Assembly (NCBI GenBank): GCA_034226945.1
Contig: CP120456.1
Coordinates: forward strand, 1,054,001-1,118,000
Source: Picochlorum sp. SENEW3
Lineage: Eukaryota
Direction: 5' to 3'
Length of the DNA: 64,000 bases
A program made the position numbers and the translations under genes. Of this stretch, positions 1-64,000 are shown piece after piece. Under the pieces are notes generated by a model. It was not told where the DNA came from and made no database searches. It saw nothing but the letters and a program-made list of their open reading frames with translations. Each line of letters begins with the position of its first letter. Positions within the stretch are counted from its first letter, which is position 1.

Positions 1-2
1 CC

Positions 3-899
3 CATATAAAAGAATGGGTAAAGGATGGCTCGCAGATCTCGAGTGGGGTGATGCAGGACCTGATGAAACACTCCCCATACCTGTGCAAATTGCTACAGAC
101 AGTGAGCCACTCACAGGGGCACGTCCGAGTTCCCCCCGAGTGGAAACCCCTGCTGACAGAATTGTTTACAAGAATAAAGGATGGCACTACATTTCCTAGC
201 GGGTATAGCATGGAGAGGGAGCTTGGGAGTGGTGTTGAGGAGGACCAGGAGAACCAGGTGCCTGTACTGGATGGGTCATACCTGCAAACGGGCATACTGA
301 CTGGCCTTCCTCGCCTTCGGCGAAAACCACACTACGCGACCGACAAAAGTAGAGAGGATGAGAAGAAAGAGGGGTCGGATAAGTGCGACCATGCGTTCTA
401 CAAGCCAGGTGACAGAACAGGAGGGGTGTTCACCATCCTGTGTGAGCATGGGTTTGTATATGCCTCGTTCATCATCAAAGAAGCAGAGGGGAGGAACGAA
501 CCGTTTACATTCATGACATGTTATCTTAAAAAGGCTCCAGAGTACGTGATCTACGACAATGCATGCAATTTGCAGGACTATTGCTTGAGCAGAGCTCCCC
601 TGTTCTTCATGCACACCAAATTCTTCGTGGATGCGTTCCATTGGGTCAACCATAAGGCGTGCAGCCTTGGATATAGTATCAAAGCACACGAAGACTCGTG
701 GCTCAAGCTCGTCAACACCCAAGTAGCTGAGCAGAACAATGCAGCCCTGAAGAACCTAAAGTCCATGATGTCCAGGATGTCTCAGAAGTCGTTCATGACG
801 CTCCTCAAGTCGTTCATGTGCTATCGGAACTTTCGAAAACTAGAAAAGCTGAATGCGGAGGAGGAGAGGAGGCGGAGACGGAACGGGCTCCATTCCTGA
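3..899 (+). CDS. KDZ (Kyakuja-Dileera-Zisupton) transposase, C-terminal catalytic part; runs off the left window edge
   Basis: Motifs GGVFTILCEHG, YVIYDNAC, FFVDAFHWVNHKAC and NTQVAEQNN; closely similar to the C-terminus of 8984..12139. Confidence 0.85.
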   Translation, partial: HIKEWVKDGSQISSGVMQDLMKHSPYLCKLLQTVSHSQGHVRVPPEWKPLLTELFTRIKDGTTFPSGYSMERELGSGVEEDQENQVPVLDGSYLQTGILTGLPRLRRKPHYATDKSREDEKKEGSDKCDHAFYKPGDRTGGVFTILCEHGFVYASFIIKEAEGRNEPFTFMTCYLKKAPEYVIYDNACNLQDYCLSRAPLFFMHTKFFVDAFHWVNHKACSLGYSIKAHEDSWLKLVNTQVAEQNNAALKNLKSMMSRMSQKSFMTLLKSFMCYRNFRKLEKLNAEEERRRRRNGLHS

Positions 900-958
900 G
901 GGCAAGTATGCTGCCCAGTGCATGAGCTCATGGGGGGTTGCCATGCTGGCCTGCTCTC

Positions 959-2257
959 TCATGCCCCCGAGGAGCAAGAGCCCGCTTTCTCGACAACATA
1001 ATGCCCACGAGGATATTCAATCTGGTTTGCTTGCCCCGCTCTCGTGAGATCGCGGAAAAGGTGCAGGAGACGGTCCAGCCTCTCCCTGGTACTCTTGCCT
1101 GCACAGTGCTTCTCTCGAAATGCCTCCACCACCATGCTCGCATCAACCATGGGCACAAAGCTGTATTCCTGATTTGGACGGCCTTCGTCAGATACAATGC
1201 CTTTGCTTCGAAGCGTTTGTATGACCTCTGGGAGCAGTTTGGAGATCAGGACGGCTTTGCTCACAGAAAATTTGCACTGGGATGTCTTTGTGAAATTCCC
1301 AAAGTTAGAAATCTTCTTATTGACCGTGCTCTGTAATAATTCACTCAATTCATGCTGCAAAACGTAATATCCAGGAGAAATCCGCCGCTTGTGCTTATCC
1401 AAGAGATGTTGCCCCCCTGTCTGTACAGAGTATACATGGATCACATGCTCAAACACTCTCTGTTCGCCATCTAGTGCTCTTTCGAAGCCGCTCGGCGTTC
1501 CTTCGATCGAAAGGCTGTCGTACATTGATTCTGAATCCCTTTCGATGGCTTGGGATGGAAGGGGCTCCCTTTCTGGAGGGTTGAGGGCAGGGTCTGCCCC
1601 TTCGCTTGCAGCCTCCAACTCCCCATGCCCACCATACTCTCTCAGTATGTTCATGTACCCTGCTATCTGCGATTGCGCGTCTTGGCACTTACTCACCATG
1701 TTGGTAAAGTCTCTCAATAATGGAGCAGAGTCTTAAACAACCGTGTCGACTAGCTCCCTCATGTTGCTCAACTTGCCTTGCAACTCGCTCACTGTCCCCT
1801 CCAGCTCACCCACCTTGGTGCCCAAAACTGCACATTCATCCCGTGCATTGGAGGCTTCCCGGCGCCAGTGGGTGTAATCCACGTAGAGAGACATGATAAG
1901 ACCATGCACCTGGTCATCGACCTTTACTCTGGAGCTCAATTCCCCCTTTTCCAGCAATGGGTACCTTTGGGCAGGCTCCTCGAAGCGCTTTTTGAAAAGT
2001 TTGCCAACCGGTCCGCGCGGCTTGTTCGACGCTTTGGATTTTTCTAATAAATTTGCATTGTTTTCGGCGATGTCACTGTCATATCCGCTGCAATTTGCTG
2101 AAGAAATCTCGCCCTCCGGGAGGAGCGCTCCTCCAAATGGGCTAGCCCATTTGAAACATCCAAGTCGTTTGCGGCTCGCTTGGTACGTCGAGGCATGTTG
2201 CGTCCTTACTATTCTTTTACTGTATTTATAAATTACAACGGGATCCACCACGTCCAA
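959..2257 (-). pseudogene. KDZ partner gene, copy 1 (coiled coil plus conserved C-terminal domain), with one in-frame TAA at 1733-1735
   Basis: ORFs 1733..2257 and 959..1717 are in the same frame and together align with 12125..13393 (KLFKKRFEEPAQRYPLLEKG vs KVFKSREEEPPRKYPRLENG; RRISPGYYVLQHEL vs RRISNGFCVLQYDL; PNQEYSFVP vs PNQEFCFIP). Confidence 0.75.
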
Positions 2258-2794
2258 TTAGATCCACTACAGGCCGAACCAAGTCGCATTCAGTCACAGG
2301 ACATGCCCCGAGGCGACTTTACTCTTGCTATGCAGTGAAGTCCATTTTACCGCCGCTCAAATTTAAGATTTTCAAATTTTATGTATGCTCCGTGCAATAG
2401 CAAGAGCATATGATACACACATACATATATATAAGCCCCCTAACTTTTCTTATTTTTATACAAGCAGGGTTCCCACACACTTACAGAAAGGATGGTGGCC
2501 TCCTTAAATCCCAAATTTTCCTGAGGGGCGTATTTTATTATTTCGACGACGCCATCGAAACGAGGGTAAGAAAATATGTCTATTGAAACAAAAATGGGGA
2601 AATTTGGTGCGATATTCGAAAAGTTATGGGGCCCTGTGTAAAATGGCTTGTGTGAAAATTTTGAGAAGTCAGGTCGACCGCCCATGGTACTAATTAAGGA
2701 ACTTTTGGTGTCGATCACAAGGCACCAGATCTTCCACAGTAGCCTCAATTCACTGCTGTTACCTGGATAATTTTTATACTTTACACGTTTATTG

Positions 2795-5700
2795 TCATTC
2801 GATATCGATACTGTCCGCTGCTGCGAAGGTGGAACCTCGGGTTGGGAAGAAGGCAAGCATTTTGTCCATTTCTTTCTTGTGGCCGTCCTCCACAAGCTTG
2901 TAGTGGGGCCATTCTCCCTCCCAACCATCTTTTGACATTTGAAAACTAGAAACTTGGCAGACGATATCGTCGATCGGCACGCTGAACACACGTTCGTCAT
3001 GCCTCCACAGCCTCTCTCCTGTGAACTCCTTCACCATGTACACAGTGGTTCCATGGTAATCCATTTTTCTGTCTCATATATCCCGCAAATCGCGTATCGT
3101 TCCACTTCATCTGGATTCCGGGGACTGAATACGCGGACAAATTCATACACCACCCCAACATGGTGAGCCTCAGAATCCTTGTCCCTCAGCAAGACAAAGT
3201 GTGACCGCCTCTTCGTATCACGCCTGTCATAGAATGTTTTCACACAACAGCCTTTGCCATCTACCAAGACGTTGCAAGAAAAATGACTGTACAATTTGAT
3301 ATCTCTCTGCGGCTCCCTCGGTCTCTCGTCCTGGTGCTTTGTGTGAAACTCTCTGATGAGGTTCAACTTCTTCTTCTCGATGGACTCCCTCAGCTTATCC
3401 CTCTGCTGCTTCGATGCATCTCTAGCTTCGATGCATTTCGTCGTACTCCGCTCTACTCCTTTCCCTTGAAGAGCATACGTGGTGCTTGGATGGGCGTCGT
3501 ACATGGTGCCCGCAGCCTTTCGGTGTTGCTTCGGGGCATACACTGGGATGGCACTCTGGTCGGCTGACCCAATCTTGTGCTTGGCTTTCTCCAATGCCGA
3601 TCTGATAAGATACCGTTTTGCTAATGTTGCCTCAGGCGTATTAATACAACTCGTCGAGGAGACGGCCCGCATAGCCCGTTCAACCCACAGCTCTGACAAC
3701 TGGTGCAGTGGGCCCACGAAGGCCTCCTGGTGATGCAGGAGGCAGTTGGCTGTATGGAGGTTGGGCGTCAGCAATTCGTATGCCTTCTCTTCCTGACATA
3801 TCCTTGAGAACTGGTGTAGATGCCAGAGGGCTTGAGATGGCTCGAGCCGGGCGGCTTCAGCGTGGCTCAGGTGATGCATGACAAACTGCCTCAAATGTGC
3901 CCAAGCTTCCATGGCCTTGGGTGTGAGCACAGAAACACCGGTCACCTCCTCGTTGAACAGGGCACATGAATGTACTTCTACAAAAACTTTGACTTCTTCG
4001 CAAATCCAAGAGTAGCAGTGCTCTAATGGCGAGTATGGACGATTGAACGAGTTGTTCAGAGTAATTCCTCTCTCCAATTTCTTGACGGTCTTCTTGCTGT
4101 AGACTCTCATACTCCTGCTATCGGGATCACTGGTTTTCTTGTTGCCGTGGCCATCCCACAAGTATTTGATAAAGTTTTTCGTTATGCCTAAGAGAATCAG
4201 ATGGTATAGAGGAGCTGGTATCCCGTGCTTGACGTGCAACGTAGGCACGGCATGAAACACTTTTGCATAGTCATGAATCCCAAGCCGATCCTGCCATTCT
4301 TGCGTGCTCGATCCGTCGTATATGCCATGGGGCATCACAGTTTTCATAATATTCAATATATCTTCCAGGTCAGCGTGTCCAATCACGGACTGCTGCTGAA
4401 TTGCATCATCGTCACAGCGGGACAACTGGAACTCTTCCTTGGTGATTCCATTGATATGTGTGACAGGATCCTCCTCCTCGTAGCCTGTGAGTAGTCTTCT
4501 CTTGTATGATTTGCCGTTTCTGCTAGTTATGGCTTCTGAGGCCCGCTGCCAGCAAAAGTAGCACCCTTTGATGGCGTTCCCCGGAGCACACATGTGGATT
4601 TTTCTCTGGCCTTAGCATCTGCATGAATGAATCCCAGTATGGGTCGATGAACTCCAGAATGTCTCACCACATGACCATCTTCGTCCACTCCATCATATTG
4701 ATATTCCATAGGAGATGAGCGGAGGCGCTCAAACTCTTCACCAATAAAACATAAGAAGGGGTTGAGGTTTTTGGGTTCTTTTGGGCCTGGGATAATTCCC
4801 AATAATCTGGTGTTGCAGCTGAGATATCGGCCTTCAGGGACCATATCTTCACACTTTAATACAATCAGAGTACAAGAATGTGCTTTCCTTCCAAAAGGCT
4901 GGGATCCATCCACGCCGATCGACCAGATACTAGTCGTGTCGCCGCCTGCTGTGCTTTCCCTCTCCTTGATCCATTTGAACCACTCGGATGTGTACACCGT
5001 GTTTCCTGCGCGACCGCTTTCGATGCTTCTGTTTCTTGATTCTCGAAATTTGCGCGAAGCGAACAGACTCTGCATACAGTCTCGGACCCCAAAGTAATAA
5101 AAGTGCTGCATGGGTCTTGGGCTCCCACCCCTGTCTGCCGTGAACCTCTTCCTACCACACCCTGCTCCACATTCTTCACCCATGTCCCTATCTTTGAACG
5201 GGACGACATTATTGTAGATGTATCCGCAGGGACACTTATGGTATTCGACAGCCTGAAGGTCTGGAACATCCATGGCCTTCCTCAGAAGGTGGATGGATGG
5301 TGGAATGATCATCCTGTCACGGTTGCTCCTCCCCATCCGAACTACGCTCAAGATATCCTGCATGAGCTCTTTTGATACAGCATGCTTTAGTTCTATTTCG
5401 AGGAGCGCAGATGTGAGCTGAAGCAAAGTGCAGGGTGCCTCGTCTTCCTCGTCTTCATCTTCTTGTGGCTGATCCAGCCCATCACCACGTTCCTTACCCA
5501 ACATTGCCATTAGAAAGGTTTGGAAATGCGACCCCTGAGTGCACCGAAAGCGTTCACCAGGTGCATTCTCAACATTTGGCTCATGCTCATCACTCGAAGC
5601 GTCGCTGTCCTCAAGGTCCTGCAGGAAGATAGCTTTCACTCTTCAGAACAACAAGAACCAGAATCAGGAAGCATGACATGTGTCTCCTCACCTCGGTGCA

Positions 5701-6209
5701 CACGCTGCCCTCATCGGATGATTCCACTGCTTCATCAGAATCTTCACAGGAGCGAATGGTTAGAACTTCGTCTCGGTCATAAGGGAGGAGAGTAGTGGAC
5801 ACATGTGGATCTAGTTGGACTATGGCATCATCTTCAAGACTCCTTGGGTGGCCCTCCCCTTTCTTCTCCACACCAAACCTCGCTGCAATATGTGGATGTT
5901 TGTTACGCACGTGATCAAGCACTTTTCTCCTGTCTACATCTCCGGTGACGTCCATGAACAGCATATTTTCGAAGCACAGTGGCTTCCCAGAATATCCACA
6001 CGTCTCCCGTATGGACAGTATACCCTGCAATGTCTCTGCTCGCTTTCTGCATGCAACGAGTCTACCATGGGTCCATATGGGGCTTTGAGACGAAGACACG
6101 CTTGGTAAAAGTCATTCCATAGCTCTGTTATTTTCTTGCGTGCTACCCTCCTCCGTTTTGACCTTTGAGATCCTTGCTCGGGGTTTCGTTGCGTTTCAAC
6201 ACCGTCCAT
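2795..6209 (-). pseudogene. TNP2-like (Transposase_21) EnSpm transposase, frameshifted
   Basis: Motifs GVDGSQPF, LLGIIPGPKEPKNLNPFL, HADAKA, GCYFC, PLYHLILLGITK, PNLH and LWVER, spread over ORFs 5934..6209, 5611..6099, 4527..5639, 3031..4593 and 2795..3064. Confidence 0.8.
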
Positions 6210-6409
6210 TGTGGTATATCATAAATGTATATACTATATTACGATTTGTAATCGTGAGAGTAAAATTTAGAGCATATGAGCCCCTCGTCCGTCGCAATTG
6301 TTCGCAAGCCAAAAATTTGAAATTCAAAATCTGACTTTCAATTGTCTATCAATTGCACGCTGACAGTCAGTCTTTGCAGTCGTATAATGCACATTGTGTT
6401 CGAAAACTT

Positions 6410-7633
6410 ATGCCTAGAGTACGAATAAAGCATAAATCCGGGGAAGGGCCGTGCTTGGAACTCCAGGCCACCGAAGCAGGGTTGACTGACGATGAACTCT
6501 ATGAGCAGACAACTGCATTCAGAGAGCGAGAGGGCATTAGAAATGATATCATTATAGAGCATTTTGGAGTACGAGTTAGCCCACATTGTCTGAAACCCGA
6601 CGTCACACATCTTTTACACTGGTGCGAGGCAGACCCTCCTGGTGAAGTTGCCAACTCTTCTCCCGTAGATATTGACGAGAGTAGCGAGATTTCAATCGAT
6701 GACAACTCGGAGTCTCTGTTTGTTGAGGACAAGCATATACAGAAGCACGCCCGCGAGGCCTGCATGAAGTACTGGGCCAGGGCTCCTGTCAATGGTGACT
6801 TTGAACAATGCCAAGCATACATGCCACAGAAAAAAGGCATGCCCATAGCGCATGAACTCCTTTTTGAAGTATGCAAAGAAAAAGTCATGCTAGAATGTGG
6901 AGAACTGGCCAAGGTTTCGGCATCATACACAGGGGATAAACTCATGGCATACCTGAAGCCAAATCACCGGAATAATCACAACAGACATGTCAGAGACGGT
7001 GTCCGAAAAAACATGGATGCAGATCGTCACTGGTACCTTCAATTTGGGAGATATCTTATCGATTGCATTGGAGAGTATCTAGATGGACTGAACCATGCGG
7101 CAGAAGGCGACAAGAGGTTTTCCACCCAAGAGAACTTGCAGCATCTGAGACCCTTCGTGTTACAAAAGCTTCCTGCATGGTATTCTCGGGACAAGTATTC
7201 CTTCATCTTTACAGGGGCCACGAAAAATTCTGGAAATGAGATAAATTCGCTCATCGTCGACGATCTGCACAAAGTCAAAGAAGAACATCCTGAATTCGAC
7301 GGGAAGGCTAAAGCTCTCATGTCTGAACAAATACACAAGCAAGCACTGGACAGTGTCAAACATGTCCAGGAAAAGTACAATGAGCTAAAGCGATCAATGG
7401 AAAAGAAAGACAAATTATACGAGGATGCGAAGACAGAAAGGGATATCCTCAAGAAACAGATGGCCGAACTCCAGAAGGAGGTGGAGCAACTGAAGAGCAG
7501 GCGTCCAGGGGCAAAGCGTGGTGTGAAGCAGCGACGAACGCAGGATTACGGCAACGAATACGCTAAAACATACATCACAGGGACATCCAGGCGACGGAGG
7601 CCTCTCGAGGATGCACAAGACAAAGAGAATTGA
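6410..7633 (+). CDS. Second gene of the CACTA element, unknown function, with C-terminal coiled coil and basic tail
   Basis: Intact ~407 aa ORF from ATG 6410, inside the TIRs and divergent from the transposase; a decayed copy lies at ~54980-55490. Confidence 0.65.
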   Translation: MPRVRIKHKSGEGPCLELQATEAGLTDDELYEQTTAFREREGIRNDIIIEHFGVRVSPHCLKPDVTHLLHWCEADPPGEVANSSPVDIDESSEISIDDNSESLFVEDKHIQKHAREACMKYWARAPVNGDFEQCQAYMPQKKGMPIAHELLFEVCKEKVMLECGELAKVSASYTGDKLMAYLKPNHRNNHNRHVRDGVRKNMDADRHWYLQFGRYLIDCIGEYLDGLNHAAEGDKRFSTQENLQHLRPFVLQKLPAWYSRDKYSFIFTGATKNSGNEINSLIVDDLHKVKEEHPEFDGKAKALMSEQIHKQALDSVKHVQEKYNELKRSMEKKDKLYEDAKTERDILKKQMAELQKEVEQLKSRRPGAKRGVKQRRTQDYGNEYAKTYITGTSRRRRPLEDAQDKEN

Positions 7634-8983
7634 CCCACATCATGGCACCCTGGAGATGCACAAGTGAGCCGGGCGGTTGGGTTGGACGGGTATAGTTTTT
7701 TCCAAGCAAATATTTAGCACTGCCCATACAGCCTCAGAATGATACAATATCAATAAATGAACAATTTACTCTCATGTAAGTTCCAAATTCGTAGCAGAGC
7801 GGCTCGCTCGCAGCGTGACCAACGACCTTCCATCACTAACGACCACCCTTGTATATGTGCCTGCAGGTATAGAGTCCCTCCAATCACGTCGCCAAACAAT
7901 TAATAAAGGTAAGAACTGACAAGTATGTGTGGTGCAGGTGTGAATAGACGTGGCATGGAGAGGACTCGCCGTCTGGCAACAGACGGTTAACGGTTTTTCC
8001 CCAATGGTCGCCCCAGTGCCTACAGTGGCACAACAAGGGGTGATCATTGGTGGAAAAGCAATGAATCAATCGAATTGTAAAGTATCGTGTAAAAAAGAAT
8101 TAAAAAATCGAGCAGCCCCGGAGGGGGCGAGCAACGATCTGTCGTAATTAGATATATTAAATACAATCCGGCTGCGAAAATTTGGGGCAAATCCGCTGCA
8201 GGCACTTAAAGAGACCCAAATGATCAAGACTCGATCCTCCGTACTGCGACCGTTTCATACATCCCCACCGCTCTAAAAAGTTGCATTTATACTTAAAAGT
8301 TGATATTGTGTCCTGGGAACGGCGTTGTTGCGCCGAGAGCACACCTTTTAGACGCTCAGTTTCAAGCGCATCTGCACATCCCTCCGAGAGGCGAACTCCC
8401 GATTGCGCGAACCATTTGGCGTCAAATTTTCACGAGATACTCTATTTGTAATACTGATCAATAATATATACGAGCGGGAATATATAACGCCCTGTGCGCG
8501 ACGAAATCAGCGACCCAAAATCAAGGGGACTGCCATCCTTTCTGTAAGTGACAGGCCTAGGCCGGATGTCATAACTGCCGGTCGCAGTGAGCCCCTTCCC
8601 GTTGTAAATCATCCCAAGTCCCCTGAAAAATTATGCTCACCGCAACCCCACTGGGGGCATTCATATTATTTATAAGGATGTAATTGAAGGTTTTGGAGGC
8701 CATAATGGTTGTGTCCACCCGACATGGGGGTGTGCGGGGACCTTGTCAGAAAGATGCCCTGTTCAAAAGACGTCTGAGACAGTGCGAGAGGTGCGTTTCG
8801 GGGCGTTTCGCCGGTTGGTATCGAACTTAAAACTCTTATGGAGTATTTTGAGCCGCTATATGATCGATGAGATGGCGGCATCAGGCGGAACGAGTGCCCC
8901 AATTCTCAAACCTGGTGTTTTGAACCAGTTTTACCTAGCCTTTCTACCCATTCTGCAGTGAGGCCGAGGCCATCCATGGGTAC

Positions 8984-11900
8984 ATGATGAAAATATCAGA
9001 CCATATGCGCGATATGGTGTGCGACTATGGGGCAACCTGCGCTTTGGTGGCGTGGTTGGGGCCTCAGAGGAGCATCTATGTCTCCAGAACAGGCAACATT
9101 GGCTACTCAGATGCCCCCGAAATCTGGGCATCTGTGCAGCAAACCTTTATGAATTTGCTTCACAAGTCCAAAGGTATTAAGGACATAGCCTTGCCCAGGA
9201 TTCCTGTGGAGATATGCCTGTTTCAGGGGAGTTATCCCAACAGTCGTGTTGTCCAGCAAGGCTGGCACAACAAGACCAGATGCATTCAAAATGCATTCGA
9301 GAAGGTGCAATCCTTGACGAATCTTCCTGTGTACATTTCTATATCTGGATACAAGGGGGTGCTGCTGAAGAATGCCGCCGATCTGCGCGAATTATCAGTC
9401 CTAGATGAGGTGTTTCATTTTCACAACATGGGCAAGAGGTTTCCTCCTTTGGATATTGCACTTGCGCAGCAGCCCAAGGGCATGAAACGGCGAAAATTGT
9501 CAGAGAGTAGGGTGATGACGAACTATTCCAGGAAAAGGACGAAGACCTGGGATGGAGAGCCGCTCTTGAGGCCTGGTTCTCTAGAGTGGTATGAGGACAT
9601 GCTGAGACAGGTCAAATACCCACCTGTGCAGCCACTCTGCAGACAGGAGCACATGGGGCATCGAGAATCCTTATCATGGGCGTGTATAGACTCGAGGAAA
9701 CACGGGCATGTGGGCGAATCTCTGAATCATATGATGTTAGTGAGGGTTGACTGCCCAGATGCCAAAGAGAGAAAATTTGAATGCAACTGTGATACTTACA
9801 CTTCTGGCTACGACGAGGAGGGCGACTGTGTGCACGTTCAGTACTTGGAAAAGCACTATGATACCTTAAAGTCTGGCACATTTGGGGCGGCGCATGACGT
9901 GGTACAGGTAACTAGGAGGGATGGGACCTTTGTGGCATACTACTATGATGGGGGCTTTCTCAAAGTGGACCAGGCTGGTTGGCGGTGCTCCTTGTGTTCT
10001 CGAGACAATCGCAGCTGTCGTCATGTTCAGAAAATATGTTCTATGAACCAAGAAGGTGCCGTGGCGCAGAATGCACGAGGCAATGGCAGCCAGGAGGTGT
10101 ATGTGATAGACAGCAGGCCTGGCTCAGTAGAGTGGTATGTGGAGAACCACCCAGAAGAGGCACGAATAGATATGCCGATGCATGGGAGTGTGATTGAAAG
10201 TATTCAGAGGATATATCACGCAGGTTTGAGCGCCTGGGAGCATCCTAGCGGCGAACGATACTTTGAAGGGCTTGCAGAACTGAAGCCTCCAAAGCCATCT
10301 AGACAATGCTGCTGCCAGCAGGACTATGCGGACGCCAGCGGGCTCGTACTGGACTGCCAAGACGCCTTAGTATTCCTGAATCCCACGCGATATGATGCAG
10401 TGCACAAGAGATCCGTATACAAGTGGGTATGCCCCAACAGAAGGGCAGAGTGTGAAGTGCCATACATGGGGGTTCAGGATGGCCTGTGGAGAGCTTCGAA
10501 CACGATGATTATAGAGCTTCAAATGATGCAAGATGCCTATAATGCATCTGTTCTAAAGGGTGGTCAGTCTTTGGAAAGCCAGTGCGCGGATTTATGCAGC
10601 AGATACAGTGGGAAGCAGTTGTTTGGTGAGGATGGGGTACCTGGGGCCCCACTGGAAAAGCCCTTTATGGATGCCACGCTCTTTCGTAATGCTGCAATCC
10701 AGTTCGGTAAATGCACATCGTGGGCAATGAAATACGACGATGGGGATAAACTGGTGGAGCTAGAGAACCAGATGATGTGCCCTTGCTGCAAAGACTCCCC
10801 AAAGGTGCTGATCATGGATGGGACAAGCATGAGCATCAGGTCCAGAGCTTGCTTCGCCGACAGCATCACGGCCACCGATGAGAACGGCAAGAAAGTTCCA
10901 AAGCTTCGGGGCAAAAGGGATAGGTCGTTCCTCAATGTAGACAAGGCCAGAAGAACAAGGAAAGCTAGGCTTTCCCTTGCTAGGCTGTTGCTGCAGTTCC
11001 AGAAGCGGATCAGGAAGGCTCGCGACGCTGCGGGTCTGGAGGGATTTTGGAGGGATAAAGGACGACATTTAAGACAACTTGGAACCCTTTGGAATGTGGA
11101 TTCCTTCGTGCAATGGGCGTTTGCTAAAGCCAAAGCCTGGGACTCCTCAGAGAGGCTTACCAGCCTGGCAGACTTCATCTTTTGCCTCGCCTCCGAGTCC
11201 CCCGCTGTATCCTACATCACGTTGAGATGTTGTATTTTACTCAAGGAATGTTTGGAGAGCCGCACGGTCCCGAGTGGTGTGCTGTCGCAGCTGAGCAAGG
11301 AGGCCCCACCCCTGTTCAAACTGCTGTTGACCATCAAGCGGGCTGGGGACTCTTGCGTACACATTCCGGCGGAATGGGGCAATCTTCTGAATGAATTAGT
11401 GACCCGAATCGAGAGTACAAATGCTTTCCATGATAGATACACGATGGAAAGCGAGCTTGGGAGTGGTGTCCCACCTCAGGGACCATCAATTCTGGATGGG
11501 TCATACCTACATTCTGGCATCCTGACGGGCCTGCAGCGCGTCCGATCCAAGCCCCAGTATCAGGCAGACTCGATGAAAGAAGAAGAGAGCGTTGACGGGA
11601 GGAAAGATGCGTGTGAGCACGCGTTCTGCAAGCCTGGGGACAGGACAGGAGGGGTGTTCACCATCCTGTGTGAGCATGGTTTTGTGTATGCATCCTTCAT
11701 CATCAAAGAAGCAGAAGGGAGGAAAGAACCATTTGCATTCATGACACAGTATCTCAGAAAAGCCCCGGAATACGTCATTTACGACAATGCATGCAACTTG
11801 CAGGACTATTGCTTGAGCAGGGCACCATTGTTCTTCATGCACACCAAATTCTTCGTGGATGGCTTCCATTGGAGGAACCACAAAGCATGCAGTCTTGGAT

Positions 11901-12139
11901 ATATGATTAAAGGGTACGAAGACAAGTGGTTACAGGCGTTAAACACGCAAGTTGCAGAGCAGAACAACTCATCCTTGAAGAACCTGAAGGCCATGATGAG
12001 CAGAATGTCACAGAAATCGTTCATGACGCTCCTGAAGTCATTCATGTGTCATTGGAATTACCACAAGCTAAAACGAATGAATATCGAGCAGAAAAGAAAG
12101 CAGAGGAGGAACGGTTGGCCGTCCTCAGGTGCCATGTGA
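8984..12139 (+). CDS. Full-length KDZ transposase with N-terminal SWIM-like and CxC zinc-binding motifs
   Basis: Uninterrupted 1051 aa ORF; CNC..CVH, CSLC..CRH, CPCC..VLIMDGTS, GGVFTILCEHG, YDNAC, DGFHWRNHKAC, NTQVAEQNN. Confidence 0.9.
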   Translation: MMKISDHMRDMVCDYGATCALVAWLGPQRSIYVSRTGNIGYSDAPEIWASVQQTFMNLLHKSKGIKDIALPRIPVEICLFQGSYPNSRVVQQGWHNKTRCIQNAFEKVQSLTNLPVYISISGYKGVLLKNAADLRELSVLDEVFHFHNMGKRFPPLDIALAQQPKGMKRRKLSESRVMTNYSRKRTKTWDGEPLLRPGSLEWYEDMLRQVKYPPVQPLCRQEHMGHRESLSWACIDSRKHGHVGESLNHMMLVRVDCPDAKERKFECNCDTYTSGYDEEGDCVHVQYLEKHYDTLKSGTFGAAHDVVQVTRRDGTFVAYYYDGGFLKVDQAGWRCSLCSRDNRSCRHVQKICSMNQEGAVAQNARGNGSQEVYVIDSRPGSVEWYVENHPEEARIDMPMHGSVIESIQRIYHAGLSAWEHPSGERYFEGLAELKPPKPSRQCCCQQDYADASGLVLDCQDALVFLNPTRYDAVHKRSVYKWVCPNRRAECEVPYMGVQDGLWRASNTMIIELQMMQDAYNASVLKGGQSLESQCADLCSRYSGKQLFGEDGVPGAPLEKPFMDATLFRNAAIQFGKCTSWAMKYDDGDKLVELENQMMCPCCKDSPKVLIMDGTSMSIRSRACFADSITATDENGKKVPKLRGKRDRSFLNVDKARRTRKARLSLARLLLQFQKRIRKARDAAGLEGFWRDKGRHLRQLGTLWNVDSFVQWAFAKAKAWDSSERLTSLADFIFCLASESPAVSYITLRCCILLKECLESRTVPSGVLSQLSKEAPPLFKLLLTIKRAGDSCVHIPAEWGNLLNELVTRIESTNAFHDRYTMESELGSGVPPQGPSILDGSYLHSGILTGLQRVRSKPQYQADSMKEEESVDGRKDACEHAFCKPGDRTGGVFTILCEHGFVYASFIIKEAEGRKEPFAFMTQYLRKAPEYVIYDNACNLQDYCLSRAPLFFMHTKFFVDGFHWRNHKACSLGYMIKGYEDKWLQALNTQVAEQNNSSLKNLKAMMSRMSQKSFMTLLKSFMCHWNYHKLKRMNIEQKRKQRRNGWPSSGAM

Positions 12140-13393
12140 AGGTTCTGGCAGGCAGGACACAGCATCAGTTCTCTCAACAGACCACTCTTGGCCTCCATCC
12201 CCTGACACGGCCTCGCCCTGGCCTTCAACAACCTCCTCACCACAGCAATAGCGTCGATAGAACTTGTCAAGCATCGACTGCAGGAGGAGGAGCCTTGCTG
12301 TGGTCTGCTGCTGCCTGCAGTTGTGCTGGGCCAACTTGGTCAGGACATGCTCAACATCTGCATACGGAATGAAACAGAATTCCTGGTTCGGCTTATTCCT
12401 CATGATAATTTTTTTTGATGTAAGTTCATCGACGGCCACATCTGTGAGTTTCGATACCAGTACTGCCTTTGGCAACACAAACTTGTTTGTCTTCTGTGTA
12501 TGGTTCCCAAAATTCTTCACAGCAGGGTCACCAAACGCTTTCCTCAGACACCTTTGCAGATCGTATTGCAGTACACAGAATCCATTCGAGATTCGACGTC
12601 CATATTTGTCCATCACTGCGTGTTCGCCCACCTTGATGTTGAAGAGATGGATGGTTTGGTCCACTGTGGCCCTGTCCCCATCACGTTGCTGCAACATGAA
12701 CTCTAACCCTTTCGTGCTGACAGCATGAGCTTGCTCTGCCCCCACTACTGACGTCCCGTAGAAACTGCATATCTCAATGTGGTCGTGCAAACCCCCCGAT
12801 GCTTCGTCCATGGCTGGCTCATCCACTCCAACTGCAGGGGTGTGGTCAACCGCTTCTGCCTCCTCTGCAACAAAGGATCCAAGCCCAAGGATGCACTGTT
12901 GCAGGTACCGGGTCTTCTCTTGCCATGCATCGATTGCATGTTGCGATGTGATGACCAAGGGCGAAGCCAGCTCGACCACCTTTTGGGCATGGGCCCTGTT
13001 CCTGGACAACTCACCCTCTAGCTGTGCTACTTGAGCCTGCAGGGAGGCACACCTTGACCTCTCTTCTTCGTGCATTCCCTCCATCTTTCTGCTCTTCTCA
13101 TACCACACCTTGACGTCACTATACAGGGCAGTGATGAGCTCCAGAAACCCTTCAGGAAGGCTATTTTTGGCCAAAATTTGGCCATTTTCCAGTCTTGGGT
13201 ACTTCCTGGGAGGCTCCTCTTCCCGAGATTTGAAAACTTTTCTCGGCGGTGCCGCCTTGTTTGGGCAATATGTATCAATATTCACTATATCTACATCGAT
13301 TTCTTGGGTATGATTCGAATACGCGCGATCGGTGCCGCCGATCTCACGCGCAGGCACATCGTCCGCACTCGCATTCGGGGCAAAAGTTGGCAT
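12125..13393 (-). CDS. KDZ partner gene, copy 2 (intact, 422 aa), convergent with the transposase and overlapping its 3' end by 15 bp
   Basis: Homologous to 959..2257 and in the same position relative to a KDZ transposase. Confidence 0.8.
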   Translation of the reverse strand: MPTFAPNASADDVPAREIGGTDRAYSNHTQEIDVDIVNIDTYCPNKAAPPRKVFKSREEEPPRKYPRLENGQILAKNSLPEGFLELITALYSDVKVWYEKSRKMEGMHEEERSRCASLQAQVAQLEGELSRNRAHAQKVVELASPLVITSQHAIDAWQEKTRYLQQCILGLGSFVAEEAEAVDHTPAVGVDEPAMDEASGGLHDHIEICSFYGTSVVGAEQAHAVSTKGLEFMLQQRDGDRATVDQTIHLFNIKVGEHAVMDKYGRRISNGFCVLQYDLQRCLRKAFGDPAVKNFGNHTQKTNKFVLPKAVLVSKLTDVAVDELTSKKIIMRNKPNQEFCFIPYADVEHVLTKLAQHNCRQQQTTARLLLLQSMLDKFYRRYCCGEEVVEGQGEAVSGDGGQEWSVERTDAVSCLPEPSHGT

Positions 13394-13923
13394 GAAATCC
13401 CTTGTTTTTCGCCTCTTTGTGGCTCAAAATCCCTCCAACTTTGATATTTTATATATTAGAAGCGGCAGTATTGCGCGAATTGCACACAAAAGCGCAATAT
13501 GCTCGAGAAACAAGGACAATCGCACGTGCGTTTGAACACTATTCAAACTCTCCTGGCATTGTCAGCCAAACGATTTAAAATGTATTCAAACATACACTGT
13601 TGCAATATCATGTACAACAAGTATATACACACTACATACAGTAGAAATTTTAATTTTGCCAGATAATAATTTTGTCGCTGAGAAATCCTTCCAAATTGAG
13701 CATTTCCGTCGCTGTTAAATTTTGTCGCCAAGGTATCCAGAGGCCCACTGGTGCGTCGAAATTTTGACAGAGAGACGTCTCTACAGCAAGAATATTGCAG
13801 TTCTTGGTCTCAGGAACTGTTTGATGCTGCAAGAAGGCCTTTTCCACTGATTCAAACTTGAATTGGGCCTCGCTTTGGTGTGAGCTGTTGAACTTTAATT
13901 TTGACGCTGGCAGATTTCGATTA

Positions 13924-14209
13924 CAGGCAAATTATTTTTTTTCGCGATGTATCTGAGCTTTTCGCGAAGTAAACGCTACCTATCACCCCTTCTGAGAGAC
14001 CAATCGCGAAGAATAGCTGAAAGTAGTCCCCTTTTTCACTGAGTGCTTCACATGATATTCCTATCGAAGGCTCATTTTGACCGAGGGTACAAGCAAAGTT
14101 ACCACTTTGAGACGAGCCTCTCGCGAACAATACATATCAGTTCTCATTGAAAATTTCTTCTCAATCAGCTCGCGAAATCGACATCTCGCGAAAAAAAATA
14201 ATTTGCCTG
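13924..14209. mobile_element. Tc1/mariner-type MITE
   Basis: TIR CAGGCAAATTATTTTTTTT(T)CGCGA at both ends, each flanked by TA; several internal TCGCGA motifs. Confidence 0.7.
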
Positions 14210-14609
14210 TATTTCTGAGCAGTCGAAAGGATATTAAATATTGGCGGTTGGCCTCAATTTTCCGCCATTAAAAAAATTTTTACTGTACTATCCCTCCCTT
14301 TTTTCTATGTTTTTATTACATCAGGGGCCTCCTCTTCTACGTGGATGATGACTATACCCTTAAATGAACGAGACCCATCAATCGACCGGATGAGTGGGAA
14401 CTGGCGTGAGAGAGGTCCATTGCGCTCTCTGGGATGTCTTGCAAAGTGGATGAAGCATCCTTTATATCGAAATACATTTACATTTTATAAGCATGTAATA
14501 GCATAAAATGCGTGATGTAAGCGAGAAGAACGATATCGTACTGGAAAAAAATAGCGCTATTGGTGTCCTCATTTCTAGCACCTTTTCTTTGGTGGAAATA
14601 TGTGGGTGA

Positions 14610-15850
14610 TGTACCTGCACCTGCTCCGGCCTTGGGCGCGCCATGCTGTATCGAATGAGTTTGTGGTACTTTGAGATGTTCCACTGTGTCAGAAACAGGC
14701 GGACCAGGGCGATGAATGGCCGCTGGCCCATCCTGGACAGGACTGGCTTGAACCTCTTCATGGCAGCATTGATTGCTCGCACGCCTCCGTGTTCTGCGTC
14801 ATGCTGGCAATGTCCTTCATCTCACTGTATAATTTAATGGAAAAACTCCTGGCACAGGCGACGTGATTCACCCAATGGAAGGCATCCACAACGAACAGAG
14901 TAAATTTGAAAAAGTCTGGTGCCCTGTTGAGGCAGTAATCCATCAATGCGCACGCGAAATCGTACACCACGACCCTCGGAGCTTTCTTGAGATAGCAGGT
15001 AAGAAATGTGAAAGGTTCATCGCGGCCCTCGGCATCTTTAATGATGAATGAAGCATATGCAACGCCGTGCTGGCACATGCAGGTGAACACTCCACCTGTA
15101 CTCTTACCTGGCTTGTGGAACGCATGCTTACAGGACGCTTTGTCATTCTCACTCACTTTTGAGTCTTCTTTCTGTCCATCGCATGCGTATGGGGGACGGA
15201 AACGCAGTCGAGGGAGGCCGCAACAGACGCCATTCCTGAGGAAATCCCCATTCACTGCAGAGGCATCACATGGGTGTGGGATGTCATCTCCCAGCTCGCG
15301 CTCGCCACAGTTGATCTCGGAAATCCATCTTCTTCTTTTTATAATCTCACGTAGAAAAGAAACCCACCCAGTGGGGATCACAGCTCCCTCTTGGCCCGGC
15401 GCTTGCACAATCCTTGGCAAATTGAGGATGGGGCCCACTTTGTCCATGACTGCCTGTCCCACCACCCTCCCCGCCTCCAGGCAGCCATCAAGGTCTATAG
15501 AAGACTCGTAGGAGAGGTATGACGTGGTTGGGCTATCGCTCCGCAACTCCCGCAGCATGGCTTTGACTGCTTTCCTATCCACCACAGACAGCCGCCCCTC
15601 TCTGCACAATTCTTGCACCCACGCCACAAAGTCGCCGCAATTCCACGTATCGGCGAGACTACGTAGTCTATGGATGCCCAAAAATCCCTGCGGAGTGTCC
15701 TTCGACTCGATCCAAGACTCAAACTCCTGCACAAGCTTGATGACTTCTCGCCTCTGCCCTGCACGTCTCTCTGGTACCTCATTCGTCCCATTGCTGACAT
15801 TGAAAAAGCACCGCTCGACCATCAAATGCAGTCTTTTCTTGTTAATGGTA
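14610..15850 (-). pseudogene. Partial tandem duplicate of the 3' half of KDZ transposase 3
   Basis: Near-identical DNA to ~16613-17860; GGVFTCMCQHG, YDFAC, DAFHWVNHVAC; frameshift near 14775. Confidence 0.85.
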
Positions 15851-16594
15851 CCTTTGCGCACAAAATCGCACCATGCATATACCCTGTATCCTGGGGACTC
15901 GCCATATGCCCTACACCGGAGTTTACCCGAGCTTGCTGCAGACTGGGAATTCAAATGCCAGTTCGAAAAGTCGGGTCGCCACCCAGGCCTCTATCATGCT
16001 AGCAGGGTGCATCCAATAGATTCAAATATATCAATAACCATTAATTGCCACGCAGATTACGTCGCGAGCTCCGGATCGGCCGTGCTCCGCGCAACGACCT
16101 GCTCGAAATTTGAATTTCTTGCCTTGCGCGATCGCGCGCAGGGGATCTCAACAGTCGCGGATATCCCCTAAAATCATCAATTAAATGTGTAAAAAGATAC
16201 CATCGGATGCTTGAGCACATGATGCTGTGCGGTTCGTCGCCGTCCGAACCGTGTCATGTCTCCACAAGAAGGCGAGCCAAGGCGGTCTACACTCGGTCGA
16301 ACGCTCCACTGGCCCACAATCCTGTATATTGAAGTATTGAAGATGCCAATGTGGACGCGAGAGCGGCTCGGGGCGGAGGTCGACAAGGCTGGGTGCCGTT
16401 CCTGCGGTCAAAAAAGCAGGCTTTTAGAGGGTCATGGCGGCATCGAGCCGATCTTCAACCCCGCATTCTGCAACGATTTGGCATCGTTACAACTCAAATA
16501 GTGAATCGGGACGTATTTGACGCATCGAAACGCGCCATGGTACGCTGTAGACGGCGGAAAACCCTGCTGAAACAGCAGGCCACTCGGCAGTCCC

Positions 16595-19500
16595 TCACTG
16601 CTGATCTGGCGCATGTACCTGCACCTGCTCCGGCCTTGGGCGCGCCATGCTGTATCGAATGAGTTTATGGTACTTTGAGATGTTCCATTGTGTCAGAAAC
16701 AGGCGTAACAGGGCGATGAATGGCCGCTGGCCCATCCTGGAAAGAACCGGCTTGAACCTCTTCATGGCAGCATTGATTTGTTCGCACGCCTCTGTGTTCT
16801 GCGTCATGCTGGCAATGTCCTTCATCTCACTGTATAATTTAATGGAAAAACTCCTGGCACAGGCGACGTGATTCACCCAATGGAAGGCATCCACAACGAA
16901 CAGAGTAAATTTGAAAAAGTCTGGTGCCCTGTTGAGGCAGTAATCCATCAATGCGCACGCGAAATCGTACACCACGACCCTCGGAAGCTTTCTTGAGATA
17001 GCAGGTGAGAAATGTGAAAGGTTCATCGCGGCCCTCGGCATTTTTGATGATGAATGAAGCATATGCAACGCCGTGCTGGCACATGCACGTAAACACTCCA
17101 CCTGTCCTCTTCCCTGGCTTGTGAAACGCATGCTTACAGGATGCTTTGTCCTTCTCACTCACTTTTGAGTCTTCTTTTTGTCCATCGCATGCGTATGGGG
17201 GACGGAAACGCAGCCGAGGGAGGCCGCAACAGACGCCATTCCTGAGGAAATCCCCATTCACTGCAGAGGCCTCACATGGGTGAGGAATGTCATCTCCCAG
17301 CTCGCGCTCGCCACAGTTGATCTCGGAAATCCATCTGCTTCTTTCTATGATCTCACGTAGAAAAGAAACCCACCCAATGGGGATCACAGCTCCCTCTTGG
17401 CCCGGCGCTTGCACAATCCTTAGCAAATTCTTGACGATGGGGCCCACTTTGTCCATGACGGCCTGTCCCACCACCCTCCCCGCCTCCAGGCAGCCATCAA
17501 GGTCTATAGAAGACTCGTAGGAGAGGTATGACGTGGTTGGACTATCGCTCCGCAACTCCCGCAGCATGGCTTTGACTGCTTTCCTATCCACCACAGACAG
17601 CCGCCCCTCTCTGCACGATTCGTGCACCCACGCCACAAAGTCGCCCAAATTCCACGTATCAGCGAGACTACGAACTCTATGGATGCCCACAAATCCCTGT
17701 GGAGTGTCCTTCGACTCGATCCAAGACTCAAAGTCCTGCACAAGCTTGATGACTTCTCGCCTCTGCCCTGCACGTCTCTCTGGGACCTCATTCGTCCCAT
17801 TGCTGACATTGAAAAAGCACCGCTCGACCATCAAATGCGGTCTTTTCTTAGTAATAGTACCTCTGCGCGCCGTAAAGGACTCGGCGCTGCAAAGAGAGGC
17901 GCTGATGGACATGGAGGTGCCATCCATGATGATCACATCTGGGCTGTCCTGGCAAATGGGACACATCATGGCATTTGGTGGCATTGCAGCCCCACATCCT
18001 TCTCGCAAGCTCCTCTCAATGCCCTTTATATCAAATTGAAGACAGCTAGCAACTCCATATACTGCTTTTCGGAACGCATTGGCCACTAGGAAACTCTCAG
18101 TGGGATTGGTGCGAGAAACCATGTCATACATTTCACTGATGCTGTCGCGCTGTGCAGTGAGCGAATGTCCTCTAAATCCGACAAAATCCCTTGCACATCG
18201 TACTAAAAGATCCAGTTCTACCGCCACTGTCTTGGAGGCACGCCACAGGCCGTCCTCCAAGCCTGTATAGTGCAGGGTGCATTCTGGTGCACCCCTTTGG
18301 CACTTCAACACCATGCAGGGAAGCGTCCTGGCGCAGTGCGGCGGTCTCATATACACCGTCACAGGATCTGTCTCTTCAAATCCTCTCCTTGTATAAGGAA
18401 GGCCGCATTCGCACGTGATCGAGGCGGGCATGGGTGGCTGAAGAGGCCCAAGTGGGGTGCCTTCCTTGTCTCTTGAAAAGCCAAACAGCAGCCGCTCCAT
18501 CACCTCCCGCTTCAGCGCATCGCTATAAGGATACTCTATCTTTAATGATTTTGATGTATCCGTTATCCATGCGTTCGTGGGCAGCACGTCTGCCTCGTCA
18601 GAGGAAGAAGAGCAAGGATCAAGTGAACCCTCACTCTCTTCCTCTCCAGGCTTCACATCCAGGTGCAATGCCTCCCTCACCCGAGCGACATGCCGGCAAT
18701 AATAAGCTTTATCTGAGTCGCATCGCAGACCCCTATCGCCTTGCATCCTGATGAAGCAGCCGTCCACGTAGTAGCCAGCTGTGGAGGAGTTATTTTTCTT
18801 GACCGCCACCACCTCGCCTTCCTTTGAAAACACCATACTGCGCAAACGTTCCGAGTTCACACGGGTATACAACGTGTGAAAACATTCTTTGGGCTCCAGA
18901 AAATTGCGAAATACGGCACAAGAGCACCGCAAATGGCCCATGGGATCAAGCCCAGATTCCACCTCAACCAGCAGCAAGTTGTGGTGGACCCTCATACTGC
19001 CTCCAGGCCCATGGCATCAAGCATCCGCGAACGCCCACTTATAATACATGTCTGACTTGATGAAAGCAGCTACTCCGGTGCCGTTGGGATCCTTGATCGC
19101 GTGACAATACCACGGCAGCGAACCAGGTTCATGCACAAACTCCATGGCCTCCCATTCATCCCCTGGAGGCTGGCAATCCCTTGTCTTGGGCGTCTTCTTT
19201 CTCCTGTTCGGACCAGACGACCAATTTGATGCTCGCTTAAGTCTGCAACTGCTGTCAACATGCAAAGAGGGCGGCAGAAACGAGAAGTTGGGCTTGATTT
19301 TTGGCATGCACCCATCATTGGACAAGGATTGGTAGTACTGTATCACCTTCTCCAGCATATTTTGCATCTTCGTATCTTTCTGTGGATGACACAGCGTTAA
19401 ATATTTATTGTTAGCGTGAACTAGAGCGACCACAGGCAAGGCGTGCGACTCTGCAAGCCTCTTCTGCAGCAGGTAGAAAGCAGCCTTCTTGTTGTGATAT

Positions 19501-19736
19501 CCTTTGCTATTTCCCCTCTCGTCCTGGCTCCCTCGTCTATATATATTCTTCACTTTAAGACAGTCAGCCCAGTGGGGTCTAGATCCCAGGATTTCAGCGA
19601 CGTAGGATCTCAGACCTTGCTTCAAAAGCCTCAAGGGTATGAGCCTAAAGGCAAGCCCCAAGCTCCTGCTGGAAACCATGTACATCTTGCCATTGGTCCC
19701 CAGCCACACCACCACGCCGTACAAGAAGAATGACAT
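16595..19736 (-). pseudogene. KDZ transposase 3 (divergent subfamily), with an in-frame TGA at 19017 and a +1 frameshift near 16985
   Basis: 19017..19736 is in frame with 16839..18995; its N-terminus aligns with the 8984 ORF (VVWLG/VAWLG, GYHNK/GWHNK, PGSLPWY/PGSLEWY); MMCPICQDSPDVIIMDGTS. Confidence 0.85.
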
Positions 19737-19739
19737 GAT

Positions 19740-21070
19740 TTACAGAACTCCCCTTACGGACTGACAGTCAAATTTTACCTCCAGGAACTCTTTGTTGATT
19801 TCGATTCGTGGACGATCAATTAGCTTCGAGTATTGAATCAGAAGTTGAGCAAATGCACGTAGAACCTTCGGATATTCTAGAAAGTCGCTTGCAAATTTCT
19901 GTGCCATCGATACTATTTGCTTTACCTGCTGCTCATGTTCCTTGGCCCAGATGACCCTATCTGGTAGATCAAGGAACGATGAGGATAATGGTACATAATG
20001 GACGTATGGCCGAAGACCTCTGTAGTATCCTTCAAACCAGGGTGTCTCTTGTAACATAATGAGAGAATTTCCAAACAACTGAAGAGCTAGTCTGCTGCTA
20101 GGTGCGGAATTTCCGTCTGCAACAATGACATACTTGTAATCTAAGAATCTCTTTGGAGAAGTATCATTACTGATTCCCATCTCTGTCAGTATCTCATTCT
20201 TTGCTTCTTGTGTAGCTTGAGCAATAGTTGTCAATCTTGCATCACATAAATCAGGATGCTTTGCGCATATCTGTACAAGTTTAACTCGCGAAGCATTCCT
20301 CCAAGATTCAAAAAATTCTCCATCAAACATCACTGGATCCTTCGAGAAAGCAGTTCCTGAACACATTGCATAGATTGTCAAAGCAAATAACAGGATATCC
20401 ATCAGTTGAACATACCAGTTGTGGCACCACGAAAAAAGGCCATTTTCTTCTTTTGTCTCCATTCAGGTACTCCTGTTGAATAAAATGTATCAGTGGAATT
20501 TTCTGAAAAGTGTTGCCAATACGGATAGAGTATGCATGATTGTCCCAATTTCTTGCTCCAACAAAACAATGGAATCTTAGTAGCAGCCATGGGGGGACGA
20601 ATTATGTCCTCAACTGTCAAGGCGAGTTCTGTATCCGGCATGGTGCCATTGCATGCAAGTGGTAAGAATAATCGGAAAACATGATGTGCCCGGCCCTCCT
20701 CGATTGATTGCATAATCTGGCGTTGTAGGTAGGAATCATTTGCTCGCCTGACAAATATACGGTTTTCCTTCAGTACGATATGAATGGCATGTTGCACTTT
20801 CAAGGCAGCATCAATTTGCTCTGTTGTGATTTTGGTGTAGTCACTCAGGTCCTCGAGGGCTTGCTGATGCCACGGGTTGGTGCATGAATCTTGACAGTTT
20901 CCAATATCCTCATGTTTTCGTGGCAAATAGCCATCCAAAAAGTTAATGAATACAAAGCCGCCCAATAGAAGGGCAAAAAATCCCCTGCATTTTTTGCCGC
21001 CAGGACAAACCAAGAAAGGTCGCCCAGAAGCACAATTCGTGTGGCGGGCCTGAAAACTATCCTTCAGCAT
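19740..21070 (-). CDS. Glycosyltransferase family 90 (CAP10/POGLUT-like), type II membrane protein, one intron at 20357..20415
   Basis: N-terminal hydrophobic helix; AFFRGATTG, YKYVIVADGN, SSRL, YYRGLRPYVHYVP; removing the 59-nt GT..AG intron joins the two ORFs in frame (GATT-G-TAFSKD). Confidence 0.85.
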
Positions 21071-21130
21071 CCAATGGCTCGTTCGGAAATTGCAAAATGA
21101 GTGCGAGCTGTAAATTTAGATGTTATGCCG

Positions 21131-21181
21131 CACTTGCGTAAAATGTGGTGACCTCCTTAAATCCCAAACTTTCCTGAGGGG
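21131..21181 (+). repeat. Orphan terminus of a related CACTA element
   Basis: CACTT...GGTGACCTCCTTAAATCCCAAACTTTCCTGAGGGG matches 2478-2528. Confidence 0.6.
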
Positions 21182-21699
21182 CTCCTCCCTGTATTAGTGG
21201 GTTGATAACAGGTGGAGTCGTATCTTGAGTTGAATCAATAGCGTATATTTACGGTAGTCCGAAAAAAGATACCTCTGGTTTTTATTGGTGGTGCCGGTGG
21301 TCCAAAATGAAATAACCCAAATCACAAAATTCCTTTATTTGCATCAAATCGTAGGTTTCTTAACGAGGTAGACCCAGTAGAAGTCATACGATGGGATCTT
21401 ATATCGATTTCAGTGATTTCAAGTCGATATGGGGCGGTCATTGGGTGTGAGATGCCATATGGGCCCACCAACCCCCCACCAGTCAAGTGCTTCAATCAGA
21501 AATGGGGTCAACTATCATATCATAAGCGGCCTCTTCATCGAAGAATTCATCTGGACACAGTCCGAGGTACCATATTCTGAAAACTGTTGAGTGGGTGCCT
21601 CAATCTCTTCAACGCTTTCCTCCATAGCTTCAGGATCCAGGTCTACCTTTCTCTTTGGTCTGTTTCTTCTTCCTTCCAGCCTTGGGAATGAATCGTAAA

Positions 21700-22420
21700 T
21701 TCCCTATAATGCCCGATATACCACCACTCATACCTTTGGTGAAACAATGTTCCTGCGGCATATCGAGTTTTAGCATCAATTTGGGTGCCCATGCTAAGTA
21801 ATAGCCAGAACCATCATGAGGCTTGTCATTATCCTCCTATACATACTTGCCAGCCTTTGTCCATCCTTATTCAATTTGTATTTCTGGAATTACCTTGTAT
21901 GTATTTATGACCTCCTCGATCACAACAGCCTCCGATTGATAAGCAGCTGAATTTTCCCTTGAAGTATTGTCCAGCAGTGGGTTGGACTCATCTACATCCC
22001 TCCTCTTCTTTTCTAACGACATATTTATTGGATACGATTTCTCCTTGTGATCGCCTCTTTGCTTGTGCCACATGAACACGTGGAATGAAATGCTTTTTGA
22101 ACCACTGGACCATAATATCATTGGAGGACCACGTGCCTTTCTTTTGCATGAAACAGATCTCATTTCCCTCTTCCTCATCATATAATTCCTGCCAAGTCTT
22201 CGAATCTTCTATAACAGATTATCTTGCTTTTTATATATATTCTTGCGACGTGAATCAGATTCACTGCGCCTCATCTTCGCAGATGCCATTTGAAAATGCC
22301 ACCAGAATTTTGAAAATGCAGCACAGAGAAAATCACCTCCAGAACTATGTATGAGCGATCTAGATAGTGTATCTTGACTTTTAGACCATGTTCATCAATA
22401 AAAGAATGATCAATACAGGG
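21700..22420 (-). pseudogene. Possible highly decayed pogo/Tigger-like DDE_1 transposase remnant
   Basis: Fragments FIDEHGL, QKKGTWSSNDIMVQWFKKHFIP and PLLDNTS resemble DDE_1 motifs; many stops and frameshifts. Confidence 0.35.
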
Positions 22421-22903
22421 ATGTGCCGGTTTAATGATGCATCACCACATCTGGTGATGCCTGACTGAACCAGACAGGATGCAATTGTTGAAATCTCATG
22501 GAATGTCGATTTCTGGGGACGGATGGATAGATTGGAGCCTGTAGAAGCATGTGGCAGAGACTAGAGGGTCTAGTTCTCGCTGGGTAGGGAGATTTGGCGC
22601 GTTCAATGATCACAAAAATGAAATACCTCCACTTCATGAAGGTGTTCCCGGTGAATTTGGGTTATCTTTTTTCGGACTACTGTAATTTTATTTTTTTTTA
22701 TTTTCCAGTCTTACATGCCCGGTGGCGATGCATAGTGAAAGATGAGCACACTCCTCAAATTCGGATTGAGGGGCTCGATTCCTTGAAAGAGCCTTTACTC
22801 ATCCCCACCACCTCGTTTAGGCCAAGGTGTAAAAATTGATGGATTAATTGATTATCAATCAATCAACACATTAATTGATTGTTAAACATCATAACAACAT
22901 CAA

Positions 22904-24283
22904 ATGGGCCTAGACTCCGCAGGCCTCGAAGCCTGGAAGCTGTTTCAGCAATCTTGGGCTGAGACAGGGAAGAAATACGTTCATACCGAGATCCGTTTCA
23001 GTATGGAACTCCATTCAGGTGAACCAGATACTGCCTGGGTTAAACAGGCAGCTATGAACTACGAGAGAGCGGTGTACGCCGCCCTTTACGACGCGATGGT
23101 TTTTGAAAATGACAGCGACCAACCGAAGTCCCCGTATCTTGTGAATGGGACGTTCTACTTTATTCCATACAGAAAATCAAATATTCTAACCTTCACTCAC
23201 AAAATTCATGCAGATACCGCGTTTCTGCAAGAGCTTGAGGCGTACCTGGCGACCTTGCCAGACAACAAGCTCTCCATCACCTGGTCGCCATCTGGCACAG
23301 GTGAGGATACCATCACGCACCCTGTGGATATCATCTTCCCACGAACACCTATCGTGCGAAGTTTCGTCCTCCAAGGTGTGCCGGTACATGCCAACCCCAG
23401 CCAGCTCATCCAAATGCTTCGAGAGCATTTCAAGTTGAATGTGCACTCTGCAGTCCCCAAAGGGCGGACTCTGGAGGGATCCTCATATGTGAATCGGAAC
23501 ACAGCCTTGTCCCAATTCGACGAATGGATCATTGAAGTGGAGACGCCAAAACCTATGGCGAAACAAATCCTTGCAAAGAGAGAACAGACGGGCATGAGGG
23601 ATCTTACTCTCTTCCCATATAACCCAGAAGAAACCATGATGCGCAGCGAGCCAGTACAGATGCAGTACATATTTAAACCACCATCCTACCAAACAGTGCT
23701 TACTACAGGCAGATCGCCCCACAAAGGGGTGGCAGCTAATGAAAACGTGGCCCCAGCCAATGAGGGTGAAGTGCCCAACAAGGTGCACCCTCTCGGTGCT
23801 ACTCAGCAAAGCTCGGAGACCCGGGCGGGAGAAGAACAGCAACCTGGACAGGAGGAACAGCAGTCGGGAGCAGAGCAACAGCCTGGAGAGGAGCAGCAGT
23901 CTGGACAGGAGGAACAGCTGGAGGAGGAGGAGCAACAGTTGGGAGAGGAGCAGCATACGGAAGCAGAGCAACAACATGGAGAGGAACCACAACCTGGCCA
24001 GGAGGATCAGCTAGCGGAGCAGCAGCAACAGACGGGAGCAGAGCAGCAACGTGGAGAGCAGGAGCAGCAGCTAGGCCAGGAGGAACAACAATCTGGAGAG
24101 GAGCAGCAGCTTGGACAGGAGGAGCAACATGGAGAAGAGGAGCAGATTGACATCGGTCATGACACCAGGACCAAGCTGGCGAGAGGACGAAATAGGTCAC
24201 CAGGTACCTTCACCATAGGGACACAGGCATCTCCGACCAAAAAGCTGAGGGCCCGGAGATCCCGCACACCCAAACAAAATTAA
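22904..24283 (+). CDS. LINE ORF1 protein with a Q/E-rich repeat region
   Basis: 459 aa ORF ending 4 bp before the endonuclease/RT ORF. Confidence 0.75.
   Translation: MGLDSAGLEAWKLFQQSWAETGKKYVHTEIRFSMELHSGEPDTAWVKQAAMNYERAVYAALYDAMVFENDSDQPKSPYLVNGTFYFIPYRKSNILTFTHKIHADTAFLQELEAYLATLPDNKLSITWSPSGTGEDTITHPVDIIFPRTPIVRSFVLQGVPVHANPSQLIQMLREHFKLNVHSAVPKGRTLEGSSYVNRNTALSQFDEWIIEVETPKPMAKQILAKREQTGMRDLTLFPYNPEETMMRSEPVQMQYIFKPPSYQTVLTTGRSPHKGVAANENVAPANEGEVPNKVHPLGATQQSSETRAGEEQQPGQEEQQSGAEQQPGEEQQSGQEEQLEEEEQQLGEEQHTEAEQQHGEEPQPGQEDQLAEQQQQTGAEQQRGEQEQQLGQEEQQSGEEQQLGQEEQHGEEEQIDIGHDTRTKLARGRNRSPGTFTIGTQASPTKKLRARRSRTPKQN
23825..24145 (+). repeat. Degenerate ~21-nt coding tandem repeat (GQEEQQx)n
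   Basis: Repeated ggacaggaggaacagcag-type units. Confidence 0.8.
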
Positions 24284-24287
24284 TCAC

Positions 24288-27200
24288 ATGTTTATTAGGG
24301 TCCTCTCAATGAACATGAATGGGCTGTCTGAAGTGAAGTTCAACAGCCTTCTAACACTAATAACATCACACAGCATTGATGCTGTCCTTTTACAAGAAAC
24401 ACACCTCAGACCCCACGAGGAATCAGGATATCAATACAGGCTAAACAATATAGGATGGGAATGCTACTGGCATAACAAAGCAAGAGTGAAATGCAAATCT
24501 GGCGGAGTGGCAATCTGGGTCAAATCCCAAGGGCCCAAACGTGGCAGGATCCATATCCAACAGCAAGTCCATAAGACAGCAGAAGGTCGATTCCTAGGAG
24601 TGCATATGAAGTGGGCGGGGCACCACATCCAACTCGGATGTGCGTACATGCCCAACAACCACATGCACACCTACGACCTTATTGAGCAGCACCTCCACGG
24701 TCTGGCAACAACATCTTTGGAAGAGCACCGGAGCATCTTATGGGCGGGAGACTGGAATTTTGTGGAAGATCTGGTGGCAGATACCTCTTCCACTCGCAGG
24801 CAACACAACCAAACAGAGCAATGGGTGGCGACACGATGGCAAGACAGGATGCAGATGCTCGCAGAATGTAAAGGCCAAGAACTGCAAAGGTCTCGGAGCT
24901 TTACAGCGTACAAAAATACCCAATACGGGCGAGTAGGCACCCGACTCGATCGATTCTACTCCTCGCATGACCTGTCTCCATACATTCGTACAGCACGTGT
25001 TTTGCAGACGAACAGCTCTGGAATCAAATCTGACCATCGCCCCATCATACTGGACCTGCAAGGAAGGAATATCAGCCCCACTGTCACGTTGGAAAGGCCA
25101 AAGGTCAAACTCCCCAGAGTCAAATGTTCATTTAGACTGAGCACTCAGCATCTGTCAGAAGCGATCAAAGAACTCCAAGAGTTTTTTGACACACTGGACC
25201 CAAATATACAAGAAGGTGGCCCCATAAGGTATTGGCCTGTCATCAAAAGGAAAATAGCGGTCGTGGCAAATTGGTACTCGACAAAGTACGAAATCGACAT
25301 CAAGAACAAGCTCAAGCGACTGGAAACAAACCGCGATGAACTCAGCGGATATGAGAGAGACAAGCTGGCATCACAGCTGGCATGTATGAATTCGACAGGA
25401 CCCAAGGTGCAGCTGAAAAATGACCGTCTTGACAAGTCTCTACACATGTACCTCTCCAACGCGAAGAAAACGGTGCCCACCCCGCCTCTGATGCAAGACC
25501 AGGGAAAAAGCTCGAGATCGATACAAGGGAACCTCGAAGCCTTTGTGACGGAGTATTCTAAAATCTCCTCACAGCCGCAGACGTGCAGGGCTGCCCAACG
25601 ACAGCTCCTGGACCTCAGAGGAAGCCAAAGGGATCTTCGAGGAATTCCACACCACGGATGAAATTCATCCATCCGAGGTTTTGAGAGCGATGAAGCAGAT
25701 GAACAGCACAACAGCCCCAGGAGAAGATGGTATTCGACTGTCGGTGTATGCTGCCTTGAAAGGGGTGCTTGCCCCATTCTTGGCCAAGCTATACACCGAG
25801 ATGATCCAAACAGGGGAAGCACCAGCAAATTTCTTCGATGGCATCATCAGACCCATACCAAAAGGTGAGGTGAGCCCGGACCCAAAAAAATATAGACCAA
25901 TCACGCTGCTGAATGTGGACTACAGAATCTTCACCTTTGTGCTCAAGAATCGGCTGACTCTGCCCATGAGTAAGCTCATCCCTGAGACACAAACGGCCTT
26001 TCTCCCTGGACGACACTCAGCGCAGAATATATGGATTCAAGATGCGGTGCCACACCTCTTGACACACGAAAACAAATGGGCATTGGTGGGTCTGTGTGAC
26101 TTCCAAAAAGCATATGATACCATTGACCGGGGTTTTCTGTTACAGATTTGCAGAGAACTCCGAATGCCAGGCTTCCTTATGGCCTGGATACAAGGTATCA
26201 TGAAGCATACTAGGAACCGTGTGTATGCCGATAACCACATATCGTCATACAAGCAGTTCCACGCGGGGATCCGACAGGGCTGTCCGGCCTCACCCATCCT
26301 CTACCTCCTCATTGGGTACATGCTCCACCTCCTCATTGATGCCACGGACATCGGCATCACACTCCAGTGTCCATATAGAGTGGCCAAATGCCACAATGGG
26401 GGACGAGCATTCGATGCATGCAAGCCCACCACCGTGACTCTAAAGTTGAGCCAATATGCAGATGATAGCAAAGTGTTTCTCGGCAGCCAAGAGCAGGTCA
26501 AGACGTTCAGAGCCTGCATGGACATGTTTCATCAGGCTACTGGACAACGATTAAATCGAGACAAGACACACCTGCTGGCCATCGGCAGGATACCCTCCAC
26601 ACTGCCCTGTGCAATGGAGGGATTCCAATTGGTGACAGAGGCCAAGGTGCTGGGTATCACCGTGCACCATGGGACAGCACCACCGACGGTCGACTGGAAA
26701 AGCAAACTGAACAGCATGGCAACGACAGCCAAGGTCATCAAAGCTACCAGGATCTCCTGTTTTGGAAAGTTCCGATTGTGGAACACCTTTGTCATTTCGA
26801 GAATCCTGTATGCTGCAGAATTCACCAGAGTGCCACAAGAGGTCCTGAGAGAGATCACCAAGCTCACACGAGAACTGCTGCCTGATAATGCTCGCTGCTG
26901 GAGTACGACACGAATGTCGGACCCACCACAAGAAGGAGGTCTAGGCTGCCTCAACTTTGCAGCGCATACCCAAGCAAGACAAGCAAAATGGTGCTTGCGG
27001 CTGCTACGCGTGGGGACATCGCAACTGTGGTCGCAGCTGGTGTGGAATGCCTTCCTTCTACACCCACATGATGCTCATATTACCTCCACCCAGTGCTTGC
27101 GCGAGTGCGCATTGCCGCCAATGACGACCATCGTCGAGGGATAAGCATATCTGGTCTCGATCCCAGCGTGCATCGAGACCATCCAGGCAAACAGGACCCA

Positions 27201-27951
27201 GCCAGAGCAACAGACTTGGTACAGGGACGACTACCACTGGACCATCGGCCCAAAAGCCCACCCGATGAAGAAGTATACAGTGAAGATGGGCACTCGCTTG
27301 TTATCGATGGAAGGACAGCCAGAGAGGGCCGATGCCTATTACAGATGGCTGTATGCCCTCTGCGGAGCCACACAGGCTCCGGGCAGCCCCCTGATCCACC
27401 AACACCTCTGGAAGCTCCCGATGGACAATAGGTGGAAGGAGCCGTTCTGGCATGCGTCCATGGGCGGCTTCATCCGCTCGTCGGGGTCGAAGCCATGCGC
27501 ATGTGGCATGTGCGAGACACCTGACATCCTTCACCACTTCAAGCACTGCCCTGTGGCAGCAGCCGTGTACGGTCAGCTGTCGGGCGAGTCCATCCATGCG
27601 GAAAAAGTGCCGTTCCTCGTATGGACAGGAACACCACCCCAGCATGTGCCAAAAAATATATGGCTCTTCATCTGCGTCAGCGCGGTGTATGCCATTGACA
27701 GAGGCAGACGCTACATGTACAAATTGAAGTACCATACAGAGGGCCCAGTCCCCCAAACAGATACCATTGTCAGCAAAGGAAAGACCATCGCCGTTCAGAC
27801 CTTCTGGAACCTCCTCCATCTCCACGCCAAAAAGATGCCTCAAGGCAAGCCAGAGCACGCCACCCTCCCAATTATAGCCTGGAACACCAACACCAACAGC
27901 TGGTTCCCCAAACCACCACCAGGGGTGCAACTTGTAGGAAGCATCCATTAG
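24288..27951 (+). pseudogene. L1/Tx1-like LINE ORF2: APE endonuclease, reverse transcriptase and C-terminal zinc knuckle; two frameshifts
   Basis: Endonuclease motifs LLQETH, GDWN, LDRFY, SDH; RT motifs APGEDG, YRPITLLNVDY, DFQKAYD, GIRQGCPASP, YADD; PPQEGGLG; CACGMC..HHFKHC. Confidence 0.92.
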
Positions 27952-28139
27952 CCAATAGGTAGCTATCCAAACATTCTCTCAGCGATGGAATAAGAAGCAT
28001 GGCCCAGAGGTTCATGGGCTGCCAGTGGGCAAAATCTTCCCAGTGCCTCCAAAGCACACTTCCAGGCTTGCCTCGTCGTGTGTGGATTCCACTTCTTCCC
28101 TTCCATCACTGGAACGAATGGTTTGAGTCAATTGTTTGC

Positions 28140-28304
28140 AATCCATCAATTATTACACCTTGGCCTAAACGAGGTGATGGTGGTGGGGATGAGTAAAGGC
28201 TCTTTCAAGGAATCGAGCCCCTCAATCCGAATTTGAGGATTGTGCTCACCTTTCACTATGCATCACCACGTGGTGCACCGGGCATGTAAGACTGGAAAAT
28301 AAAA
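28140..28304 (-). repeat. Inverted copy of the LINE 5' leader (22696..22845)
   Basis: Near-identical reverse-complement match over ~150 bp. Confidence 0.85.
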
Positions 28305-28309
28305 GTGGC

Positions 28310-29374
28310 AGCGACGTGGGGAAACTATTCCTCTCGAAGACTATACAGTGAAATTTGGAACCCTCCTCCTCACCGAAGGACAGCAAGCTGATAGAAACTA
28401 TAGATGGCAGCAGTGGCTGGAAATCATCCAAGATAAACGGATGTCAGATTCTCAGGAGTGCTTGTTCCAGCACCCCATCAGATGGCGCCCACTTTATCGT
28501 GTATTACCGCCCCTCTCGCGGCTTCCAATTCCCTCAGCTTATAAGATCGCCTTCTGGGAAACAATTATGAGGACAGGTATCACCAGTGAAAGAATTAAAG
28601 TCGATCAGCCCTGTATTTGCCATTTCAGTCCAGTCCAACCAGGCAGAGCTCATTTCTTTTACCATTGCCCCATCGCGCTCTCCTTATGCAGCAACTTATT
28701 TCAGGTAGATCTACAGGCAGCTCAGGATATTATTAGATCCATATGGATGGTTCATCCATGGGGCAATTATCCCTTGGATGCTTGGGCCTTGATATGCATT
28801 GCCACGACGTACAGTATTGATACAGTTCGAAAGACCATATACAAGGCTCAGCGCGACCAGAGAGTCAAATCCATTGATTATTACATACAGCTGGCTCGCA
28901 AGGTATGCGTATCCATTTTAACGTGTTACACACACGTTTTGGAGGCAGGATCTCCCTCCCTGGCTTCTTCAGCCCCTCTTCAGTGGTCCCAGGAAGCCCA
29001 GTGCTGGCAGGTCTCTCCTCTGGTGTCGCCTTTTTCCCCTCAACAGTAATTCAGTACACGGACAGATTTGTGCCCCTTGTTTTGGTAGTCTGTCTCACGT
29101 GGTTCAGAATATGCCGATACCATGTTTATCTTTTGCATAGAACCTGGGTGAGAGGACTTTCGCTACTCTTTTGAGTCTCAGTTTCATTTCAAGTGGAGTT
29201 TTCAAATCTCGAGAAGATTCTGATATTAGTGTGTCGTTAGTTTTGTCTTTGTCTTTTCCTTTTTCTTATTTCTTTTCACGGAGCCCTGGGTACCCCACCA
29301 CAGGTACCCCGCTTGATCAAGAGGCGACCTGGTCAGGGGGCATTGATGTAAAACCATACATACAAAAAAAAAAA
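28310..29374 (+). mobile_element. 5'-truncated LINE (ORF2 C-terminus, 3' UTR, poly-A)
   Basis: CICH..HFFYHCP, similar to 27265..27951; TGTAA then an A11 tail at 29364-29374. Confidence 0.8.
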
Positions 29375-30240
29375 TTTTTTTTTGGGATATATTACACAGG
29401 CGAAAAATATGACGAATATCATCCAAGACAATCAGGCCCCCAGGAGGAAATCCCTAAATAAAATGTTTAGAGATTTACGTAGGGATGAAAAAAACCTCCT
29501 GACCCAAATGCTGTCCATTGGACATACTTCTCTATAGTGCTGTTCAACGATAAGGTTGCTGGGTGTTAGAAAACAGATTTTATTGGCCATTCATATGACG
29601 ACTGCTCCAGGTTGTGAATATTTTACTCTTGGTACCACTAAACCGAACAGGAGCAGGGAGGCCATCATACTTCAGGCAAAATCTGATGTTGGACTTCTAC
29701 TGACTATAAAATACTGTTGAACTGAACGTACTGTCTGTTTTAGCGGCTGTTGCTGAGAATGTTATTTCTGGTGAGAGTCCATACCAATGGTTTCTGAATC
29801 TTCCATCGATGTGTGGTAGATTGCCATTTTAGAAAGGGCAAATCTTGCTTGTTGTTGGACCGTGGTGGGAGCTGAGATTTTCTGTGTTGCAGCGTTTCCC
29901 AGAAGTATTGCTCTGCTGTTTGACTGGCTTTTCTGACGATCTCCTGTGGGTGTTGTCGTTGTTCTCTGGTACTGTGATGTAGCATCCTATAAGCCGTTTT
30001 GCGTCCCACATCCAACGCATTGATTGTGAGAATACTGATCACTGTCCATATATGTGGGTCAATATCTTTGGGAGTTGTATTGCTCCATATGTTATGAACA
30101 AGAAGCTGGAAGTGGCTGTTGATGTCTTCATACAAAATGCCCGGTTTGAGAAGGCTATAAACATGCTTGGCAATTGGACAATCTCTGGCACAATGTTCCA
30201 TTGAGGCCTGTGCATGACCACAGGCACAATATTCCTGTAG
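29375..30240 (-). mobile_element. 5'-truncated LINE of another subfamily
   Basis: HCARDCPIA...NALDVGRK similar to the other ORF2 C-termini; T9 tail at 29375-29383; 3' UTR shared with ~56540-56840 and 57405-57449. Confidence 0.8.
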
Positions 30241-30505
30241 AGAATATTTTACAAAATAAAAAACATTCTCGCGGGCCCCTTATTGACGTGAGTCTCATGA
30301 CATTTGAATCGACCTAGCGATGTTTGGATGGAAAGGGCGGATGGACCGCCCTTTCAGCTTGGGCACTAGATTGCTGTAAAGGGCTGCAGGCTGATAATGG
30401 AACAGACGATATTTGGAAAACGAGTGGGTTATTGATTCATTTATACATATCGAAGGATGTAATACAGCAATAATATGTTTCTAGTGTAGAAGGAATTGGC
30501 ATGGT

Positions 30506-30997
30506 ATGACGCTAATAGAATTACGCGAAGCATACGAAAAGCGCATTGCATGGCGAGAGTGTCAGGTATTGCAGTTGCTGGGTTGCCAAATTGATGACAG
30601 TATTGATGAACCTGTTAGTAAATTATTTAGTTTGAGCAGTAGTGAGCGATTGCAGGCAGTAATTGCGGGGCACCGTCCGTCGAAACTGCACTGCTTCAAA
30701 AAGCATCAAGAGTACTTGAGGTTTGTTGCGTCAGTGCAAGGGGAATTGAACGGAGGGTGCCAGCCAAATGGTGTATTACTGGATGCACTAGAGTATCACG
30801 GTGTTAATGTGAGAGAGGCAGTTGACAAGGCAAGCACTGAAGAAATGTTCAGGAAGTATTGCAGGAATGTAGACAAGGACATTCTGATATACTTGCAAGG
30901 CAAGTACGAGCTCAGCAGCACGTTTATATTTACCAGACTAGTTACTAGTGAATTAATGAGAAAGGTATTCGTGAAGTTACATGATGGAGGCTATTGA
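30506..30997 (+). CDS. Helitron accessory ORF, unknown function, convergent with RepHel and overlapping its stop by 7 bp
   Basis: 163 aa ATG ORF inside the element. Confidence 0.5.
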   Translation: MTLIELREAYEKRIAWRECQVLQLLGCQIDDSIDEPVSKLFSLSSSERLQAVIAGHRPSKLHCFKKHQEYLRFVASVQGELNGGCQPNGVLLDALEYHGVNVREAVDKASTEEMFRKYCRNVDKDILIYLQGKYELSSTFIFTRLVTSELMRKVFVKLHDGGY

Positions 30998-33900
30998 TTG
31001 ATGTCACATTCAGAAATGGGTGAAACTTTGAAAAGGTCTGGCGTGGGTAATTTGGTCAAGTAGATCTGCTGCAGTGTGGTTACACGGCTTAGCATGACGA
31101 ACAGCTGCCCTTCCTGAAAGATGTCTCGTATATCCAGGAGCACTTTGGTTTTGATGGTTTTCCCCTGAGCTTTGTGTGCAGTGAATGATGAGGCTGGCAT
31201 AATGGGAAACCGTCGTGTAGCATACTTGAAGCCATTACTGAGATATCTGACATCCTCCTGGGCATACAGAGTGACCGTTTGTTTGGTAGCTTTGACGTAC
31301 ACTTTGAGAGCCCAGGGAATCATGTCTTGTGAATGCAAAGGAGTAGTGACATAATCTGTTTGCTTTAACCTGTTTGGCTTATTAGGATTCTTGTATGCAA
31401 CAGACACAATACTTCCAACTGCTCCGTTGATGAGTCCCTTGTCGAAATCCTGATTTTTAGAGAATATAACTTCTGTGCCAATTGCTATCTTGCGCATGCA
31501 ATGAATCTTTGGCAGGTCATGAGTGAAGGATTCCTTTACTTTGGCTATCAAGTCATCTGAGTGGGGTGGAGTCCCAGACAGTATACGAAATGTAGGAGTA
31601 ATGTCAAATACCGGTATACCAGCTGTTTGACACTTATGGACTAGCAAGCGTTCCCCTAATTCCAAGGCATTGTCATTTTTTGCGTGGATGGAGATGGCAT
31701 CTGGGTTATCTATGAGGAATGGCAGCCACTGATGTTGAGGCAGAACTCTAGATGAAAACAAGTGTTTAATTTGCTCACGGCTGGGCGGCGTGTTATTGGA
31801 TACTAACCCTAGGATGAATTCTCCCCATTTAGGATCACCGCTAAATCTGCAGGAGGTAGACAGGTTGTGAATGTGCCAGGTATACTTGCTGAATTCGCTG
31901 TTCATAATGTTGCAGACTCTGCAAGTTTCCATAAGTTGATTGTCACTTCTTGACTTGTGCTGGCATATTGGCGGAAGTTGATTGCTGTCGCCGACAAGAA
32001 TGAAGAGCTTGTGAGCTATTTGATCTTCTTCAACCATATCACCACAGTTGAGAATTCTCTTGATGCAAATGTCCAATTTTGATGCAGTCAGCATAAAGGC
32101 TTCATCGACAATGATAACATCAGCGTCCTTGCAATATAGATAGGCTTTGTTTCGAAAATTGATATTGGTGCGTTTTTCCCCTGACCTTTCCAAAGCAACA
32201 ACACGGTCTATGGTTTGGCCGTGTATGTTGACAGCTGCAATTGCAGTGCTAGCGCACAGCACTACATTTTTCTTCATCGAGTGAAAGTATTGATGAATCT
32301 GATTGATAATAAAGCTCTTTCCACAACCTGGGCCTCCCTGAATGACATGGAAGCCTGAAGGATTCTGCTTGATATGGTCAAATGCCTGTTGCTGATCATG
32401 TGTAAGGACTGGTACATCATGGCTGTGGTGGTTTGTTGGAGATGGGTATACGGGTGTATGCGTTTCTACACCAGTTCGATTTTCGTAATGATCATAAATA
32501 AACTGACAATCTTTATCCAGGTTGAATTCTGATGCTAGCATGTTCATGTAGTGTGTTTCCAGCATGTGGCGCAGACGTATGGTTGTGTCTGCAAGCCCAA
32601 GATCGACGCACTTACCGTAATATGTGCTATCACGTCCAAGCAGTTCATTTTCCCTTCGAAATTTTTGTGTCTGCAACAAGGCGTTGAAGAAAAAACCCTC
32701 TGGATCTTCGCTTCCTGGAGCATATCTGGAGAGCCTGACAATTGCTTCTTTTTTGCGCTTGACAATTTGCTTATTATGCATGACAACGAACGTTCCTTCT
32801 TGACATGTGCTTTGTTTGCGCGGTACAACGTCATACTGCTCATAAAATTGAACAATTGTGAGAGATTCCATGTGTGGAGGTCGATCACAGTAAGCTGAAA
32901 TTTGATCAAGTGTAAAAGCGTCTTTGCCTCGTCTGGTAACCACAGATTCTGCTGAAGTTCGTTGAGAAGGAATACATGAGTTGACAAAGACTACCTGATC
33001 ACTGAATGAAATAACATCAATGCCAAGCATGTTTAGGGCAGCCTCAGAAACACTGACTGGTTTGCTATACACTACATCAGTCAGTATTCTCCTGGTGATT
33101 TCAGAACAATCTGGCACTGTCAGGGAATGCATGGCATCTGGCTCCACCATTAACGATCCAGCAGGCTCTGCCTTAGCAGTGTACTTGAGTAAGTAGTAGC
33201 TGAGATTATCATTTGTGACTCGCACAACATTTGTATGAGCATTCCACAGCAAGGCAATCATAGGAACGTAACAGACTGTGTTTCTATGTCTGTACCCTGG
33301 GCAGTATGGCAAATACCTCTTTGATTTTGGGCAAAGGACAGGTGTATGTGAATACTGTGCAGGAAATGGGAATCCATATCTACATTCACCATGCAAGCGA
33401 CATTGAGAGCTGCATGAATGCTGGTTTTTTTGCACAATAATGTTGTGCAGCATGGCAAGCACTTCGTCTGATGGCACTTTGTATTCTCCTGTCTCAGGAT
33501 CGACTTCGTACGGTATTTCCATGGTAAGCAGTTTCTCAACATCTGGTAAATCATCTGGGTGGATCCAGAGCAACACATGGGTATGCCATGCTTGTCTGCC
33601 TTGCAGTTCATATTTAATAACATGATTTGTAACTCTTCCTAAAAGCTGACACCCTCCGTCAAGACCCAAGATAAAGTGGTTGAAAAAGTTTTGAAACCTG
33701 TTATGAAACAATAGGGTTGTCTCACATGGTGCAGATTTTGCTTTCAATCCTGGGTTAATTTGCCTGAGAATGTCATCTAGCAAATCGTACTCCTTCCACC
33801 TGGTGGCCGAGCAATCATCCACTGTCAATGTCATCATCAAATGAGGAATTCCTTTCTTGGCTGCGACTGCCTCAATGTTGTGTAATTGATTCTTATACCA

Positions 33901-35523
33901 CAGAGGACTGCCTTTAATATGGTTGGAGATTTTGTATTTCTCAATTGTATCAAGGCATGTTTGGAGGACGAACTTTTTTCCTTCCTTGGCACAAGCTTTT
34001 TGTTGTCTGTCATATTCTTGTTGAATGACTACCTGCAGTAGAGAATGAAAGGCATAGAAGTAAACGCATTTTAGTACTAGGCTAATTGATTATCAACTTA
34101 CCCTGGTATTAGTGGATGAGTATTCTGTTGTTTTCATCGCTTGATACATAAGGCATATATATTCCTGAGTAAGAGAATATGGCGAAAAGAGTTGATGGCA
34201 CCTGAAAGACAAATACTTTTTGAATTGGCCTATTCCAACATTAAAGCAGGTGTTTGGGATGTGGTTGACTGTGAACTGAGGAAACAAATGTGGAAAGAGT
34301 AATTGCTCCATTGTCCCATGATCAATATTCCACGAGTCGTCGCGTAGATCTGTCGTATTTATACCGCCATGTACCGTCGTAGTAACGTTTCTTTCCTGCA
34401 ATCCCTCGCGGTCTTGAACTGACCCAACCTGTATTTGTTCATGGCTGTGGATTCCATCTGCAGTATGTGGCCGCCCACACATGACAGACAGCACTTCGTT
34501 GTCTGCAAGAATATTGCTTTGAGTGTTTGTAATATTTGCAGCCGTTGATACATCTCGAGCCTTGGATGGCTGAATAATATTGGTAAGCATGACTGAATCT
34601 GCAGGGCCTGTGTAGAGAGCCTGTCCCTGGCAATTTTTCCTTTCTAGCAAAGGCAGGTACTTGTGAAACAGTACATTGTGCCTTCTGTTTGTAAAATACA
34701 AGCTTAGAATCGAATCCGGAGGTCTCTGCTGCTGTAAACCCATGGCATGAAAAGCCTGAACATTGTCATGCCTTTGCATATGTGCCTCCTCCTCAATACT
34801 TGTGTGTTGCAATTTGTTAGCAAACAATGGCATTTCGAAGAACACATGTACCTTTGGTCGAAGCGTGCATCCCGAGGTCATTTGGTTGACAACATAAGTG
34901 ACGTCAAGCAATGAAAAGTATGACCTGTAAAACGGTTCTTCTGACAGCATAGCAAAGTACAGTGTGCTATATGGCACACAGCTATCATGGCATGCGACAG
35001 TGCCATAATTGAATGGCAATCGTGATTTCATTTCCAGCTTTTCTTTATCCTTGTTGACCTGGTAGCATGATTTACACACTTGTAGATTGCCACGTTCACT
35101 TTCAGGTGTTTCCAAGAAAAGTTTCAAGTCAACCAGTTGCAGTGCACAATTTCTTGTGGCACTGGTGTAAATCCACTTTTGCTGCACAGAGTACTGAATC
35201 CATGCATTGTAATTCTGCTTCAAGATGATTTGTAAATCCTGAGATAAGCATTTAATTCCTCGAAAGGAGTCGTTGCCTCCAAAATCAACGAAACTGCAGA
35301 CTGGGCAGCACTGAATGTCTGACACCAGAGTTTCACACGCACTACTCCACTCTGAAAGCATAGAACTATCCAACTTCATGTAGTCATAATAGGTATTGTT
35401 CCTTTCTCTAATATGCCTGACTAGGAGTTGAGGTTTTCCGACTGTAGACAGCCCTAGGTCAGAGCAAATGCTGCGGAGCTGTTCCCTGCTAAGATTGTCC
35501 CTACTTCGTTTTATACCGGGCAT
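30991..35523 (-). CDS. Helitron RepHel (N-terminal SAP, HUH-Y2 Rep, Pif1 SF1B helicase), ~1487 aa, intron at 34033..34101
   Basis: SAP-like LSREQLRSICSDLGLSTVGKPQLLVRHI; splicing GTAAGT..CTGCAG restores KGSPLWY..GIPHLMMTLT; ELQGRQAWHTHVLLW (HUH), YLLKYTAK, GGPGCGKS, IVDEAFM, GDSNQLPPI, TAHKAQGKT, GQLFVMLSRV. Confidence 0.93.
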
Positions 35524-35639
35524 ACTTAAGAATTTTTATACTGTAAGATAATTGTAATGTAATATACCTTAAACCTTCAACATAGCACACGTATGAATAA
35601 AATTGAACTGTGCACGGACTGATGCATGCACATTTTGTA

Positions 35640-35710
35640 ATATGGTTCATTTTTCTGACCATATGGTTCATTCTTTTGACCATATGGTTCATTTTTCTCA
35701 CGATATGGTC
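35640..35710. repeat. 21-bp tandem repeat (about 3 copies) in the divergent intergenic region
   Basis: ATATGGTTCATTTTTCTGACC-like units. Confidence 0.75.
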
Positions 35711-35857
35711 AGAATATTCAATGAGTCATTTTATCTTTTTAATTTGACCCTGGCAAAGTATGGATGATGGTGGAGGAAAACGGCGGCTGGTAAAAAAATG
35801 CAGATAGAAAAAAAAGTTTTAAAACGTCACAATACTTTGAGTCAACAACATTTGACT

Positions 35858-36773
35858 ATGTGGTCTGCAAACATTAATCTTGCTGAACTGGAACGCCGCA
35901 CTTTGCAGCAAGTGCAACAACGGTATGTGTTCTGCCGCCTCAATATACGTTTGTGATATATGATATTCAATACAGCACGCGCATCATACATGCGTCCTTG
36001 CAATATGTAGTGCCAAGAATGACTTTCCTGATGAGGAAACATCATTGACAGACAATCAACTGTATACACTTGTGGTATACAATGGAGTTGATCCAACAAA
36101 GATTCCATCATCCTTTACAACGGTCAGTGCACGACAACAGTATTATGAGTCAATGAAACTGGTTGCTGCAAACAGAACAGGAGTCAGAAGCCCAAATGGA
36201 AGATCAACGAAGGTTGTTTTGACCATTGGAACGTGGTGGCCATTCCTGGAATATGCGAGGAAAAGGCGTTGGTATACGGCACAGTATGCAGAAGAGGATT
36301 TCTGGTTGGCATCTGATGCTCAACCACTGTATGCGAAAATCCAAGGAGAACAAAGACTGCATCCTTCGTACAGAGAAGCCATGATTCTTGGGTACATGAT
36401 GGGTGGATTTGAAGATGTTTTCAATACTGAAAAAATACCAAATCAAGCGTTTGCTAAAACATTTTGCGACAATTTCGCTGCAAGTGTTTTCCGTCCTGAT
36501 CCTGAGCAAGATGAAGCTATTCCTCCGACTCAATTTTCTCCCAATGTGCAGCAAGCACTTGGTCAACCACAAAATGTGTCTGAAGACGAGGAAGAAGAAA
36601 GCCATGAAAATGATGATCATCACTCTGAGTCCGATGATAACAGAGACGATGTTGTGATTATCAGTGAAACTCCAGGAAATGGTATCTTCATAAAAGAAGA
36701 GCCTGTATATGAAGAAGAGTCCACTGAGCAAGTCACTCAGAAAAGGACAGCCTGTTCCTACAGTCACTCCTGA
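35858..36773 (+). CDS. Helitron accessory gene, unknown function, acidic C-terminus; intron at 35923..36010
   Basis: Exon 1 MWSANINLAELERRTLQQVQQR splices in frame through GTATGT..TGTAG to ORF 36045..36773; a frameshift near the end may have removed a basic tail (to ~36820). Confidence 0.6.
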
Positions 36774-37112
36774 GAAGAAGCAGAAGAGGAGCAGACGTGC
36801 AACTGTGAAGAAGACATGATCATGCTTTAACGCAGTAATCATGCTTATTTCTGCCAAGGTAGCAACTGTACACCAAGTGTATGTCATGCTTTCCTTTAAG
36901 AAATCCAATGTAAGTAGGAAGGAAGATCACCTACTTAATATATCTAATTAAGACCTGATAATAGATTTAAGTAGAATAATATATGTGGATCTTCATGGAT
37001 ACGTTCAGATGATAAGAGATGCTCTAGATCTCTAGGATGGACCCGTGGGAGATCCGAGGGGGTCCATCACATTCCTCCCCCCTCAGCAAAAACCAAGGGT
37101 TTTGCGACAAGA

Positions 37113-40100
37113 TTAAACGTTGTAGTAGTACTGAGGGAAAGACGGGTGACGAGACTGTGGTGGCCAGAAATTGTGAAAGACGAAGATCTTATGCCAATCG
37201 GCCTCAGTAAAACTAGTAACTGGCCTCCAGTCGTGAACCTTATCAAGCTCCTTATGCTGAAATTTGACCAAGTAGTGGGGTGTACCATACTCGTCCTCTT
37301 TCACATCCACAATTTCTTCTACAACAAGAGGCTCCAACGAGGACGTCACAGTAGGTTCTACAAAGTCCTGAGACTGAACATGTTTCTTAAGCTTGGAAAC
37401 ATGGTAGTACGCCGTTTGGTTGCTCTTCCTATGAGGAATATCCAGCTTGTACGCTGTGTCTCCGATACGATCAATAATAGAGAATGGACCTTCATACTTT
37501 GGTGCAAGGGACCCATTTTTCTGCACTTTAGCATCAGAAATCTTGACGAATACGAGATCTCCAATGTTGAAGGAAAGAGGTCTATGATGTTGATTATAAT
37601 ACTTAGCTTGCTTTGCCTGTGCCTTGCTGAGGTGATTCTTGGCGAAATCCACGAGGTACGAAATCTTGTGGTCAGTCGTCATAAGCGAAGATGAAGACGT
37701 GGGCTTGTTAAGAAAATCTGGCATGTGCCAATCCTCTCCAAAAACTAACCTGTTTGGGGAACAACCTGTGGATGCCTGCACCGAACTATTATAAGCCATC
37801 TGTAAGGTGGGTAACGCTAAATGCCAATCCTGCGATCTGTGTTCCAACAAATATGAACGAAGCATCTGTTTGATTGTGCCATTGACGTTTTCAACCTGAC
37901 CATTGGTTTGAGGATGTTCAACCGTAGCCAGCCTGTGCTCAATGCCAACAGTCTTCATGTAAGCTCTGAAAAATTGGCCTGTAAAAGCCGACCCCCTGTC
38001 GGTGATAATCACATCAGGATGCCCAAAAAGATTGAAGAAATGGTGCCGCAGTAACTCTAAGGTTTCGGGGCCACCCACATGGACGTCACAAGGGATGAAG
38101 ACAGCAAATTTAGTCAACCTGTCAACAACAACCAAAATGCCATTGGAACCCAATGAGGTTCTACGAAATGGGCCTACAAAATCCATGTGAATGATGCCAA
38201 AACGCCGATTAGGGATTTCCAGCGACTGTAACAATCCTGCAGGAGCTTTGCCGAGAGTGCTTGGAACAAGCACAGACTGGACATGCTGAGATGTAGCGAC
38301 GCAGCTGATTATACATCCCAGGCCAATAGTATTTAATTTTAAGCTTCTGATAGCATTTATCTATACCCATGTGCGCGCCCTGGTGCTCATTATTATGGTA
38401 GTAGTGAAGCAATTTACCTCGCAACATGTCTGGGACATACAAACATGATGGTGGGCCATTGTCGCGCTGAGCCAATGGCCAATGGTAGATAACACCATCA
38501 CGGACCACCAATTCTTTCGGAATAGGAAGTGTAGTTGACTTTGAATGTAAGAGAGCCTGAGCAATTGCATCCGAGGCATACGCAGCTTGTACCTGAGATA
38601 TCCAAGTGTCCCCTGCCAAGGTGAGTTGAACCGCTGCATACACAAAAGGGATAGACTCCTCTCTAAGGTGGCGCTTAAGCAATACTCGATTAATGTCTGC
38701 AGGGTGATGCTCTTGAAAGATGGCTAAGGAAGACCAAGGGCATACGGAGGGAGGGCCCTCCAAGTGGACTGCAGCAACCACCAGCTCATGATCTGGGCGC
38801 CTGCTTAAGCCGTCAGCAACAATATTTGTTTCACCTTTCTGATACTCTATTGACAGTTCTGGGCCCCATTCAAGCAATTCACACATCCACCTGACATGCC
38901 TTGATGACTGAGAAACGGCAATACTTTGCTGGAACTTGTGGACTAATGGACGATGATCAGTCCTGATCACGACCTTTTCACCAAAAATCAAAGGCTTCCA
39001 CTTGTCCAGAGCTGCCATGATGGCAAGCCATTCACGATCAAAGGTACTATAATTTCGCTGAGCTTGGTTAAGCGAAACGCTCATATAAGAGATTGGAAAT
39101 AATGCATCGGTATGGTACTGCTGTAAGACTGCCCCAACAGCGATGAGACTGGCATCCGTATTGATATAGAAAGGTTGATCTGGAATGGGCAACCTCAAGA
39201 GGGGAGGCTTGCTCAGTAACTGCTTTAACCCTTCAAACGCTGACTGATGCTGGGCGGTCCACTGAAATGTGACTTTGGAACTGGTGAGTTGATTGAGCGG
39301 AGCAGCCAACGCCGCAAAATTCGCAATGTACTGGCGATAATAATTGCACAACCCAAGAAATTGGCGGACATGCTTCGTGTTGGCAGGCACTGGCCACGCT
39401 TGGATGGCATCAAAGCTGACTTGCACTGGTTGCAATCCATGCTTGGAAAGGCGACTCCCTAAAAATTGGACTTCTTCTTGGAAAAAATGACATTTTTCAG
39501 GCGCGATGCGATAGTCCTCTTTGCTAGAGCGGCAAACAGGCGCTCCAGAATAGACTCATGCTCCTCATGAGTGCAAGTGCCGACAATGATGTCATCGAGA
39601 TACACCGCAGCATGATCTCGGAGATCATAGCGACGCAGCAAATCCGAAGTAAGGCGCTGCATAATGCTCGGTGCATTGCATAATCCAAAAGGCATGACAC
39701 GCCATTGATATAAACCCTCATGGGTAATGAATGCTGTCAGGTGGCAATGGTCAGGATTTACCAAAACCTGATGATACGCCGACTTCAGGTCGATCACACT
39801 AAATATGGATTTGCCTCCAAACTGTGCTATCAGGTCATCCGTATGAGGAATAGGAAATCTGTTAGGTATTGTGACAGCATTCAAGCATTTGAAATCAAAG
39901 ACTAACCGATCCTTACGGTTTGGTTCATGAACGATAAAAGCTGGAGAAGCCCAGGCTGATTGTGAATACTCTATAAACCCAAGCTTGAGAAGCTTGTCGA
40001 CTTCCTGTCGAATCTTTGTTCGGTCCTTGGGGCCACAACGACGCGCTTTCTGAGACGAAGGAGAAGCCCCCGGCACTAATTGTATGTCGCAATTAATAGA

Positions 40101-40613
40101 GCGCTGTGGGGGCAACCCTGACGGTGGCTCAAAAACGCATGAGTACTTCAAGATGCAAGGAGGAATGTGGCTCATGTGTGAAGAAGCCATAACTTGCCTG
40201 CCAATAGGATAGATGGAGGTGGAAAACCACTGCTCCTGATACTCAAAACGAAGTTCATGTGTACCATGGTTGATGATGGCCTGGTGATCCTCAAACCACG
40301 GCACTCCGAGAGTAACATCTGCCACTTGGGGCATGACAACGAATGCCAGGACAGCTGAGTATTCCTGAATTGCGATGCGCAACTGAATGACTTCAGACAA
40401 AGAGGCTGAATGGGCAACCCCTGACGCCAATGTGACCGACAATGGCTGACGCAAACGCTGCGTAGGTAAAGAATGTCTGGTAACCAAGGCCTGGTCGATA
40501 ACGTTGGCCGAGCACGCCGTGTCGAGCAATATGTGCACCGGAATTGTCGATGACTGGGCATCATATAGGGTGCCCACGGCGATCGGTGGAAACCCGACTG
40601 TGACGGAGGCCAA
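37113..40613 (-). pseudogene. Gypsy pol: protease, RT, RNase H, integrase, chromodomain; frameshifts near 39480 and 38270
   Basis: LLDTAC, DLKSAYHQ, MPFGLCNAP, YLDD, TDAS, TDHRPL, N..ADGLSR, HMG..CPVC, HMDFV, TDRG, GQVE, PKYEGPF; chromodomain VEEIVD..YLVKF..DW. Confidence 0.92.
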
Positions 40614-40744
40614 CTCTGCATAGAAATGTGAAGGACATCAGGAGGTTACAGAACACTACCCGAATTAAGAAAGAGAGAAAGCCAAAACCGGGATGCATGC
40701 CGATTCAATGCCGAATTGACGAGACAATAGTGGAAACTAGGGAG

Positions 40745-41100
40745 GTCATGACCCTTGTTGGACGCAGCAAGGGTGCAAGCAGTTGCTTTCATCAACCTCG
40801 TTTGTGATTCTTGGGGTGACCACTGGTGGACGCAGCAGTGGTGCGATAGACGCTTCACCAGCCAAGGCAATTTCATGCTTATAACCACTGGAGGACACAA
40901 CAGTGGGGCGAGAAGTAGCTCTGTATGATTCTTGGGGTGACCACTGATGGACACAGCAGTGGTGCGATGAACGCTTCACCAACCAAGGCAATATGGTTCT
41001 TGGGATGACCACTGATGGACACAGCAGCGGGCGACGGACGCATTCATCAACCAAGGCAATATCATGGGGGTAGATTACCAAACGGTGGACACACCATTGA
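40745..41100. repeat. Degenerate ~55-65 bp tandem repeats between gag and pol
   Basis: Recurring core GACCACTG.TGGAC.CAGCAGTG and flanking CCAAGGCAAT, about 5-6 units. Confidence 0.75.
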
Positions 41101-41177
41101 TACGAGCAATTGGAACTGCTCAACCCGAAAATATCTAAAGAGGGGACGTTACCCAGAAAAGACCGAAAATGTAAGAA

Positions 41178-41972
41178 TTACTCACCGTCATATTTGAACG
41201 AAGGGGCTTGTAGCCCTGCCTCTGGCTGCATAGTCTGAGCTGCATGCGTAACTGGAGGCCGCCTCCAGCGCGGGTCTTGTCTGCGCTGACGATCCGACCC
41301 GTTATTGCGCTTGAACTGAGGAGGCGCATAGGAATGCTTCAACTGCTGCACCTGTGTGCGAATATCCTGCGTCGAGGTAATGGACTCAATATCAAGCTTC
41401 TTACGCAGCGGATTCGGCAAACTCTTGGCCATAGCTAAGGCAATAAACGCGTGGCTGTTGGCATGAAACCATGACAAAAAGGCTGGGTTATTGGCAAGAG
41501 CGTGCATGTCATCGAGAGTGCTAAGCACTCGCTCAACAGCAGCCGTATTAGGCAAAACAGGCAAGTTCCAAAAGCATAACTGAGGCAACGTTTCCGCCAC
41601 TGGAGGAAACAGTTTCTGCAAGGTTGCGGTAAAGTCGTCTAGACTCATCTGTAGGTACACGTCGACGGGTTTCAATTCCAAACGCATACAGAATTGCTGA
41701 ATAATTTCGTCATCAGCCAATTGAAAACGATTTCGCATAACCTTAACCTGGGTCTCGACAAAAGCTTCCACCGAGGAAAAACTCTCCAAGGAAGGCATAA
41801 CCTGGTAATAGCCTCCACCCAGTTGAGAAACCATAGATGACCCCGCCGCATTCACACTGGCCGATCCGGATCCCATTAAGGCCTGTGGAGTAGATTGAGG
41901 ATCCGAGGGCATCTCCGGGCGAGCTCGCTTAGTGGACGCGCGAGTGCTGCGACGAGGCGGCATAGCTAGCAC
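41178..41972 (-). CDS. Gypsy gag-like ORF
   Basis: First ORF after the PBS, with a helical core and R/Q-rich C-terminus. Confidence 0.7.
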   Translation of the reverse strand: MLAMPPRRSTRASTKRARPEMPSDPQSTPQALMGSGSASVNAAGSSMVSQLGGGYYQVMPSLESFSSVEAFVETQVKVMRNRFQLADDEIIQQFCMRLELKPVDVYLQMSLDDFTATLQKLFPPVAETLPQLCFWNLPVLPNTAAVERVLSTLDDMHALANNPAFLSWFHANSHAFIALAMAKSLPNPLRKKLDIESITSTQDIRTQVQQLKHSYAPPQFKRNNGSDRQRRQDPRWRRPPVTHAAQTMQPEAGLQAPSFKYDGE

Positions 41973-42092
41973 AATTTCTGTCGGGGAAATTCGATTCTGT
42001 CAGCTCCACCAATGTAAGTAGGAAGGAAGATCACCTACTTAATATATCTAATTAAGACCTGATTAATCTATAATAATAACTCCTAGATGGAA

Positions 42093-42620
42093 CAGCTCAA
42101 AATTTTAAATTTCGTTAGGTAAATCGCATTAAAACGAATTTAGATTAAAATGAGCACATATTCTGGGGAGTAGCCAACGAAAATTGAATAAAAGTTCCAA
42201 TTTTTTTGGCAATTCCCCTGCTTGACAGTCTTTGCCTATCCAGCAACCCTTTTGACCGATGATATTGATCGACTCATTGATCTTCTTCTTTTCCCATCAA
42301 ATGTCCCTCTTGACAGGCAAATCGACTGCGACTTGCGAGTCATAAACTGCTGACTGGGGTTGCCCCTGAGCATGCTACACATCCATACCCTGCCACTCAA
42401 TGATCCAGAGGATTCACAGAGCTCAAATCTCTTAGATCCTGTATGAAATGCCCTTGTTAGGTCAACCAGAACAGAGGCTGACGAAAATTGAATAAAAGAA
42501 ACAAGGCATTTGAAGCTGACCAACGAAATTTGATTAATATGAAGGGGCAAAATTTCCTCGCGCTTCGCACGACGAAATTCAATATTTTAATCAATAAAAC
42601 GAAATTAAAAAATTTTCCTG
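42093..42620. mobile_element. MITE-like insertion in the 5' LTR
   Basis: Absent from the other LTR; inverted ends AAAATTTTAAATTTCGTT / AACGAAATTAAAAATTTTCCTG-TA; repeated ACGAAAATTGAATAAAAG. Confidence 0.6.
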
Positions 42621-42832
42621 TATGTTGATCTTCATGGATACATTCAGATGATAAGAGATGCTCTAGATCTCTAGGATGGACCCGTGGGAGATCCGAGGGG
42701 GTCCATCACATCCAAGGCTTCCTTAAAAAGACGATATGAGAAGATCAAGGAGACAAGAGTGTCTCCCTGCATGCGATGTTGATATTATTTACAACACAGT
42801 GCATATTTTACGTAGCGGTAACAAAAATATCT

Positions 42833-43234
42833 TTATGTGCGTTGATACATTTGTTGGTACATTCCTTTGCAAAATGGATCACCAACCATCAAAGGGTCGT
42901 TGTACCCCAGGGCAGTGTGTGACTGGAACTCTCTAATCATCTTTGTTTCAACCGCATTAGCTTCTCTCTTACTCTGTACAATGTCTAAAATATATACCTT
43001 GAACACATCAGTCCAGGTCTCAGACGTCTTTTGCAATGCCTGGACATCCTTTCTCATCTTTCGAACAGGTCTCTTTTGGTGCGCTCGAATCCGAGTGAGC
43101 AAAGCTTGCTTCGTTTGTCCTATATATACTTTGTTATTGTGCACATGCTTGATGCAATACACTATGAAATGCCCTGGAGACTCTGCAGTGAGCTTCTCAA
43201 GGTCCACGTTGTATTTCAACTTTGAGTGAGCCAT
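42833..43234 (-). CDS. GIY-YIG endonuclease (stand-alone, 133 aa)
   Basis: FIVYCIK..NNKVYIGQT..LLTRIRAH..AVETKMI..GYN: both tyrosine motifs plus the conserved R, E and N. Confidence 0.85.
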   Translation of the reverse strand: MAHSKLKYNVDLEKLTAESPGHFIVYCIKHVHNNKVYIGQTKQALLTRIRAHQKRPVRKMRKDVQALQKTSETWTDVFKVYILDIVQSKREANAVETKMIREFQSHTALGYNDPLMVGDPFCKGMYQQMYQRT

Positions 43235-43486
43235 TCAGTATTACTGCAACCGCATAACAGCCATATATCATGTCATATACAACAGTATTATGATATGGTT
43301 ACCTTTGCAATGCCAGTGTTGCGTATCGTATGACATTTAAATGGGTGCATGCCGGCATGGCGCAATCCCATGGCCATGGCCAAGCCAATTTGCAACTTTT
43401 GCATTGCAATTGCTATTTACCTGTGACTGTCCTATCCGTATCCAAAGCATACTTTATTTCATCATTTCGTTATCAAAAAAGCATAC

Positions 43487-44553
43487 ATGAGTGGCAGTCT
43501 TTCGTCAAGATCTTCTGCCAGTAGTGATAACCAAGGTGACGACATGAACTCTAGTGGCAAACAAATACACATTTATGTCGACAAACAACTGCGTCAGTCA
43601 TTTAGTGTGTGTAAAACACTGTCACAAGATAAGCAAGAAGTACAAATAACTGCTACTTTGTTACAAGTGTTGTTCGACGACACTCGAGACGGTGACATTA
43701 TTCTGAGTTCGGTTCGGATTACGACGACACCTGAGGCAGAGCCTGTAGCAACAGATGAATTACAGAAATATGCTACAAATAAGGTTTTATTCACAGTTAC
43801 AGTATCAAAGTTGCTTGCTATCAATACGGAATCTGAGATCACTCTCTGGTTCATGACACCAGCTGGGCAGGCCAAGGCTGCTCAGGACGCTCTTCATGCT
43901 GCTGCGAAGCGTATGAAAACCAGTCATGATGACCAGGATGCATTACCACTAGATCAACAATTTGTTCATGAACTTGTGACTGACATTGCTCAAACATTCA
44001 TGTCTAAAGATGACATTCATTCAAAGATATGTGTTCAAATGTACCCATGTCTCTTGACACGTATCCTTGGTCATAATCGCGCGTATCATGATATTGCTAT
44101 AAAGTACGTTGCATTATATACTCTGAATACATCTTCAAAACATTCAATAGACTGCACAAGCAACTGCCTATTGCAGAGCAATCACATCATACAGGTCTAA
44201 TTTCAGAAGGCGTGTGATGCATAAACAAAGCAAGACCACAACACCCTCAACTACTGGATCTGGTAGTAGGTACGTCACTGCTAAGTGCATCATGTATATT
44301 GGTCAGGAACATATACGTGTATTCATAATCTTGCAGTAAGGATACTAAGCAACACGACTTCATGGACTGTTCATTGCTGGCAGACAATCTCCTGAACTTG
44401 GTATCAGACCTTCAAAGATTAAGTGACAAGCGGTCGTCTTGCATTATCAAATCTATTGCAAGACAGGTCTATAGTATGCTGTATGTAAATAGGGATAATG
44501 CAACACCAGATTTACCAAGTCATTTGAAGTGCACACTCATGATTGATATGTAA
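43487..44553 (+). CDS. Helitron accessory gene, 3 exons (43487-44103, 44177-44269, 44337-44553), unknown function
   Basis: Two GTACGT..TTGCAG introns, both phase 2, join ORF 43487 to ORF 44362..44553 without stops. Confidence 0.7.
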
Positions 44554-45506
44554 ACCCTTGACCTGCGTCTCACAATGTAAGTTAATCTTATTTAAAAGGG
44601 ACTTCTTATATTTGCATTCGTATATGCACTAATACAACGCAACAGCGTGTTATTCTGCCAACAAAATGATGCTGTCCACCATCATCATACCAATAGCAAG
44701 CCTTAAAAGCAGGTGATCTATCTATGGTGCCCACCAAACCAGCTCAAATCCAATTCTTCTGTAATTTACATACATAGTAAGTTAATTAAAATCCAGTACT
44801 GTGCTATAGATACCAACTACAGGTGCGCACGGACAATCGACCGTTAATGACGCCCAGATTTGGCCACGTCCTGTAGCCCTGGGCGGTATTTATGGGCAGA
44901 GAGATATACCATCTTATGTATCATATGTATTTGTATTTCTATAGCGCTTCAACGGCGGTAATACGGCACCACAAAAATTCGGGCATCTGAATTTACGCGA
45001 ATTTTTCGCTAAATCGACGCTCGCAAACGCAGCGTGGCCGGCTTCGTACCCCTCGCAGTCTCAATAACCTTATATTACAATACTAGTCATTTTTATGTAC
45101 ACAGTGTAATTTATCCTGCTGCAGGGAAGCGGGAATCGCGTTTGTGGTTACAGCTATATAAAGTTTTTCCCCCAAAGTACCACTTGCTGCGGCATTCCCG
45201 CTTATAAGCGCTTATCCCGCTAGCGGGATCACCGCCGTATTTGAGGGTGGCGCCCAATGGCCAAAACCCCAAAACTCGGCGGCGTTCCCGCTTATAAGCC
45301 GGATCACCGCCGTGTTTCCAAACCCCATTCTGAAAATATGGCGGCATTCCCGCTTAGACTAATTTGAATTTTGGGTGAGCGTCGGAGAGTTTATGCTTTC
45401 AAATTCATATGATGGATAGTAAGCAATAGATATTGTTTAATTGTAAGGGCTATATAAAGGCAATCAATCGCCAGAGTCGCACTGGTGGCAACGCTTCACG
45501 GGACTC

Positions 45507-46997
45507 ATGGGCGACCAGGACTCTCCACCACTGTGGACTCAGGAGCAGGGCAGAGTGCTTCAAGGTCTAGATATCATACCCTTTGATCCACAGAAATGTG
45601 AAAAGGACTTTTGGGACCTGCGCCGCGGGACTGATGCCTTCGACCAGGCTCTCGGAGCACGGGTTGAGGCAGGGAAGCTGTATGAGATATCTGGGGAGCG
45701 ATATTACACGTCCTTGAGGAGACAGGGACGACTGCGTCTTCCAATTCAGACGTTTGACGATGCCAATATCATCTACTTGAAAAGAATATGCTATGCGTTT
45801 GGCGGCGAAGACATACCGCGCGACGAAGACCTGCGCGAATATCTGGTCTTCAATAACGGGTTCTGGCCGCTGCGTACCAGGCCATATATTGTCGCGTGCC
45901 CATCTGCTTTATCGCTGCCTTCCAGTGTGATTTCGTTTCCTTGTATATTGAATATATATGAGGTTGATGAGCCCGCAACCATGCCGAAGTCAGTGCCCAA
46001 GTATGCCAAGGACTTGATGCAATTCCACCTGTTAGTGATGAAGCAAGATATGCCGATCTTGTTGTTTGACGATGACGTTGCAGACCTTGTTGGGATGTGT
46101 ATTTTCGTCCTCAAAGACCCTGACATGAATACACTTGATCGAGGCGTACCTGTCTGCGAGTTCTTCCTTGTTTCTTTGAGCAAAGAAGAAGAGCAGGTTT
46201 TGACTCACACTGGCATCCAAGTTCTTTCAGACCATTATATGCAGCATACGATTCCGAGGGATCGATGCAGTATTGAAAAAGAATATTTAAATCCTCAAAA
46301 TTTGAGTGAGTATCCCTGGCAGAGAAGACCTACGCGTGAGGGTCGTCCTTCGTATGAATGTGGGCAAAGTGTCATTAGGAGGAAAGATGGTGTTTGGGGT
46401 ATGATTCTACAAGAACGGGAACATATCGACGCAGAGACGGGAGATCTCCACCGAGAATTCGGGATATCATGCGACAAAGACATTTTGAAAGAAGGAAAGC
46501 TGAAGCCTGGGCACAGATTGAAATATTACCCCACATCCGAAATAATGGGAGTGTTTGCATGCCCGCCAGTGCGTTTTCCTATTCATCCAACAAAAATTGG
46601 GCAGCGAGTGGTGGTGTACGGTGCTGGTAATTCCAACAAACTATCCATTCCAGACGGGTCTTGTGGTGTCGTGAATGCTGTCATCGAGGATGGTCCGAGA
46701 ACCTCCTTGATGTGCACCGTGGCTGTGCAAGAAGAATATCCCAGCATGGAGACAACACAGATTGACGTGAAATTAAAGTATACGAGATTTTTGTTGCTCG
46801 ACAACGAACAGTATGTATCTCATCAACCTTCAGATTATGATAATGCGAACATTCCGCGCAGGATCATTTACAAATTCGAAAATCTGACCTTTTGCGAGAT
46901 CAAAAAGCTGTTTGAGACAGCGGAGAAGAGCAGACTGGTTCACAAATGTAGCAAAGGTACGATCTCACGAACAACTTCAATTCGATGCCCTTGCTGA
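45507..46997 (+). CDS. MULE-internal ORF, unknown function (possibly an N-terminal exon of the transposase)
   Basis: 496 aa ATG ORF inside the TIRs, just upstream of the transposase. Confidence 0.6.
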   Translation: MGDQDSPPLWTQEQGRVLQGLDIIPFDPQKCEKDFWDLRRGTDAFDQALGARVEAGKLYEISGERYYTSLRRQGRLRLPIQTFDDANIIYLKRICYAFGGEDIPRDEDLREYLVFNNGFWPLRTRPYIVACPSALSLPSSVISFPCILNIYEVDEPATMPKSVPKYAKDLMQFHLLVMKQDMPILLFDDDVADLVGMCIFVLKDPDMNTLDRGVPVCEFFLVSLSKEEEQVLTHTGIQVLSDHYMQHTIPRDRCSIEKEYLNPQNLSEYPWQRRPTREGRPSYECGQSVIRRKDGVWGMILQEREHIDAETGDLHREFGISCDKDILKEGKLKPGHRLKYYPTSEIMGVFACPPVRFPIHPTKIGQRVVVYGAGNSNKLSIPDGSCGVVNAVIEDGPRTSLMCTVAVQEEYPSMETTQIDVKLKYTRFLLLDNEQYVSHQPSDYDNANIPRRIIYKFENLTFCEIKKLFETAEKSRLVHKCSKGTISRTTSIRCPC

Positions 46998-47045
46998 TCC
47001 ATCATCACCACTTTCGCCATCCAGGTAACGAGAGTTTGGTGCCAG

Positions 47046-49420
47046 GTGACGATACCCTTGACATCTTGGAGCGGAAGAGGAAGGAAGCGCGGGCATCAGG
47101 ACTATGTGGCATGGTTGGCTTCTTGTGTCCATTCCGACCCGTTCTTTGGCAAGACCTGCGAGCGTCGAGCCAATGAACGCTCCGAAACATATGTGGCATT
47201 GCAAAAGCCGACGGAGACCATTGCTGTACTGACTTGCTCAAGGGGACAGCAGAAAGCAGTGCCGGCAACAAGCAAGCAAGGAAAGAAAGTCAACTGCGAA
47301 TACAGAACCCGCCTCACAAAGTTTCGATACGAGGATGCCATCTACGCTGAGGCACTTCAGACCCACACAAATCACGAACCGGGTTCTGGAGATTACCACG
47401 AGCCTGAGACACCTCGACTGAAGAGGGCATTGGATGACCTGTACGACCTTGGATTCAAACCTGCAAAGGCTGTCAACGTTATCAAGTATCAGACAGGTGC
47501 CACCCGGCATGATCTCACGGTTGAGGAACGACATCTCTTGAATAAGACGATGGCAATTAGAGTCAAAAAAGCATACAACAAGCGACAGGCCTCCGGGAAC
47601 GACCTGGATGCTTGCGAGGCTCTGTACAATCAACACCGCGAACACTTTCTATACTTTGAGCGAGGCGACGATGTGCAGATCGCGATTTGCAGCCCAGAGC
47701 AAAGAAAGGTGATGAAAGCCTGCCATACAATGGTGTTCGCTGATGCTGTGCATTGCCTGAATCGAAAAGGTGATGTGACATTGGCTCTCCTGGTGCGAGA
47801 TCCATATGGCATGGGCTTCCCAGTGGCCTACTGCATATGCTCGGGGGGCGAGGATTCCACCAAATGGAAAAAATTCATCAGAGCCGTTGTAGATGCATGT
47901 GATGTACAGATCGATGACATCACCTTCATGATTGACAAATCCACATGCTGCATCTCTGCTTTGGACCAGCTCAACTGCTTCTGGGTCCTGTGTGCTTTCC
48001 ATTTCATGCAGAGCATCGGGCGCAAAATGAAAAGCCACGGCAGTGGCGTGTCTGGACGCAGTGATCGCGACAAATCCAACCGAAACACAATCTTCAGATA
48101 TGTCAACAGCCTCAGGCTCGTCAAGGACGAGGGTGCCTTTGATTCTGTGGCGTATGAATTCATGACCTTCCTGGAGAATGAAAACCTGGCCGAGATGAAG
48201 GAATATTTCATCAAAAATTGGATGACAATCAGCGATCGGTGGTCTCAATATGGAAGGAAACACATTGCCTTCTTGAAATCAAACACCAACAATCTGATTG
48301 AGCGGCTCTTCAGGACTGTCCAAGAAGAGTTCCTTGACAGGGAGAGACTGGGTCGCAGAGATAGCCTCATCCTAAAATTCCTCGACGAAGTAACACCACG
48401 ATACCTTGATCGACTGCAGAAGCGATTACAAGGGGCCGAAAAGGCCAATGCGCGAGTGAACCAAAACAAGCATTTGACAGGTGTCGACACGTGTGGCAGA
48501 ACCATGCAGCCCTATTGTGCCACTGGCCAGGGGTCCCTCAGCGACTCGTGCCTCATCAAATTCAATGTGGATAATCAGATGTTCTACTGCTGTACCGGAG
48601 ACCTCAGCTGCACTTGTGATGACAACGACGACGACATTTGTATGCATGTCGAAGCTGCCATGAAAAGTACCCCATCACCTACGAGATGGTGAGAAAGGTG
48701 GCGTCTGTCGTGAAAAGCCGCCAACACGAGTATGTCCAGAAGATGGCGACACCAGCTCCGTTTCATGGTGCAGAAGACCATCATGTGGAATTGTCCGATG
48801 TCGAGATTGATGAGGACAACACGGTGTATCAATGCTTGCCGGTGTGCTTTTACCACCTGGGACCAAAACCACGCAGAAAGTACTTTGTCAACATGTACTA
48901 CAAAACGTGCACGTGTCATTGCTTTTCCTTCTTCGGCACATGTCCACATGTCATAGCGTTAGGCGCTACGGATGAAGACGATATGGATCCTGCGGAGAAA
49001 CTCCAGAAATCTGTCCAGATCAGGAACGACAATCATGTCAACGCGGAGTGGGAACGAGCCTTAGTTCAGGCCTTTCCCGCACCAAGCCATGGCTCAAGCT
49101 GCGACATCTTGACGCTTGGAAGACGGCAAATCACGGACCCTAGGATGCTGACCAAAATACAGTTCAACAACGACCAGAGAGTCGCATCCTCGATCCTCGA
49201 CGAATTGCCCCGACATCTTGATGGCCGGTTCATGGGCTCCATCAGACATTCATGCAGGGCATCCGACAATTGCAGGAGATTGGCATCAACGAGTGTCGGA
49301 ACCAGAATACCAATCCAGCCCCTGCATTCAATGCCAATATGGCCTACATCCCTCCTCAACCAAGCTGGCACAGGAACCCCAACCCCAGCAATTCTGTGGC
49401 GCAATACGAGGACATGGTGA
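47046..49420 (+). pseudogene. MULE transposase with WRKY/FLYWCH-like finger, DDE core and two SWIM fingers; frameshift near 48665
   Basis: C..C..HTNH, FADAVH, GFPVAY, FMIDKS, LCAFH, NTNNLIERLF, CTC..CMH, CTC..CPH. Confidence 0.85.
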
Positions 49421-49958
49421 TTGAAGAATAATAACTCTACAACGAAGAATGTAAAAACGTCTACTGATCCAGATCGCACACAGAACTAACAGCCAACCGA
49501 CTCACCTGGAAGTGCGACCCTGACAACGAGAGCATTGCGCTGCAAATAATGCAGCAATAGGTTACTTGTTGCACATATATTTATAATATATCCCTGATAT
49601 AGTGTTGGAAGGCAAACACGGCATCTCAGCGCTTCTTCTGACTTTGACGGTTGGGCTCGGATGGAGCAGTCCAGAACGTGCCACAAGCATATTTCGACGC
49701 TTGGATGGCAATTTTATATATTCTTATATATAGTGTATTGATTTGGTACACATGATATAAAGGTTATGGTGCTTGTGGATGGCCAACGGGCTTCATGACG
49801 GTTGGTGATTGTCTAAGCGGGAATGCCGCCATATTTTCAGAATGGGGTTTGGAAACACGGCGGTGATCCGGCTTATAAGCGGGAACGCCGCCGAGTTTTG
49901 GGGTTTTGGCCATTGGGCGCCACCCTCAAATACGGCGGTGATCCCGCTTATATATATA

Positions 49959-51036
49959 CAGTACCGTAGTGTCCGCAATTTTCGGAAGGAATTTGGAAAA
50001 CTGAAAATGGCCTAAATCCGAAAATCTTCGGAGTGCAAAACCACGAAACCAGTGATATACGGTGGATTTAAATATCAATTAATGTATAATTATGACATTC
50101 CCGAAGCGAAAATAGGATCAAATAGCGGTAGCGGGAGATATGGTCGGATTATTGTCTGGAGCCAACCTCTGGCCACACCTGGTCCTGCTGCAGCTGCTGA
50201 TGGCTCTACTTCTCATCGAAACACGGTTAATCTCTTTCCCGCCGATATCGTTGGCCTAATATCATCCTTATAACATTACCAGTCGTGCCTAAAGTGATAA
50301 TCGTCTGCAAAAACGTGGAAAGAGGCCCATACTCCCAGGACCACCCTGAGTGATCACCCCTGACTGGCCTCATTCGCGTGGCCCTGATGCTCACAAGCGC
50401 TCATGTCGCCATCTTATGTCTTCTATATGCATTAGATTTGACGTTCGCTGCCCAAGAGCGACATACCTCGCCTGTAGAGAGCCTGCTGTCTCTGGCAAGT
50501 CAACCAGTTTGGCAAAAGAGGTTTTCTGGCACTTATCTGCGAAATTTTCACACGATATCGTATTCTCGGCACTCTAAGAAGTTCTTTTATGGTCCTGGGT
50601 GGGTTTATCGGTGACAGAGGCCCTCCACTGAGGCGATGTCTCGGGCAACAGGGCAACCAACCCAACGACCCAACCCAAAATCGTCGACGTAAGTGGCCCT
50701 TTTTCTTCTTGGAATAGCAATATAATATTGAATTAGTGATATTTCAGGGGGCGAGGGAATTGAAACAGCACCCATTGTCCATCAAAGTCGCCACGAAGTG
50801 GTGTCGCCACGAGTCGCTCATTCGAGCGTCGTTGTTGATTTCTGAGAGTTTCAAAGGGCGGTTTCGAGCGGGAGAGGTACCACTGGAATCAGTAGAATTC
50901 AAGCTATTTTTCAAGCCTTATTTGACAGAATATCTCGCACTTTTGATCAAAGTATCGGGCTAAATCTCATATTTTCGGAAGGATTTCCACTTTTTGCAAG
51001 TCTCATTTCCGAAACATTACGGACACTACGGTACTG
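49959..51036. mobile_element. Non-autonomous Tc1/mariner(pogo)-type element inserted in the MULE right TIR
   Basis: 17-bp TIR CAGTACCGTAGTGTCCG / CGGACACTACGGTACTG within TA runs. Confidence 0.8.
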
Positions 51037-51459
51037 TATATATATAAGCGGGATCACCGCCGTATTTGAGGGTGGCGCCCAATGGCCAAAACCCCAAAAC
51101 TCGGCGGCGTTCCCGCTTATAAGCCGGATCACCGCCGTGTTTCCAAACCCCATTCTGAAAATATGGCGGCATTCCCGCTTAGACAATCACCAACCGTCAT
51201 GAAGCCCGTTGGCCATCCACAAGCACCATAACCTTTATATCATGTGTACCAAATCAATACACTATATATAAGAATATATAAAATTGCCATCCAAGCGTCG
51301 AAATATGCTTGTGGCACGTTCTGGACTGCTCCATCCGAGCCCAACCGTCAAAGTCAGAAGAAGCGCTGGTTTCGTGGTTTTGCACTCCGAAGATTTTCGG
51401 ATTTAGGCCATTTTCAGTTTTCCAAATTCCTTCCGAAAATTGCGGACACTACGGTACTG
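51037..51459 (-). repeat. Two-part inverted duplication of 49627..49958 and 49959..50052
   Basis: Reverse-complement identity; the parts join at a 3-bp CTG microhomology (51366-51368). Confidence 0.85.
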
Positions 51460-51547
51460 TATATATAAGCGGGAATGCCGCAGCACATGGCACTTACGGT
51501 TTTTCCCCCCTATAGGCCCGTAAAAAAATAAAAAAATAAAAAATGCT

Positions 51548-51810
51548 GATGCAATTCAGCAGCAGTCCGTGATCGGACACGCTGACCTGGAAAACATATT
51601 AAATATTATGAAAACTGTGATGCCCCATGGCATATACGACGGATCGAGCACGCAAGAATGGCAGGATCGGCTTGGGATTCATGACTATGCAAAAGTGTTT
51701 CATGCCGTGCCTACTTTGCATGTCAAGCACGGGATACCAGCTCCTCTATACCATCTGATTCTCTTAGGCATAACGAAAAACTTTATAAAATATTTGTGGG
51801 ATGGCCACGG
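51548..51810 (+). repeat. Fragment of the CACTA transposase (inverted copy of ~4146-4408)
   Basis: Encodes IGHADLENILNIMKT...LWDGHG, nearly identical to 3031..4593. Confidence 0.9.
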
Positions 51811-54109
51811 GCCTATAGGGGGGAATAACTTTATATAGCTGTAACCACAAACGCGATTCCCGCTTCCCTGCAACAGGATAAATTACACTGTGCACATAAA
51901 AGTGACTATAATTGTAATATAAGGTTATCGAGACTGCGAGGGGTACGAAGCCCGCCACGCCGCGTTCGCGAGCGTCGATTTAGCGAAAAATTCGCGTAAA
52001 TTCAGATGCCCGAATTTTTGTGGTGCCCCATTAACGCCATTGAAGCGCGATAGAAATACATCTATGTATGATACATCAGATAGTACATCATCCTGCTCAT
52101 TAATACCGCCCAGGGCTACAGGACGTGGCCAAATCTGGGCGTCATTAACGGTCGAATGTCCGTGCGCACCTCTGGTTGGTATCTGTGCCACAGTATTGGC
52201 TATCGATTAACCTATTGTGCTTTGATATTCCAGAAGAAATGGATTTCTGGATTCTCTGTCGACGCTGGCGGGTATCAGAGGCAGCTCAGGGGAGCATATA
52301 GTGCCACACTTGGTCTCCCATCGCACGCTGCTTTTGACCGAGGATATTTTAATTCGCATGATGTTTTGCGAACGGTCAAAGATCCAGTGTGATGGGATGC
52401 TGATATTCATAGATAGAGAGTATCAACCCGTCCGTTCAAATTGGCATTTTAATAGGTGACATTCGTCGATTCATTACACCTGAGTTTGGGCCAAGGTTGT
52501 CATTGCTCAAGGCTAACTGCACCATATTTCATCGCCCAGGGGGGAACATATTCTACAGCAATCTGCCATGTTTTGGTGCATATTTGCTCCTGAATGCCAT
52601 CTATCGTGACACTTCCATGCGCAAATGTCATAAAGACCAGATGCTGCAATGCTCATGCAGCCAAGTCATCTCTCAAATGGAACAGTTACAGCCAACACTT
52701 CAATGCCAAGCATCATGGAAACATATACAGTCGCGATAAGCGAGTGATATCCGTGAGCAGTACGAGTTTCTGCGGATTGTATGCAAGTGCTGATGGTCCT
52801 GAGGCCATCCACACCGCAGCCTATTTCCAATGAAGGTGGGCGTCAGTATCTCCGTCAGTTCCTGCGGTACGAATGTATCGAAACCGTATCATGAACTTGT
52901 TGATCTCTAGAGTATGCCTTCGGACTTCTGTCGGTCCATAACAAGCTCGTTTGTGCCACTGTCCGCTCAAATGCTTGCATGTCACCATATTGCTTTCTTA
53001 TGGCTCTCAGTGCGGTGCTGTTGTGGTCATGATGCGCGATGCATTAGCCCAAGGCTCATATGTACATGAAATTGTGAACGTGACGATTGATGGCCAATAT
53101 AGCTGCTCATTATTGGCACAGAGGCAACAATACAAACCTCATAGCAGTAGAATCAATGTGGTTCTCTCGAGCTGTGACATTTGATCATGAAGATCAAGCA
53201 TGCCATCGAGATTGGTGTGTGTTCTGATTCTAGACAGAATCAATGTAGGTGCAGCGCTTCAGCGGGGGTTGATGTTGAATATGAAAGCAGTTACATTGCA
53301 AGCCTTTCCCTCCTACTGAAGAGATATATGTACCAGTTTGCAGATGGGGGATGTGACAGCGTACATTTCCAGTCGTGGCCTGGATTTCCTTCGCAGGGTA
53401 CACAATATACTGCCTTGTCACTCTCGTGTCGTTGCCGACACAGAGAAAAACGTTCAACCTTCACACGCAGTGAGGTTCGATAGAAGATGGGGTAGAGCAC
53501 CAACCAATGTACAGAAGATTATCTCTTCTTTCACAGGATAGTTTGAATTAGAGGTTGCCACATGAGGTTCAAATCTTCTCAGTATATTGAAATGACCATG
53601 ATGACTAGATTTCTCCTAGGGATCTCATTTCCCTAGATGTTTACAAGAGATCTCCTCCCACAGGGACGTAGCTCTCTGCTACAGGGGATGTGAGTCCAAC
53701 AATGGAAACGCAGGTCTGCTCAGCCGATTCACGGATTTGGGAGATTTGTATCGATATCAGGCAATGCGAAACCGCAAATAGAGCTTTGATGGCGTGTCGA
53801 CAACTGCATTTGTGCAATGCCAGTTGATCCAGTGATCAGTCTATACTGCTGTAGTGCAAAGGATTTTCTAGGATCATGTGAATTAGAACGGATGTCAAAG
53901 AAACCCAGAACGCTTGGAAATCCATACAAAGGACCATACAAGGTTTCAGTCTCACCACAGAATTGTCAGTACATGCATGTTCCCAGCCCATGGGGCTTGG
54001 CCAAACCTGGCCTACTGAAAGGGCGGTCCATCCGCCCTTTCCATCCAAACATCACTATGTCGATTGAAGTGTCACGAGACTCACGTCAATAAGGGGCCCG
54101 CGAGAATGT
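51807..54109 (+). mobile_element. Non-autonomous derivative of the Helitron-like element
   Basis: The 5' ~440 bp match 44740-45171 plus 51508-51521 (inverted); the 3' ~100 bp match 30263-30357 (inverted), including the hairpin. Confidence 0.8.
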
Positions 54110-54329
54110 CATGCTCATAGCAAGAGACACTTGTCCAGAGTTGTGAATCCCATCTGATCCTGCCACTCGTTCAGGGCTGATCCGTCAGGCATTCCATTCG
54201 ATACAACAATTGTTTTGTCGAAAAATCTGTTGGTCTGTCGTTACGAGACCTTTGAGACATGCTGCCAGGAGAAAGTACAACCTCTGTAGCAGTCCCTCTC
54301 AAGCACACATCTGGACCTTGTCTGTTGCT

Positions 54330-54700
54330 TTGGCATCTTAGGAGACGAGCCCACCAATGCTTCACTACCATACCAAACTGGTATGTGTTAGAGTATAGCA
54401 ATGGATTGGGCTCCCAAATGCTTGAGATTCATCGCCAATGCCGATCGACCATATGTAGACTGCCCATTCCGTCCCCTGCTTTGAGTTGCTCTTCTGTCAG
54501 CCATTTGAACCACTCAGACGTGTACAACGACTCTATTTTCGGCCACTTCTGTCCTGAATCCTATAATTTTTGTTAATTGAATAGATTCCTGATATAGTTT
54601 AGTGGACCCCAAAGTTGTGAGAGTGCTGCAAGGGTTCCCACTGCTAGCTGCCTAAAGTCTGTTTGTACTCCATCCAACTCCTCCATCTTCATCTGTATCC
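54330..54700 (-). pseudogene. Diverged TNP2-like transposase remnant
   Basis: CCATTTGAACCACTCAGACGTGTACA and GGACCCCAAAG..AGTGCTGCA match ~4971-5110. Confidence 0.5.
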
Positions 54701-54979
54701 GTGTCTTTACAGAACGGAGCACTACTATTGTAACGCAAAAGCATTTATGGACTTCATCCGTTTAAAGCCTGCAATATTTTTGGTCTTTCGCAGCAGACGA
54801 ACTACTCCATAGTGAAATGAACCTTGTGGTGGATCAACTGCAAGAGACACGTCACAGACGGAGGCAAGATAAGCTAATATCAGCACCCATGGTACTACTT
54901 ACTCAGGATTCGTCTTATTCGTGTCATCAGAAATCACCAGGACAGGCTGAGTTCTGGAGCTTCCGGGGAGGAGTGAGTC

Positions 54980-57107
54980 CTCCACTACACTTGCAGAAGA
55001 TGAACCTGGTGTTGCAGAAGCTCCCTGCATTGTAACCTCCGGACGAGTATTCCTTCGTCTTTACAGCGACCAGAAAGAACTGTGGAAATGAGATAAATTC
55101 GCTGATCATCGACGATCTGCACAAAGTCAAAGAAGAACATCTTGAATTTGATGGAAGGGCCAAAACTCTCATGTCTGACCCAATACACAAGCAAGCACTC
55201 GACACTGTCAAAGTGTCAAACATGTACACGAGGAGAACAGTCAGTTGAAGAGACCGCTCTCTAAGAAAGATAAGGTAGAGGATGACGCCAAGGCAGAAAG
55301 GGATATCCTCAAGAAACATGTGGCAGAACTCCAGAAGGAAGTGAAGAAACTGTTTTAGAGCAGGCGTCCAGGGGCAAAGCGTGGTGACTAACGCAGGATT
55401 GTGGCAACGAATACGCTAAAATATGTATCACAGGTGACATCCAGGTGACGGAGGCCTCTCGAGGATGCACAAGACAAAGAGAATTGACCCACATCATGGC
55501 ACCCTGGAGATGCACAAGTGAGCCGTGCGGTTGGGTTGGACGGGTATAGTTTTTTCCAAGTAAATATTTAGCACTACCCATACAGCCTCAGAATGATACA
55601 GTATCAATAAATAAACAATATACTATAATGTAAGTTCCAAATTCGTAGCAGAGCGACTCGCTCACAACGTGACCAACGACATTCCATCACTAACGACCAC
55701 CCTTGTATATGTGCCTGCAGGTATAGAGTCCCTCTAACCACGTCGCCAAACAATTAATAAAGGTAAGAACTGACAATTATGTGTGGTGCAGGTGTGAATA
55801 GACGTGGCATGGAGAGGACTCGCCGTCTGGCAACAGACGGTTAACGGTTTTTCCCCAATGGTCGCCCCAGTGCCTAGAGTGGCACAACAAGGGGTGATCA
55901 TTGGTGAAAAAGCAATGAATCAATCGAATTGTAAAGTATCGTGTAAAAAGAATTTAAAAATCGAGCAGCCCCGGAGGGGGCGAGCAACGATCTGTCGTAA
56001 TTAGATATATTAAGTACAACCCGGCTGCGAAAATTTGGGGCAAATCCGCTTCAGGCACTTAAAGAGACCGAAATGATCAAGACTCGATCCTCCGTACTGC
56101 GACCGTTTCAGGCACTACCGCCGCTCTAAAAAGTTGCATTAAATAAATATAATAAATAATTAAAAAAACCTTTGGTACAATTTCTGCAAGGTCTTTTGGA
56201 CCTCCCCTGTGGCCTCGTGTGGGTCTGAGCGACCCGTGCGTTGTTAACGCTCGAGTGATACAACCCACGCGGGAAACACGCCCGACAAGGTTGGAGCATG
56301 CCACACTCTGATAACCTTGACAGGTATGCTTTAATTTTACAGAACCATTGCTTACAAGACGCCGGAACAAACGCCGAGTAGCCCAAGAATGACCAACACC
56401 ATTCTGTGAACACAACTCGCGGGTCAGGACCAGCTGCAACAAGTATGCAACAACGAGGAGGGAAAACGACGAGATTGGGAGTAACTAGTCTGTCCCTGAC
56501 AAGGGTGTGACTGATGCATTGAAGAGAGACTAAAGTCAGATTTGCTGGAAGTATGACGGTCCTACTGCTCCTGTACGGTTTAGTGGTACCAAGAGTAAAA
56601 ATTCACAACCTGGAGCAGTCGTCATACAGACGGTCGAGGAAATCTGTTTCATTCACTATGCTACACTGGCTCAAACAAAACACTACAGAGAAGTATGTCC
56701 AATGGACAAGGTACAGGTCAGGAGGTTTTTTATCCCTTGATAAATTTCTCAACATTTTATTTAGGGATTTCCTCCTGTGGGGCTTGTATGATTTGGAGGA
56801 AATTCGTCATATTTTTCGACTGTGTAATAATCCCTATTAAAATTAATACTTGAAAGTTCATATTGTATCCTGGGAACGGCGTTGTTCCGCCGAGAGCACA
56901 GCTTTTATACGCTCAGTTTCAAGCGCATCTGCACATCCCTCCCAGAGGCGAACTCCCGATTGCGCTAACCATTTGGCGTCAAATTTTCACGAAATACTCT
57001 ATTTGTAACACTGATCAATAATATATACGAGCGGGAATATATAACGCCCTGTACGCGAAGAAATCAGCGACCCAAAATCAAGGGGACTGCCATCCTTTCT
57101 GTAAGTG
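54980..57107. mobile_element. Partial copy of the CACTA element right arm, ending in its TIR
   Basis: Direct repeat of ~7130-8550 ending CCATCCTTTCTGTAAGTG at 57107; interrupted by a ~700-bp insertion. Confidence 0.88.
56141..56845 (+). mobile_element. Insertion ending in a LINE 3' UTR
   Basis: Absent at the equivalent site (~8287); ~56540-56840 is homologous to the reverse complement of ~29384-29690. Confidence 0.65.
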
Positions 57108-57481
57108 CCAGTGACTCGCGAGTCGCCGGTATACCGGCCCTCGAAAACTGAAAAGTTTTAATTTTTCATTTTCTTTCCGAATTTGTGGTCGGGGGGCGAT
57201 ATCTTTATGGCCGTGACTCTTCGAATTCGTGTTTTTCGCGTTGTTTTCGCGAGATTCTGACCATTTTTACGATCCAGCGACTCGAATGACACCTTAATAC
57301 AGTATTACATTGATTTAGGGGTGCGAGGAAATTTAATATGCGCCAGGGGAGCCGAGGGAGCGACATCGTGAAAAAGTTTGGAAGCCTATTACCGGCCCTC
57401 GAAATATTCGTCATATTTTTCGTCTGTGTAATAATCCCCTATAAAAAAAGATTGCCTCATAAAAAAGACTGGAACACGGCA

Positions 57482-58459
57482 ATGTCTGTGCCGCAACGTT
57501 TCTTCCGACCAACTAGAAAAATCCCGGTACTTATCTTTGAATGGATGGCTCGTCCGAGTTGGCAGCACATCCGGATATTGTCGTTCTTGACTCCATGTCT
57601 CTTGATTTTATGTGCTCTACAATTAGAACCACGTTATTTCGAAGGGAAGAAAAAATTGGATTGGTTGGTCTACATGAGTGTTGGTGGGTCAGAAGAGTCA
57701 CTAAAGATGATGGATTTCGCCATCAGCACCCTGTATTGGCACCAGGAAAACACAGATATCCAAACAATTGTATTGATTGATCCAAAGTTGCTCTCAGGTC
57801 TTGTGGAACCACATAACCGACCAAGTCATGTCGACTTTGTTCCGTGGGAATCATTAATTCCTACAAATTCCATCAGGAAGAGGGATAAAAAAGTTGTATC
57901 AAGCATGCGCAAATTGGAAATTTTCAACGCTTACCCTCTCATCCATCAGTTCAAAAGCGTATTATATCTCGATATTGATATGGTGATCGTGAATAGCCTC
58001 AAACCTCTTTATAAAACAGTCACATCTGATGCCAAAAAGTTACACGTGGTCATGGAAAGCCCTGTCAGTCTAGAGCCATATAAGAACATATTTTACAGTA
58101 ATTTAGACTATACAGATGTGGAAAAGAAGATTATGTCTACTCGTCCAGGTTTTAGTGCAGGTCTGTTTGCCTTTGTTCCATCAAAGGAAATGGAAATTCA
58201 CTTCGATAAAGTTTTGCAACTGGTATATGAACACAAGTCCGAGATCCACGAATTTTATGAGCAGACGCATATGAACAAATACTTTGGATTGAATTCAATC
58301 GTTAATGAATCGTTATCGCAATATTACACAAGCCAACAGGAGTACAACAAAACTGGAACGAGGGTTGTTCTGGCCCACTTTCCTGGTGCAAACCAAGAAC
58401 TTGATTTGAAGTACCAGAGAATGAAACACTTTTGGAAATCGTTCATTGATTGTATTTAG
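57482..58459 (+). CDS. GT8-like (GT-A fold) glycosyltransferase with an N-terminal membrane anchor
   Basis: RKLEIF, VLYLDIDMVIVNSL (DxD), FSAGLFAFVPS, EQTHMN, HFPG; start codon uncertain. Confidence 0.8.
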   Translation: MSVPQRFFRPTRKIPVLIFEWMARPSWQHIRILSFLTPCLLILCALQLEPRYFEGKKKLDWLVYMSVGGSEESLKMMDFAISTLYWHQENTDIQTIVLIDPKLLSGLVEPHNRPSHVDFVPWESLIPTNSIRKRDKKVVSSMRKLEIFNAYPLIHQFKSVLYLDIDMVIVNSLKPLYKTVTSDAKKLHVVMESPVSLEPYKNIFYSNLDYTDVEKKIMSTRPGFSAGLFAFVPSKEMEIHFDKVLQLVYEHKSEIHEFYEQTHMNKYFGLNSIVNESLSQYYTSQQEYNKTGTRVVLAHFPGANQELDLKYQRMKHFWKSFIDCI

Positions 58460-58689
58460 TGTGGCTTAATACAGTATTACTGTATTACTGTATTGAATAC
58501 AACAACTTGCCAGGGGCTCGTGGGGTTTACATGGGAAGTAGTGAGATATTTCGCATCAATGCAACATGAACTCTCGCTTCGTTGCTCATCCAGATGTGAG
58601 GAAGGGGAGGCAGACAGATGGCCAAACTCCATTTCTGTTGACTTAACACTCTCATTGTACCATGATGCTATTTGACACTGCATCTACGA

Positions 58690-58915
58690 TGATGAGGACC
58701 TCCCGCCCGGTCCCGCTGGGACTATGGACCACCCTGGGTTTGATGGAGTGGTTGACAACTTTGGTCACCACCATCATTCGGCTGCCATTGGACACGCCCA
58801 TGGTGATGTTGCGAAGGGCAATGAAGGGGGCCCCAGCCTTGAGCCTGATGACGTGTGGAGGCAGGCCACTCTCCTTGATCCTGGCGACATACTCCTCTGG
58901 GTATTCATTGTCCCT
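58690..58915 (-). pseudogene. Fragment of a canonical Helitron Pif1 helicase (different family from the RepHel at 30991)
   Basis: Translates to YPEEYVARIKESGLPPHVIRLKAGAPFIALRNITMGVSNGSRMMVTKV. Confidence 0.75.
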
Positions 58916-59004
58916 CTGGTACCAGAGGTTGATATATCAATTATAACCTTTATAAAGGAAATAAGGATCCCGACCGGACCACGCCAGCTGGCCTCTTGTG
59001 GGTA

Positions 59005-59125
59005 ATAATTAGTGTGGGTTACAGTACCAGCCTGGGAGTTCCCGGTCGATGGAGGAATTCGTCCGTCGGAGGCCCCACTCCAGACATCATTGGCGAAAAG
59101 GAAAAATTAAGAAAAACAGAGAAAA
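59005..59125 (-). repeat. LINE 3'-end fragment
   Basis: Reverse complement of ~62900-63021. Confidence 0.8.
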
Positions 59126-60570
59126 CATTGTCGCGGGCCCCTTATTGACGCGAGTCTCATGACATTTCAATCGATATAGTGATGTCTGGATGGACCGCCC
59201 TTTCAGTAGGCCAGGTTTGGCCAAGCCCTGGGTTGGGAACATGCATTTACTGACAATCCTGTGGTGAGACTGAAACTTTGTATGGTCCTTAATATGTATT
59301 TCTAAGCGTTCTTGGTTTCTTTGGCACCCATTGTAATTCACAAGATCCTTGGAAGTCCTTTGCATTATAGCAGTGTAGACTGATCACTGGATCAACTGGC
59401 ATTGCACAAATGCAGTTGTCGACACGCCATCAAAGCTCTATTTGCTATTTGTCATTGCCTGATATCGATACAAATCTCCCAAATCCGTGAATCGGCTGAG
59501 CAGACCTGCGTTTCCATTGTTGGACTCACATCCCCTGTAGCAGAGAGCTACGTCCCTGTGGGAGGAGATCTCTTGTAAACATCTAGGGAAATGAGATCCC
59601 TAGGAGAAATCTAGTCATCATGGTCATTTCAATATACTGAGAAGATTTGAACCTCATGTGGCAACCTCTAATTCAAACTATCCTGTGAAAGAAGAGATAA
59701 TCTTCTGTACATTGGTTGGTGCTCTACCCCATCTTCTATCGAACCTCACTGCGTGTGAAGGTTGAACGTTTTTCTCTGTGTCGGCAACGACACGAGAGTG
59801 ACAAGGCAGTATATTGTGTACCCTGCGAAGGAAATCCAGGCCACGACTGGAAATGTACGCTGTCACATCCCCCATCTGCAAACTGGTACATATATCTCTT
59901 CAGTAGGAGGGAAAGGCTTGCAATGTAACTGCTTTCATATTCAACATCAACCCTCGCTGAAGCGCTGCATCCAAATTGATTCTGTCTAGAATCAGAACAC
60001 ATACCAATCTCGATGGCATGCTTGATCCTCATGATCAAACGTCACAGCCTGAGAGAACCACATGGATCCTACTGCTATGAGCTTTGTATTGTTGCCTCTG
60101 TGCCAATAACGAGCAGCTATATGGGCCATCAATCGTCACGTTCACAATTTCATGTACATATGAGCCTTGGGCTAATGCATCGCGCATCATGGCCACAACA
60201 GCACCGCACTGAGAGCCATAAGAAAGCAATATGGTGACATGCAAGCATTTGAGCGGACAGTGGCACAAACGAGCTTGTTATGGACCGACAGAAGTCCGAA
60301 GGCATACTCTAGAGATCAACAAGTGCATGATACGGTTGCGATACATTCGTACCGCAGGAATTGACGGAGATACTGACGCCCACCTTCATTGGAAATAGAC
60401 TGTGGTGTAGATGGCCTTAGGACCACCAGCGCTTGCATACAATCTGCAGATAATCGTACTGCTCACGAATAGTACGTATCGCAACTGTATATGTGTTTTC
60501 ACGATGCTTGGCATTGGAGTGTTGGCTGTCTTTTTTACGGCGTAGTCGTAACTGTTCCATTTGAGAGAGA
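59125..60570 (-). mobile_element. Second copy (3' part) of the non-autonomous Helitron derivative
   Basis: Reverse complement of ~52670-54109 with the same terminus. Confidence 0.85.
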
Positions 60571-61399
60571 CAGGGTCGACCTGGCGCACGCCTGCTTCAA
60601 ATTTTCTGCGTTTGCAGAAGGCTCCATTACAGTAGACCTGGCTATACGTATTCTCCAGCAAGACTGCGATCCAGTGTTGGAGTGAGGGAGGCATCTGCAA
60701 GCATTGGCAAATTTTCATGAGAAATCGTCGATCAACCTTATCATAGGCTTTCGAAAAGTCTAATCAAAGACAGATTCAGTTGCTGATTTGGCATACCCTG
60801 GAACTCCACATGCAGTACAAATAGATCTGCTGGAGCAAACGGATTTACTATAACAGCAAGACTCCAAAACAAATTATCATATTTAAGAAAACGAATATGA
60901 TTCTTGGCTTGGATTCATATTTGCCCTCCAGTCGGGCATCGCTCCACATTTCCATTTGCTGCTTAGCAGATTTCATGCTCGAGCAGAGAACTCTCTAAAT
61001 GCACTCAATGGATATATTAACACCCACTGACCTGATGATAGATTTCTCAGTGGTGACCTTAAAACGTTGGAAAGGATAACATCACTCATGAGCCTACTGG
61101 GTATTCCCTCAAAATCACCGAATCCCGGGTACATAGCAGTGGCCCGTAGATACCGTCGCCATTTATTGAAATATATCACTTAGTGTAGCTTGACATGGGC
61201 ATCATCTTCTTGTGAGATGAACAGATCATAATGTCTGGCATTAATCCTGAACAGTTCCAAAGTTCTTCCCCGAGAGTGCTTGACGTGGAAAAGTTTCGTC
61301 TTTAATATTCAACTGGGTTGGGAAATCAATATCGCATGCCAAACTCGACAATTTCCCAAATGATCTGTGTGGAGATGTCAAAGTAGCAGTAATATTATC

Positions 61400-63021
61400 T
61401 GCTGCTCCCTCAAGACCCTCCTAAATTTAGAATTGTCTCTAAATACATACCAGCTTCCTAAAGATTTAGACTATGCAGAGGTTGTGAAGCCCACTGCAGC
61501 ACAAGCAAAAACAGTCTGGACAGCCATACGCCAACTCCTCCAGAGCAACTTTTGGAGAAGCACAGCTTTTGCAGCCAATCCAAAAGAAGGAGGCCTAGGC
61601 TGTTTACCCCTTCAGGCCCACCTATCTGCGCGTGATTTGAAGTGGTATATTCTTTTATTCACAGCTGGCGCCGAGAAATCATGGGTTCAATTAGCGTGGA
61701 ATACCTTTTTGAGGCTGCAGGATGGTCAGCATACAGGGATACCTGCCTGTTTGCCCATCCACCTGCAGCAAGGCATCCAGGCTGTTCCCAATTTTGAGCG
61801 ACAGCCCACAGTTTACCATCACGACCCTACTTATTTACGGTACGAGCCACCTACCCTCTTATTTACATCTAGCATATATGCATACCATCTCGCAGATCTT
61901 CAGAGGGCCATACTCCAAAATCAGCAGACAGGAACATATGTCATGAATGGCCTTCAAGGCGAGCTAGGATGGCAGATACACCCCAAATGCCACATGACAT
62001 TAGATACATATACAGTGAAGCAAGGCACTAACTTGTTCACACGAGTAGATAGACAGCACCGACAGCACGACGCAGACGCCTCCGGAGCTGGCTTGAGATC
62101 ATAGAGAGTGTGCCCTGGCCACTTCGCAGAATCTTCAAGCCTTTGCAACAGCTTCAGCTCCCATCTATCTATAAACTCCCTTTCTGGGAGATCCTCATGG
62201 ATACTCAGGTGAATGCTCAGAAGACTCAGAAAGAAAAAGGATGTGTTTGTGGCCATTCAAATGCCACACCAGGTAGAAACCATTATTATACCACAGAATG
62301 CAGCATTGCTTGTAGCCTATATCAGCACCTTGCCACAGGTCTTGGCATTCCAGTCACCCAGGTGTTGCACTCCATTTGGACCAATCAGCCTCCCTCACAT
62401 CTTCCGTACCCCTCGGACACTTGGGGTCTCATCGTGGTGGCGTGCAGTTATAGCTTGGATGATATTCGACGACCGATCTTCAAGGCCTCGGCAGACGCTA
62501 CATCTGCCCAGTTTATTGACACCCTCATCAGCACATTCAATGAGGTATTAGATGCTTATAAAGATAGCTTTTCTCCCGGGTCGGTAAGCCAGACATGTCT
62601 CCCCATCATTCGTTGGTGAGATTCTGAGCACCGCTGGGAACTTGCCAGGTAGTTTGTGCCTCCTGTAGGTCTTCTTTTCCCCTCTTTCGGTTGCCTCAGA
62701 CCTCAGTTTTTCTTATTGGATAGCTACGTCTCGCTGGAAACTTGTGTTTTTATGGTACTCTGGATCAAGGTCGTTTATGACAGTTTTACCTGCTAGAGTT
62801 ACTCTGACACTGGTCTCCTCCCTGTATTAGTGGGTTGATAACAGGTGGAGTCGTATCTTGAGTTGAATCAATAGCGTAGATTTATTTGCCACTGCATTTG
62901 TTTTCTCTGTTTTCTTATTGTTTTTCCTCTTCGCCAATGATGTCTGGAGTGGGGCCTCCGACGGACGAATTCCTCCATCGACCGAGAACTCCCAGGCTGG
63001 TGCTGTAACCCACACTAATTA
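61400..63021 (+). mobile_element. 5'-truncated LINE (ORF2 C-terminal region and 3' UTR)
   Basis: NPKEGGLGCL, YTVKQGT, CVCG..HYYTTEC; the 3' UTR ends TGTAACCCACACTAATTA; a UTR piece also occurs at 21183-21245. Confidence 0.8.
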
Positions 63022-63963
63022 ATTGGATTGAAATGCTTTGATCTTCATTTGAGAATATGTGATGAGCCCCAGCATGGCTATGACGCAGCCTGTGATCATC
63101 TTAGGTGTCAAGTCTTTTCCTTCCTCGAACAGATAAGTTGAAAGAATTAATAAGCCCACTACTTTAATCTCCCCCAGAACAGTTGTGATAACAGAGGAAC
63201 TTTTCTTAATCATCAGATAATGCACAATATTGTATGCGACAGCGTTGATACTAGTCATAAGTAATATGACAATTGCCCTTGCTGAGTTTTCTTTGAGATA
63301 ATTACTCAGATCGGCCATCTCCACACATGCCGTAAATGGCGAGAGACATATTAACGACACTGGTGCAGTGTAAAATGTCAACCGAACGACTTCCAAATTT
63401 TCCGACAACAACTTGCCACTAAAAGTCATCATCATAGCACTGCACACTGTGCTGGAGATACAGAACAAGATCCCTTGGGGCTTTCCAGCAATTGTACCTT
63501 GCCAAACTGCTATCATCACTCCAACTGAAAGAATCAGGAGAGAAATAGCCTCTTGAATTGTTGGCATCTGTTTTTCGATAAATACAGATAAAAGACATGT
63601 AATAACTGGAAGAGATGATCGAATTACTTGATTCAATGATAAGGTAATGCCAACCAAAGATATGTTGTTCAATGCAATGCTTAAGGCCATAAGAGATCCT
63701 ATGTAAAAGATACCTTTCCATTCCTTCTGCAAGGTTTTTGTGTGCGATTCTAGTGGAATGATGATTGCAAATGGTGCCAAAACTATAAAGCTAAAAGACA
63801 TATGCGCGCAAGTCAGCGCCAACGGAAATTTTAGTCCATTATCCAAAGCCCACTTATTCGACAAATTCAACGATGTGTTCAATGATAAATAAGCGATAAT
63901 CAAAAAAATTAAAAGTGGTGTCTTAGGCGTGCTATTCAAACAATCGATGAAGGACTCGGCCAT
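63019..63963 (-). CDS. Triose-phosphate/nucleotide-sugar transporter family protein (TPT/EamA fold), intronless
   Basis: About 9-10 hydrophobic segments; LNLSNKW, FPLALTCAHM, LNNISL..LSLNQVIRS..P, LTFYTAP, TTVLGEIK. Confidence 0.88.
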   Translation of the reverse strand: MAESFIDCLNSTPKTPLLIFLIIAYLSLNTSLNLSNKWALDNGLKFPLALTCAHMSFSFIVLAPFAIIIPLESHTKTLQKEWKGIFYIGSLMALSIALNNISLVGITLSLNQVIRSSLPVITCLLSVFIEKQMPTIQEAISLLILSVGVMIAVWQGTIAGKPQGILFCISSTVCSAMMMTFSGKLLSENLEVVRLTFYTAPVSLICLSPFTACVEMADLSNYLKENSARAIVILLMTSINAVAYNIVHYLMIKKSSSVITTVLGEIKVVGLLILSTYLFEEGKDLTPKMITGCVIAMLGLITYSQMKIKAFQSN

Positions 63964-64000
63964 ATTTTGTAGTGTACCTGGTATGATTTTTTACGGCCTA

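Follow-up and report, generated by a model that had tools for sequence, protein, structure and literature searches.

PIF/Harbinger elements encode a transposase and a Myb/MADF DNA-binding protein, CACTA/En-Spm elements TnpD and TnpA, and MuDR elements MURA and MURB; in the first two systems, the second of these proteins binds DNA of the element. The requirement of Harbinger for two proteins is described in the available excerpts of two reports (10.64898/2026.05.26.728016, PMC5543537). In fungi, KDZ (Kyakuja, Dileera, Zisupton) elements carry TET/JBP dioxygenase genes, according to the accessible portion of PMC12730594, and the Cryptococcus elements KDZ1-3 have been described together with the Zisupton-type KDZx1, which is 6.4 kb long and contains two ORFs, one of unknown function (excerpts of bioRxiv 10.1101/2024.08.15.608186).

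Here we describe two KDZ loci, A and B, in a stretch of 64,000 nt of the green alga Picochlorum sp. SENEW3 (the window; Table 1). The best overall explanation, to which we assign a probability of about 0.6, is a KDZ element with an accessory gene, ORF2 (the partner), whose product is a probable DNA or chromatin binder. That ORF2 is a selected, element-encoded accessory gene we hold to be very likely; that it acts as a specific DNA-binding helper is a tentative proposal, to which we give slightly less than even odds. PIF/Harbinger, CACTA/En-Spm and MuDR, which belong to other transposase superfamilies, likewise combine a transposase with a second, smaller protein between their terminal repeats. 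Fungal KDZ-TET/JBP elements also contain a second gene beside the KDZ transposase within one transposon (PMC12730594, in part), and Cryptococcus KDZ elements likewise possess extra ORFs without recognisable domains, KDZx1 sharing the two-gene layout and having a similar size (bioRxiv 10.1101/2024.08.15.608186, in part). The difference here from the Cryptococcus KDZ elements is the conservation of ORF2 and its co-divergence with the KDZ transposase across lineages, which the available text on them does not report.

Table 1. Positions of the features of the two KDZ loci in the window
Feature	Position	Strand	Basis or remark
KDZ transposase A, C-terminal 298 aa	3..899	+	Pfam PF18758, E 1.9e-8; gene truncated by window start
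Partner A, pseudogene	959..2196	-	ATG at 2196, frameshift near 2119-2125, nonsense codon 1733-1735, stop 959-961
Probable right subterminal and terminal region, element A	2420..2474	.	Resembles right end of B
CACTA-like transposon, nested between elements A and B	2478..8550	.	18-nt perfect terminal inverted repeat CACTTACAGAAAGGATGG
Left terminal inverted repeat, element B	8551..8574	+	(C)ACAGGCC[TAGGCC]GGATGTCATAA; homology with L001 stops here
Putative 168-nt GT..AG intron, 5' untranslated region of KDZ B	8791..8958	+	Contig joint 8788->8957 (cut +2)
KDZ transposase B, intact, 1051 aa	8984..12139	+	Open reading frame and PF18758
Partner B (ORF2), intact, 422 aa	12125..13393	-	Open reading frame
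Conserved basic alpha/beta C-terminal domain, partner B residues 245-385	12239..12661	-	Domain model
Long predicted helix, partner B residues 83-179	12857..13147	-	AlphaFold2 model, pLDDT 71-86
Insertion private to window copy B	13637..14285	.	649 nt, MITE-like, ends ACAGTA.AAATTTT
Right end, element B	14286..14331	+	L001 homology restarts at 14286, stops at 14331

Element B (8551/8559..14331) is a bounded mobile unit with imperfect terminal inverted repeats. Both termini fit AGGCC-(2-4 nt)-ATGTnATAA, the right repeat being 14313-14331 (TTATTACATCAGGGGCCTC) and the left one containing a 6-nt duplication in the window copy; within the 64 kb, the end motif TTATNACAT-N(0-8)-GGCC occurs at the two ends of B alone, with 0.10 occurrences expected. 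A second copy, L001, whose flanks bear no relation to those of the window copy, shows 96.6% DNA identity over window positions 8559-13639 and 14286-14331. Contigs from four other runs also split off at 8559 and 14331 into differing flanks: those of X1, X3 and X6 diverge before 8559, their flanks, like that of L001, ending in CAC, and those of X15 and X1 do so behind 14331. As had been proposed, ORF2 is element-encoded: the second copy and these other runs confirm the ends of the unit, and the gene sits between its terminal repeats. The 649-nt insertion is missing from L001 and is skipped in three X15 contigs and one X1 contig; judged from these alignments, it is foreign to the ancestral element, a unit of about 5.1 kb nearly filled by two convergent genes. 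Terminal inverted repeats, one criterion for the Zisupton clade, are present at both ends of B. At L001, the sole copy with two clean flanks, neither the 8-bp target-site duplication that is another such criterion nor one of any other size was seen, with the element ends placed to within about 3 nt; the window copy, adjoining element A, gives no information on this point.

Both transposases score above the gathering cut-off of PF18758 (34.7 bits for A and 35.3 for B, cut-off 26.6), and the domain is present in seven of eight relatives. The fragment at locus A is 100% identical to residues 789-1086 of an annotated protein of 1086 aa (P0102), transposases of this element type measuring about 1050-1086 aa. 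A and B are 67% identical across 289 aa and 77% identical in DNA (267-886 versus 11492-12114), and the L001 copy of transposase B is intact and 97% identical. SWIM and CxC zinc modules ahead of the KDZ domain are a further criterion for the Zisupton clade. A CxCx13CxH (SWIM-like) motif can be read from the translation in the N-terminal third of transposase B; no Pfam SWIM or CxC match was obtained at E<=0.1, and PF18717 is carried solely by P0073, a relative at 29% identity. X3 and X6, both no more than guessed to be RNA, each supply one contig with the joint that marks the putative intron, and X1 is unspliced.

The preliminary description had claimed that each transposase is followed tail-to-tail by a homolog of the same protein, and this holds: both pairs are convergent, and the partner A ORF (959..2257) aligns with partner B at 27% identity over 409 columns (tblastn, E 1e-34), its two halves also matching partner B in BLASTP (E 3e-27 and 7e-13). 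The blocks listed there (F..R.EEP...YP.LE.G, RRIS.G..VLQ..L, NFGN, KAVL.SKL and PNQE..F.P..D) are visible as well. The homology of the frame at 959..2257 stands; its integrity does not, since it contains an in-frame stop and a frameshift, and 2196 is the position of its true ATG. The nonsense codon is a glutamine codon in P0168, an intact 405-aa relative that is 98% identical over residues 19-405. Partner B is intact also in L001 (93% identical), and a profile search run without filters over the six-frame translation found no further partner copy in the window.

The partner is predicted to comprise a disordered N-terminus, a helix of about 95 residues, an acidic linker and a basic alpha/beta domain of about 140 aa. 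The helix probably forms a coiled coil, its structural neighbours being coiled coils only (Z up to 6.4). The C-terminal domain, the sole folded one in the model, has six helices and a few short strands (pLDDT 81.3, pTM 0.77); its pI is 8.4-9.6 in 16 of 16 rows, and the whole protein is acidic in 14 of 15. Comparing window B with L001, we obtained an omega of 0.13 for the transposase and of 0.56 for the partner overall, with values near 1 in its disordered parts and of 0.05 in the C-terminal domain. The last value comes from 5 synonymous and 1 non-synonymous changes, small counts that nevertheless point to purifying selection on the domain, the absence of which would have told against the preliminary description.

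What might such a domain resemble? The Ski/Sno/Dachshund family, known from animals, had been suggested, and the structural ranks support it weakly: the SnoN, SKI and Dachshund homology domains take ranks 2, 3 and 5 of 853 PDB chains (Z 5.6, 5.5 and 5.2; rmsd 3.2-3.6 A over 83-85 residues). With rmsd 3.0-3.6 A over 82-85 residues when the independent search below is included, and sequence identity of 8-13%, they form the best group of solved-structure neighbours, to which the partner adds two C-terminal helices and the coiled coil. The scores, however, do not reach significance: VIA Z values for the domain are at most 6.0, where the tool's typical best for unmatched models is 7-8, Foldseek against the PDB gives E>=0.28 throughout (Ski/Sno/Dachshund 0.28-1.1), TM-scores of the neighbours are 0.3-0.5, and Pfam Ski_Sno matches none of the 16 members at E<=10, with HMMER filters that drop weak matches. 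An independent VIA search placed 3 of 48,161 chains at Z>=5 (baculovirus Orf22 N-domain 5.9, SnoN DHD 5.3, Dachshund 5.2), followed at Z 4.3-4.5 by Bqt4 (4.5), the SMARCB1 winged helix and Mbp1 APSES (4.3); the N-domains of Mbp1, Bqt4 and Swi6 range over Z 3.2-4.5. In BFVD, the best match is a Medusavirus protein (E 4.8e-3, probability 0.97), and the best 50 rows include 18 Bro or Bro-N proteins (E 0.013-0.29, TM 0.26-0.38) and one KilA-N. In the models, the nearest folds would be Ski/Sno/Dachshund, other winged-helix-like domains and viral Bro-N, all below significance. The DNA-binding domains Bro-N, KilA-N and APSES, found in fungi, phages and large DNA viruses, may thus resemble the partner in fold, going by these BFVD and VIA rows, but gave no Pfam or PHROGs match, and no DNA-binding family was matched by sequence in Pfam, the PDB or PHROGs. 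In contrast to Harbinger-type accessory proteins, the partner has no Myb, SANT or MADF match in Pfam; a relation to TnpA-type proteins is not seen either, the second ORF of the window's CACTA-like element giving E 3.5. Unlike the cargo of fungal KDZ elements, dioxygenases marked by a double-stranded beta-helix with a metal-binding motif, its modelled domain is small, helix-rich and alpha/beta, and, as had been noted from the letters, no 2OG-Fe(II)/TET/JBP dioxygenase family, nor any other Pfam family, is matched (16 of 16 members).

We read ORF2 as accessory to the element rather than as a passenger, and its product as probably a small dimer that helps by binding DNA or chromatin. It may self-associate through the long helix, and its basic, winged-helix-like C-terminal domain may bind DNA or chromatin. 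The likeliest target would be the transposon's own ends or subterminal DNA, where ORF2 could aid or control assembly of the transposase complex, like the second proteins of CACTA and PIF/Harbinger. No recurring 8- or 9-mers were found as candidate binding sites in the subterminal regions of B.

Alternatively, ORF2 may be directed at the host, as a scaffold or adaptor that touches chromatin or silencing proteins and keeps the element expressed. ORF2 diverges fast and has an omega of 0.56 overall, with which a host-interaction role fits too, and an omega near 1 outside the C-terminal domain is what an arms race would give. Some DHD proteins work via protein contacts rather than DNA, and among the closest folds of solved structure are the SnoN/SKI homology domains, the SMARCB1 winged helix and BCOR PUFD, which we take to be members of chromatin or co-repressor complexes. 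Fungal KDZ elements, in which a comparable role has been proposed for TET/JBP, repeatedly carry epigenetic cargo (PMC12730594, in part). However, none of these fold matches is significant, ORF2 is best conserved in its basic domain, and there is no known host partner. We consider this role unlikely, if worth keeping in mind.

A further scenario is that ORF2 limits transposition (copy-number control), the effect coming from its protein or from 3' transcripts of the convergent pair that overlap or run antisense. Convergence is found in both copies, and the coding regions of pair B share 15 nt (12125-12139); a transcriptome contig with both ORFs and a 4398-nt contig spanning 8691-13256 are compatible with overlapping transcripts, and for Cryptococcus KDZ1 an antisense RNA that covers the KDZ domain has been discussed (bioRxiv 10.1101/2024.08.15.608186, in part). 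In pair A, however, the coding regions do not overlap, 59 nt separating the stop codons (899 and 959), so that the overlap from which, according to the preliminary description, dsRNA might arise is confined to copy B, and the contigs are unstranded and so cannot reveal antisense transcription. A role purely at the RNA level also fails to explain the conservation of C-terminal amino acids, or frames that stay open at 16-30% identity. Copy-number control seems to us rather improbable.

Host gene capture by DNA transposons occurs, and ORF2 could be a captured passenger without a role for the element; the extra ORFs of Cryptococcus KDZ elements, whose role is unknown, are likened to cargo by their authors (excerpts of bioRxiv 10.1101/2024.08.15.608186). 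The partner family is small, with named members all from Picochlorum and no Pfam or PDB sequence match. Against a passenger, a profile search of 1.84 billion representatives returned 11 proteins, all inside the family, and no host paralog. No already described KDZ ORF2 family matched, and the profile search indicated no sequence relation to Cryptococcus KDZ ORFs, the traceable matches all coming from Picochlorum or metagenomes. At least five diverged lineages show linkage of the partner to KDZ, as does every clade with contigs long enough to tell, which bears out the long co-inheritance claimed in the preliminary description. Linkage was scored mostly indirectly, through equal contig sizes and gene numbers, DNA being read directly only for the window's two elements, L001 and run contigs. 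Partner and KDZ cluster members come from source contigs of exactly equal size 18 times (contigs <12 kb); these matches take in 7 of the P0002 cluster's 15 listed members and, through one 11,690-nt contig, the most distant pair. Five of seven genome-annotated partner models (Picochlorum sp. SENEW3, P. renovo) lie 1-2 gene numbers from a KDZ model, and the complete ORFs of both genes go under one MMETSP transcript name (g.7119 with 1086 aa, g.7120 with 405 aa). From 9 putative co-located pairs we obtained 36 pairwise comparisons, in which identity ranges over 47-99% for KDZ and over 16-98% for the partner, the two varying together (Spearman 0.97); the two trees are compatible, with partner branches about 2-6 times longer, so that on these comparisons the partner is the faster-evolving of the two. 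With co-divergence and with selection maintained across element copies, a mere passenger is very improbable. That the partner is no real gene, merely an open frame opposite transposon sequence, is barely credible: none of the RNA runs on record contains it and the annotated model of partner A is partly artificial, but the overlap with the transposase coding region is just 15 nt, in five clades an open frame of 405-425 aa persists at identities as low as 16-20%, the C-terminal domain has an omega of 0.05 and a confident model (pLDDT 81), and a complete ORF lies on a transcriptome contig.

Some observations count against the main explanation. No partner accompanies a third KDZ family in the window (16625..19718, partially duplicated at 14624..15858), and none is seen for three further KDZ clusters, P0071, P0072 and P0073. 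At locus A, the partner has decayed although its transposase model remains intact. Positions 2420-2480 align locally with 14280-14335, which suggests that the right end of element A is probably at 2420..2474. The CACTA-like transposon is no part of the KDZ module, though it lies within its coordinates, and is flanked on both sides by a 3-nt duplication, ACA.

The partner gene is a real, element-encoded and conserved second gene of one lineage of Picochlorum KDZ transposons. The window, eukaryotic DNA with about 47% G+C, is rich in transposons, and contains two KDZ transposase genes, each followed by an opposite-strand homolog of one and the same protein, the partner, or ORF2. This arrangement had been claimed in the preliminary description, and is borne out by Pfam and tblastn, all the sequence blocks listed there for the partners being found in our alignments. 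Transposases A and B are 67% identical over 289 aa, and partners A and B 27% identical over 409 columns (tblastn E 1e-34). The 15-nt overlap of the 3' coding ends also described there holds for pair B but not for pair A, in which 59 nt separate the stop codons. No third partner copy turned up in the 64 kb when all six reading frames were translated and searched by profile with the filters off.

Features of the KDZ elements and their surroundings (window coordinates)
Feature	Position	Strand	Remarks
KDZ transposase A	3..899	+	Pfam PF18758 above gathering score
Partner A	959..2257	-	homolog of partner B; own ATG at 2196
Stop codon in partner A	1733-1735	-	
Frameshift in partner A	near 2119-2125	-	
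Putative right end of element A	about 2420-2474		
CACTA-like DNA transposon	2478-8550		6073 nt, between A and B; terminal inverted repeat and duplication
ORFs of CACTA-like transposon	3031-5639; 6353-7633	-; +	
Element B	8559-14331		
Possible intron	8791-8958		168 nt, GT..AG joint
KDZ transposase B	8984..12139	+	Pfam PF18758 above gathering score
Partner B	12125..13393	-	intact ORF, 422 aa
Insertion in element B	13637-14285		649 nt, MITE-like
Piece nested in insertion	13922-14209		288 nt
Third KDZ family	14624-15858; 16625-19718	-	
Retroelement, Helitron and MULE look-alikes	22904-27951; 30991-35523; 37113-41972; 47046-49420		large ORFs, by eye
CACTA-like transposon, second copy	55006-57108		partial
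Host-like genes	19740-21070; 57338-58459; 63019-63963		by eye

A word-seeded search of 5.8 billion proteins gave 11 partner relatives, and HMMER, run in full with a profile against 1.84 billion cluster representatives, gave 11 proteins at E<=0.001. The family falls into five clades: B-type, P0002-P0006 (55 to 58% identical to B), A-type (with the relative P0168), and the distant P0019 and P0020 (17 to 20% identity to B in the aligned domain). All source-named partners are from Picochlorum (sp. SENEW3, renovo, oklahomense), the remaining ones coming from metagenomes and run assemblies. Searches for known families returned nothing for the partner in Pfam (all window ORFs and 16 family members), no match at E<=10 in a sequence profile search of the PDB, no usable feature match in the ESM Atlas (structure TM<=0.25), and nothing in viral contigs queried with P0019. 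The sole PHROGs match, phrog_21661 (function unknown; 8 of 16 members, best E 7.3e-5), is confined to the last helices and to one clade, and is uninformative. A short C-terminal tail of similar form, S-x-x-S-G-A or S-G-G, recurs in partners of several clades (P0012/P0168, P0019, P0020 and P0011), although the approximately 40 residues before it are not conserved.

The question arises as to whether partner and transposase are also linked outside the window. Because the metagenome scan gave one locus only (L001, a 5347-nt contig with a second copy of element B), linkage in other lineages was inferred from contigs of equal size and from gene numbers, the input being the relatives of transposase B and the listed cluster members of both genes. 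Among the members listed, partner and KDZ proteins were found on contigs of exactly equal size, below 12 kb, 18 times. The P0020 (0/3) and P0008 (0/2) clusters gave no KDZ pairing, their contigs being too short for both genes.

Partner and KDZ proteins on contigs of equal size
Partners	KDZ cluster	Equal sizes (nt)
B-type	P0066	3967, 2382, 6543
P0002 cluster, 7/15 listed members	P0067 (78% to KDZ B)	2935, 5342, 1520, 3117, 5051, 5128, 5042
P0006	P0067	6615
P0004 cluster, 1/4	P0067	4931
P0005 cluster, 2/4	P0069	5591, 4031
P0003 cluster, 1/2	P0069	5288
A-type	P0068	4787, 6226, plus three large contigs
P0019 cluster, 1/15	P0070 (45% to KDZ B)	11690

For five of the seven genome-annotated partner models, a KDZ model is one or two gene numbers away (842/843 and 907/908 in SENEW3; 33435/33436, 33462/33463 and 33404/33406 in P. 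renovo); the other two have no KDZ neighbour among the matches listed. Two complete ORFs stand under a single MMETSP transcript label, the 1086-aa KDZ as g.7119 and the 405-aa partner as g.7120. No RNA run containing element B is on record, the contigs of the other public runs (X1, X3, X6, X15) being of uncertain kind. KDZ clusters P0071, P0072 and P0073 showed no partner, and neither did the third KDZ family of the window; it follows that the partner is a feature of a single KDZ sub-lineage rather than of all. This third family, 28% identical to KDZ B, consists of a full-length frameshifted copy and a partial tandem duplicate, 94% identical.

In nine KDZ-partner pairs matched by equal-sized contigs, pairwise identities range from 47 to 99% for the transposase and from 16 to 98% for the partner, with a Spearman coefficient of 0.97 over 36 non-independent pairs. 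The two trees are compatible, the terminal branches of the partner being about 2 to 6 times longer. Together with the equal-sized contigs and the gene numbers, this co-divergence supports the long co-inheritance that had been proposed. Between window copy B and L001, omega (dN/dS) is 0.13 for the transposase (64.7 synonymous, 32.3 non-synonymous) and 0.56 for the whole partner (14.5 and 28.5), for which all counts are low. Purifying selection on the partner, for which a check had been suggested, is indicated in the C-terminal domain (omega 0.05, from small counts of 5 synonymous and 1 non-synonymous) but not in the N-terminal region and linker, where omega is about 1 (3.0/10.0 and 2.5/9.5 synonymous/non-synonymous). 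The partner frame stays open at 405 to 425 aa down to 16 to 20% identity, which is independent evidence of constraint.

In the model of the whole partner (pLDDT 58.8), the N-terminus and an acidic linker are disordered, a single helix occupies residues 83-179 between them, and the C-terminal domain is folded. Queried with this model, Foldseek gave rows that were all non-significant (E at least 0.21, rank 5 being a Ski-like domain), and VIA, a structure search independent of Foldseek, gave generic coiled coils only. Since these whole-protein searches gave nothing significant, the C-terminal domain was modelled alone from a 16-row alignment (pLDDT 81.3, pTM 0.77). Its pI is 8.4 to 9.6 in 16 of 16 rows, that of the whole protein 5.1 to 6.5 in 14 of 15. 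Foldseek found no PDB match to the domain at E<=0.001, its top rows being SnoN (E 0.28-0.57), BCOR PUFD, MarR proteins, Dachshund (0.69) and SKI (1.1). Among 48,161 chains searched by VIA, for which a Z below 8 may mean a common arrangement only according to the tool guide, three reached Z>=5: the baculovirus Orf22 N-domain (Z 5.9, rmsd 3.7 A, 95 residues), SnoN (Z 5.3, 3.0 A, 82 residues) and Dachshund (Z 5.2, 3.4 A, 84 residues). Af1502, BCOR PUFD, Bqt4, the SMARCB1 winged helix and Mbp1 came next (Z 4.3-4.9; 3.2 at rank 50), and a further structure comparison gave SKI a Z of 5.5. In viral predicted structures, the best match was an unnamed Medusavirus protein (E 4.8e-3, probability 0.97), and the best 50 rows included 18 Bro or Bro-N and 1 KilA-N. 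Taken singly, no match from any of these fold searches is significant.

The fold neighbours are nevertheless consistently small sheet-plus-helix-turn-helix domains, which we take to belong to DNA- or chromatin-binding proteins. We give slightly better than even odds to the partner C-terminal domain being winged-helix-like. The earlier idea of a Ski/Sno/Dachshund winged helix is a candidate in so far as this domain family is the best solved-structure neighbour, but the scores (Z 5.2-5.5, Foldseek E 0.28-1.1) are not significant.

The most likely mechanism, as we predict it, is that ORF2 would act as a self-associating accessory protein, its basic winged-helix-like domain binding the DNA or chromatin of the element. 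A much stronger version, which we consider improbable, is that ORF2 is an obligatory subunit of KDZ transposition, dimeric and binding the transposon ends, with a C-terminal domain truly a distant kin of Ski/Sno/Dachshund and Bro-N-type winged-helix domains. If it were such a subunit, ORF2 would give the KDZ superfamily its first defined accessory factor; if the kinship were true, a mobile element would carry a representative of a domain not otherwise known to us outside the co-repressors of animals and the DNA-binding proteins of viruses, a hint that the fold may have arisen, or have a reservoir, in such elements.

KDZ transposons occur widely across fungi, algae and animals; those of Cryptococcus are mobile. 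DNA transposons that encode two proteins are well known: CACTA and MuDR are examples, and published abstracts describe Harbinger elements in this way. Cryptococcus KDZ elements carry extra ORFs of unknown function and include a 6.4-kb Zisupton-type element which, like the Picochlorum element, has two ORFs (bioRxiv 10.1101/2024.08.15.608186), and fungal KDZ elements carry TET/JBP genes (PMC12730594). The literature found names no KDZ-required protein beyond the transposase. Neither a described ORF2 of Zisupton/KDZ elements nor a description of any Picochlorum transposon was found in the accessible literature. As far as this literature goes, the specific ORF2 family in algal KDZ elements is new, together with the evidence on its boundaries, co-divergence, selection and probable fold. 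The element is a compact, bounded two-gene KDZ unit with intact copies, some transcript evidence and a conserved, co-diverging second gene. As the Picochlorum genome is small and tractable, the element lends itself to testing whether a helper is needed for KDZ transposition, and to finding what such a helper binds.

L001 matches the window at 96.6% DNA identity over 8559-13639 and again over 14286-14331; both its ORFs are intact, and its flanks are unrelated to those of the window. Four other public runs supply contigs that bear out both ends of element B: X1 contigs diverge before 8559, as do X3/X6 contigs with a second, different flank, and X15 and X1 contigs diverge behind 14331, where flanks differ. 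The stretch between 13637 and 14285, absent from L001, is skipped in three X15 contigs and one X1 contig, so that it represents an insertion private to the window copy. It separates the start codon of partner B from the right end of the element. One further contig leaves out the nested piece, which has a 26-nt perfect inverted repeat on its flanks. The ancestral unit is approximately 5.1 kb long and about 86% coding.

The ends of B are imperfect inverted repeats (AGGCC, 2-4 nt, ATGTnATAA), and the pattern written from them occurs in the whole window only at these two ends (expected 0.10). CAC directly precedes AGGCC in the flanks of L001, X1 and X3/X6, and in the window minus the nested element; because all those flanks end in this way, the true left end may be CACAGGCC. 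The flanks showed no target-site duplication, and no 8- or 9-mer was found to recur in the subterminal DNA of B. From its similarity to the right end of B, a segment downstream of pair A is presumably the right end of element A. A possible intron in the 5' leader is suggested by the GT..AG joint a short way before the start codon of transposase B. This joint occurs in a single contig of X3 and a single contig of X6 (runs whose RNA nature is only guessed), and is absent in X1.

Copy A has decayed. P0168, an intact 405-aa relative (cluster n=19), is 98% identical to it over residues 19-405, and has a glutamine in place of the partner A stop codon; the first 26 codons of partner A sit in another frame, hence the frameshift. 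P0012, the 353-aa model published for this gene (its source calls it a hypothetical protein of Picochlorum sp. SENEW3), appears to bypass both defects by splicing. Copy B is matched by the unspliced frame even before the supposed acceptor, which is why we regard the spliced model as a likely mis-annotation, an artefact. Partner A is likely a pseudogene. The annotated exon 1 was rejected as real, the unspliced frame matching both copy B and P0168. This corrects a probable gene-model error, which conceals the frameshift and the stop codon. The 298 visible residues of transposase A are identical to an annotated 1086-aa protein, P0102.

A CACTA-like element is inserted exactly at the junction of A and B. 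It ends in an 18-nt perfect terminal inverted repeat, CACTTACAGAAAGGATGG, with a 3-nt duplication, ACA; the CACT ends and this duplication, both taken as typical of CACTA elements, are the grounds for the putative superfamily assignment. Neither of its large ORFs has a Pfam match, and the 426-aa one bears no relation to the partner. Once it is removed, the right end of A meets the left end of B without spacer (2467-2477 joined to 8554-8575). This abutment could mean that one KDZ element inserted right at an end of the other, or it could stem from a target preference. Elsewhere in the window, inspection by eye, without family searches, revealed look-alikes of a LINE-type retrotransposon, a Helitron-type helicase element, an LTR retrotransposon and a MULE-type transposase, as well as ordinary host-like genes (glycosyltransferase-like, sugar-transporter-like).

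Follow-up and report, generated by a model that had tools for sequence, protein, structure and literature searches.

A probable autonomous Helitron-like transposon of a divergent lineage, carrying a GIY-YIG nuclease as a separate gene, in a green alga of the Picochlorum type

Background

According to the published accounts, accessory genes of Helitrons include RPA, OTU, AP endonuclease and SET, and 20 recurrent domains have been described (PMC11417382, PMC4067079); they were overlooked in the premise of a previous sequence-only reading of the locus analyzed here, namely that genes captured by Helitrons are normally fragmentary host exons. Proto-Helentron-Pi of Phytophthora infestans (Thomas et al. 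2014), about 14 kb in length, is described as having no fused endonuclease and as carrying, next to Rep/Helicase, a number of separate ORFs distributed over the two strands, among them two hypothetical proteins and a SET-domain cargo; its ends are 5'-TT...CTAG-3', its target lies between A and T and its Rep has the Helentron signature (PMC4067079). In the HLE2 family HelenSM92, reported with HELIANO from Sphagnum magellanicum, the autonomous copies contain a GIY-YIG domain, and the copies are described as being about 16-19 kb long, with short TIRs and TT insertion sites (PMC11417382). For Helitron2 of Chlamydomonas reinhardtii the published description gives non-canonical termini, in which asymmetric TIRs of 8-15 bp occur together with a 5' hairpin, and, in some members, cargo genes (Fanzor) (Bao and Jurka 2013, PMC3627910).

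Multi-gene Helitron-like elements and a GIY-YIG-bearing family have already been published. In Helentrons (HLE2) the AP endonuclease is fused to RepHel as an Exo_endo_phos domain and provides the element with its own second nuclease; they often contain extra ORFs (OTU, RPA), prefer T-rich or TT targets and have a 3' stem-loop. The fused AP endonuclease is usually proposed to open the target or to provide the primer for second-strand synthesis.

In this work we have analyzed a window of 64,000 nucleotides (the whole stretch of DNA under study) containing a multi-gene locus, designated element A, and two related copies, B and C (Table 1). Taken as a whole, element A is probably a rolling-circle transposon of the Helitron-like type, autonomous and belonging to a divergent lineage, that resides in a green alga of the Picochlorum type; it represents an unusual form of a known element type and not a virus.

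Table 1 Features of element A, its nested insertions and the related copies (window coordinates)
Feature	Position	Strand	Structure or basis
Element A	30263-51521	-	Includes nested Gypsy and MULE
3' terminal region (RTS)	30263-30505	-	End ...GGGGCCCGCGAGAATG(T)-3'
Orphan 1, 163-aa ORF	30506-30997	+	ORF alone
RepHel, 1,487 aa	30991-35523	-	Exon 1 35523-34102, intron 34101-34033, exon 2 34032-30991
Three tandem 21-bp repeats ATATGGTTCATTTTTCTGACC	35640-35709		RepHel/orphan 3 divergent intergenic region
Orphan 3	35858-36773	+	Exon 1 35858-35922, intron 35923-36010, exon 2 36011-36773
Nested Ty3/Gypsy LTR retrotransposon	36909-42710	-	TSD, LTRs, Pfam domains
Stand-alone GIY-YIG nuclease gene, 133 aa, catalytic domain only	42833-43234	-	Pfam PF01541
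Orphan 5	43487-44553	+	Exon 1 43487-44103; possible exons 2 and 3 44207-44269, 44337-44553
5' terminal region (LTS), most of	44746-45173	-	Remaining 12 nt beyond MULE
Nested MULE-like DNA transposon	45174-51498	+	Imperfect TIRs, TSD, weak ZSWIM RNaseH-like match (Pfam)
5' terminus	51510-51521	-	5'-ACGGGCCTATAG on minus strand; same start at 51807 in copy B
Copy B, non-autonomous, 2,303 bp	51807-54109	+	Both termini same as in A
Copy C, partial, non-autonomous	59125-60529	-	94% identity to B 52688-54109

Results

Excision of the nested Gypsy and MULE reduces element A to a unit of 9,116 bp in which exons sum to 7,076 nt (78%), in agreement with the earlier description of a nearly all-coding unit of about 9 kb. 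Both insertions were found together with the target site duplications claimed for them. The 5-bp duplication TCCAA (36904-36908 and 42711-42715) brackets the Gypsy element, which separates the 3' end of orphan 3 from that of the GIY-YIG gene, has unequal LTRs (163 bp at 36909-37071, 698 bp at 42013-42710) and encodes protease (RVP), reverse transcriptase (RVT_1), RNase H and integrase (rve) domains on the minus strand, as matched in Pfam. The MULE, with a duplication GTTTTTCCC[CC] of 9-11 bp (45163-45173 and 51499-51509), entered element A at a distance of 12-22 nt from its 5' terminus. The genes follow the order orphan 1 (+), RepHel (-), orphan 3 (+), GIY-YIG (-) and orphan 5 (+); this alternation of strands, with two divergent pairs separated by 334 nt and 252 nt, matches the layout given previously.

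The 3' end at 30263 is seen again at 54109 and 59125, so that all three copies share it; the 5' end at 51521 is repeated at 51807, in both copies which reach that end. The boundaries proposed earlier are correct and the ends are real transposon termini, beyond chance. The final 95 nt of element A are 95% identical to 54015-54109, corresponding to nt 2209-2303 of copy B, and 90% identical to 59122-59194, and its first 440 nt align with nt 1-440 of copy B at 89% identity, without gaps once the MULE and one copy of its duplication are excised. Copy B, oriented head-to-head with element A at a distance of 285 nt, shares no further sequence with it and contains none of its genes; the 5' end of copy C was not found in the window. 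A hairpin with a 9-bp stem (30332-30354), placed 69 nt from the 3' end, is the centroid structure in copies A and B, whereas copy C has lost it by a deletion. Element A, with the ends ACGG...AATG(T), is flanked by T on both sides and sits in a T-run; no target-site duplication was seen at copy B, the sole copy with informative flanks. The terminal inverted match of element A is limited to 6 nt (CGGGCC/GGCCCG), and its ends showed neither a stable 5' hairpin nor 12-15-bp subterminal inverted repeats.

The RepHel gene, interrupted by a single predicted intron of 69 nt (GTAAGT..CAG), encodes a protein that has a Helitron_like_N as well as a PIF1 domain (Pfam), and its PDB matches are Helraiser and PIF1 helicases. 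The intact SAP-Rep-helicase claimed by the sequence-only reading holds for the HUH (WHTH), two-tyrosine (YLLKY) and PIF1 helicase (GGPGCGKS) motifs, all of them intact, whereas the N-terminal SAP match stays below the Pfam threshold (score 15.2 bits, threshold 23.9). The closest match is a protein of Picochlorum sp. SENEW3 with 96% identity, and, as an indication of copy number, the 90% cluster has 22 members. The more distant relative P0002 (53% identity) begins exactly at exon 2, which argues that the position of the intron is conserved.

Judged by their homologues, orphans 3 and 5 each represent a conserved group of proteins, with no match to a known family or fold; among the searches performed neither gave a Pfam, PDB or host annotation. 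The orphan 3 gene has a predicted 88-nt intron (GTATGT..TAG), and its product consists of a helical domain of about 160 amino acids followed by an acidic linker. Its homologues P0015-P0019 (86, 42, 33, 30 and 28% identity) have a conserved core in common, and four of the five end in a basic C-terminal tail; relative to P0015 (86%), the gene in element A is frameshifted near 36750, so that the final approximately 20 codons are affected and the basic tail is lost. Structure prediction, proposed earlier for the orphans, yielded a mean AlphaFold2 pLDDT of 62.5 for orphan 3 (within residues 11-160 mostly about 80-90, but lower at 51-70) and a pLDDT of 43.5 for orphan 5; no fold match was obtained for either model, nor any BFVD match for that of orphan 3. 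Caveats on the description of the orphans as whole and intact genes are the frameshifted tail of orphan 3 and, for orphan 1, support from the ORF alone. This copy of element A is probably no longer mobile, because the MULE splits its 5' terminus, the Gypsy element lies inside it and the tail of orphan 3 is lost.

It is possible, if somewhat doubtful, that the gene set of element A is smaller than described and limited to RepHel, the GIY-YIG gene and, of orphans 3 and 5, the main exons; orphan 1 and exons 2 and 3 of orphan 5 would then be open frames due to chance. Orphan 1, known as an ORF of 163 codons, is convergent with RepHel (their stop codons overlap by about 7 nt) and gave no match in Pfam, PHROGs, NCBIfam, PDB, Atlas, phage or plasmid searches; its Atlas recognition score is 1936, a value of 2300 being reached by 91 of 100 known-family proteins, and its codon usage ranks 43 of 128, beside spurious ORFs, in a test that did not discriminate. 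Against chance, the ORF takes up a stretch of 0.7 kb, from the RepHel stop codon to the 3' terminus, that would otherwise be empty; by rough arithmetic a 170-codon open frame has a probability of about 0.02 there. Orphan 5, which matched no family in Pfam, PHROGs or NCBIfam, has homologues in seven clusters (59-79% identity), in all of which the frame is open. In six of the seven the ORF call passes the first donor site and stops about 25 codons further on, with in-frame indels; the other candidate gene model is a single-exon product of about 235 amino acids ending at 44200. For the predicted three-exon product of 298 amino acids speaks the candidate exon 3, open over 72 codons after a clean GTACGT..TTGCAG intron.

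The GIY-YIG protein scores 44.3 bits against PF01541 (cut-off 22.6), matches the profiles of PHROGs homing-endonuclease families and TIGR01453, and conserves Y26, Y37, R48, H52 and E96 when aligned to the catalytic domain of I-TevI. Its 90% cluster has 12 members. The homologues show 95, 94, 88 and 46% identity, with no match between 46% and 88% in the search. P0014, at 46%, and the RepHel relative P0002, at 53%, each correspond to a single Logan sequence from a contig of 9,050 nt, near in size to the 9,116-bp unit, and they are placed on the same contig solely by equal size (9,050 nt) and source. From this probable shared location the two genes are probably co-inherited, and GIY-YIG has probably been a long-term companion of RepHel since the split from the 53%-identical relative; to this extent the accessory nuclease of the sequence-only reading was borne out. 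Among the observations against the overall interpretation, the matches in SENEW3 have non-adjacent locus tags (00000837 for RepHel and 00000921 for GIY-YIG), and none of the seven orphan 5 matches lies on a 9,050-nt contig. With all its matches at 59-79% identity, compared with the gap of 46-88% for GIY-YIG, orphan 5 would be either much faster-evolving or present also without GIY-YIG.

Discussion

The additional ORFs of a Helitron-like transposon may be captured or hitch-hiking cargo that plays no part in transposition, such as a remnant of a free-standing homing endonuclease (GIY-YIG) and genes from the host or from other transposable elements (the orphans). The GIY-YIG protein is indeed nearest to families of homing endonucleases and of group I intron endonucleases, the orphans have no assigned function and the identities of orphan 5 do not mirror those of GIY-YIG; moreover, the HELIANO report calls the Sphagnum GIY-YIG 'captured' and states that autonomous elements do not always have accessory sequences (PMC11417382). 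We nevertheless regard this explanation as unlikely, as the divergence of GIY-YIG tracks that of RepHel, probably on one contig, every gene is whole and has an intergenic region of its own on the promoter side, in a largely coding unit, and no host paralogue was found among the matches, all four GIY-YIG candidates being close relatives or the protein of the 9,050-nt contig.

Very improbable is an integrated episome, i.e. a circular plasmid- or virus-like rolling-circle replicon of about 9 kb which integrates only occasionally, as the plasmid/virus-like reading had suggested: the stand-alone contig of nearly equal size, the compact bidirectional layout and the possibly iteron-like tandem repeats beside the RepHel promoter (their 15-mer has no other exact match in the window) would suit it, but a 9-kb repeat is expected to form its own short-read contig regardless, and that reading is not supported, since element A is chromosomal, has Helitron-like ends used also by the non-autonomous copies B and C, has received two later insertions, encodes a PIF1-type SF1 helicase as in Helitrons and not SF3, and the searches revealed no family or fold of a capsid-like kind.

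The autonomous Helitron-like transposon preferred here shares with proto-Helentron-Pi, as described, the lack of a fused endonuclease and the separate ORFs on both strands, and differs from it in size (9.1 kb), cargo (GIY-YIG instead of SET), ends, target and Rep signature (PMC4067079). With HelenSM92, compared by description only, it has in common the green-lineage host and the GIY-YIG domain, and differs in size, at 9.1 kb, as well as in the TIRs and TT sites reported there (PMC11417382). Helitron2 is resembled in the host, a green alga, in the termini, which are non-canonical, and in the presence of cargo genes, but not in the short terminal match and the lack of a stable 5' hairpin (PMC3627910). 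Helentron-like features are a second nuclease, extra ORFs, the T-rich target and the 3' stem-loop; however, the nuclease is GIY-YIG encoded by a separate gene, subterminal inverted repeats are missing and Rep motif 2 is RQAWHTH, not RGSPHxH. By sequence, neither the signatures of canonical Helitrons nor those of Helitron2/Helentron are matched by the termini and by Rep motif 2, and the 'Helitron2-like' lineage proposed earlier is not established.

In the proposed mechanism RepHel would nick at the 5' terminus, the helicase would peel one strand off up to the 3' signal (the hairpin and 69 conserved nt), and the freed single strand would re-insert at T-rich sites. Orphan 3 could be a nuclear helper that may handle chromatin or DNA, a role suggested by the helical domain, the acidic linker and the basic NLS-like tail of its relatives. 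The GIY-YIG protein would work in trans as a nickase and may open the target or supply the primer for second-strand synthesis. Penelope-like elements, which are retroelements with the nuclease fused to RT and an unrelated mechanism, likewise have a GIY-YIG nuclease where sister groups have AP endonuclease, as does element A in relation to Helentrons.

Organization of element A and its nested insertions

Element A, the Helitron-like unit on the minus strand of the window, measures 9,116 bp once its nested Gypsy and MULE-like insertions are subtracted, and 78% of this length is exonic. It carries the transposase gene RepHel, a small nuclease gene of the GIY-YIG type and three ORFs without a family match (orphans 1, 3 and 5); the placement of all five genes by an earlier sequence-only reading agrees with our check of ORFs and gene models. 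The RepHel intron (69 nt, GTAAGT..CAG) contains two in-frame stops. Orphan 1 and RepHel are convergent with overlapping stop codons, the Gypsy element is inserted in the 248-nt gap separating the 3′ ends of orphan 3 and the GIY-YIG gene, and the MULE insertion point lies 12-22 nt inward of the 5′ terminus of element A. No ORF of element A is broken by either insertion.

Features of element A and of its surroundings in the window
Feature	Coordinates	Strand	Remarks
Nested Gypsy	36909-42710		TSD TCCAA
Nested MULE-like element	45174-51498		TSD 9-11 bp, GTTTTTCCC[CC]
Orphan 1	30506-30997	+	ORF only
RepHel	35523-30991	-	1,487 aa
Orphan 3	35858-36773	+	88-nt intron
GIY-YIG gene	43234-42833	-	133 aa
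Orphan 5	43487-44553	+	
KDZ transposase ORFs, at least four	3-896, 8939-12136, 14761-15990, 16598-17158		
LINE with AP endonuclease and RT	24249-27141		
Further repeat	7134-8554		matching 54989-57111

The two nested insertions have peculiarities of their own. The Gypsy LTRs are very unequal, 163 bp (36909-37071) and 698 bp (42013-42710), with a segment of about 535 bp confined to the right LTR and 98-100% identity in the parts in common; the pol region is spread across three overlapping frames. The MULE-like insertion is composite in structure: segment 45222-45359 has 100% identical copies, inverted at 49811-49948 and direct at 51047-51184, and segment 49627-50052 recurs inverted at 51013-51467 with 99-100% identity. 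Such a repeat pattern points to a palindromic duplication inside the insertion or to two elements sharing one TSD pair. Three tandem 21-bp repeats with the palindrome ACCATATGGT (35640-35709) occupy part of the 334 nt that separate the divergent genes RepHel and orphan 3; their motif is absent from the second divergent promoter of element A.

Termini of element A and its non-autonomous copies

Self-comparison of the window located the last 95 nt of the 3′ end of element A (at 30263) in inverted orientation at 54109 (95%) and in direct orientation at 59122 (90%), and its 5′ 440 nt (44746-45173 plus 51510-51521) in inverted orientation at 51807-52246 (89%), so the 3′ end is common to three copies and the 5′ end to two. 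Copy B (51807-54109, 2,303 bp) has both ends of element A and no element gene, stands head-to-head with element A over a 285-nt spacer, and has only the terminal 440 and 95 nt in common with it. Copy C (59125-60529) is an incomplete element related to copy B, and its hairpin is deleted. The co-occurrence of the two termini, which the sequence-only reading had set as a test of its proposal, is thus borne out by the gene-less copy B. This second element also accounts for the 428-nt inverted repeat that at first seems to flank the MULE.

In element orientation, the ends of element A read 5′-ACGGGCCTATAGG ... GGGGCCCGCGAGAATG(T)-3′, i.e. ACGGGCC...GAGAATG(T). A hairpin with a 9-10-bp stem (30332-30354), present in A and B, is located 69 nt from the 3′ end, farther than usual. 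Element A is placed within a T-run (T|T); at copy B the 5′ side is C with a 4-nt microhomology, and the 3′ side is T in all three copies. Helitron2 and HLE2 elements insert within T(T/C). No TSD was found at copy B, and the low-complexity flanks of element A are uninformative on TSD.

Three copies of the element family lie inside 30 kb. When the MULE is ignored, the 5′ ends of A and B constitute a 440-nt inverted repeat (89% complementary), and a read-through transcript of it could form a long hairpin. The spacer between A and B consists mostly of a 264-265-nt fragment (51547-51810) that shares 97% identity with a stretch of a KDZ-element ORF (4145-4408) and meets the 5′ end of copy B via the 4-nt microhomology ACGG. 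The KDZ copy at 4145-4408 was considered as a paralogous empty site and rejected, as it matches the spacer fragment alone and neither the A nor the B flanks; nor is copy B a simple insertion into a KDZ element, since the sequence past its 3′ end is not KDZ. Adjoining the 3′ end of element A is a 179-codon ORF (29740-30279, minus strand) with a Cys/His-rich start and no Pfam match; it resembles the terminal part of an ORF from another retroelement, beside or into which element A inserted.

RepHel and the class of the element

In Pfam, RepHel matches Helitron_like_N (E=2.2e-12) and PIF1 (E=6.4e-18); its HUH motif is WHTH, its two tyrosines lie in YLLKY and its Walker A motif is GGPGCGKS, and among PDB structures it matches Helraiser and PIF1 helicases. 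A weak SAP domain (PF02037) match covers residues 14-34 in the ORF of exon 1, at 15.2 bits (E=0.017; gathering score 23.9). Element A accordingly combines the HUH motif, two tyrosines and PIF1-like SF1 helicase of Helitron-like elements with fixed termini and a 3′ hairpin. In Helentrons the C-terminus of RepHel carries a fused AP endonuclease (Exo_endo_phos), whereas the RepHel of element A has no Exo_endo_phos match in Pfam and stops 20 aa past the helicase. Replitrons are described as encoding a Y1 Rep without a fused helicase (PMC10288648), in contrast to the Y2 motif and PIF1 helicase found here; together with the Helraiser matches these domains and motifs identify a Helitron-type Y2 RepHel and not a Replitron Y1 Rep.

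Within the Helitron-like elements the assignment is less straightforward. The canonical Helitron (HLE1) is described with 5′-TC and CTRR-3′ ends, a hairpin situated some 11 bp before the 3′ terminus and A|T insertion (PMC4067079), unlike the ACGGGCC...GAGAATG(T) ends, distant hairpin and T and T flanks of element A. The residue between G and P in Rep motif 2 is reported as L in Helitrons (RGLPHxH) and S in Helentrons (Thomas et al., PMC4067079); motif 2 of RepHel is YELQGRQAWHTH, with A, neither L nor S, at the diagnostic position (within RQAWHTH), and the same QAW occurs in P0002, a relative of RepHel with 53% identity. Helitron2 has been described with asymmetric TIRs of 8-15 bp, whose 3′ copy lies upstream of the hairpin, 20-30 bp from the terminus, and with a 5′ hairpin (Bao and Jurka, PMC3627910). 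Neither is convincingly present in element A: the inverted match covers only 6 nt (CGGGCC/GGCCCG), its 3′ copy is found downstream of the hairpin, 8 nt from the terminus (9 if the final T is counted), and the 130 nt at the 5′ end do not fold better than shuffled sequences (z=+0.69). A distinct Helitron-like lineage is plausible.

In the protein database, RepHel is closest to a hypothetical protein from Picochlorum sp. SENEW3 (96% over 843 aa, 0 gaps, 34 substitutions), which makes the host a Picochlorum-type trebouxiophyte; the other relatives found are P0002 and P0003, the latter at 26% identity. This search covered proteins of 567-1,806 aa, a range that excludes any fragments encoded on the short contigs bearing orphan 5. 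An alignment scan of prokaryotic genome contigs returned no RepHel relative.

The GIY-YIG gene and its probable co-inheritance with RepHel

The product of the small nuclease gene matches PF01541 with 44.3 bits (cut-off 22.6) as well as homing-endonuclease PHROGs and TIGR01453. Its residues Y26, Y37, R48, H52 and E96 line up with those of the I-TevI catalytic domain that we take to be the catalytic ones, and N112 is kept in P0014, a relative with 46% identity. The protein belongs to the GIY-YIG superfamily, with an I-TevI-like catalytic domain. Free-standing GIY-YIG homing endonucleases consist of a catalytic domain and a C-terminal DNA-binding domain; here the matches span only the first 86-92 positions of profiles 215-284 positions long, and the protein (133 aa) and P0014 (143 aa) have the same end point. 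Unlike a complete free-standing homing endonuclease, the gene encodes a catalytic domain without the DNA-binding domain.

Homologues were found at 95% (12 members), 94% (SENEW3 locus 00000921), 88% and 46% (P0014) identity. An alignment scan of prokaryotic genome contigs gave only three bacterial loci at 29-32% identity, which are generic domain relatives, silent on origin.

P0002 and P0014 are each represented by one Logan sequence on one 9,050-nt contig, and from this equal length they are taken to be on the same contig, which is close in size to the 9,116-bp unit of element A. The start of P0002 coincides exactly with the start of RepHel exon 2, pointing to a conserved intron position. In SENEW3 the locus tags of the RepHel and GIY-YIG matches are not adjacent. 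The GIY-YIG protein has no matches between 46% and 88% identity and orphan 5 has matches only at 59-79%; this mismatch means that orphan 5 either evolves much faster or also occurs apart from the GIY-YIG gene. The separate GIY-YIG gene is apparently co-inherited with RepHel.

The orphan genes

Orphan 5 has seven homologous clusters (59-79% identity) with open frames in all, none of the seven being on a 9,050-nt contig. In the homologues, the called ORFs continue past the proposed first donor site and end some 25 codons later, with in-frame indels, which makes a single-exon product a real alternative to the three-exon model.

Five homologous representatives of orphan 3, at 86, 42, 33, 30 and 28% identity, have a common conserved core and a variable acidic linker, followed in four of the five by a basic tail. 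Once spliced, exon 1 of orphan 3 can be aligned to the N-terminal helix present in the two relatives of lowest identity, which lends modest support to its intron. Relative to the 86% homologue (P0015), orphan 3 switches frame near 36750 (region 36694-36816), and this frameshift leaves the copy in element A without the basic C-terminal tail kept by four of the five relatives.

Orphan 1 is supported by its ORF alone; codon-usage scoring is uninformative for it, as bona fide RepHel exons score as low as spurious ORFs, and comparison with phages, plasmids and PDB gave no match. The Atlas contained no usable match for orphan 1 or orphan 3, and the orphan 3 profile had no match in PDB and Pfam. Structure prediction, proposed in the sequence-only reading and run with AlphaFold2, did not assign orphans 3 and 5: the orphan 3 model (mean pLDDT 62.5, reached by only one of five models) had no Foldseek match in PDB and BFVD at E <= 0.001, and the orphan 5 model (pLDDT 43.5) was unusable. 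None of the orphans is explained by a match in Pfam, NCBIfam, PHROGs or PDB, or by a fold match.

Proposed mechanism and alternative readings

Element A is best read as an autonomous rolling-circle transposon, a compact member of a divergent Helitron-like lineage with a separate GIY-YIG gene and conserved genes of no known family. From the domain content, the termini and the non-autonomous partner observed for element A we infer the remainder of the mechanism: RepHel would nick the 5′ end, unwind the strand and terminate at the 3′ signal, the GIY-YIG protein may act as a trans-acting nickase, by analogy the counterpart of the Helentron AP endonuclease, and orphan 3, at least, may be a nuclear helper. 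The present copy is probably immobile because of its split 5′ terminus and the nested Gypsy.

A bolder reading, which we regard as possible and rather doubtful, is that of a deep, undescribed Helitron-like clade of the green lineage, its hallmark being a co-inherited stand-alone GIY-YIG nickase gene and lineage-specific nuclear proteins. The GIY-YIG protein would then fill the role of the AP endonuclease that is fused in Helentrons, and a possible parallel is the separate, third deep Helitron-like clade reported in Paramecium in 2026 (PMC13085455). On this reading, the conservation of a unit of about 9 kb between relatives with only 53% RepHel identity would leave room for a circular, replicon-like life stage.

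The virus-like or plasmid-like character suggested in the sequence-only reading found nothing in its support beyond the compactness and the size match of one contig. CRESS-type viruses and rolling-circle plasmids have an SF3 helicase or none, a capsid gene and an episomal form; element A is an integrated copy with a PIF1 SF1 helicase, unlike either, and no capsid family or fold was found among its proteins tested.

Comparison with described elements and significance

A lineage that combines a small separate nuclease gene with a complete transposase and a naturally occurring non-autonomous partner of 2.3 kb would lend itself to studying what accessory nucleases do in Helitron-like elements, since a requirement of rolling-circle transposition for a second nuclease could be tested genetically.

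The premise of the sequence-only reading that Helitron cargo normally consists of fragmentary host exons proved too strong, since accessory genes have been published (HELIANO; Thomas et al.). In HELIANO, 20 domains are listed as stable cargo of Helitron-like elements, and a GIY-YIG domain is also shown for HelenSM92, an HLE2 family of Sphagnum (PMC11417382); proto-Helentron-Pi is described with a Rep/Helicase, a SET gene and two hypothetical ORFs (Thomas et al., PMC4067079).

Element A adds Helitron-like elements to Trebouxiophyceae, for which HELIANO reports none in the one genome sampled (PMC11417382), and places the conserved protein families of orphans 3 and 5, both new, in a genomic context. 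For the SENEW3 genome, TEs are reported at 4.99% and DNA transposons at 0.35%, with repeats concentrated in a few regions and no occurrence of the word 'Helitron' in the paper (PMC11092101).

Surroundings in the window

The window contains no N, has 41-53% G+C and is transposon-rich. Scanning all its long ORFs against Pfam revealed KDZ transposases, a LINE, the Gypsy, the MULE-like element and one RepHel, with a few ordinary genes (GT90, GT8 and TPT) among the transposons. Rfam and tRNA scans of the window gave no match. The window, above all in regions 1-29000 and 54000-63000 on either side of the family of element A, is a dense TE island in a genome reported to be about 5% TE, and we speculate that it could be a repeat-rich or centromere-type region.

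What the first reader, a model, noticed from the sequence alone, without database searches (positions are those of the whole stretch)
40616..41185. Gypsy gag and pol appear to be joined by splicing of a 570-nt intron
Seen: gag ends GAC G|GTGAGT AA, a consensus donor at 41185 placed just before the gag stop. Upstream of pol is CTGAT..TTTCTATGCAG|AG TTG GCC, an acceptor at 40616. Splicing yields D-E-L-A-S-V..., exactly in frame with the protease ORF, which has no ATG before its catalytic motif. Inference: unspliced genomic RNA makes Gag and spliced RNA makes Gag-Pol. Most Ty3/Gypsy elements use frameshifting, read-through or a single ORF instead, and the element must avoid copying the spliced form.
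Basis: partly seen in the sequence, partly recalled or inferred. Interest (0 to 1): 0.7.

Follow-up and report, generated by a model that had tools for sequence, protein, structure and literature searches.

The report
Probably spliced Gag-Pol in algal retrotransposon
A young jumping gene of a small green alga keeps its coat-protein gene and its enzyme gene apart with a non-coding spacer that looks built to be either spliced out (giving the enzymes) or cut short (giving coat protein only), an unusual way to set their ratio that has not yet been seen in RNA.

Summary
A recent Ty3/Gypsy element of a Picochlorum-type green alga has gag and pol in one frame, separated by 570 non-coding bases with stops in all three frames. 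A donor lies on the last gag codons, an acceptor at the start of the protease, and joining them gives an in-frame Gag-Pol. Pol has no AUG before its catalytic Asp. The Gag ending YDGE* recurs in 6 of 9 relatives, some only 75% identical. Two additions: a second in-frame route through a 21-nt micro-exon scores as well, and the element's only sense-strand TGTAA (the host poly(A) signal) lies 30 bases before the acceptor, suggesting three RNAs: gag-only, spliced Gag-Pol and genomic. Splicing itself is not shown: 0 of 4 runs laid (contigs only) held the junction. Precedents: Ogre (intron after the protease), Tyl3 (similar spacer, mechanism unknown), EVD (mirror logic). This scan noted a similar donor-on-gag-stop design in a DIRS-like element of another genome (unchecked note). 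Verdict: new variant of a known kind; splicing about 70% likely.

The parts
42013..42710 (-). 5' LTR (TG...CA), interrupted in this copy by about 557 unrelated bases (42064-42620) that stand in place of about 22 LTR bases
   Evidence: the second copy (L003) has two identical, uninterrupted 163-nt LTRs
42001..42011 (-). Primer-binding site TGGTGGAGCTG, complementary over 11 nt to the 3' end of host tRNA-Ala plus CCA
41178..41963 (-). gag ORF, 261 aa from the first ATG, capsid-like, no CCHC zinc knuckle seen, ends ...PSFKYDGE*
   Evidence: no Pfam hit; ESM Atlas first hit 0.92 Retrotrans_gag/Ty3_capsid; weak fold matches to Arc and Ty1 capsid domains, Z 4.7, low-confidence model
41180..41185 (-). 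Splice donor G|GTGAGT overlapping the last two gag codons and the first base of the stop
   Evidence: same breakpoint in public gene models P0006, P0007, P0011, P0012
40616..41185 (-). 570-nt non-coding spacer / putative intron
   Evidence: stops in all frames; indels in runs X11 and X16; folds better than shuffles, z -2.47; no Rfam match
41095..41115 (-). Possible 21-nt micro-exon (V-P-I-A-R-I-N) between acceptor 41116 and donor 41094; keeps the frame
   Evidence: gene models P0011, P0012; donor 41094 ranks 1 of 308, acceptor 41116 ranks 11 of 308; lengths 70 + 21 + 479
40805..41069 (-). Three diverged copies of a 76-nt repeat inside the spacer
   Evidence: family D12; one 121-nt unit is missing in run X16
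40645..40651 (-). CTGTAAC: the only sense-strand TGTAA of the element; probable internal poly(A) signal
   Evidence: PMC1868727 table of top hexamers
40637..40641 (-). Branch-point-like CTGAT (motif yUnAy recalled, not tested in this host)
40616..40622 (-). Splice acceptor TATGCAG|
37113..40615 (-). pol: protease, RT, RNase H, integrase, SH3-like domain, weak chromodomain; in three frame pieces in this copy, probably assembly errors
   Evidence: a continuous 1154-aa relative P0010; contigs of 3 of 4 runs differ by one base at two of the breaks
37072..37084 (-). Polypurine tract
36909..37071 (-). 3' LTR, 163 nt; TTGGA target-site duplication on both sides of the element

Best explanation
The spacer is a regulated, inefficiently removed intron. 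One LTR promoter gives three RNAs. (1) Most transcripts stay unspliced, stop translation at the gag TAA, and many end inside the spacer, most simply at the CTGTAAC signal just before the branch point: a Gag-only mRNA. (2) A minority use the donor at 41185 and the acceptor at 40616, directly or through the 21-nt micro-exon, which removes the gag stop and the poly(A) signal and gives Gag-Pol. (3) Some escape both and reach the 3' LTR: the genomic RNA that is copied, which is why genomic copies keep the spacer. Shown: the signals, their phase, the non-coding nature of the spacer, the conserved gag ending, retention of the spacer in 2 of 2 genomic copies. Inferred: that splicing occurs, which path, use of the poly(A) signal (about 55% given splicing), and any packaging role of the structured repeats (speculative).
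For: In-frame join and no AUG before the catalytic Asp. The acceptor leaves 31 residues before that Asp; Pfam RVP_2 position 30 aligns with ORF residue 31 and the acceptor is at ORF residue 8, so nearly the whole domain lies after it. Acceptor rank 2 of 308, donor 21 of 308; joint chance 0.002. 6 of 9 other gag proteins ending at their own stop are YDGE* or break at that codon in a telling way: of 9 relatives in alignment A1, 5 end YDGE*, 2 gene models leave the frame exactly after YD (DSNI*), 1 ends YDRD, 1 diverges earlier; two further near-identical Logan proteins end YDGE*. The 35 residues before that ending are poorly conserved. Spacer indels in X11 and X16. A GTGAGT donor is usable: run X16 has one contig that skips 82 nt, AAG|GTGAGT...TGCAG, on the antisense strand of pol. 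TGTAA follows the stop within 150 nt in 34 of 93 long host ORFs, about 10 expected from genome average; it occurs once in the element's sense strand, in the spacer, and not in its LTR, whereas 6 of 7 other Gypsy copies carry it inside the LTR. In X5 one unspliced contig covers 42063-40858 at depth 47 against 3-6 for pol contigs (a hint only), and G000 has only 2 gag copies.
Against: No joint at 41186^40615, 41186^41115 or 41095^40615 in 4 of 4 runs laid; the donor is bridged unspliced in X5 and X11 and the acceptor in X16 and X18. Only X11 is on record as RNA; contigs drop rare forms and give no strand. GTGAGT was 0 of 51 among my inferred host donors, which favour GTATGT and GTACGT (14 of 51), and 570 nt is far above their 89-nt median, although I searched only 55-140 nt. 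The host matrices are unsupervised and noisy. The X5 contig ends about 210 nt short of the TGTAA; X16 and X18 show pol but almost no gag cover, the opposite pattern. 3 of 7 other Gypsy copies also have one internal TGTAA. The conserved YDGE ending could reflect protein constraint. The gene models are predictions, and P0011/P0012 also place introns around pol frame breaks. No DNA of a diverged relative was obtained, so conservation of the acceptor and TGTAA is untested.
Confidence: 0.7

Rival explanations
1. Pol is made on its own, without splicing: from a promoter inside the spacer or by re-initiation, starting at the near-cognate TTG at 40613, or at the out-of-frame ATG at 40621 followed by a -1 shift at G_GGU_UUC (40595) into the protease frame.
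For: TTG 40613 has G at -3 and +4; the heptamer is in the ATG-40621 frame and a -1 shift enters pol. Green algae translate bicistronic mRNAs (PMC7896298, passages); Tca2 has a minor junction promoter (PMC2194720, passages). No splice joint seen. An X11 pol contig ends near 40626 (my arithmetic tables 2 and 3).
Against: 32 ATG triplets lie between the LTR end and the catalytic codon; ATG 40621 has a poor context and is simply part of the host-type acceptor ATGCAG; 7 such heptamers occur in 4942 nt; free Pol needs a way into the particle; does not explain the donor on the gag end or its conservation.
Confidence: 0.15
2. The spacer is a later insertion or decayed stretch in a family that no longer makes its own Pol; the splice-like motifs are chance, and any splicing is incidental.
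For: Pol is in pieces in both G000 copies; the window copy's 5' LTR is interrupted; a donor of this score within 30 nt has an 11% chance on its own.
Against: The second copy has identical LTRs and the window copy a perfect target-site duplication; a continuous 1154-aa Pol and Gag ending YDGE* share a cluster with 5038-nt contigs; the same gag end is found at 75% protein identity; no spacer-less copy in G000 (2 of 2 keep it).
Confidence: 0.08
3. The donor is real but serves a short intron to a nearby acceptor (41116 or 41135) that only changes the Gag tail; Pol comes by another route.
For: P0006 and P0007 end YD-DSNI*; a 70-nt intron fits the host's usual size; acceptor 41135 would open a 143-aa frame.
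Against: One-base indels and a repeat loss break the 143-aa frame in X11 and X16; acceptor 41135 ranks 123 of 308; leaves the in-phase acceptor at the protease start unexplained.
Confidence: 0.06
4. Stop-codon read-through or a ribosomal frameshift from gag into pol.
For: Gag and pol share a frame; another Gypsy family in G000 has overlapping ORFs with an A_AAA_UUU_U site (L053, L054).
Against: 5, 11 and 6 stops in the three spacer frames; indels in relatives.
Confidence: 0.01

Closest known systems
Ogre (Ty3/Gypsy, Tat group; pea, Medicago)
   Same: Two ORFs separated by a non-coding region (274 bp on average) that is an intron spliced from a subset of transcripts to allow translation of the whole polyprotein (PMC6317226, passage; the primary paper was not held).
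   Different: [quoted passage not shown] Ogre is a non-chromovirus of flowering plants; this is a 5.3-kb algal element with a chromodomain-like end and a candidate poly(A) signal in the intron.
Tyl3 (Ty3/Gypsy, Yarrowia lipolytica)
   Same: GAG and POL separated by a spacer (324 bp) with four further stops; authors call it unusual (PMC5014426, passages).
   Different: No intron or IRES was found there by prediction; mechanism open. Here strong in-phase splice sites are present.
EVD and other plant Ty1/Copia elements; BARE1
   Same: Splicing and premature termination together set the Gag:Pol ratio; U1 binding at the donor suppresses nearby poly(A) sites (PMC5580714, abstract, passages and section 8; PMC3735527, passages).
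   Different: Mirror logic: there the spliced, early-terminated RNA makes Gag and the unspliced single ORF makes Gag-Pol; here the unspliced RNA makes Gag and the spliced RNA would make Gag-Pol.
Foamy viruses
   Same: Pol is expressed from a spliced RNA (as cited in PMC5014426 and PMC2194720, passages).
   Different: Foamy Pol is separate from Gag; here the splice keeps all of gag but two codons and makes a fusion.
Chromoviruses, algal clade Chlamyvir
   Same: Algal host, domain order, chromodomain-like C-terminus (PMC6317226, passages).
   Different: Clade not tested; chromodomain score below the Pfam cut-off; a tRNA-Ala primer site.

Membership tests
Ty3/Gypsy LTR retrotransposons (Metaviridae) | pol order protease-RT-RNase H-integrase | tested here: met
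   Pfam on window pieces and on P0010
Ty3/Gypsy LTR retrotransposons (Metaviridae) | TG...CA LTRs, target-site duplication, PBS, PPT | tested here: met
Ty3/Gypsy LTR retrotransposons (Metaviridae) | Upstream ORF is a capsid-forming Gag | tested here: inconclusive
   No Pfam hit; Atlas 0.92 to Retrotrans_gag clusters with 98 shared features; Z 4.7 to Arc and Ty1 capsid domains from a pLDDT 49.6 model; Foldseek none at E <= 0.001. Position and these leads make Gag likely.
Chromovirus lineage | Chromodomain after the integrase | tested here: inconclusive
   PF00385 E 0.04, 14.3 bits against a cut-off of 25.1; not reported for full-length P0010
Chromovirus lineage / Chlamyvir | RT phylogeny within the clade | not tested
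   No named reference RT sequences were fetched
Ogre/Tat | [quoted passage not shown] | tested here: not met
   The spacer lies before the protease; protease and RT are one frame
Ogre/Tat | Additional archaeal-type RNase H; large element | tested here: not met
   One RNase H region in Pfam scan of P0010; element 5267 nt
Spliceosomal GT-AG intron | Donor, branch point and acceptor matching the host | tested here: met
   Scores at about the median of 51 inferred host introns; branch motif judged from recalled consensus
Spliceosomal GT-AG intron | Removed from RNA in vivo | tested here: inconclusive
   No joint in 4 of 4 runs, all contigs; no raw reads were offered among 21 runs

The most novel reading that the evidence does not exclude
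An algal Gypsy lineage sets Gag, Gag-Pol and genome levels by a three-way choice at one spacer: a poly(A) signal placed just before the branch point competes with 3' splice-site use, the U1-matching donor on the gag stop both fuses gag to pol and shields full-length RNA from cleavage, and structured repeats inside the intron mark only unspliced RNA for packaging. This would be the mirror image of the plant Copia strategy, reached independently.
Probability: 0.3. Interest if true: 0.75.

Novelty: new variant of a known kind. Interest (0 to 1): 0.55.

Why it matters
Every LTR retroelement must make much more Gag than Pol from one promoter and must copy only full-length RNA. The papers read here give frameshifting, read-through, a single ORF, Copia-type splicing to Gag and the Ogre intron as the solutions. 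An intron that fuses Gag to the protease, competing with an internal poly(A) site, would add one, and would offer a testable explanation for other unexplained gag-pol spacers such as Tyl3. The element is young, present in two copies in a small, cultured alga, so RT-PCR and 3' RACE can settle it cheaply.

Tried and rejected
Looking for DNA of diverged relatives: the metagenome scan with protease-RT gave 36 loci of 25-43% identity, none of this family by identity, and I did not examine them further; viral contigs with gag and with pol, none; genome contigs with gag, none. A fused Gag-Pol among longer proteins: none of 2150 candidates (weak evidence, since later showed two such gene models). Profile search of 1.84 billion representatives: 3 hits, one family member and two repetitive proteins that Pfam shows to be unrelated. 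Foldseek on the gag model: nothing at E <= 0.001. PDB sequence search with the protease: only Ddi1 at E 0.13. Rfam over 40500-42800: none. First intron-finding run without a length limit was noise and was redone for 55-140 nt. The 143-aa frame in the spacer was rejected as coding (indels). Holes in run cover (X5 40125-40857, X11 about 40627-40915, gag in X16 and X18) prove nothing. Literature: searches returned 0 papers; others returned lists in which I saw no gag|protease intron described for a Gypsy element; two showed no study of Picochlorum Gypsy elements (listings only). Gao 2003 and Steinbauerova 2008 were not held, most subscription papers are not searched, and I opened no supplements (REXdb Additional file 5 on ORF organisation may bear on novelty).

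Full report
1. What the element is. The finding lies in an LTR retrotransposon on the minus strand, 42710 to 36909. Pfam finds protease, RT, RNase H, integrase and a Tf2-type SH3 domain in Gypsy order, and a sub-threshold chromodomain hit. The ends are TG...CA, flanked by TTGGA on both sides. The primer-binding site matches the 3' end of host tRNA-Ala over 11 nt. G000 is 13.85 Mb in 14 contigs and holds two copies, identical over the 1201 nt around the junction; gag also has 2 matches and the LTR 8, three of them solo or partial. The second copy (L003) is 5267 nt with identical LTRs, so the family moved recently. The only Gag relatives found are three clusters; those that bear names are from Picochlorum, so the host is inferred to be a Picochlorum-type green alga. 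The first ORF has no Pfam hit, but the ESM Atlas ranks Retrotrans_gag clusters first (0.92) and a low-confidence model matches Arc and Ty1 capsid domains weakly (Z 4.7); I treat it as Gag. Pol is in three frame pieces in the window and two in L003. A continuous 1154-aa relative exists (P0010), and contigs of 3 of 4 runs differ by one base at two of the window's breaks, so these are probably assembly errors.

2. The observation. The donor G|GTGAGT starts at 41185 and overlaps the last two gag codons; the acceptor TATGCAG| ends at 40616; both are phase 1; the join reads YD-ELASV in the protease frame. The spacer is 570 nt with 5, 11 and 6 stops in its three frames. The first pol-frame ATG is at 40334, beyond the catalytic Asp. 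The acceptor leaves 31 residues before that Asp, close to the start of the Pfam RVP_2 model. To judge the sites by the host's own standard I inferred 51 short introns from 200 kb of G000 (20 stretches) with no motif prior beyond GT and AG. Host donors favour GTATGT and GTACGT (14 of 51; GTGAGT 0 of 51) and acceptors TGCAG or TGTAG. In the element the 40616 acceptor ranks 2 of 308 and the 41185 donor 21 of 308, each near the host median. Random placement gives such a pair in phase in 0.2% of trials, the donor alone in 11% and the acceptor alone in 5%. The matrices are noisy and the windows were set after the fact, so this is support, not proof.

3. Conservation. Of 9 relatives aligned (74-88% identical), 5 end YDGE*, 2 public gene models leave the frame exactly after YD (DSNI*), 1 ends YDRD and 1 diverges earlier; the preceding 35 residues are poorly conserved. 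D-G-E-stop is what G|GTGAGT-AA encodes, so the simplest reading is a conserved donor, though I saw proteins only. Two near-identical Logan proteins also end YDGE*, which makes 7 of 11 such Gag sequences; counting the window's own, alignment A1 has 6 of 10. Gene models P0011 and P0012 join gag to pol with the same outer sites, but through a 21-nt micro-exon, YD-VPIARIN-ELASV. They carry the same frame breaks as the two G000 copies and route introns around them, so they are neither independent nor proof. Still, the inner sites score well: donor 41094 ranks 1 and acceptor 41116 ranks 11 of 308. Two in-frame routes therefore exist, 570 nt direct, or 70 + 479 nt.

4. RNA evidence. Of 21 runs listed, all contigs, I laid 4. 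None shows a joint at either route. The donor is crossed unspliced in X5 and X11, the acceptor in X16 and X18. Only X11 is on record as RNA. The spacer behaves as non-coding: X16 lacks one 121-nt repeat unit and has three one-base indels there, X11 has two. In X5 (type not on record; very uneven depth suggests RNA) one contig covers 42063-40858 at depth 47 while pol contigs have 3-6; X11 has 10-15 over gag and 3-8 over pol. The tool warns that contig depth cannot rank parts of a gene, and X16 and X18 show pol with almost no gag, so this is a hint. X16 has one 57-nt contig that skips 82 nt bounded by AAG|GTGAGT and TGCAG on the plus strand: an antisense transcript of pol is spliced, which shows that a GTGAGT donor can be used and suggests that X16's unspliced acceptor cover may be antisense RNA.

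5. A poly(A) signal in the spacer. TGTAA lies within 150 nt after the stop of 34 of 93 long host ORFs (22 of 93 on the opposite strand; about 10 expected from the genome average), mostly in the first 100 nt. UGUAA is the signal of late-branching chlorophytes, and UGUAAC and CUGUAA are the top hexamers in Prototheca and Chlamydomonas, 15-23 nt before the cut (PMC1868727, passages). The element's sense strand has one TGTAA in 5802 nt, as CTGTAAC at 40651-40645, just before the branch-like CTGAT. Its LTR has none, whereas 6 of 7 other Gypsy copies examined have one inside the LTR; 3 of those 7 also have one internal TGTAA, so an internal site is not unique. A cut 15-23 nt downstream would fall between branch point and acceptor, making cleavage and splicing exclusive. 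The X5 contig stops 210 nt earlier, which neither fits exactly nor contradicts.

6. Mechanism. Best reading (0.7): Pol is made as Gag-Pol from a spliced minority RNA; Gag from unspliced RNA, much of it probably ended in the spacer; full-length unspliced RNA is the genome. I split the 0.7 as about 0.4 direct and 0.3 through the micro-exon or both. A long intron with a donor that is not the host's favourite would be spliced poorly, which is what a high Gag:Pol ratio needs (inference). In EVD, U1 binding at the donor suppresses premature termination (PMC5580714, section 8); the same could let some RNA pass the TGTAA here (inference). The spacer folds better than shuffles (z -2.47); if its repeats are the packaging signal, spliced RNA would be excluded from copying, in line with 2 of 2 copies keeping the spacer (speculation). 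Rivals: separate Pol from an internal start (0.15), decay or insertion (0.08), short intron changing only the Gag tail (0.06), read-through or frameshift (0.01). Other Gypsy families in G000 use a continuous gag-protease frame (L047, L049, L010, L011) or overlapping frames (L050, L053, L054; the last two with A_AAA_UUU_U); none of these 7 has such a spacer.

7. Comparison and novelty. It is a Ty3/Gypsy member; chromovirus membership is inconclusive. It works like Ogre, whose inter-ORF region is an intron spliced from a subset of transcripts, but Ogre's intron follows the protease (PMC6317226, passages). Tyl3 has a 324-bp gag-pol spacer with stops and no known mechanism (PMC5014426, passages). 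Plant Copia elements use splicing with early termination in the opposite sense (PMC5580714, abstract, passages, one section; PMC3735527, passages). My searches showed no described gag|protease intron in a Gypsy element, but key papers were not held. This scan has an unchecked note of a donor on the gag stop in a DIRS-like element of another genome. Verdict: real arrangement, splicing probable but unshown; new variant of a known kind; interest 0.55.

Noticed in passing
L121, L123, L124 (G000:C1 near 257460; C5 near 288160 and 798640): Three nuclear tRNA-Ala genes (CGC, AGC, TGC) are circularly permuted: the 3' half lies about 30 nt upstream of the 5' half. Permuted tRNA genes are reported for Auxenochlorella, prasinophytes and Cyanidioschyzon (PMC12633428, passages). 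These tRNAs match the element's primer site.
   Followed up: partly
window 38621-38702 (+): An antisense 82-nt GTGAGT...TGCAG intron inside pol is skipped in one contig of run X16 (depth 11 against 5 unskipped): spliced antisense transcription of the element. A plus-strand TGTAA at 41170-41174 lies where the main X16 contig ends.
   Followed up: partly
window 42064-42620: About 557 AT-rich bases interrupt the 5' LTR of the window copy only; no match elsewhere in the window or in loci fetched.
   Followed up: partly
window 41808-41972 against L003: All 7 substitutions between the two copies cluster in 165 nt at the start of gag; elsewhere they differ only by one-base indels in pol.
   Followed up: no
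L116 (G000:C6:837865-838043): Diverged solo LTR (84%) with a matching short duplication on both sides; contigs of X5 and X18 run from its end into the flank.
   Followed up: partly
window 30991-35535 (-): Helitron-like Rep and PIF1 helicase ORFs, with a SAP-domain ORF upstream.
   Followed up: no
window 42833-43234 (-): Stand-alone 133-aa GIY-YIG endonuclease ORF just upstream of the element.
   Followed up: no
window 44746-52246 and 52688-60529: Long inverted repeats (428 nt, 356 nt, 1246 nt arms) around a Mutator-like transposase ORF at 46998-48692 and other DNA-transposon-like blocks; the window is a transposon-dense region.
   Followed up: no
L010 and L011: Two copies of another Gypsy family share the same frame break just after RNase H; real recoding site or systematic assembly error.
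   Followed up: no
L053 and L054: A Gypsy family with overlapping gag and pol and an A_AAA_UUU_U site just before the gag stop: an ordinary -1 frameshift candidate.
   Followed up: partly
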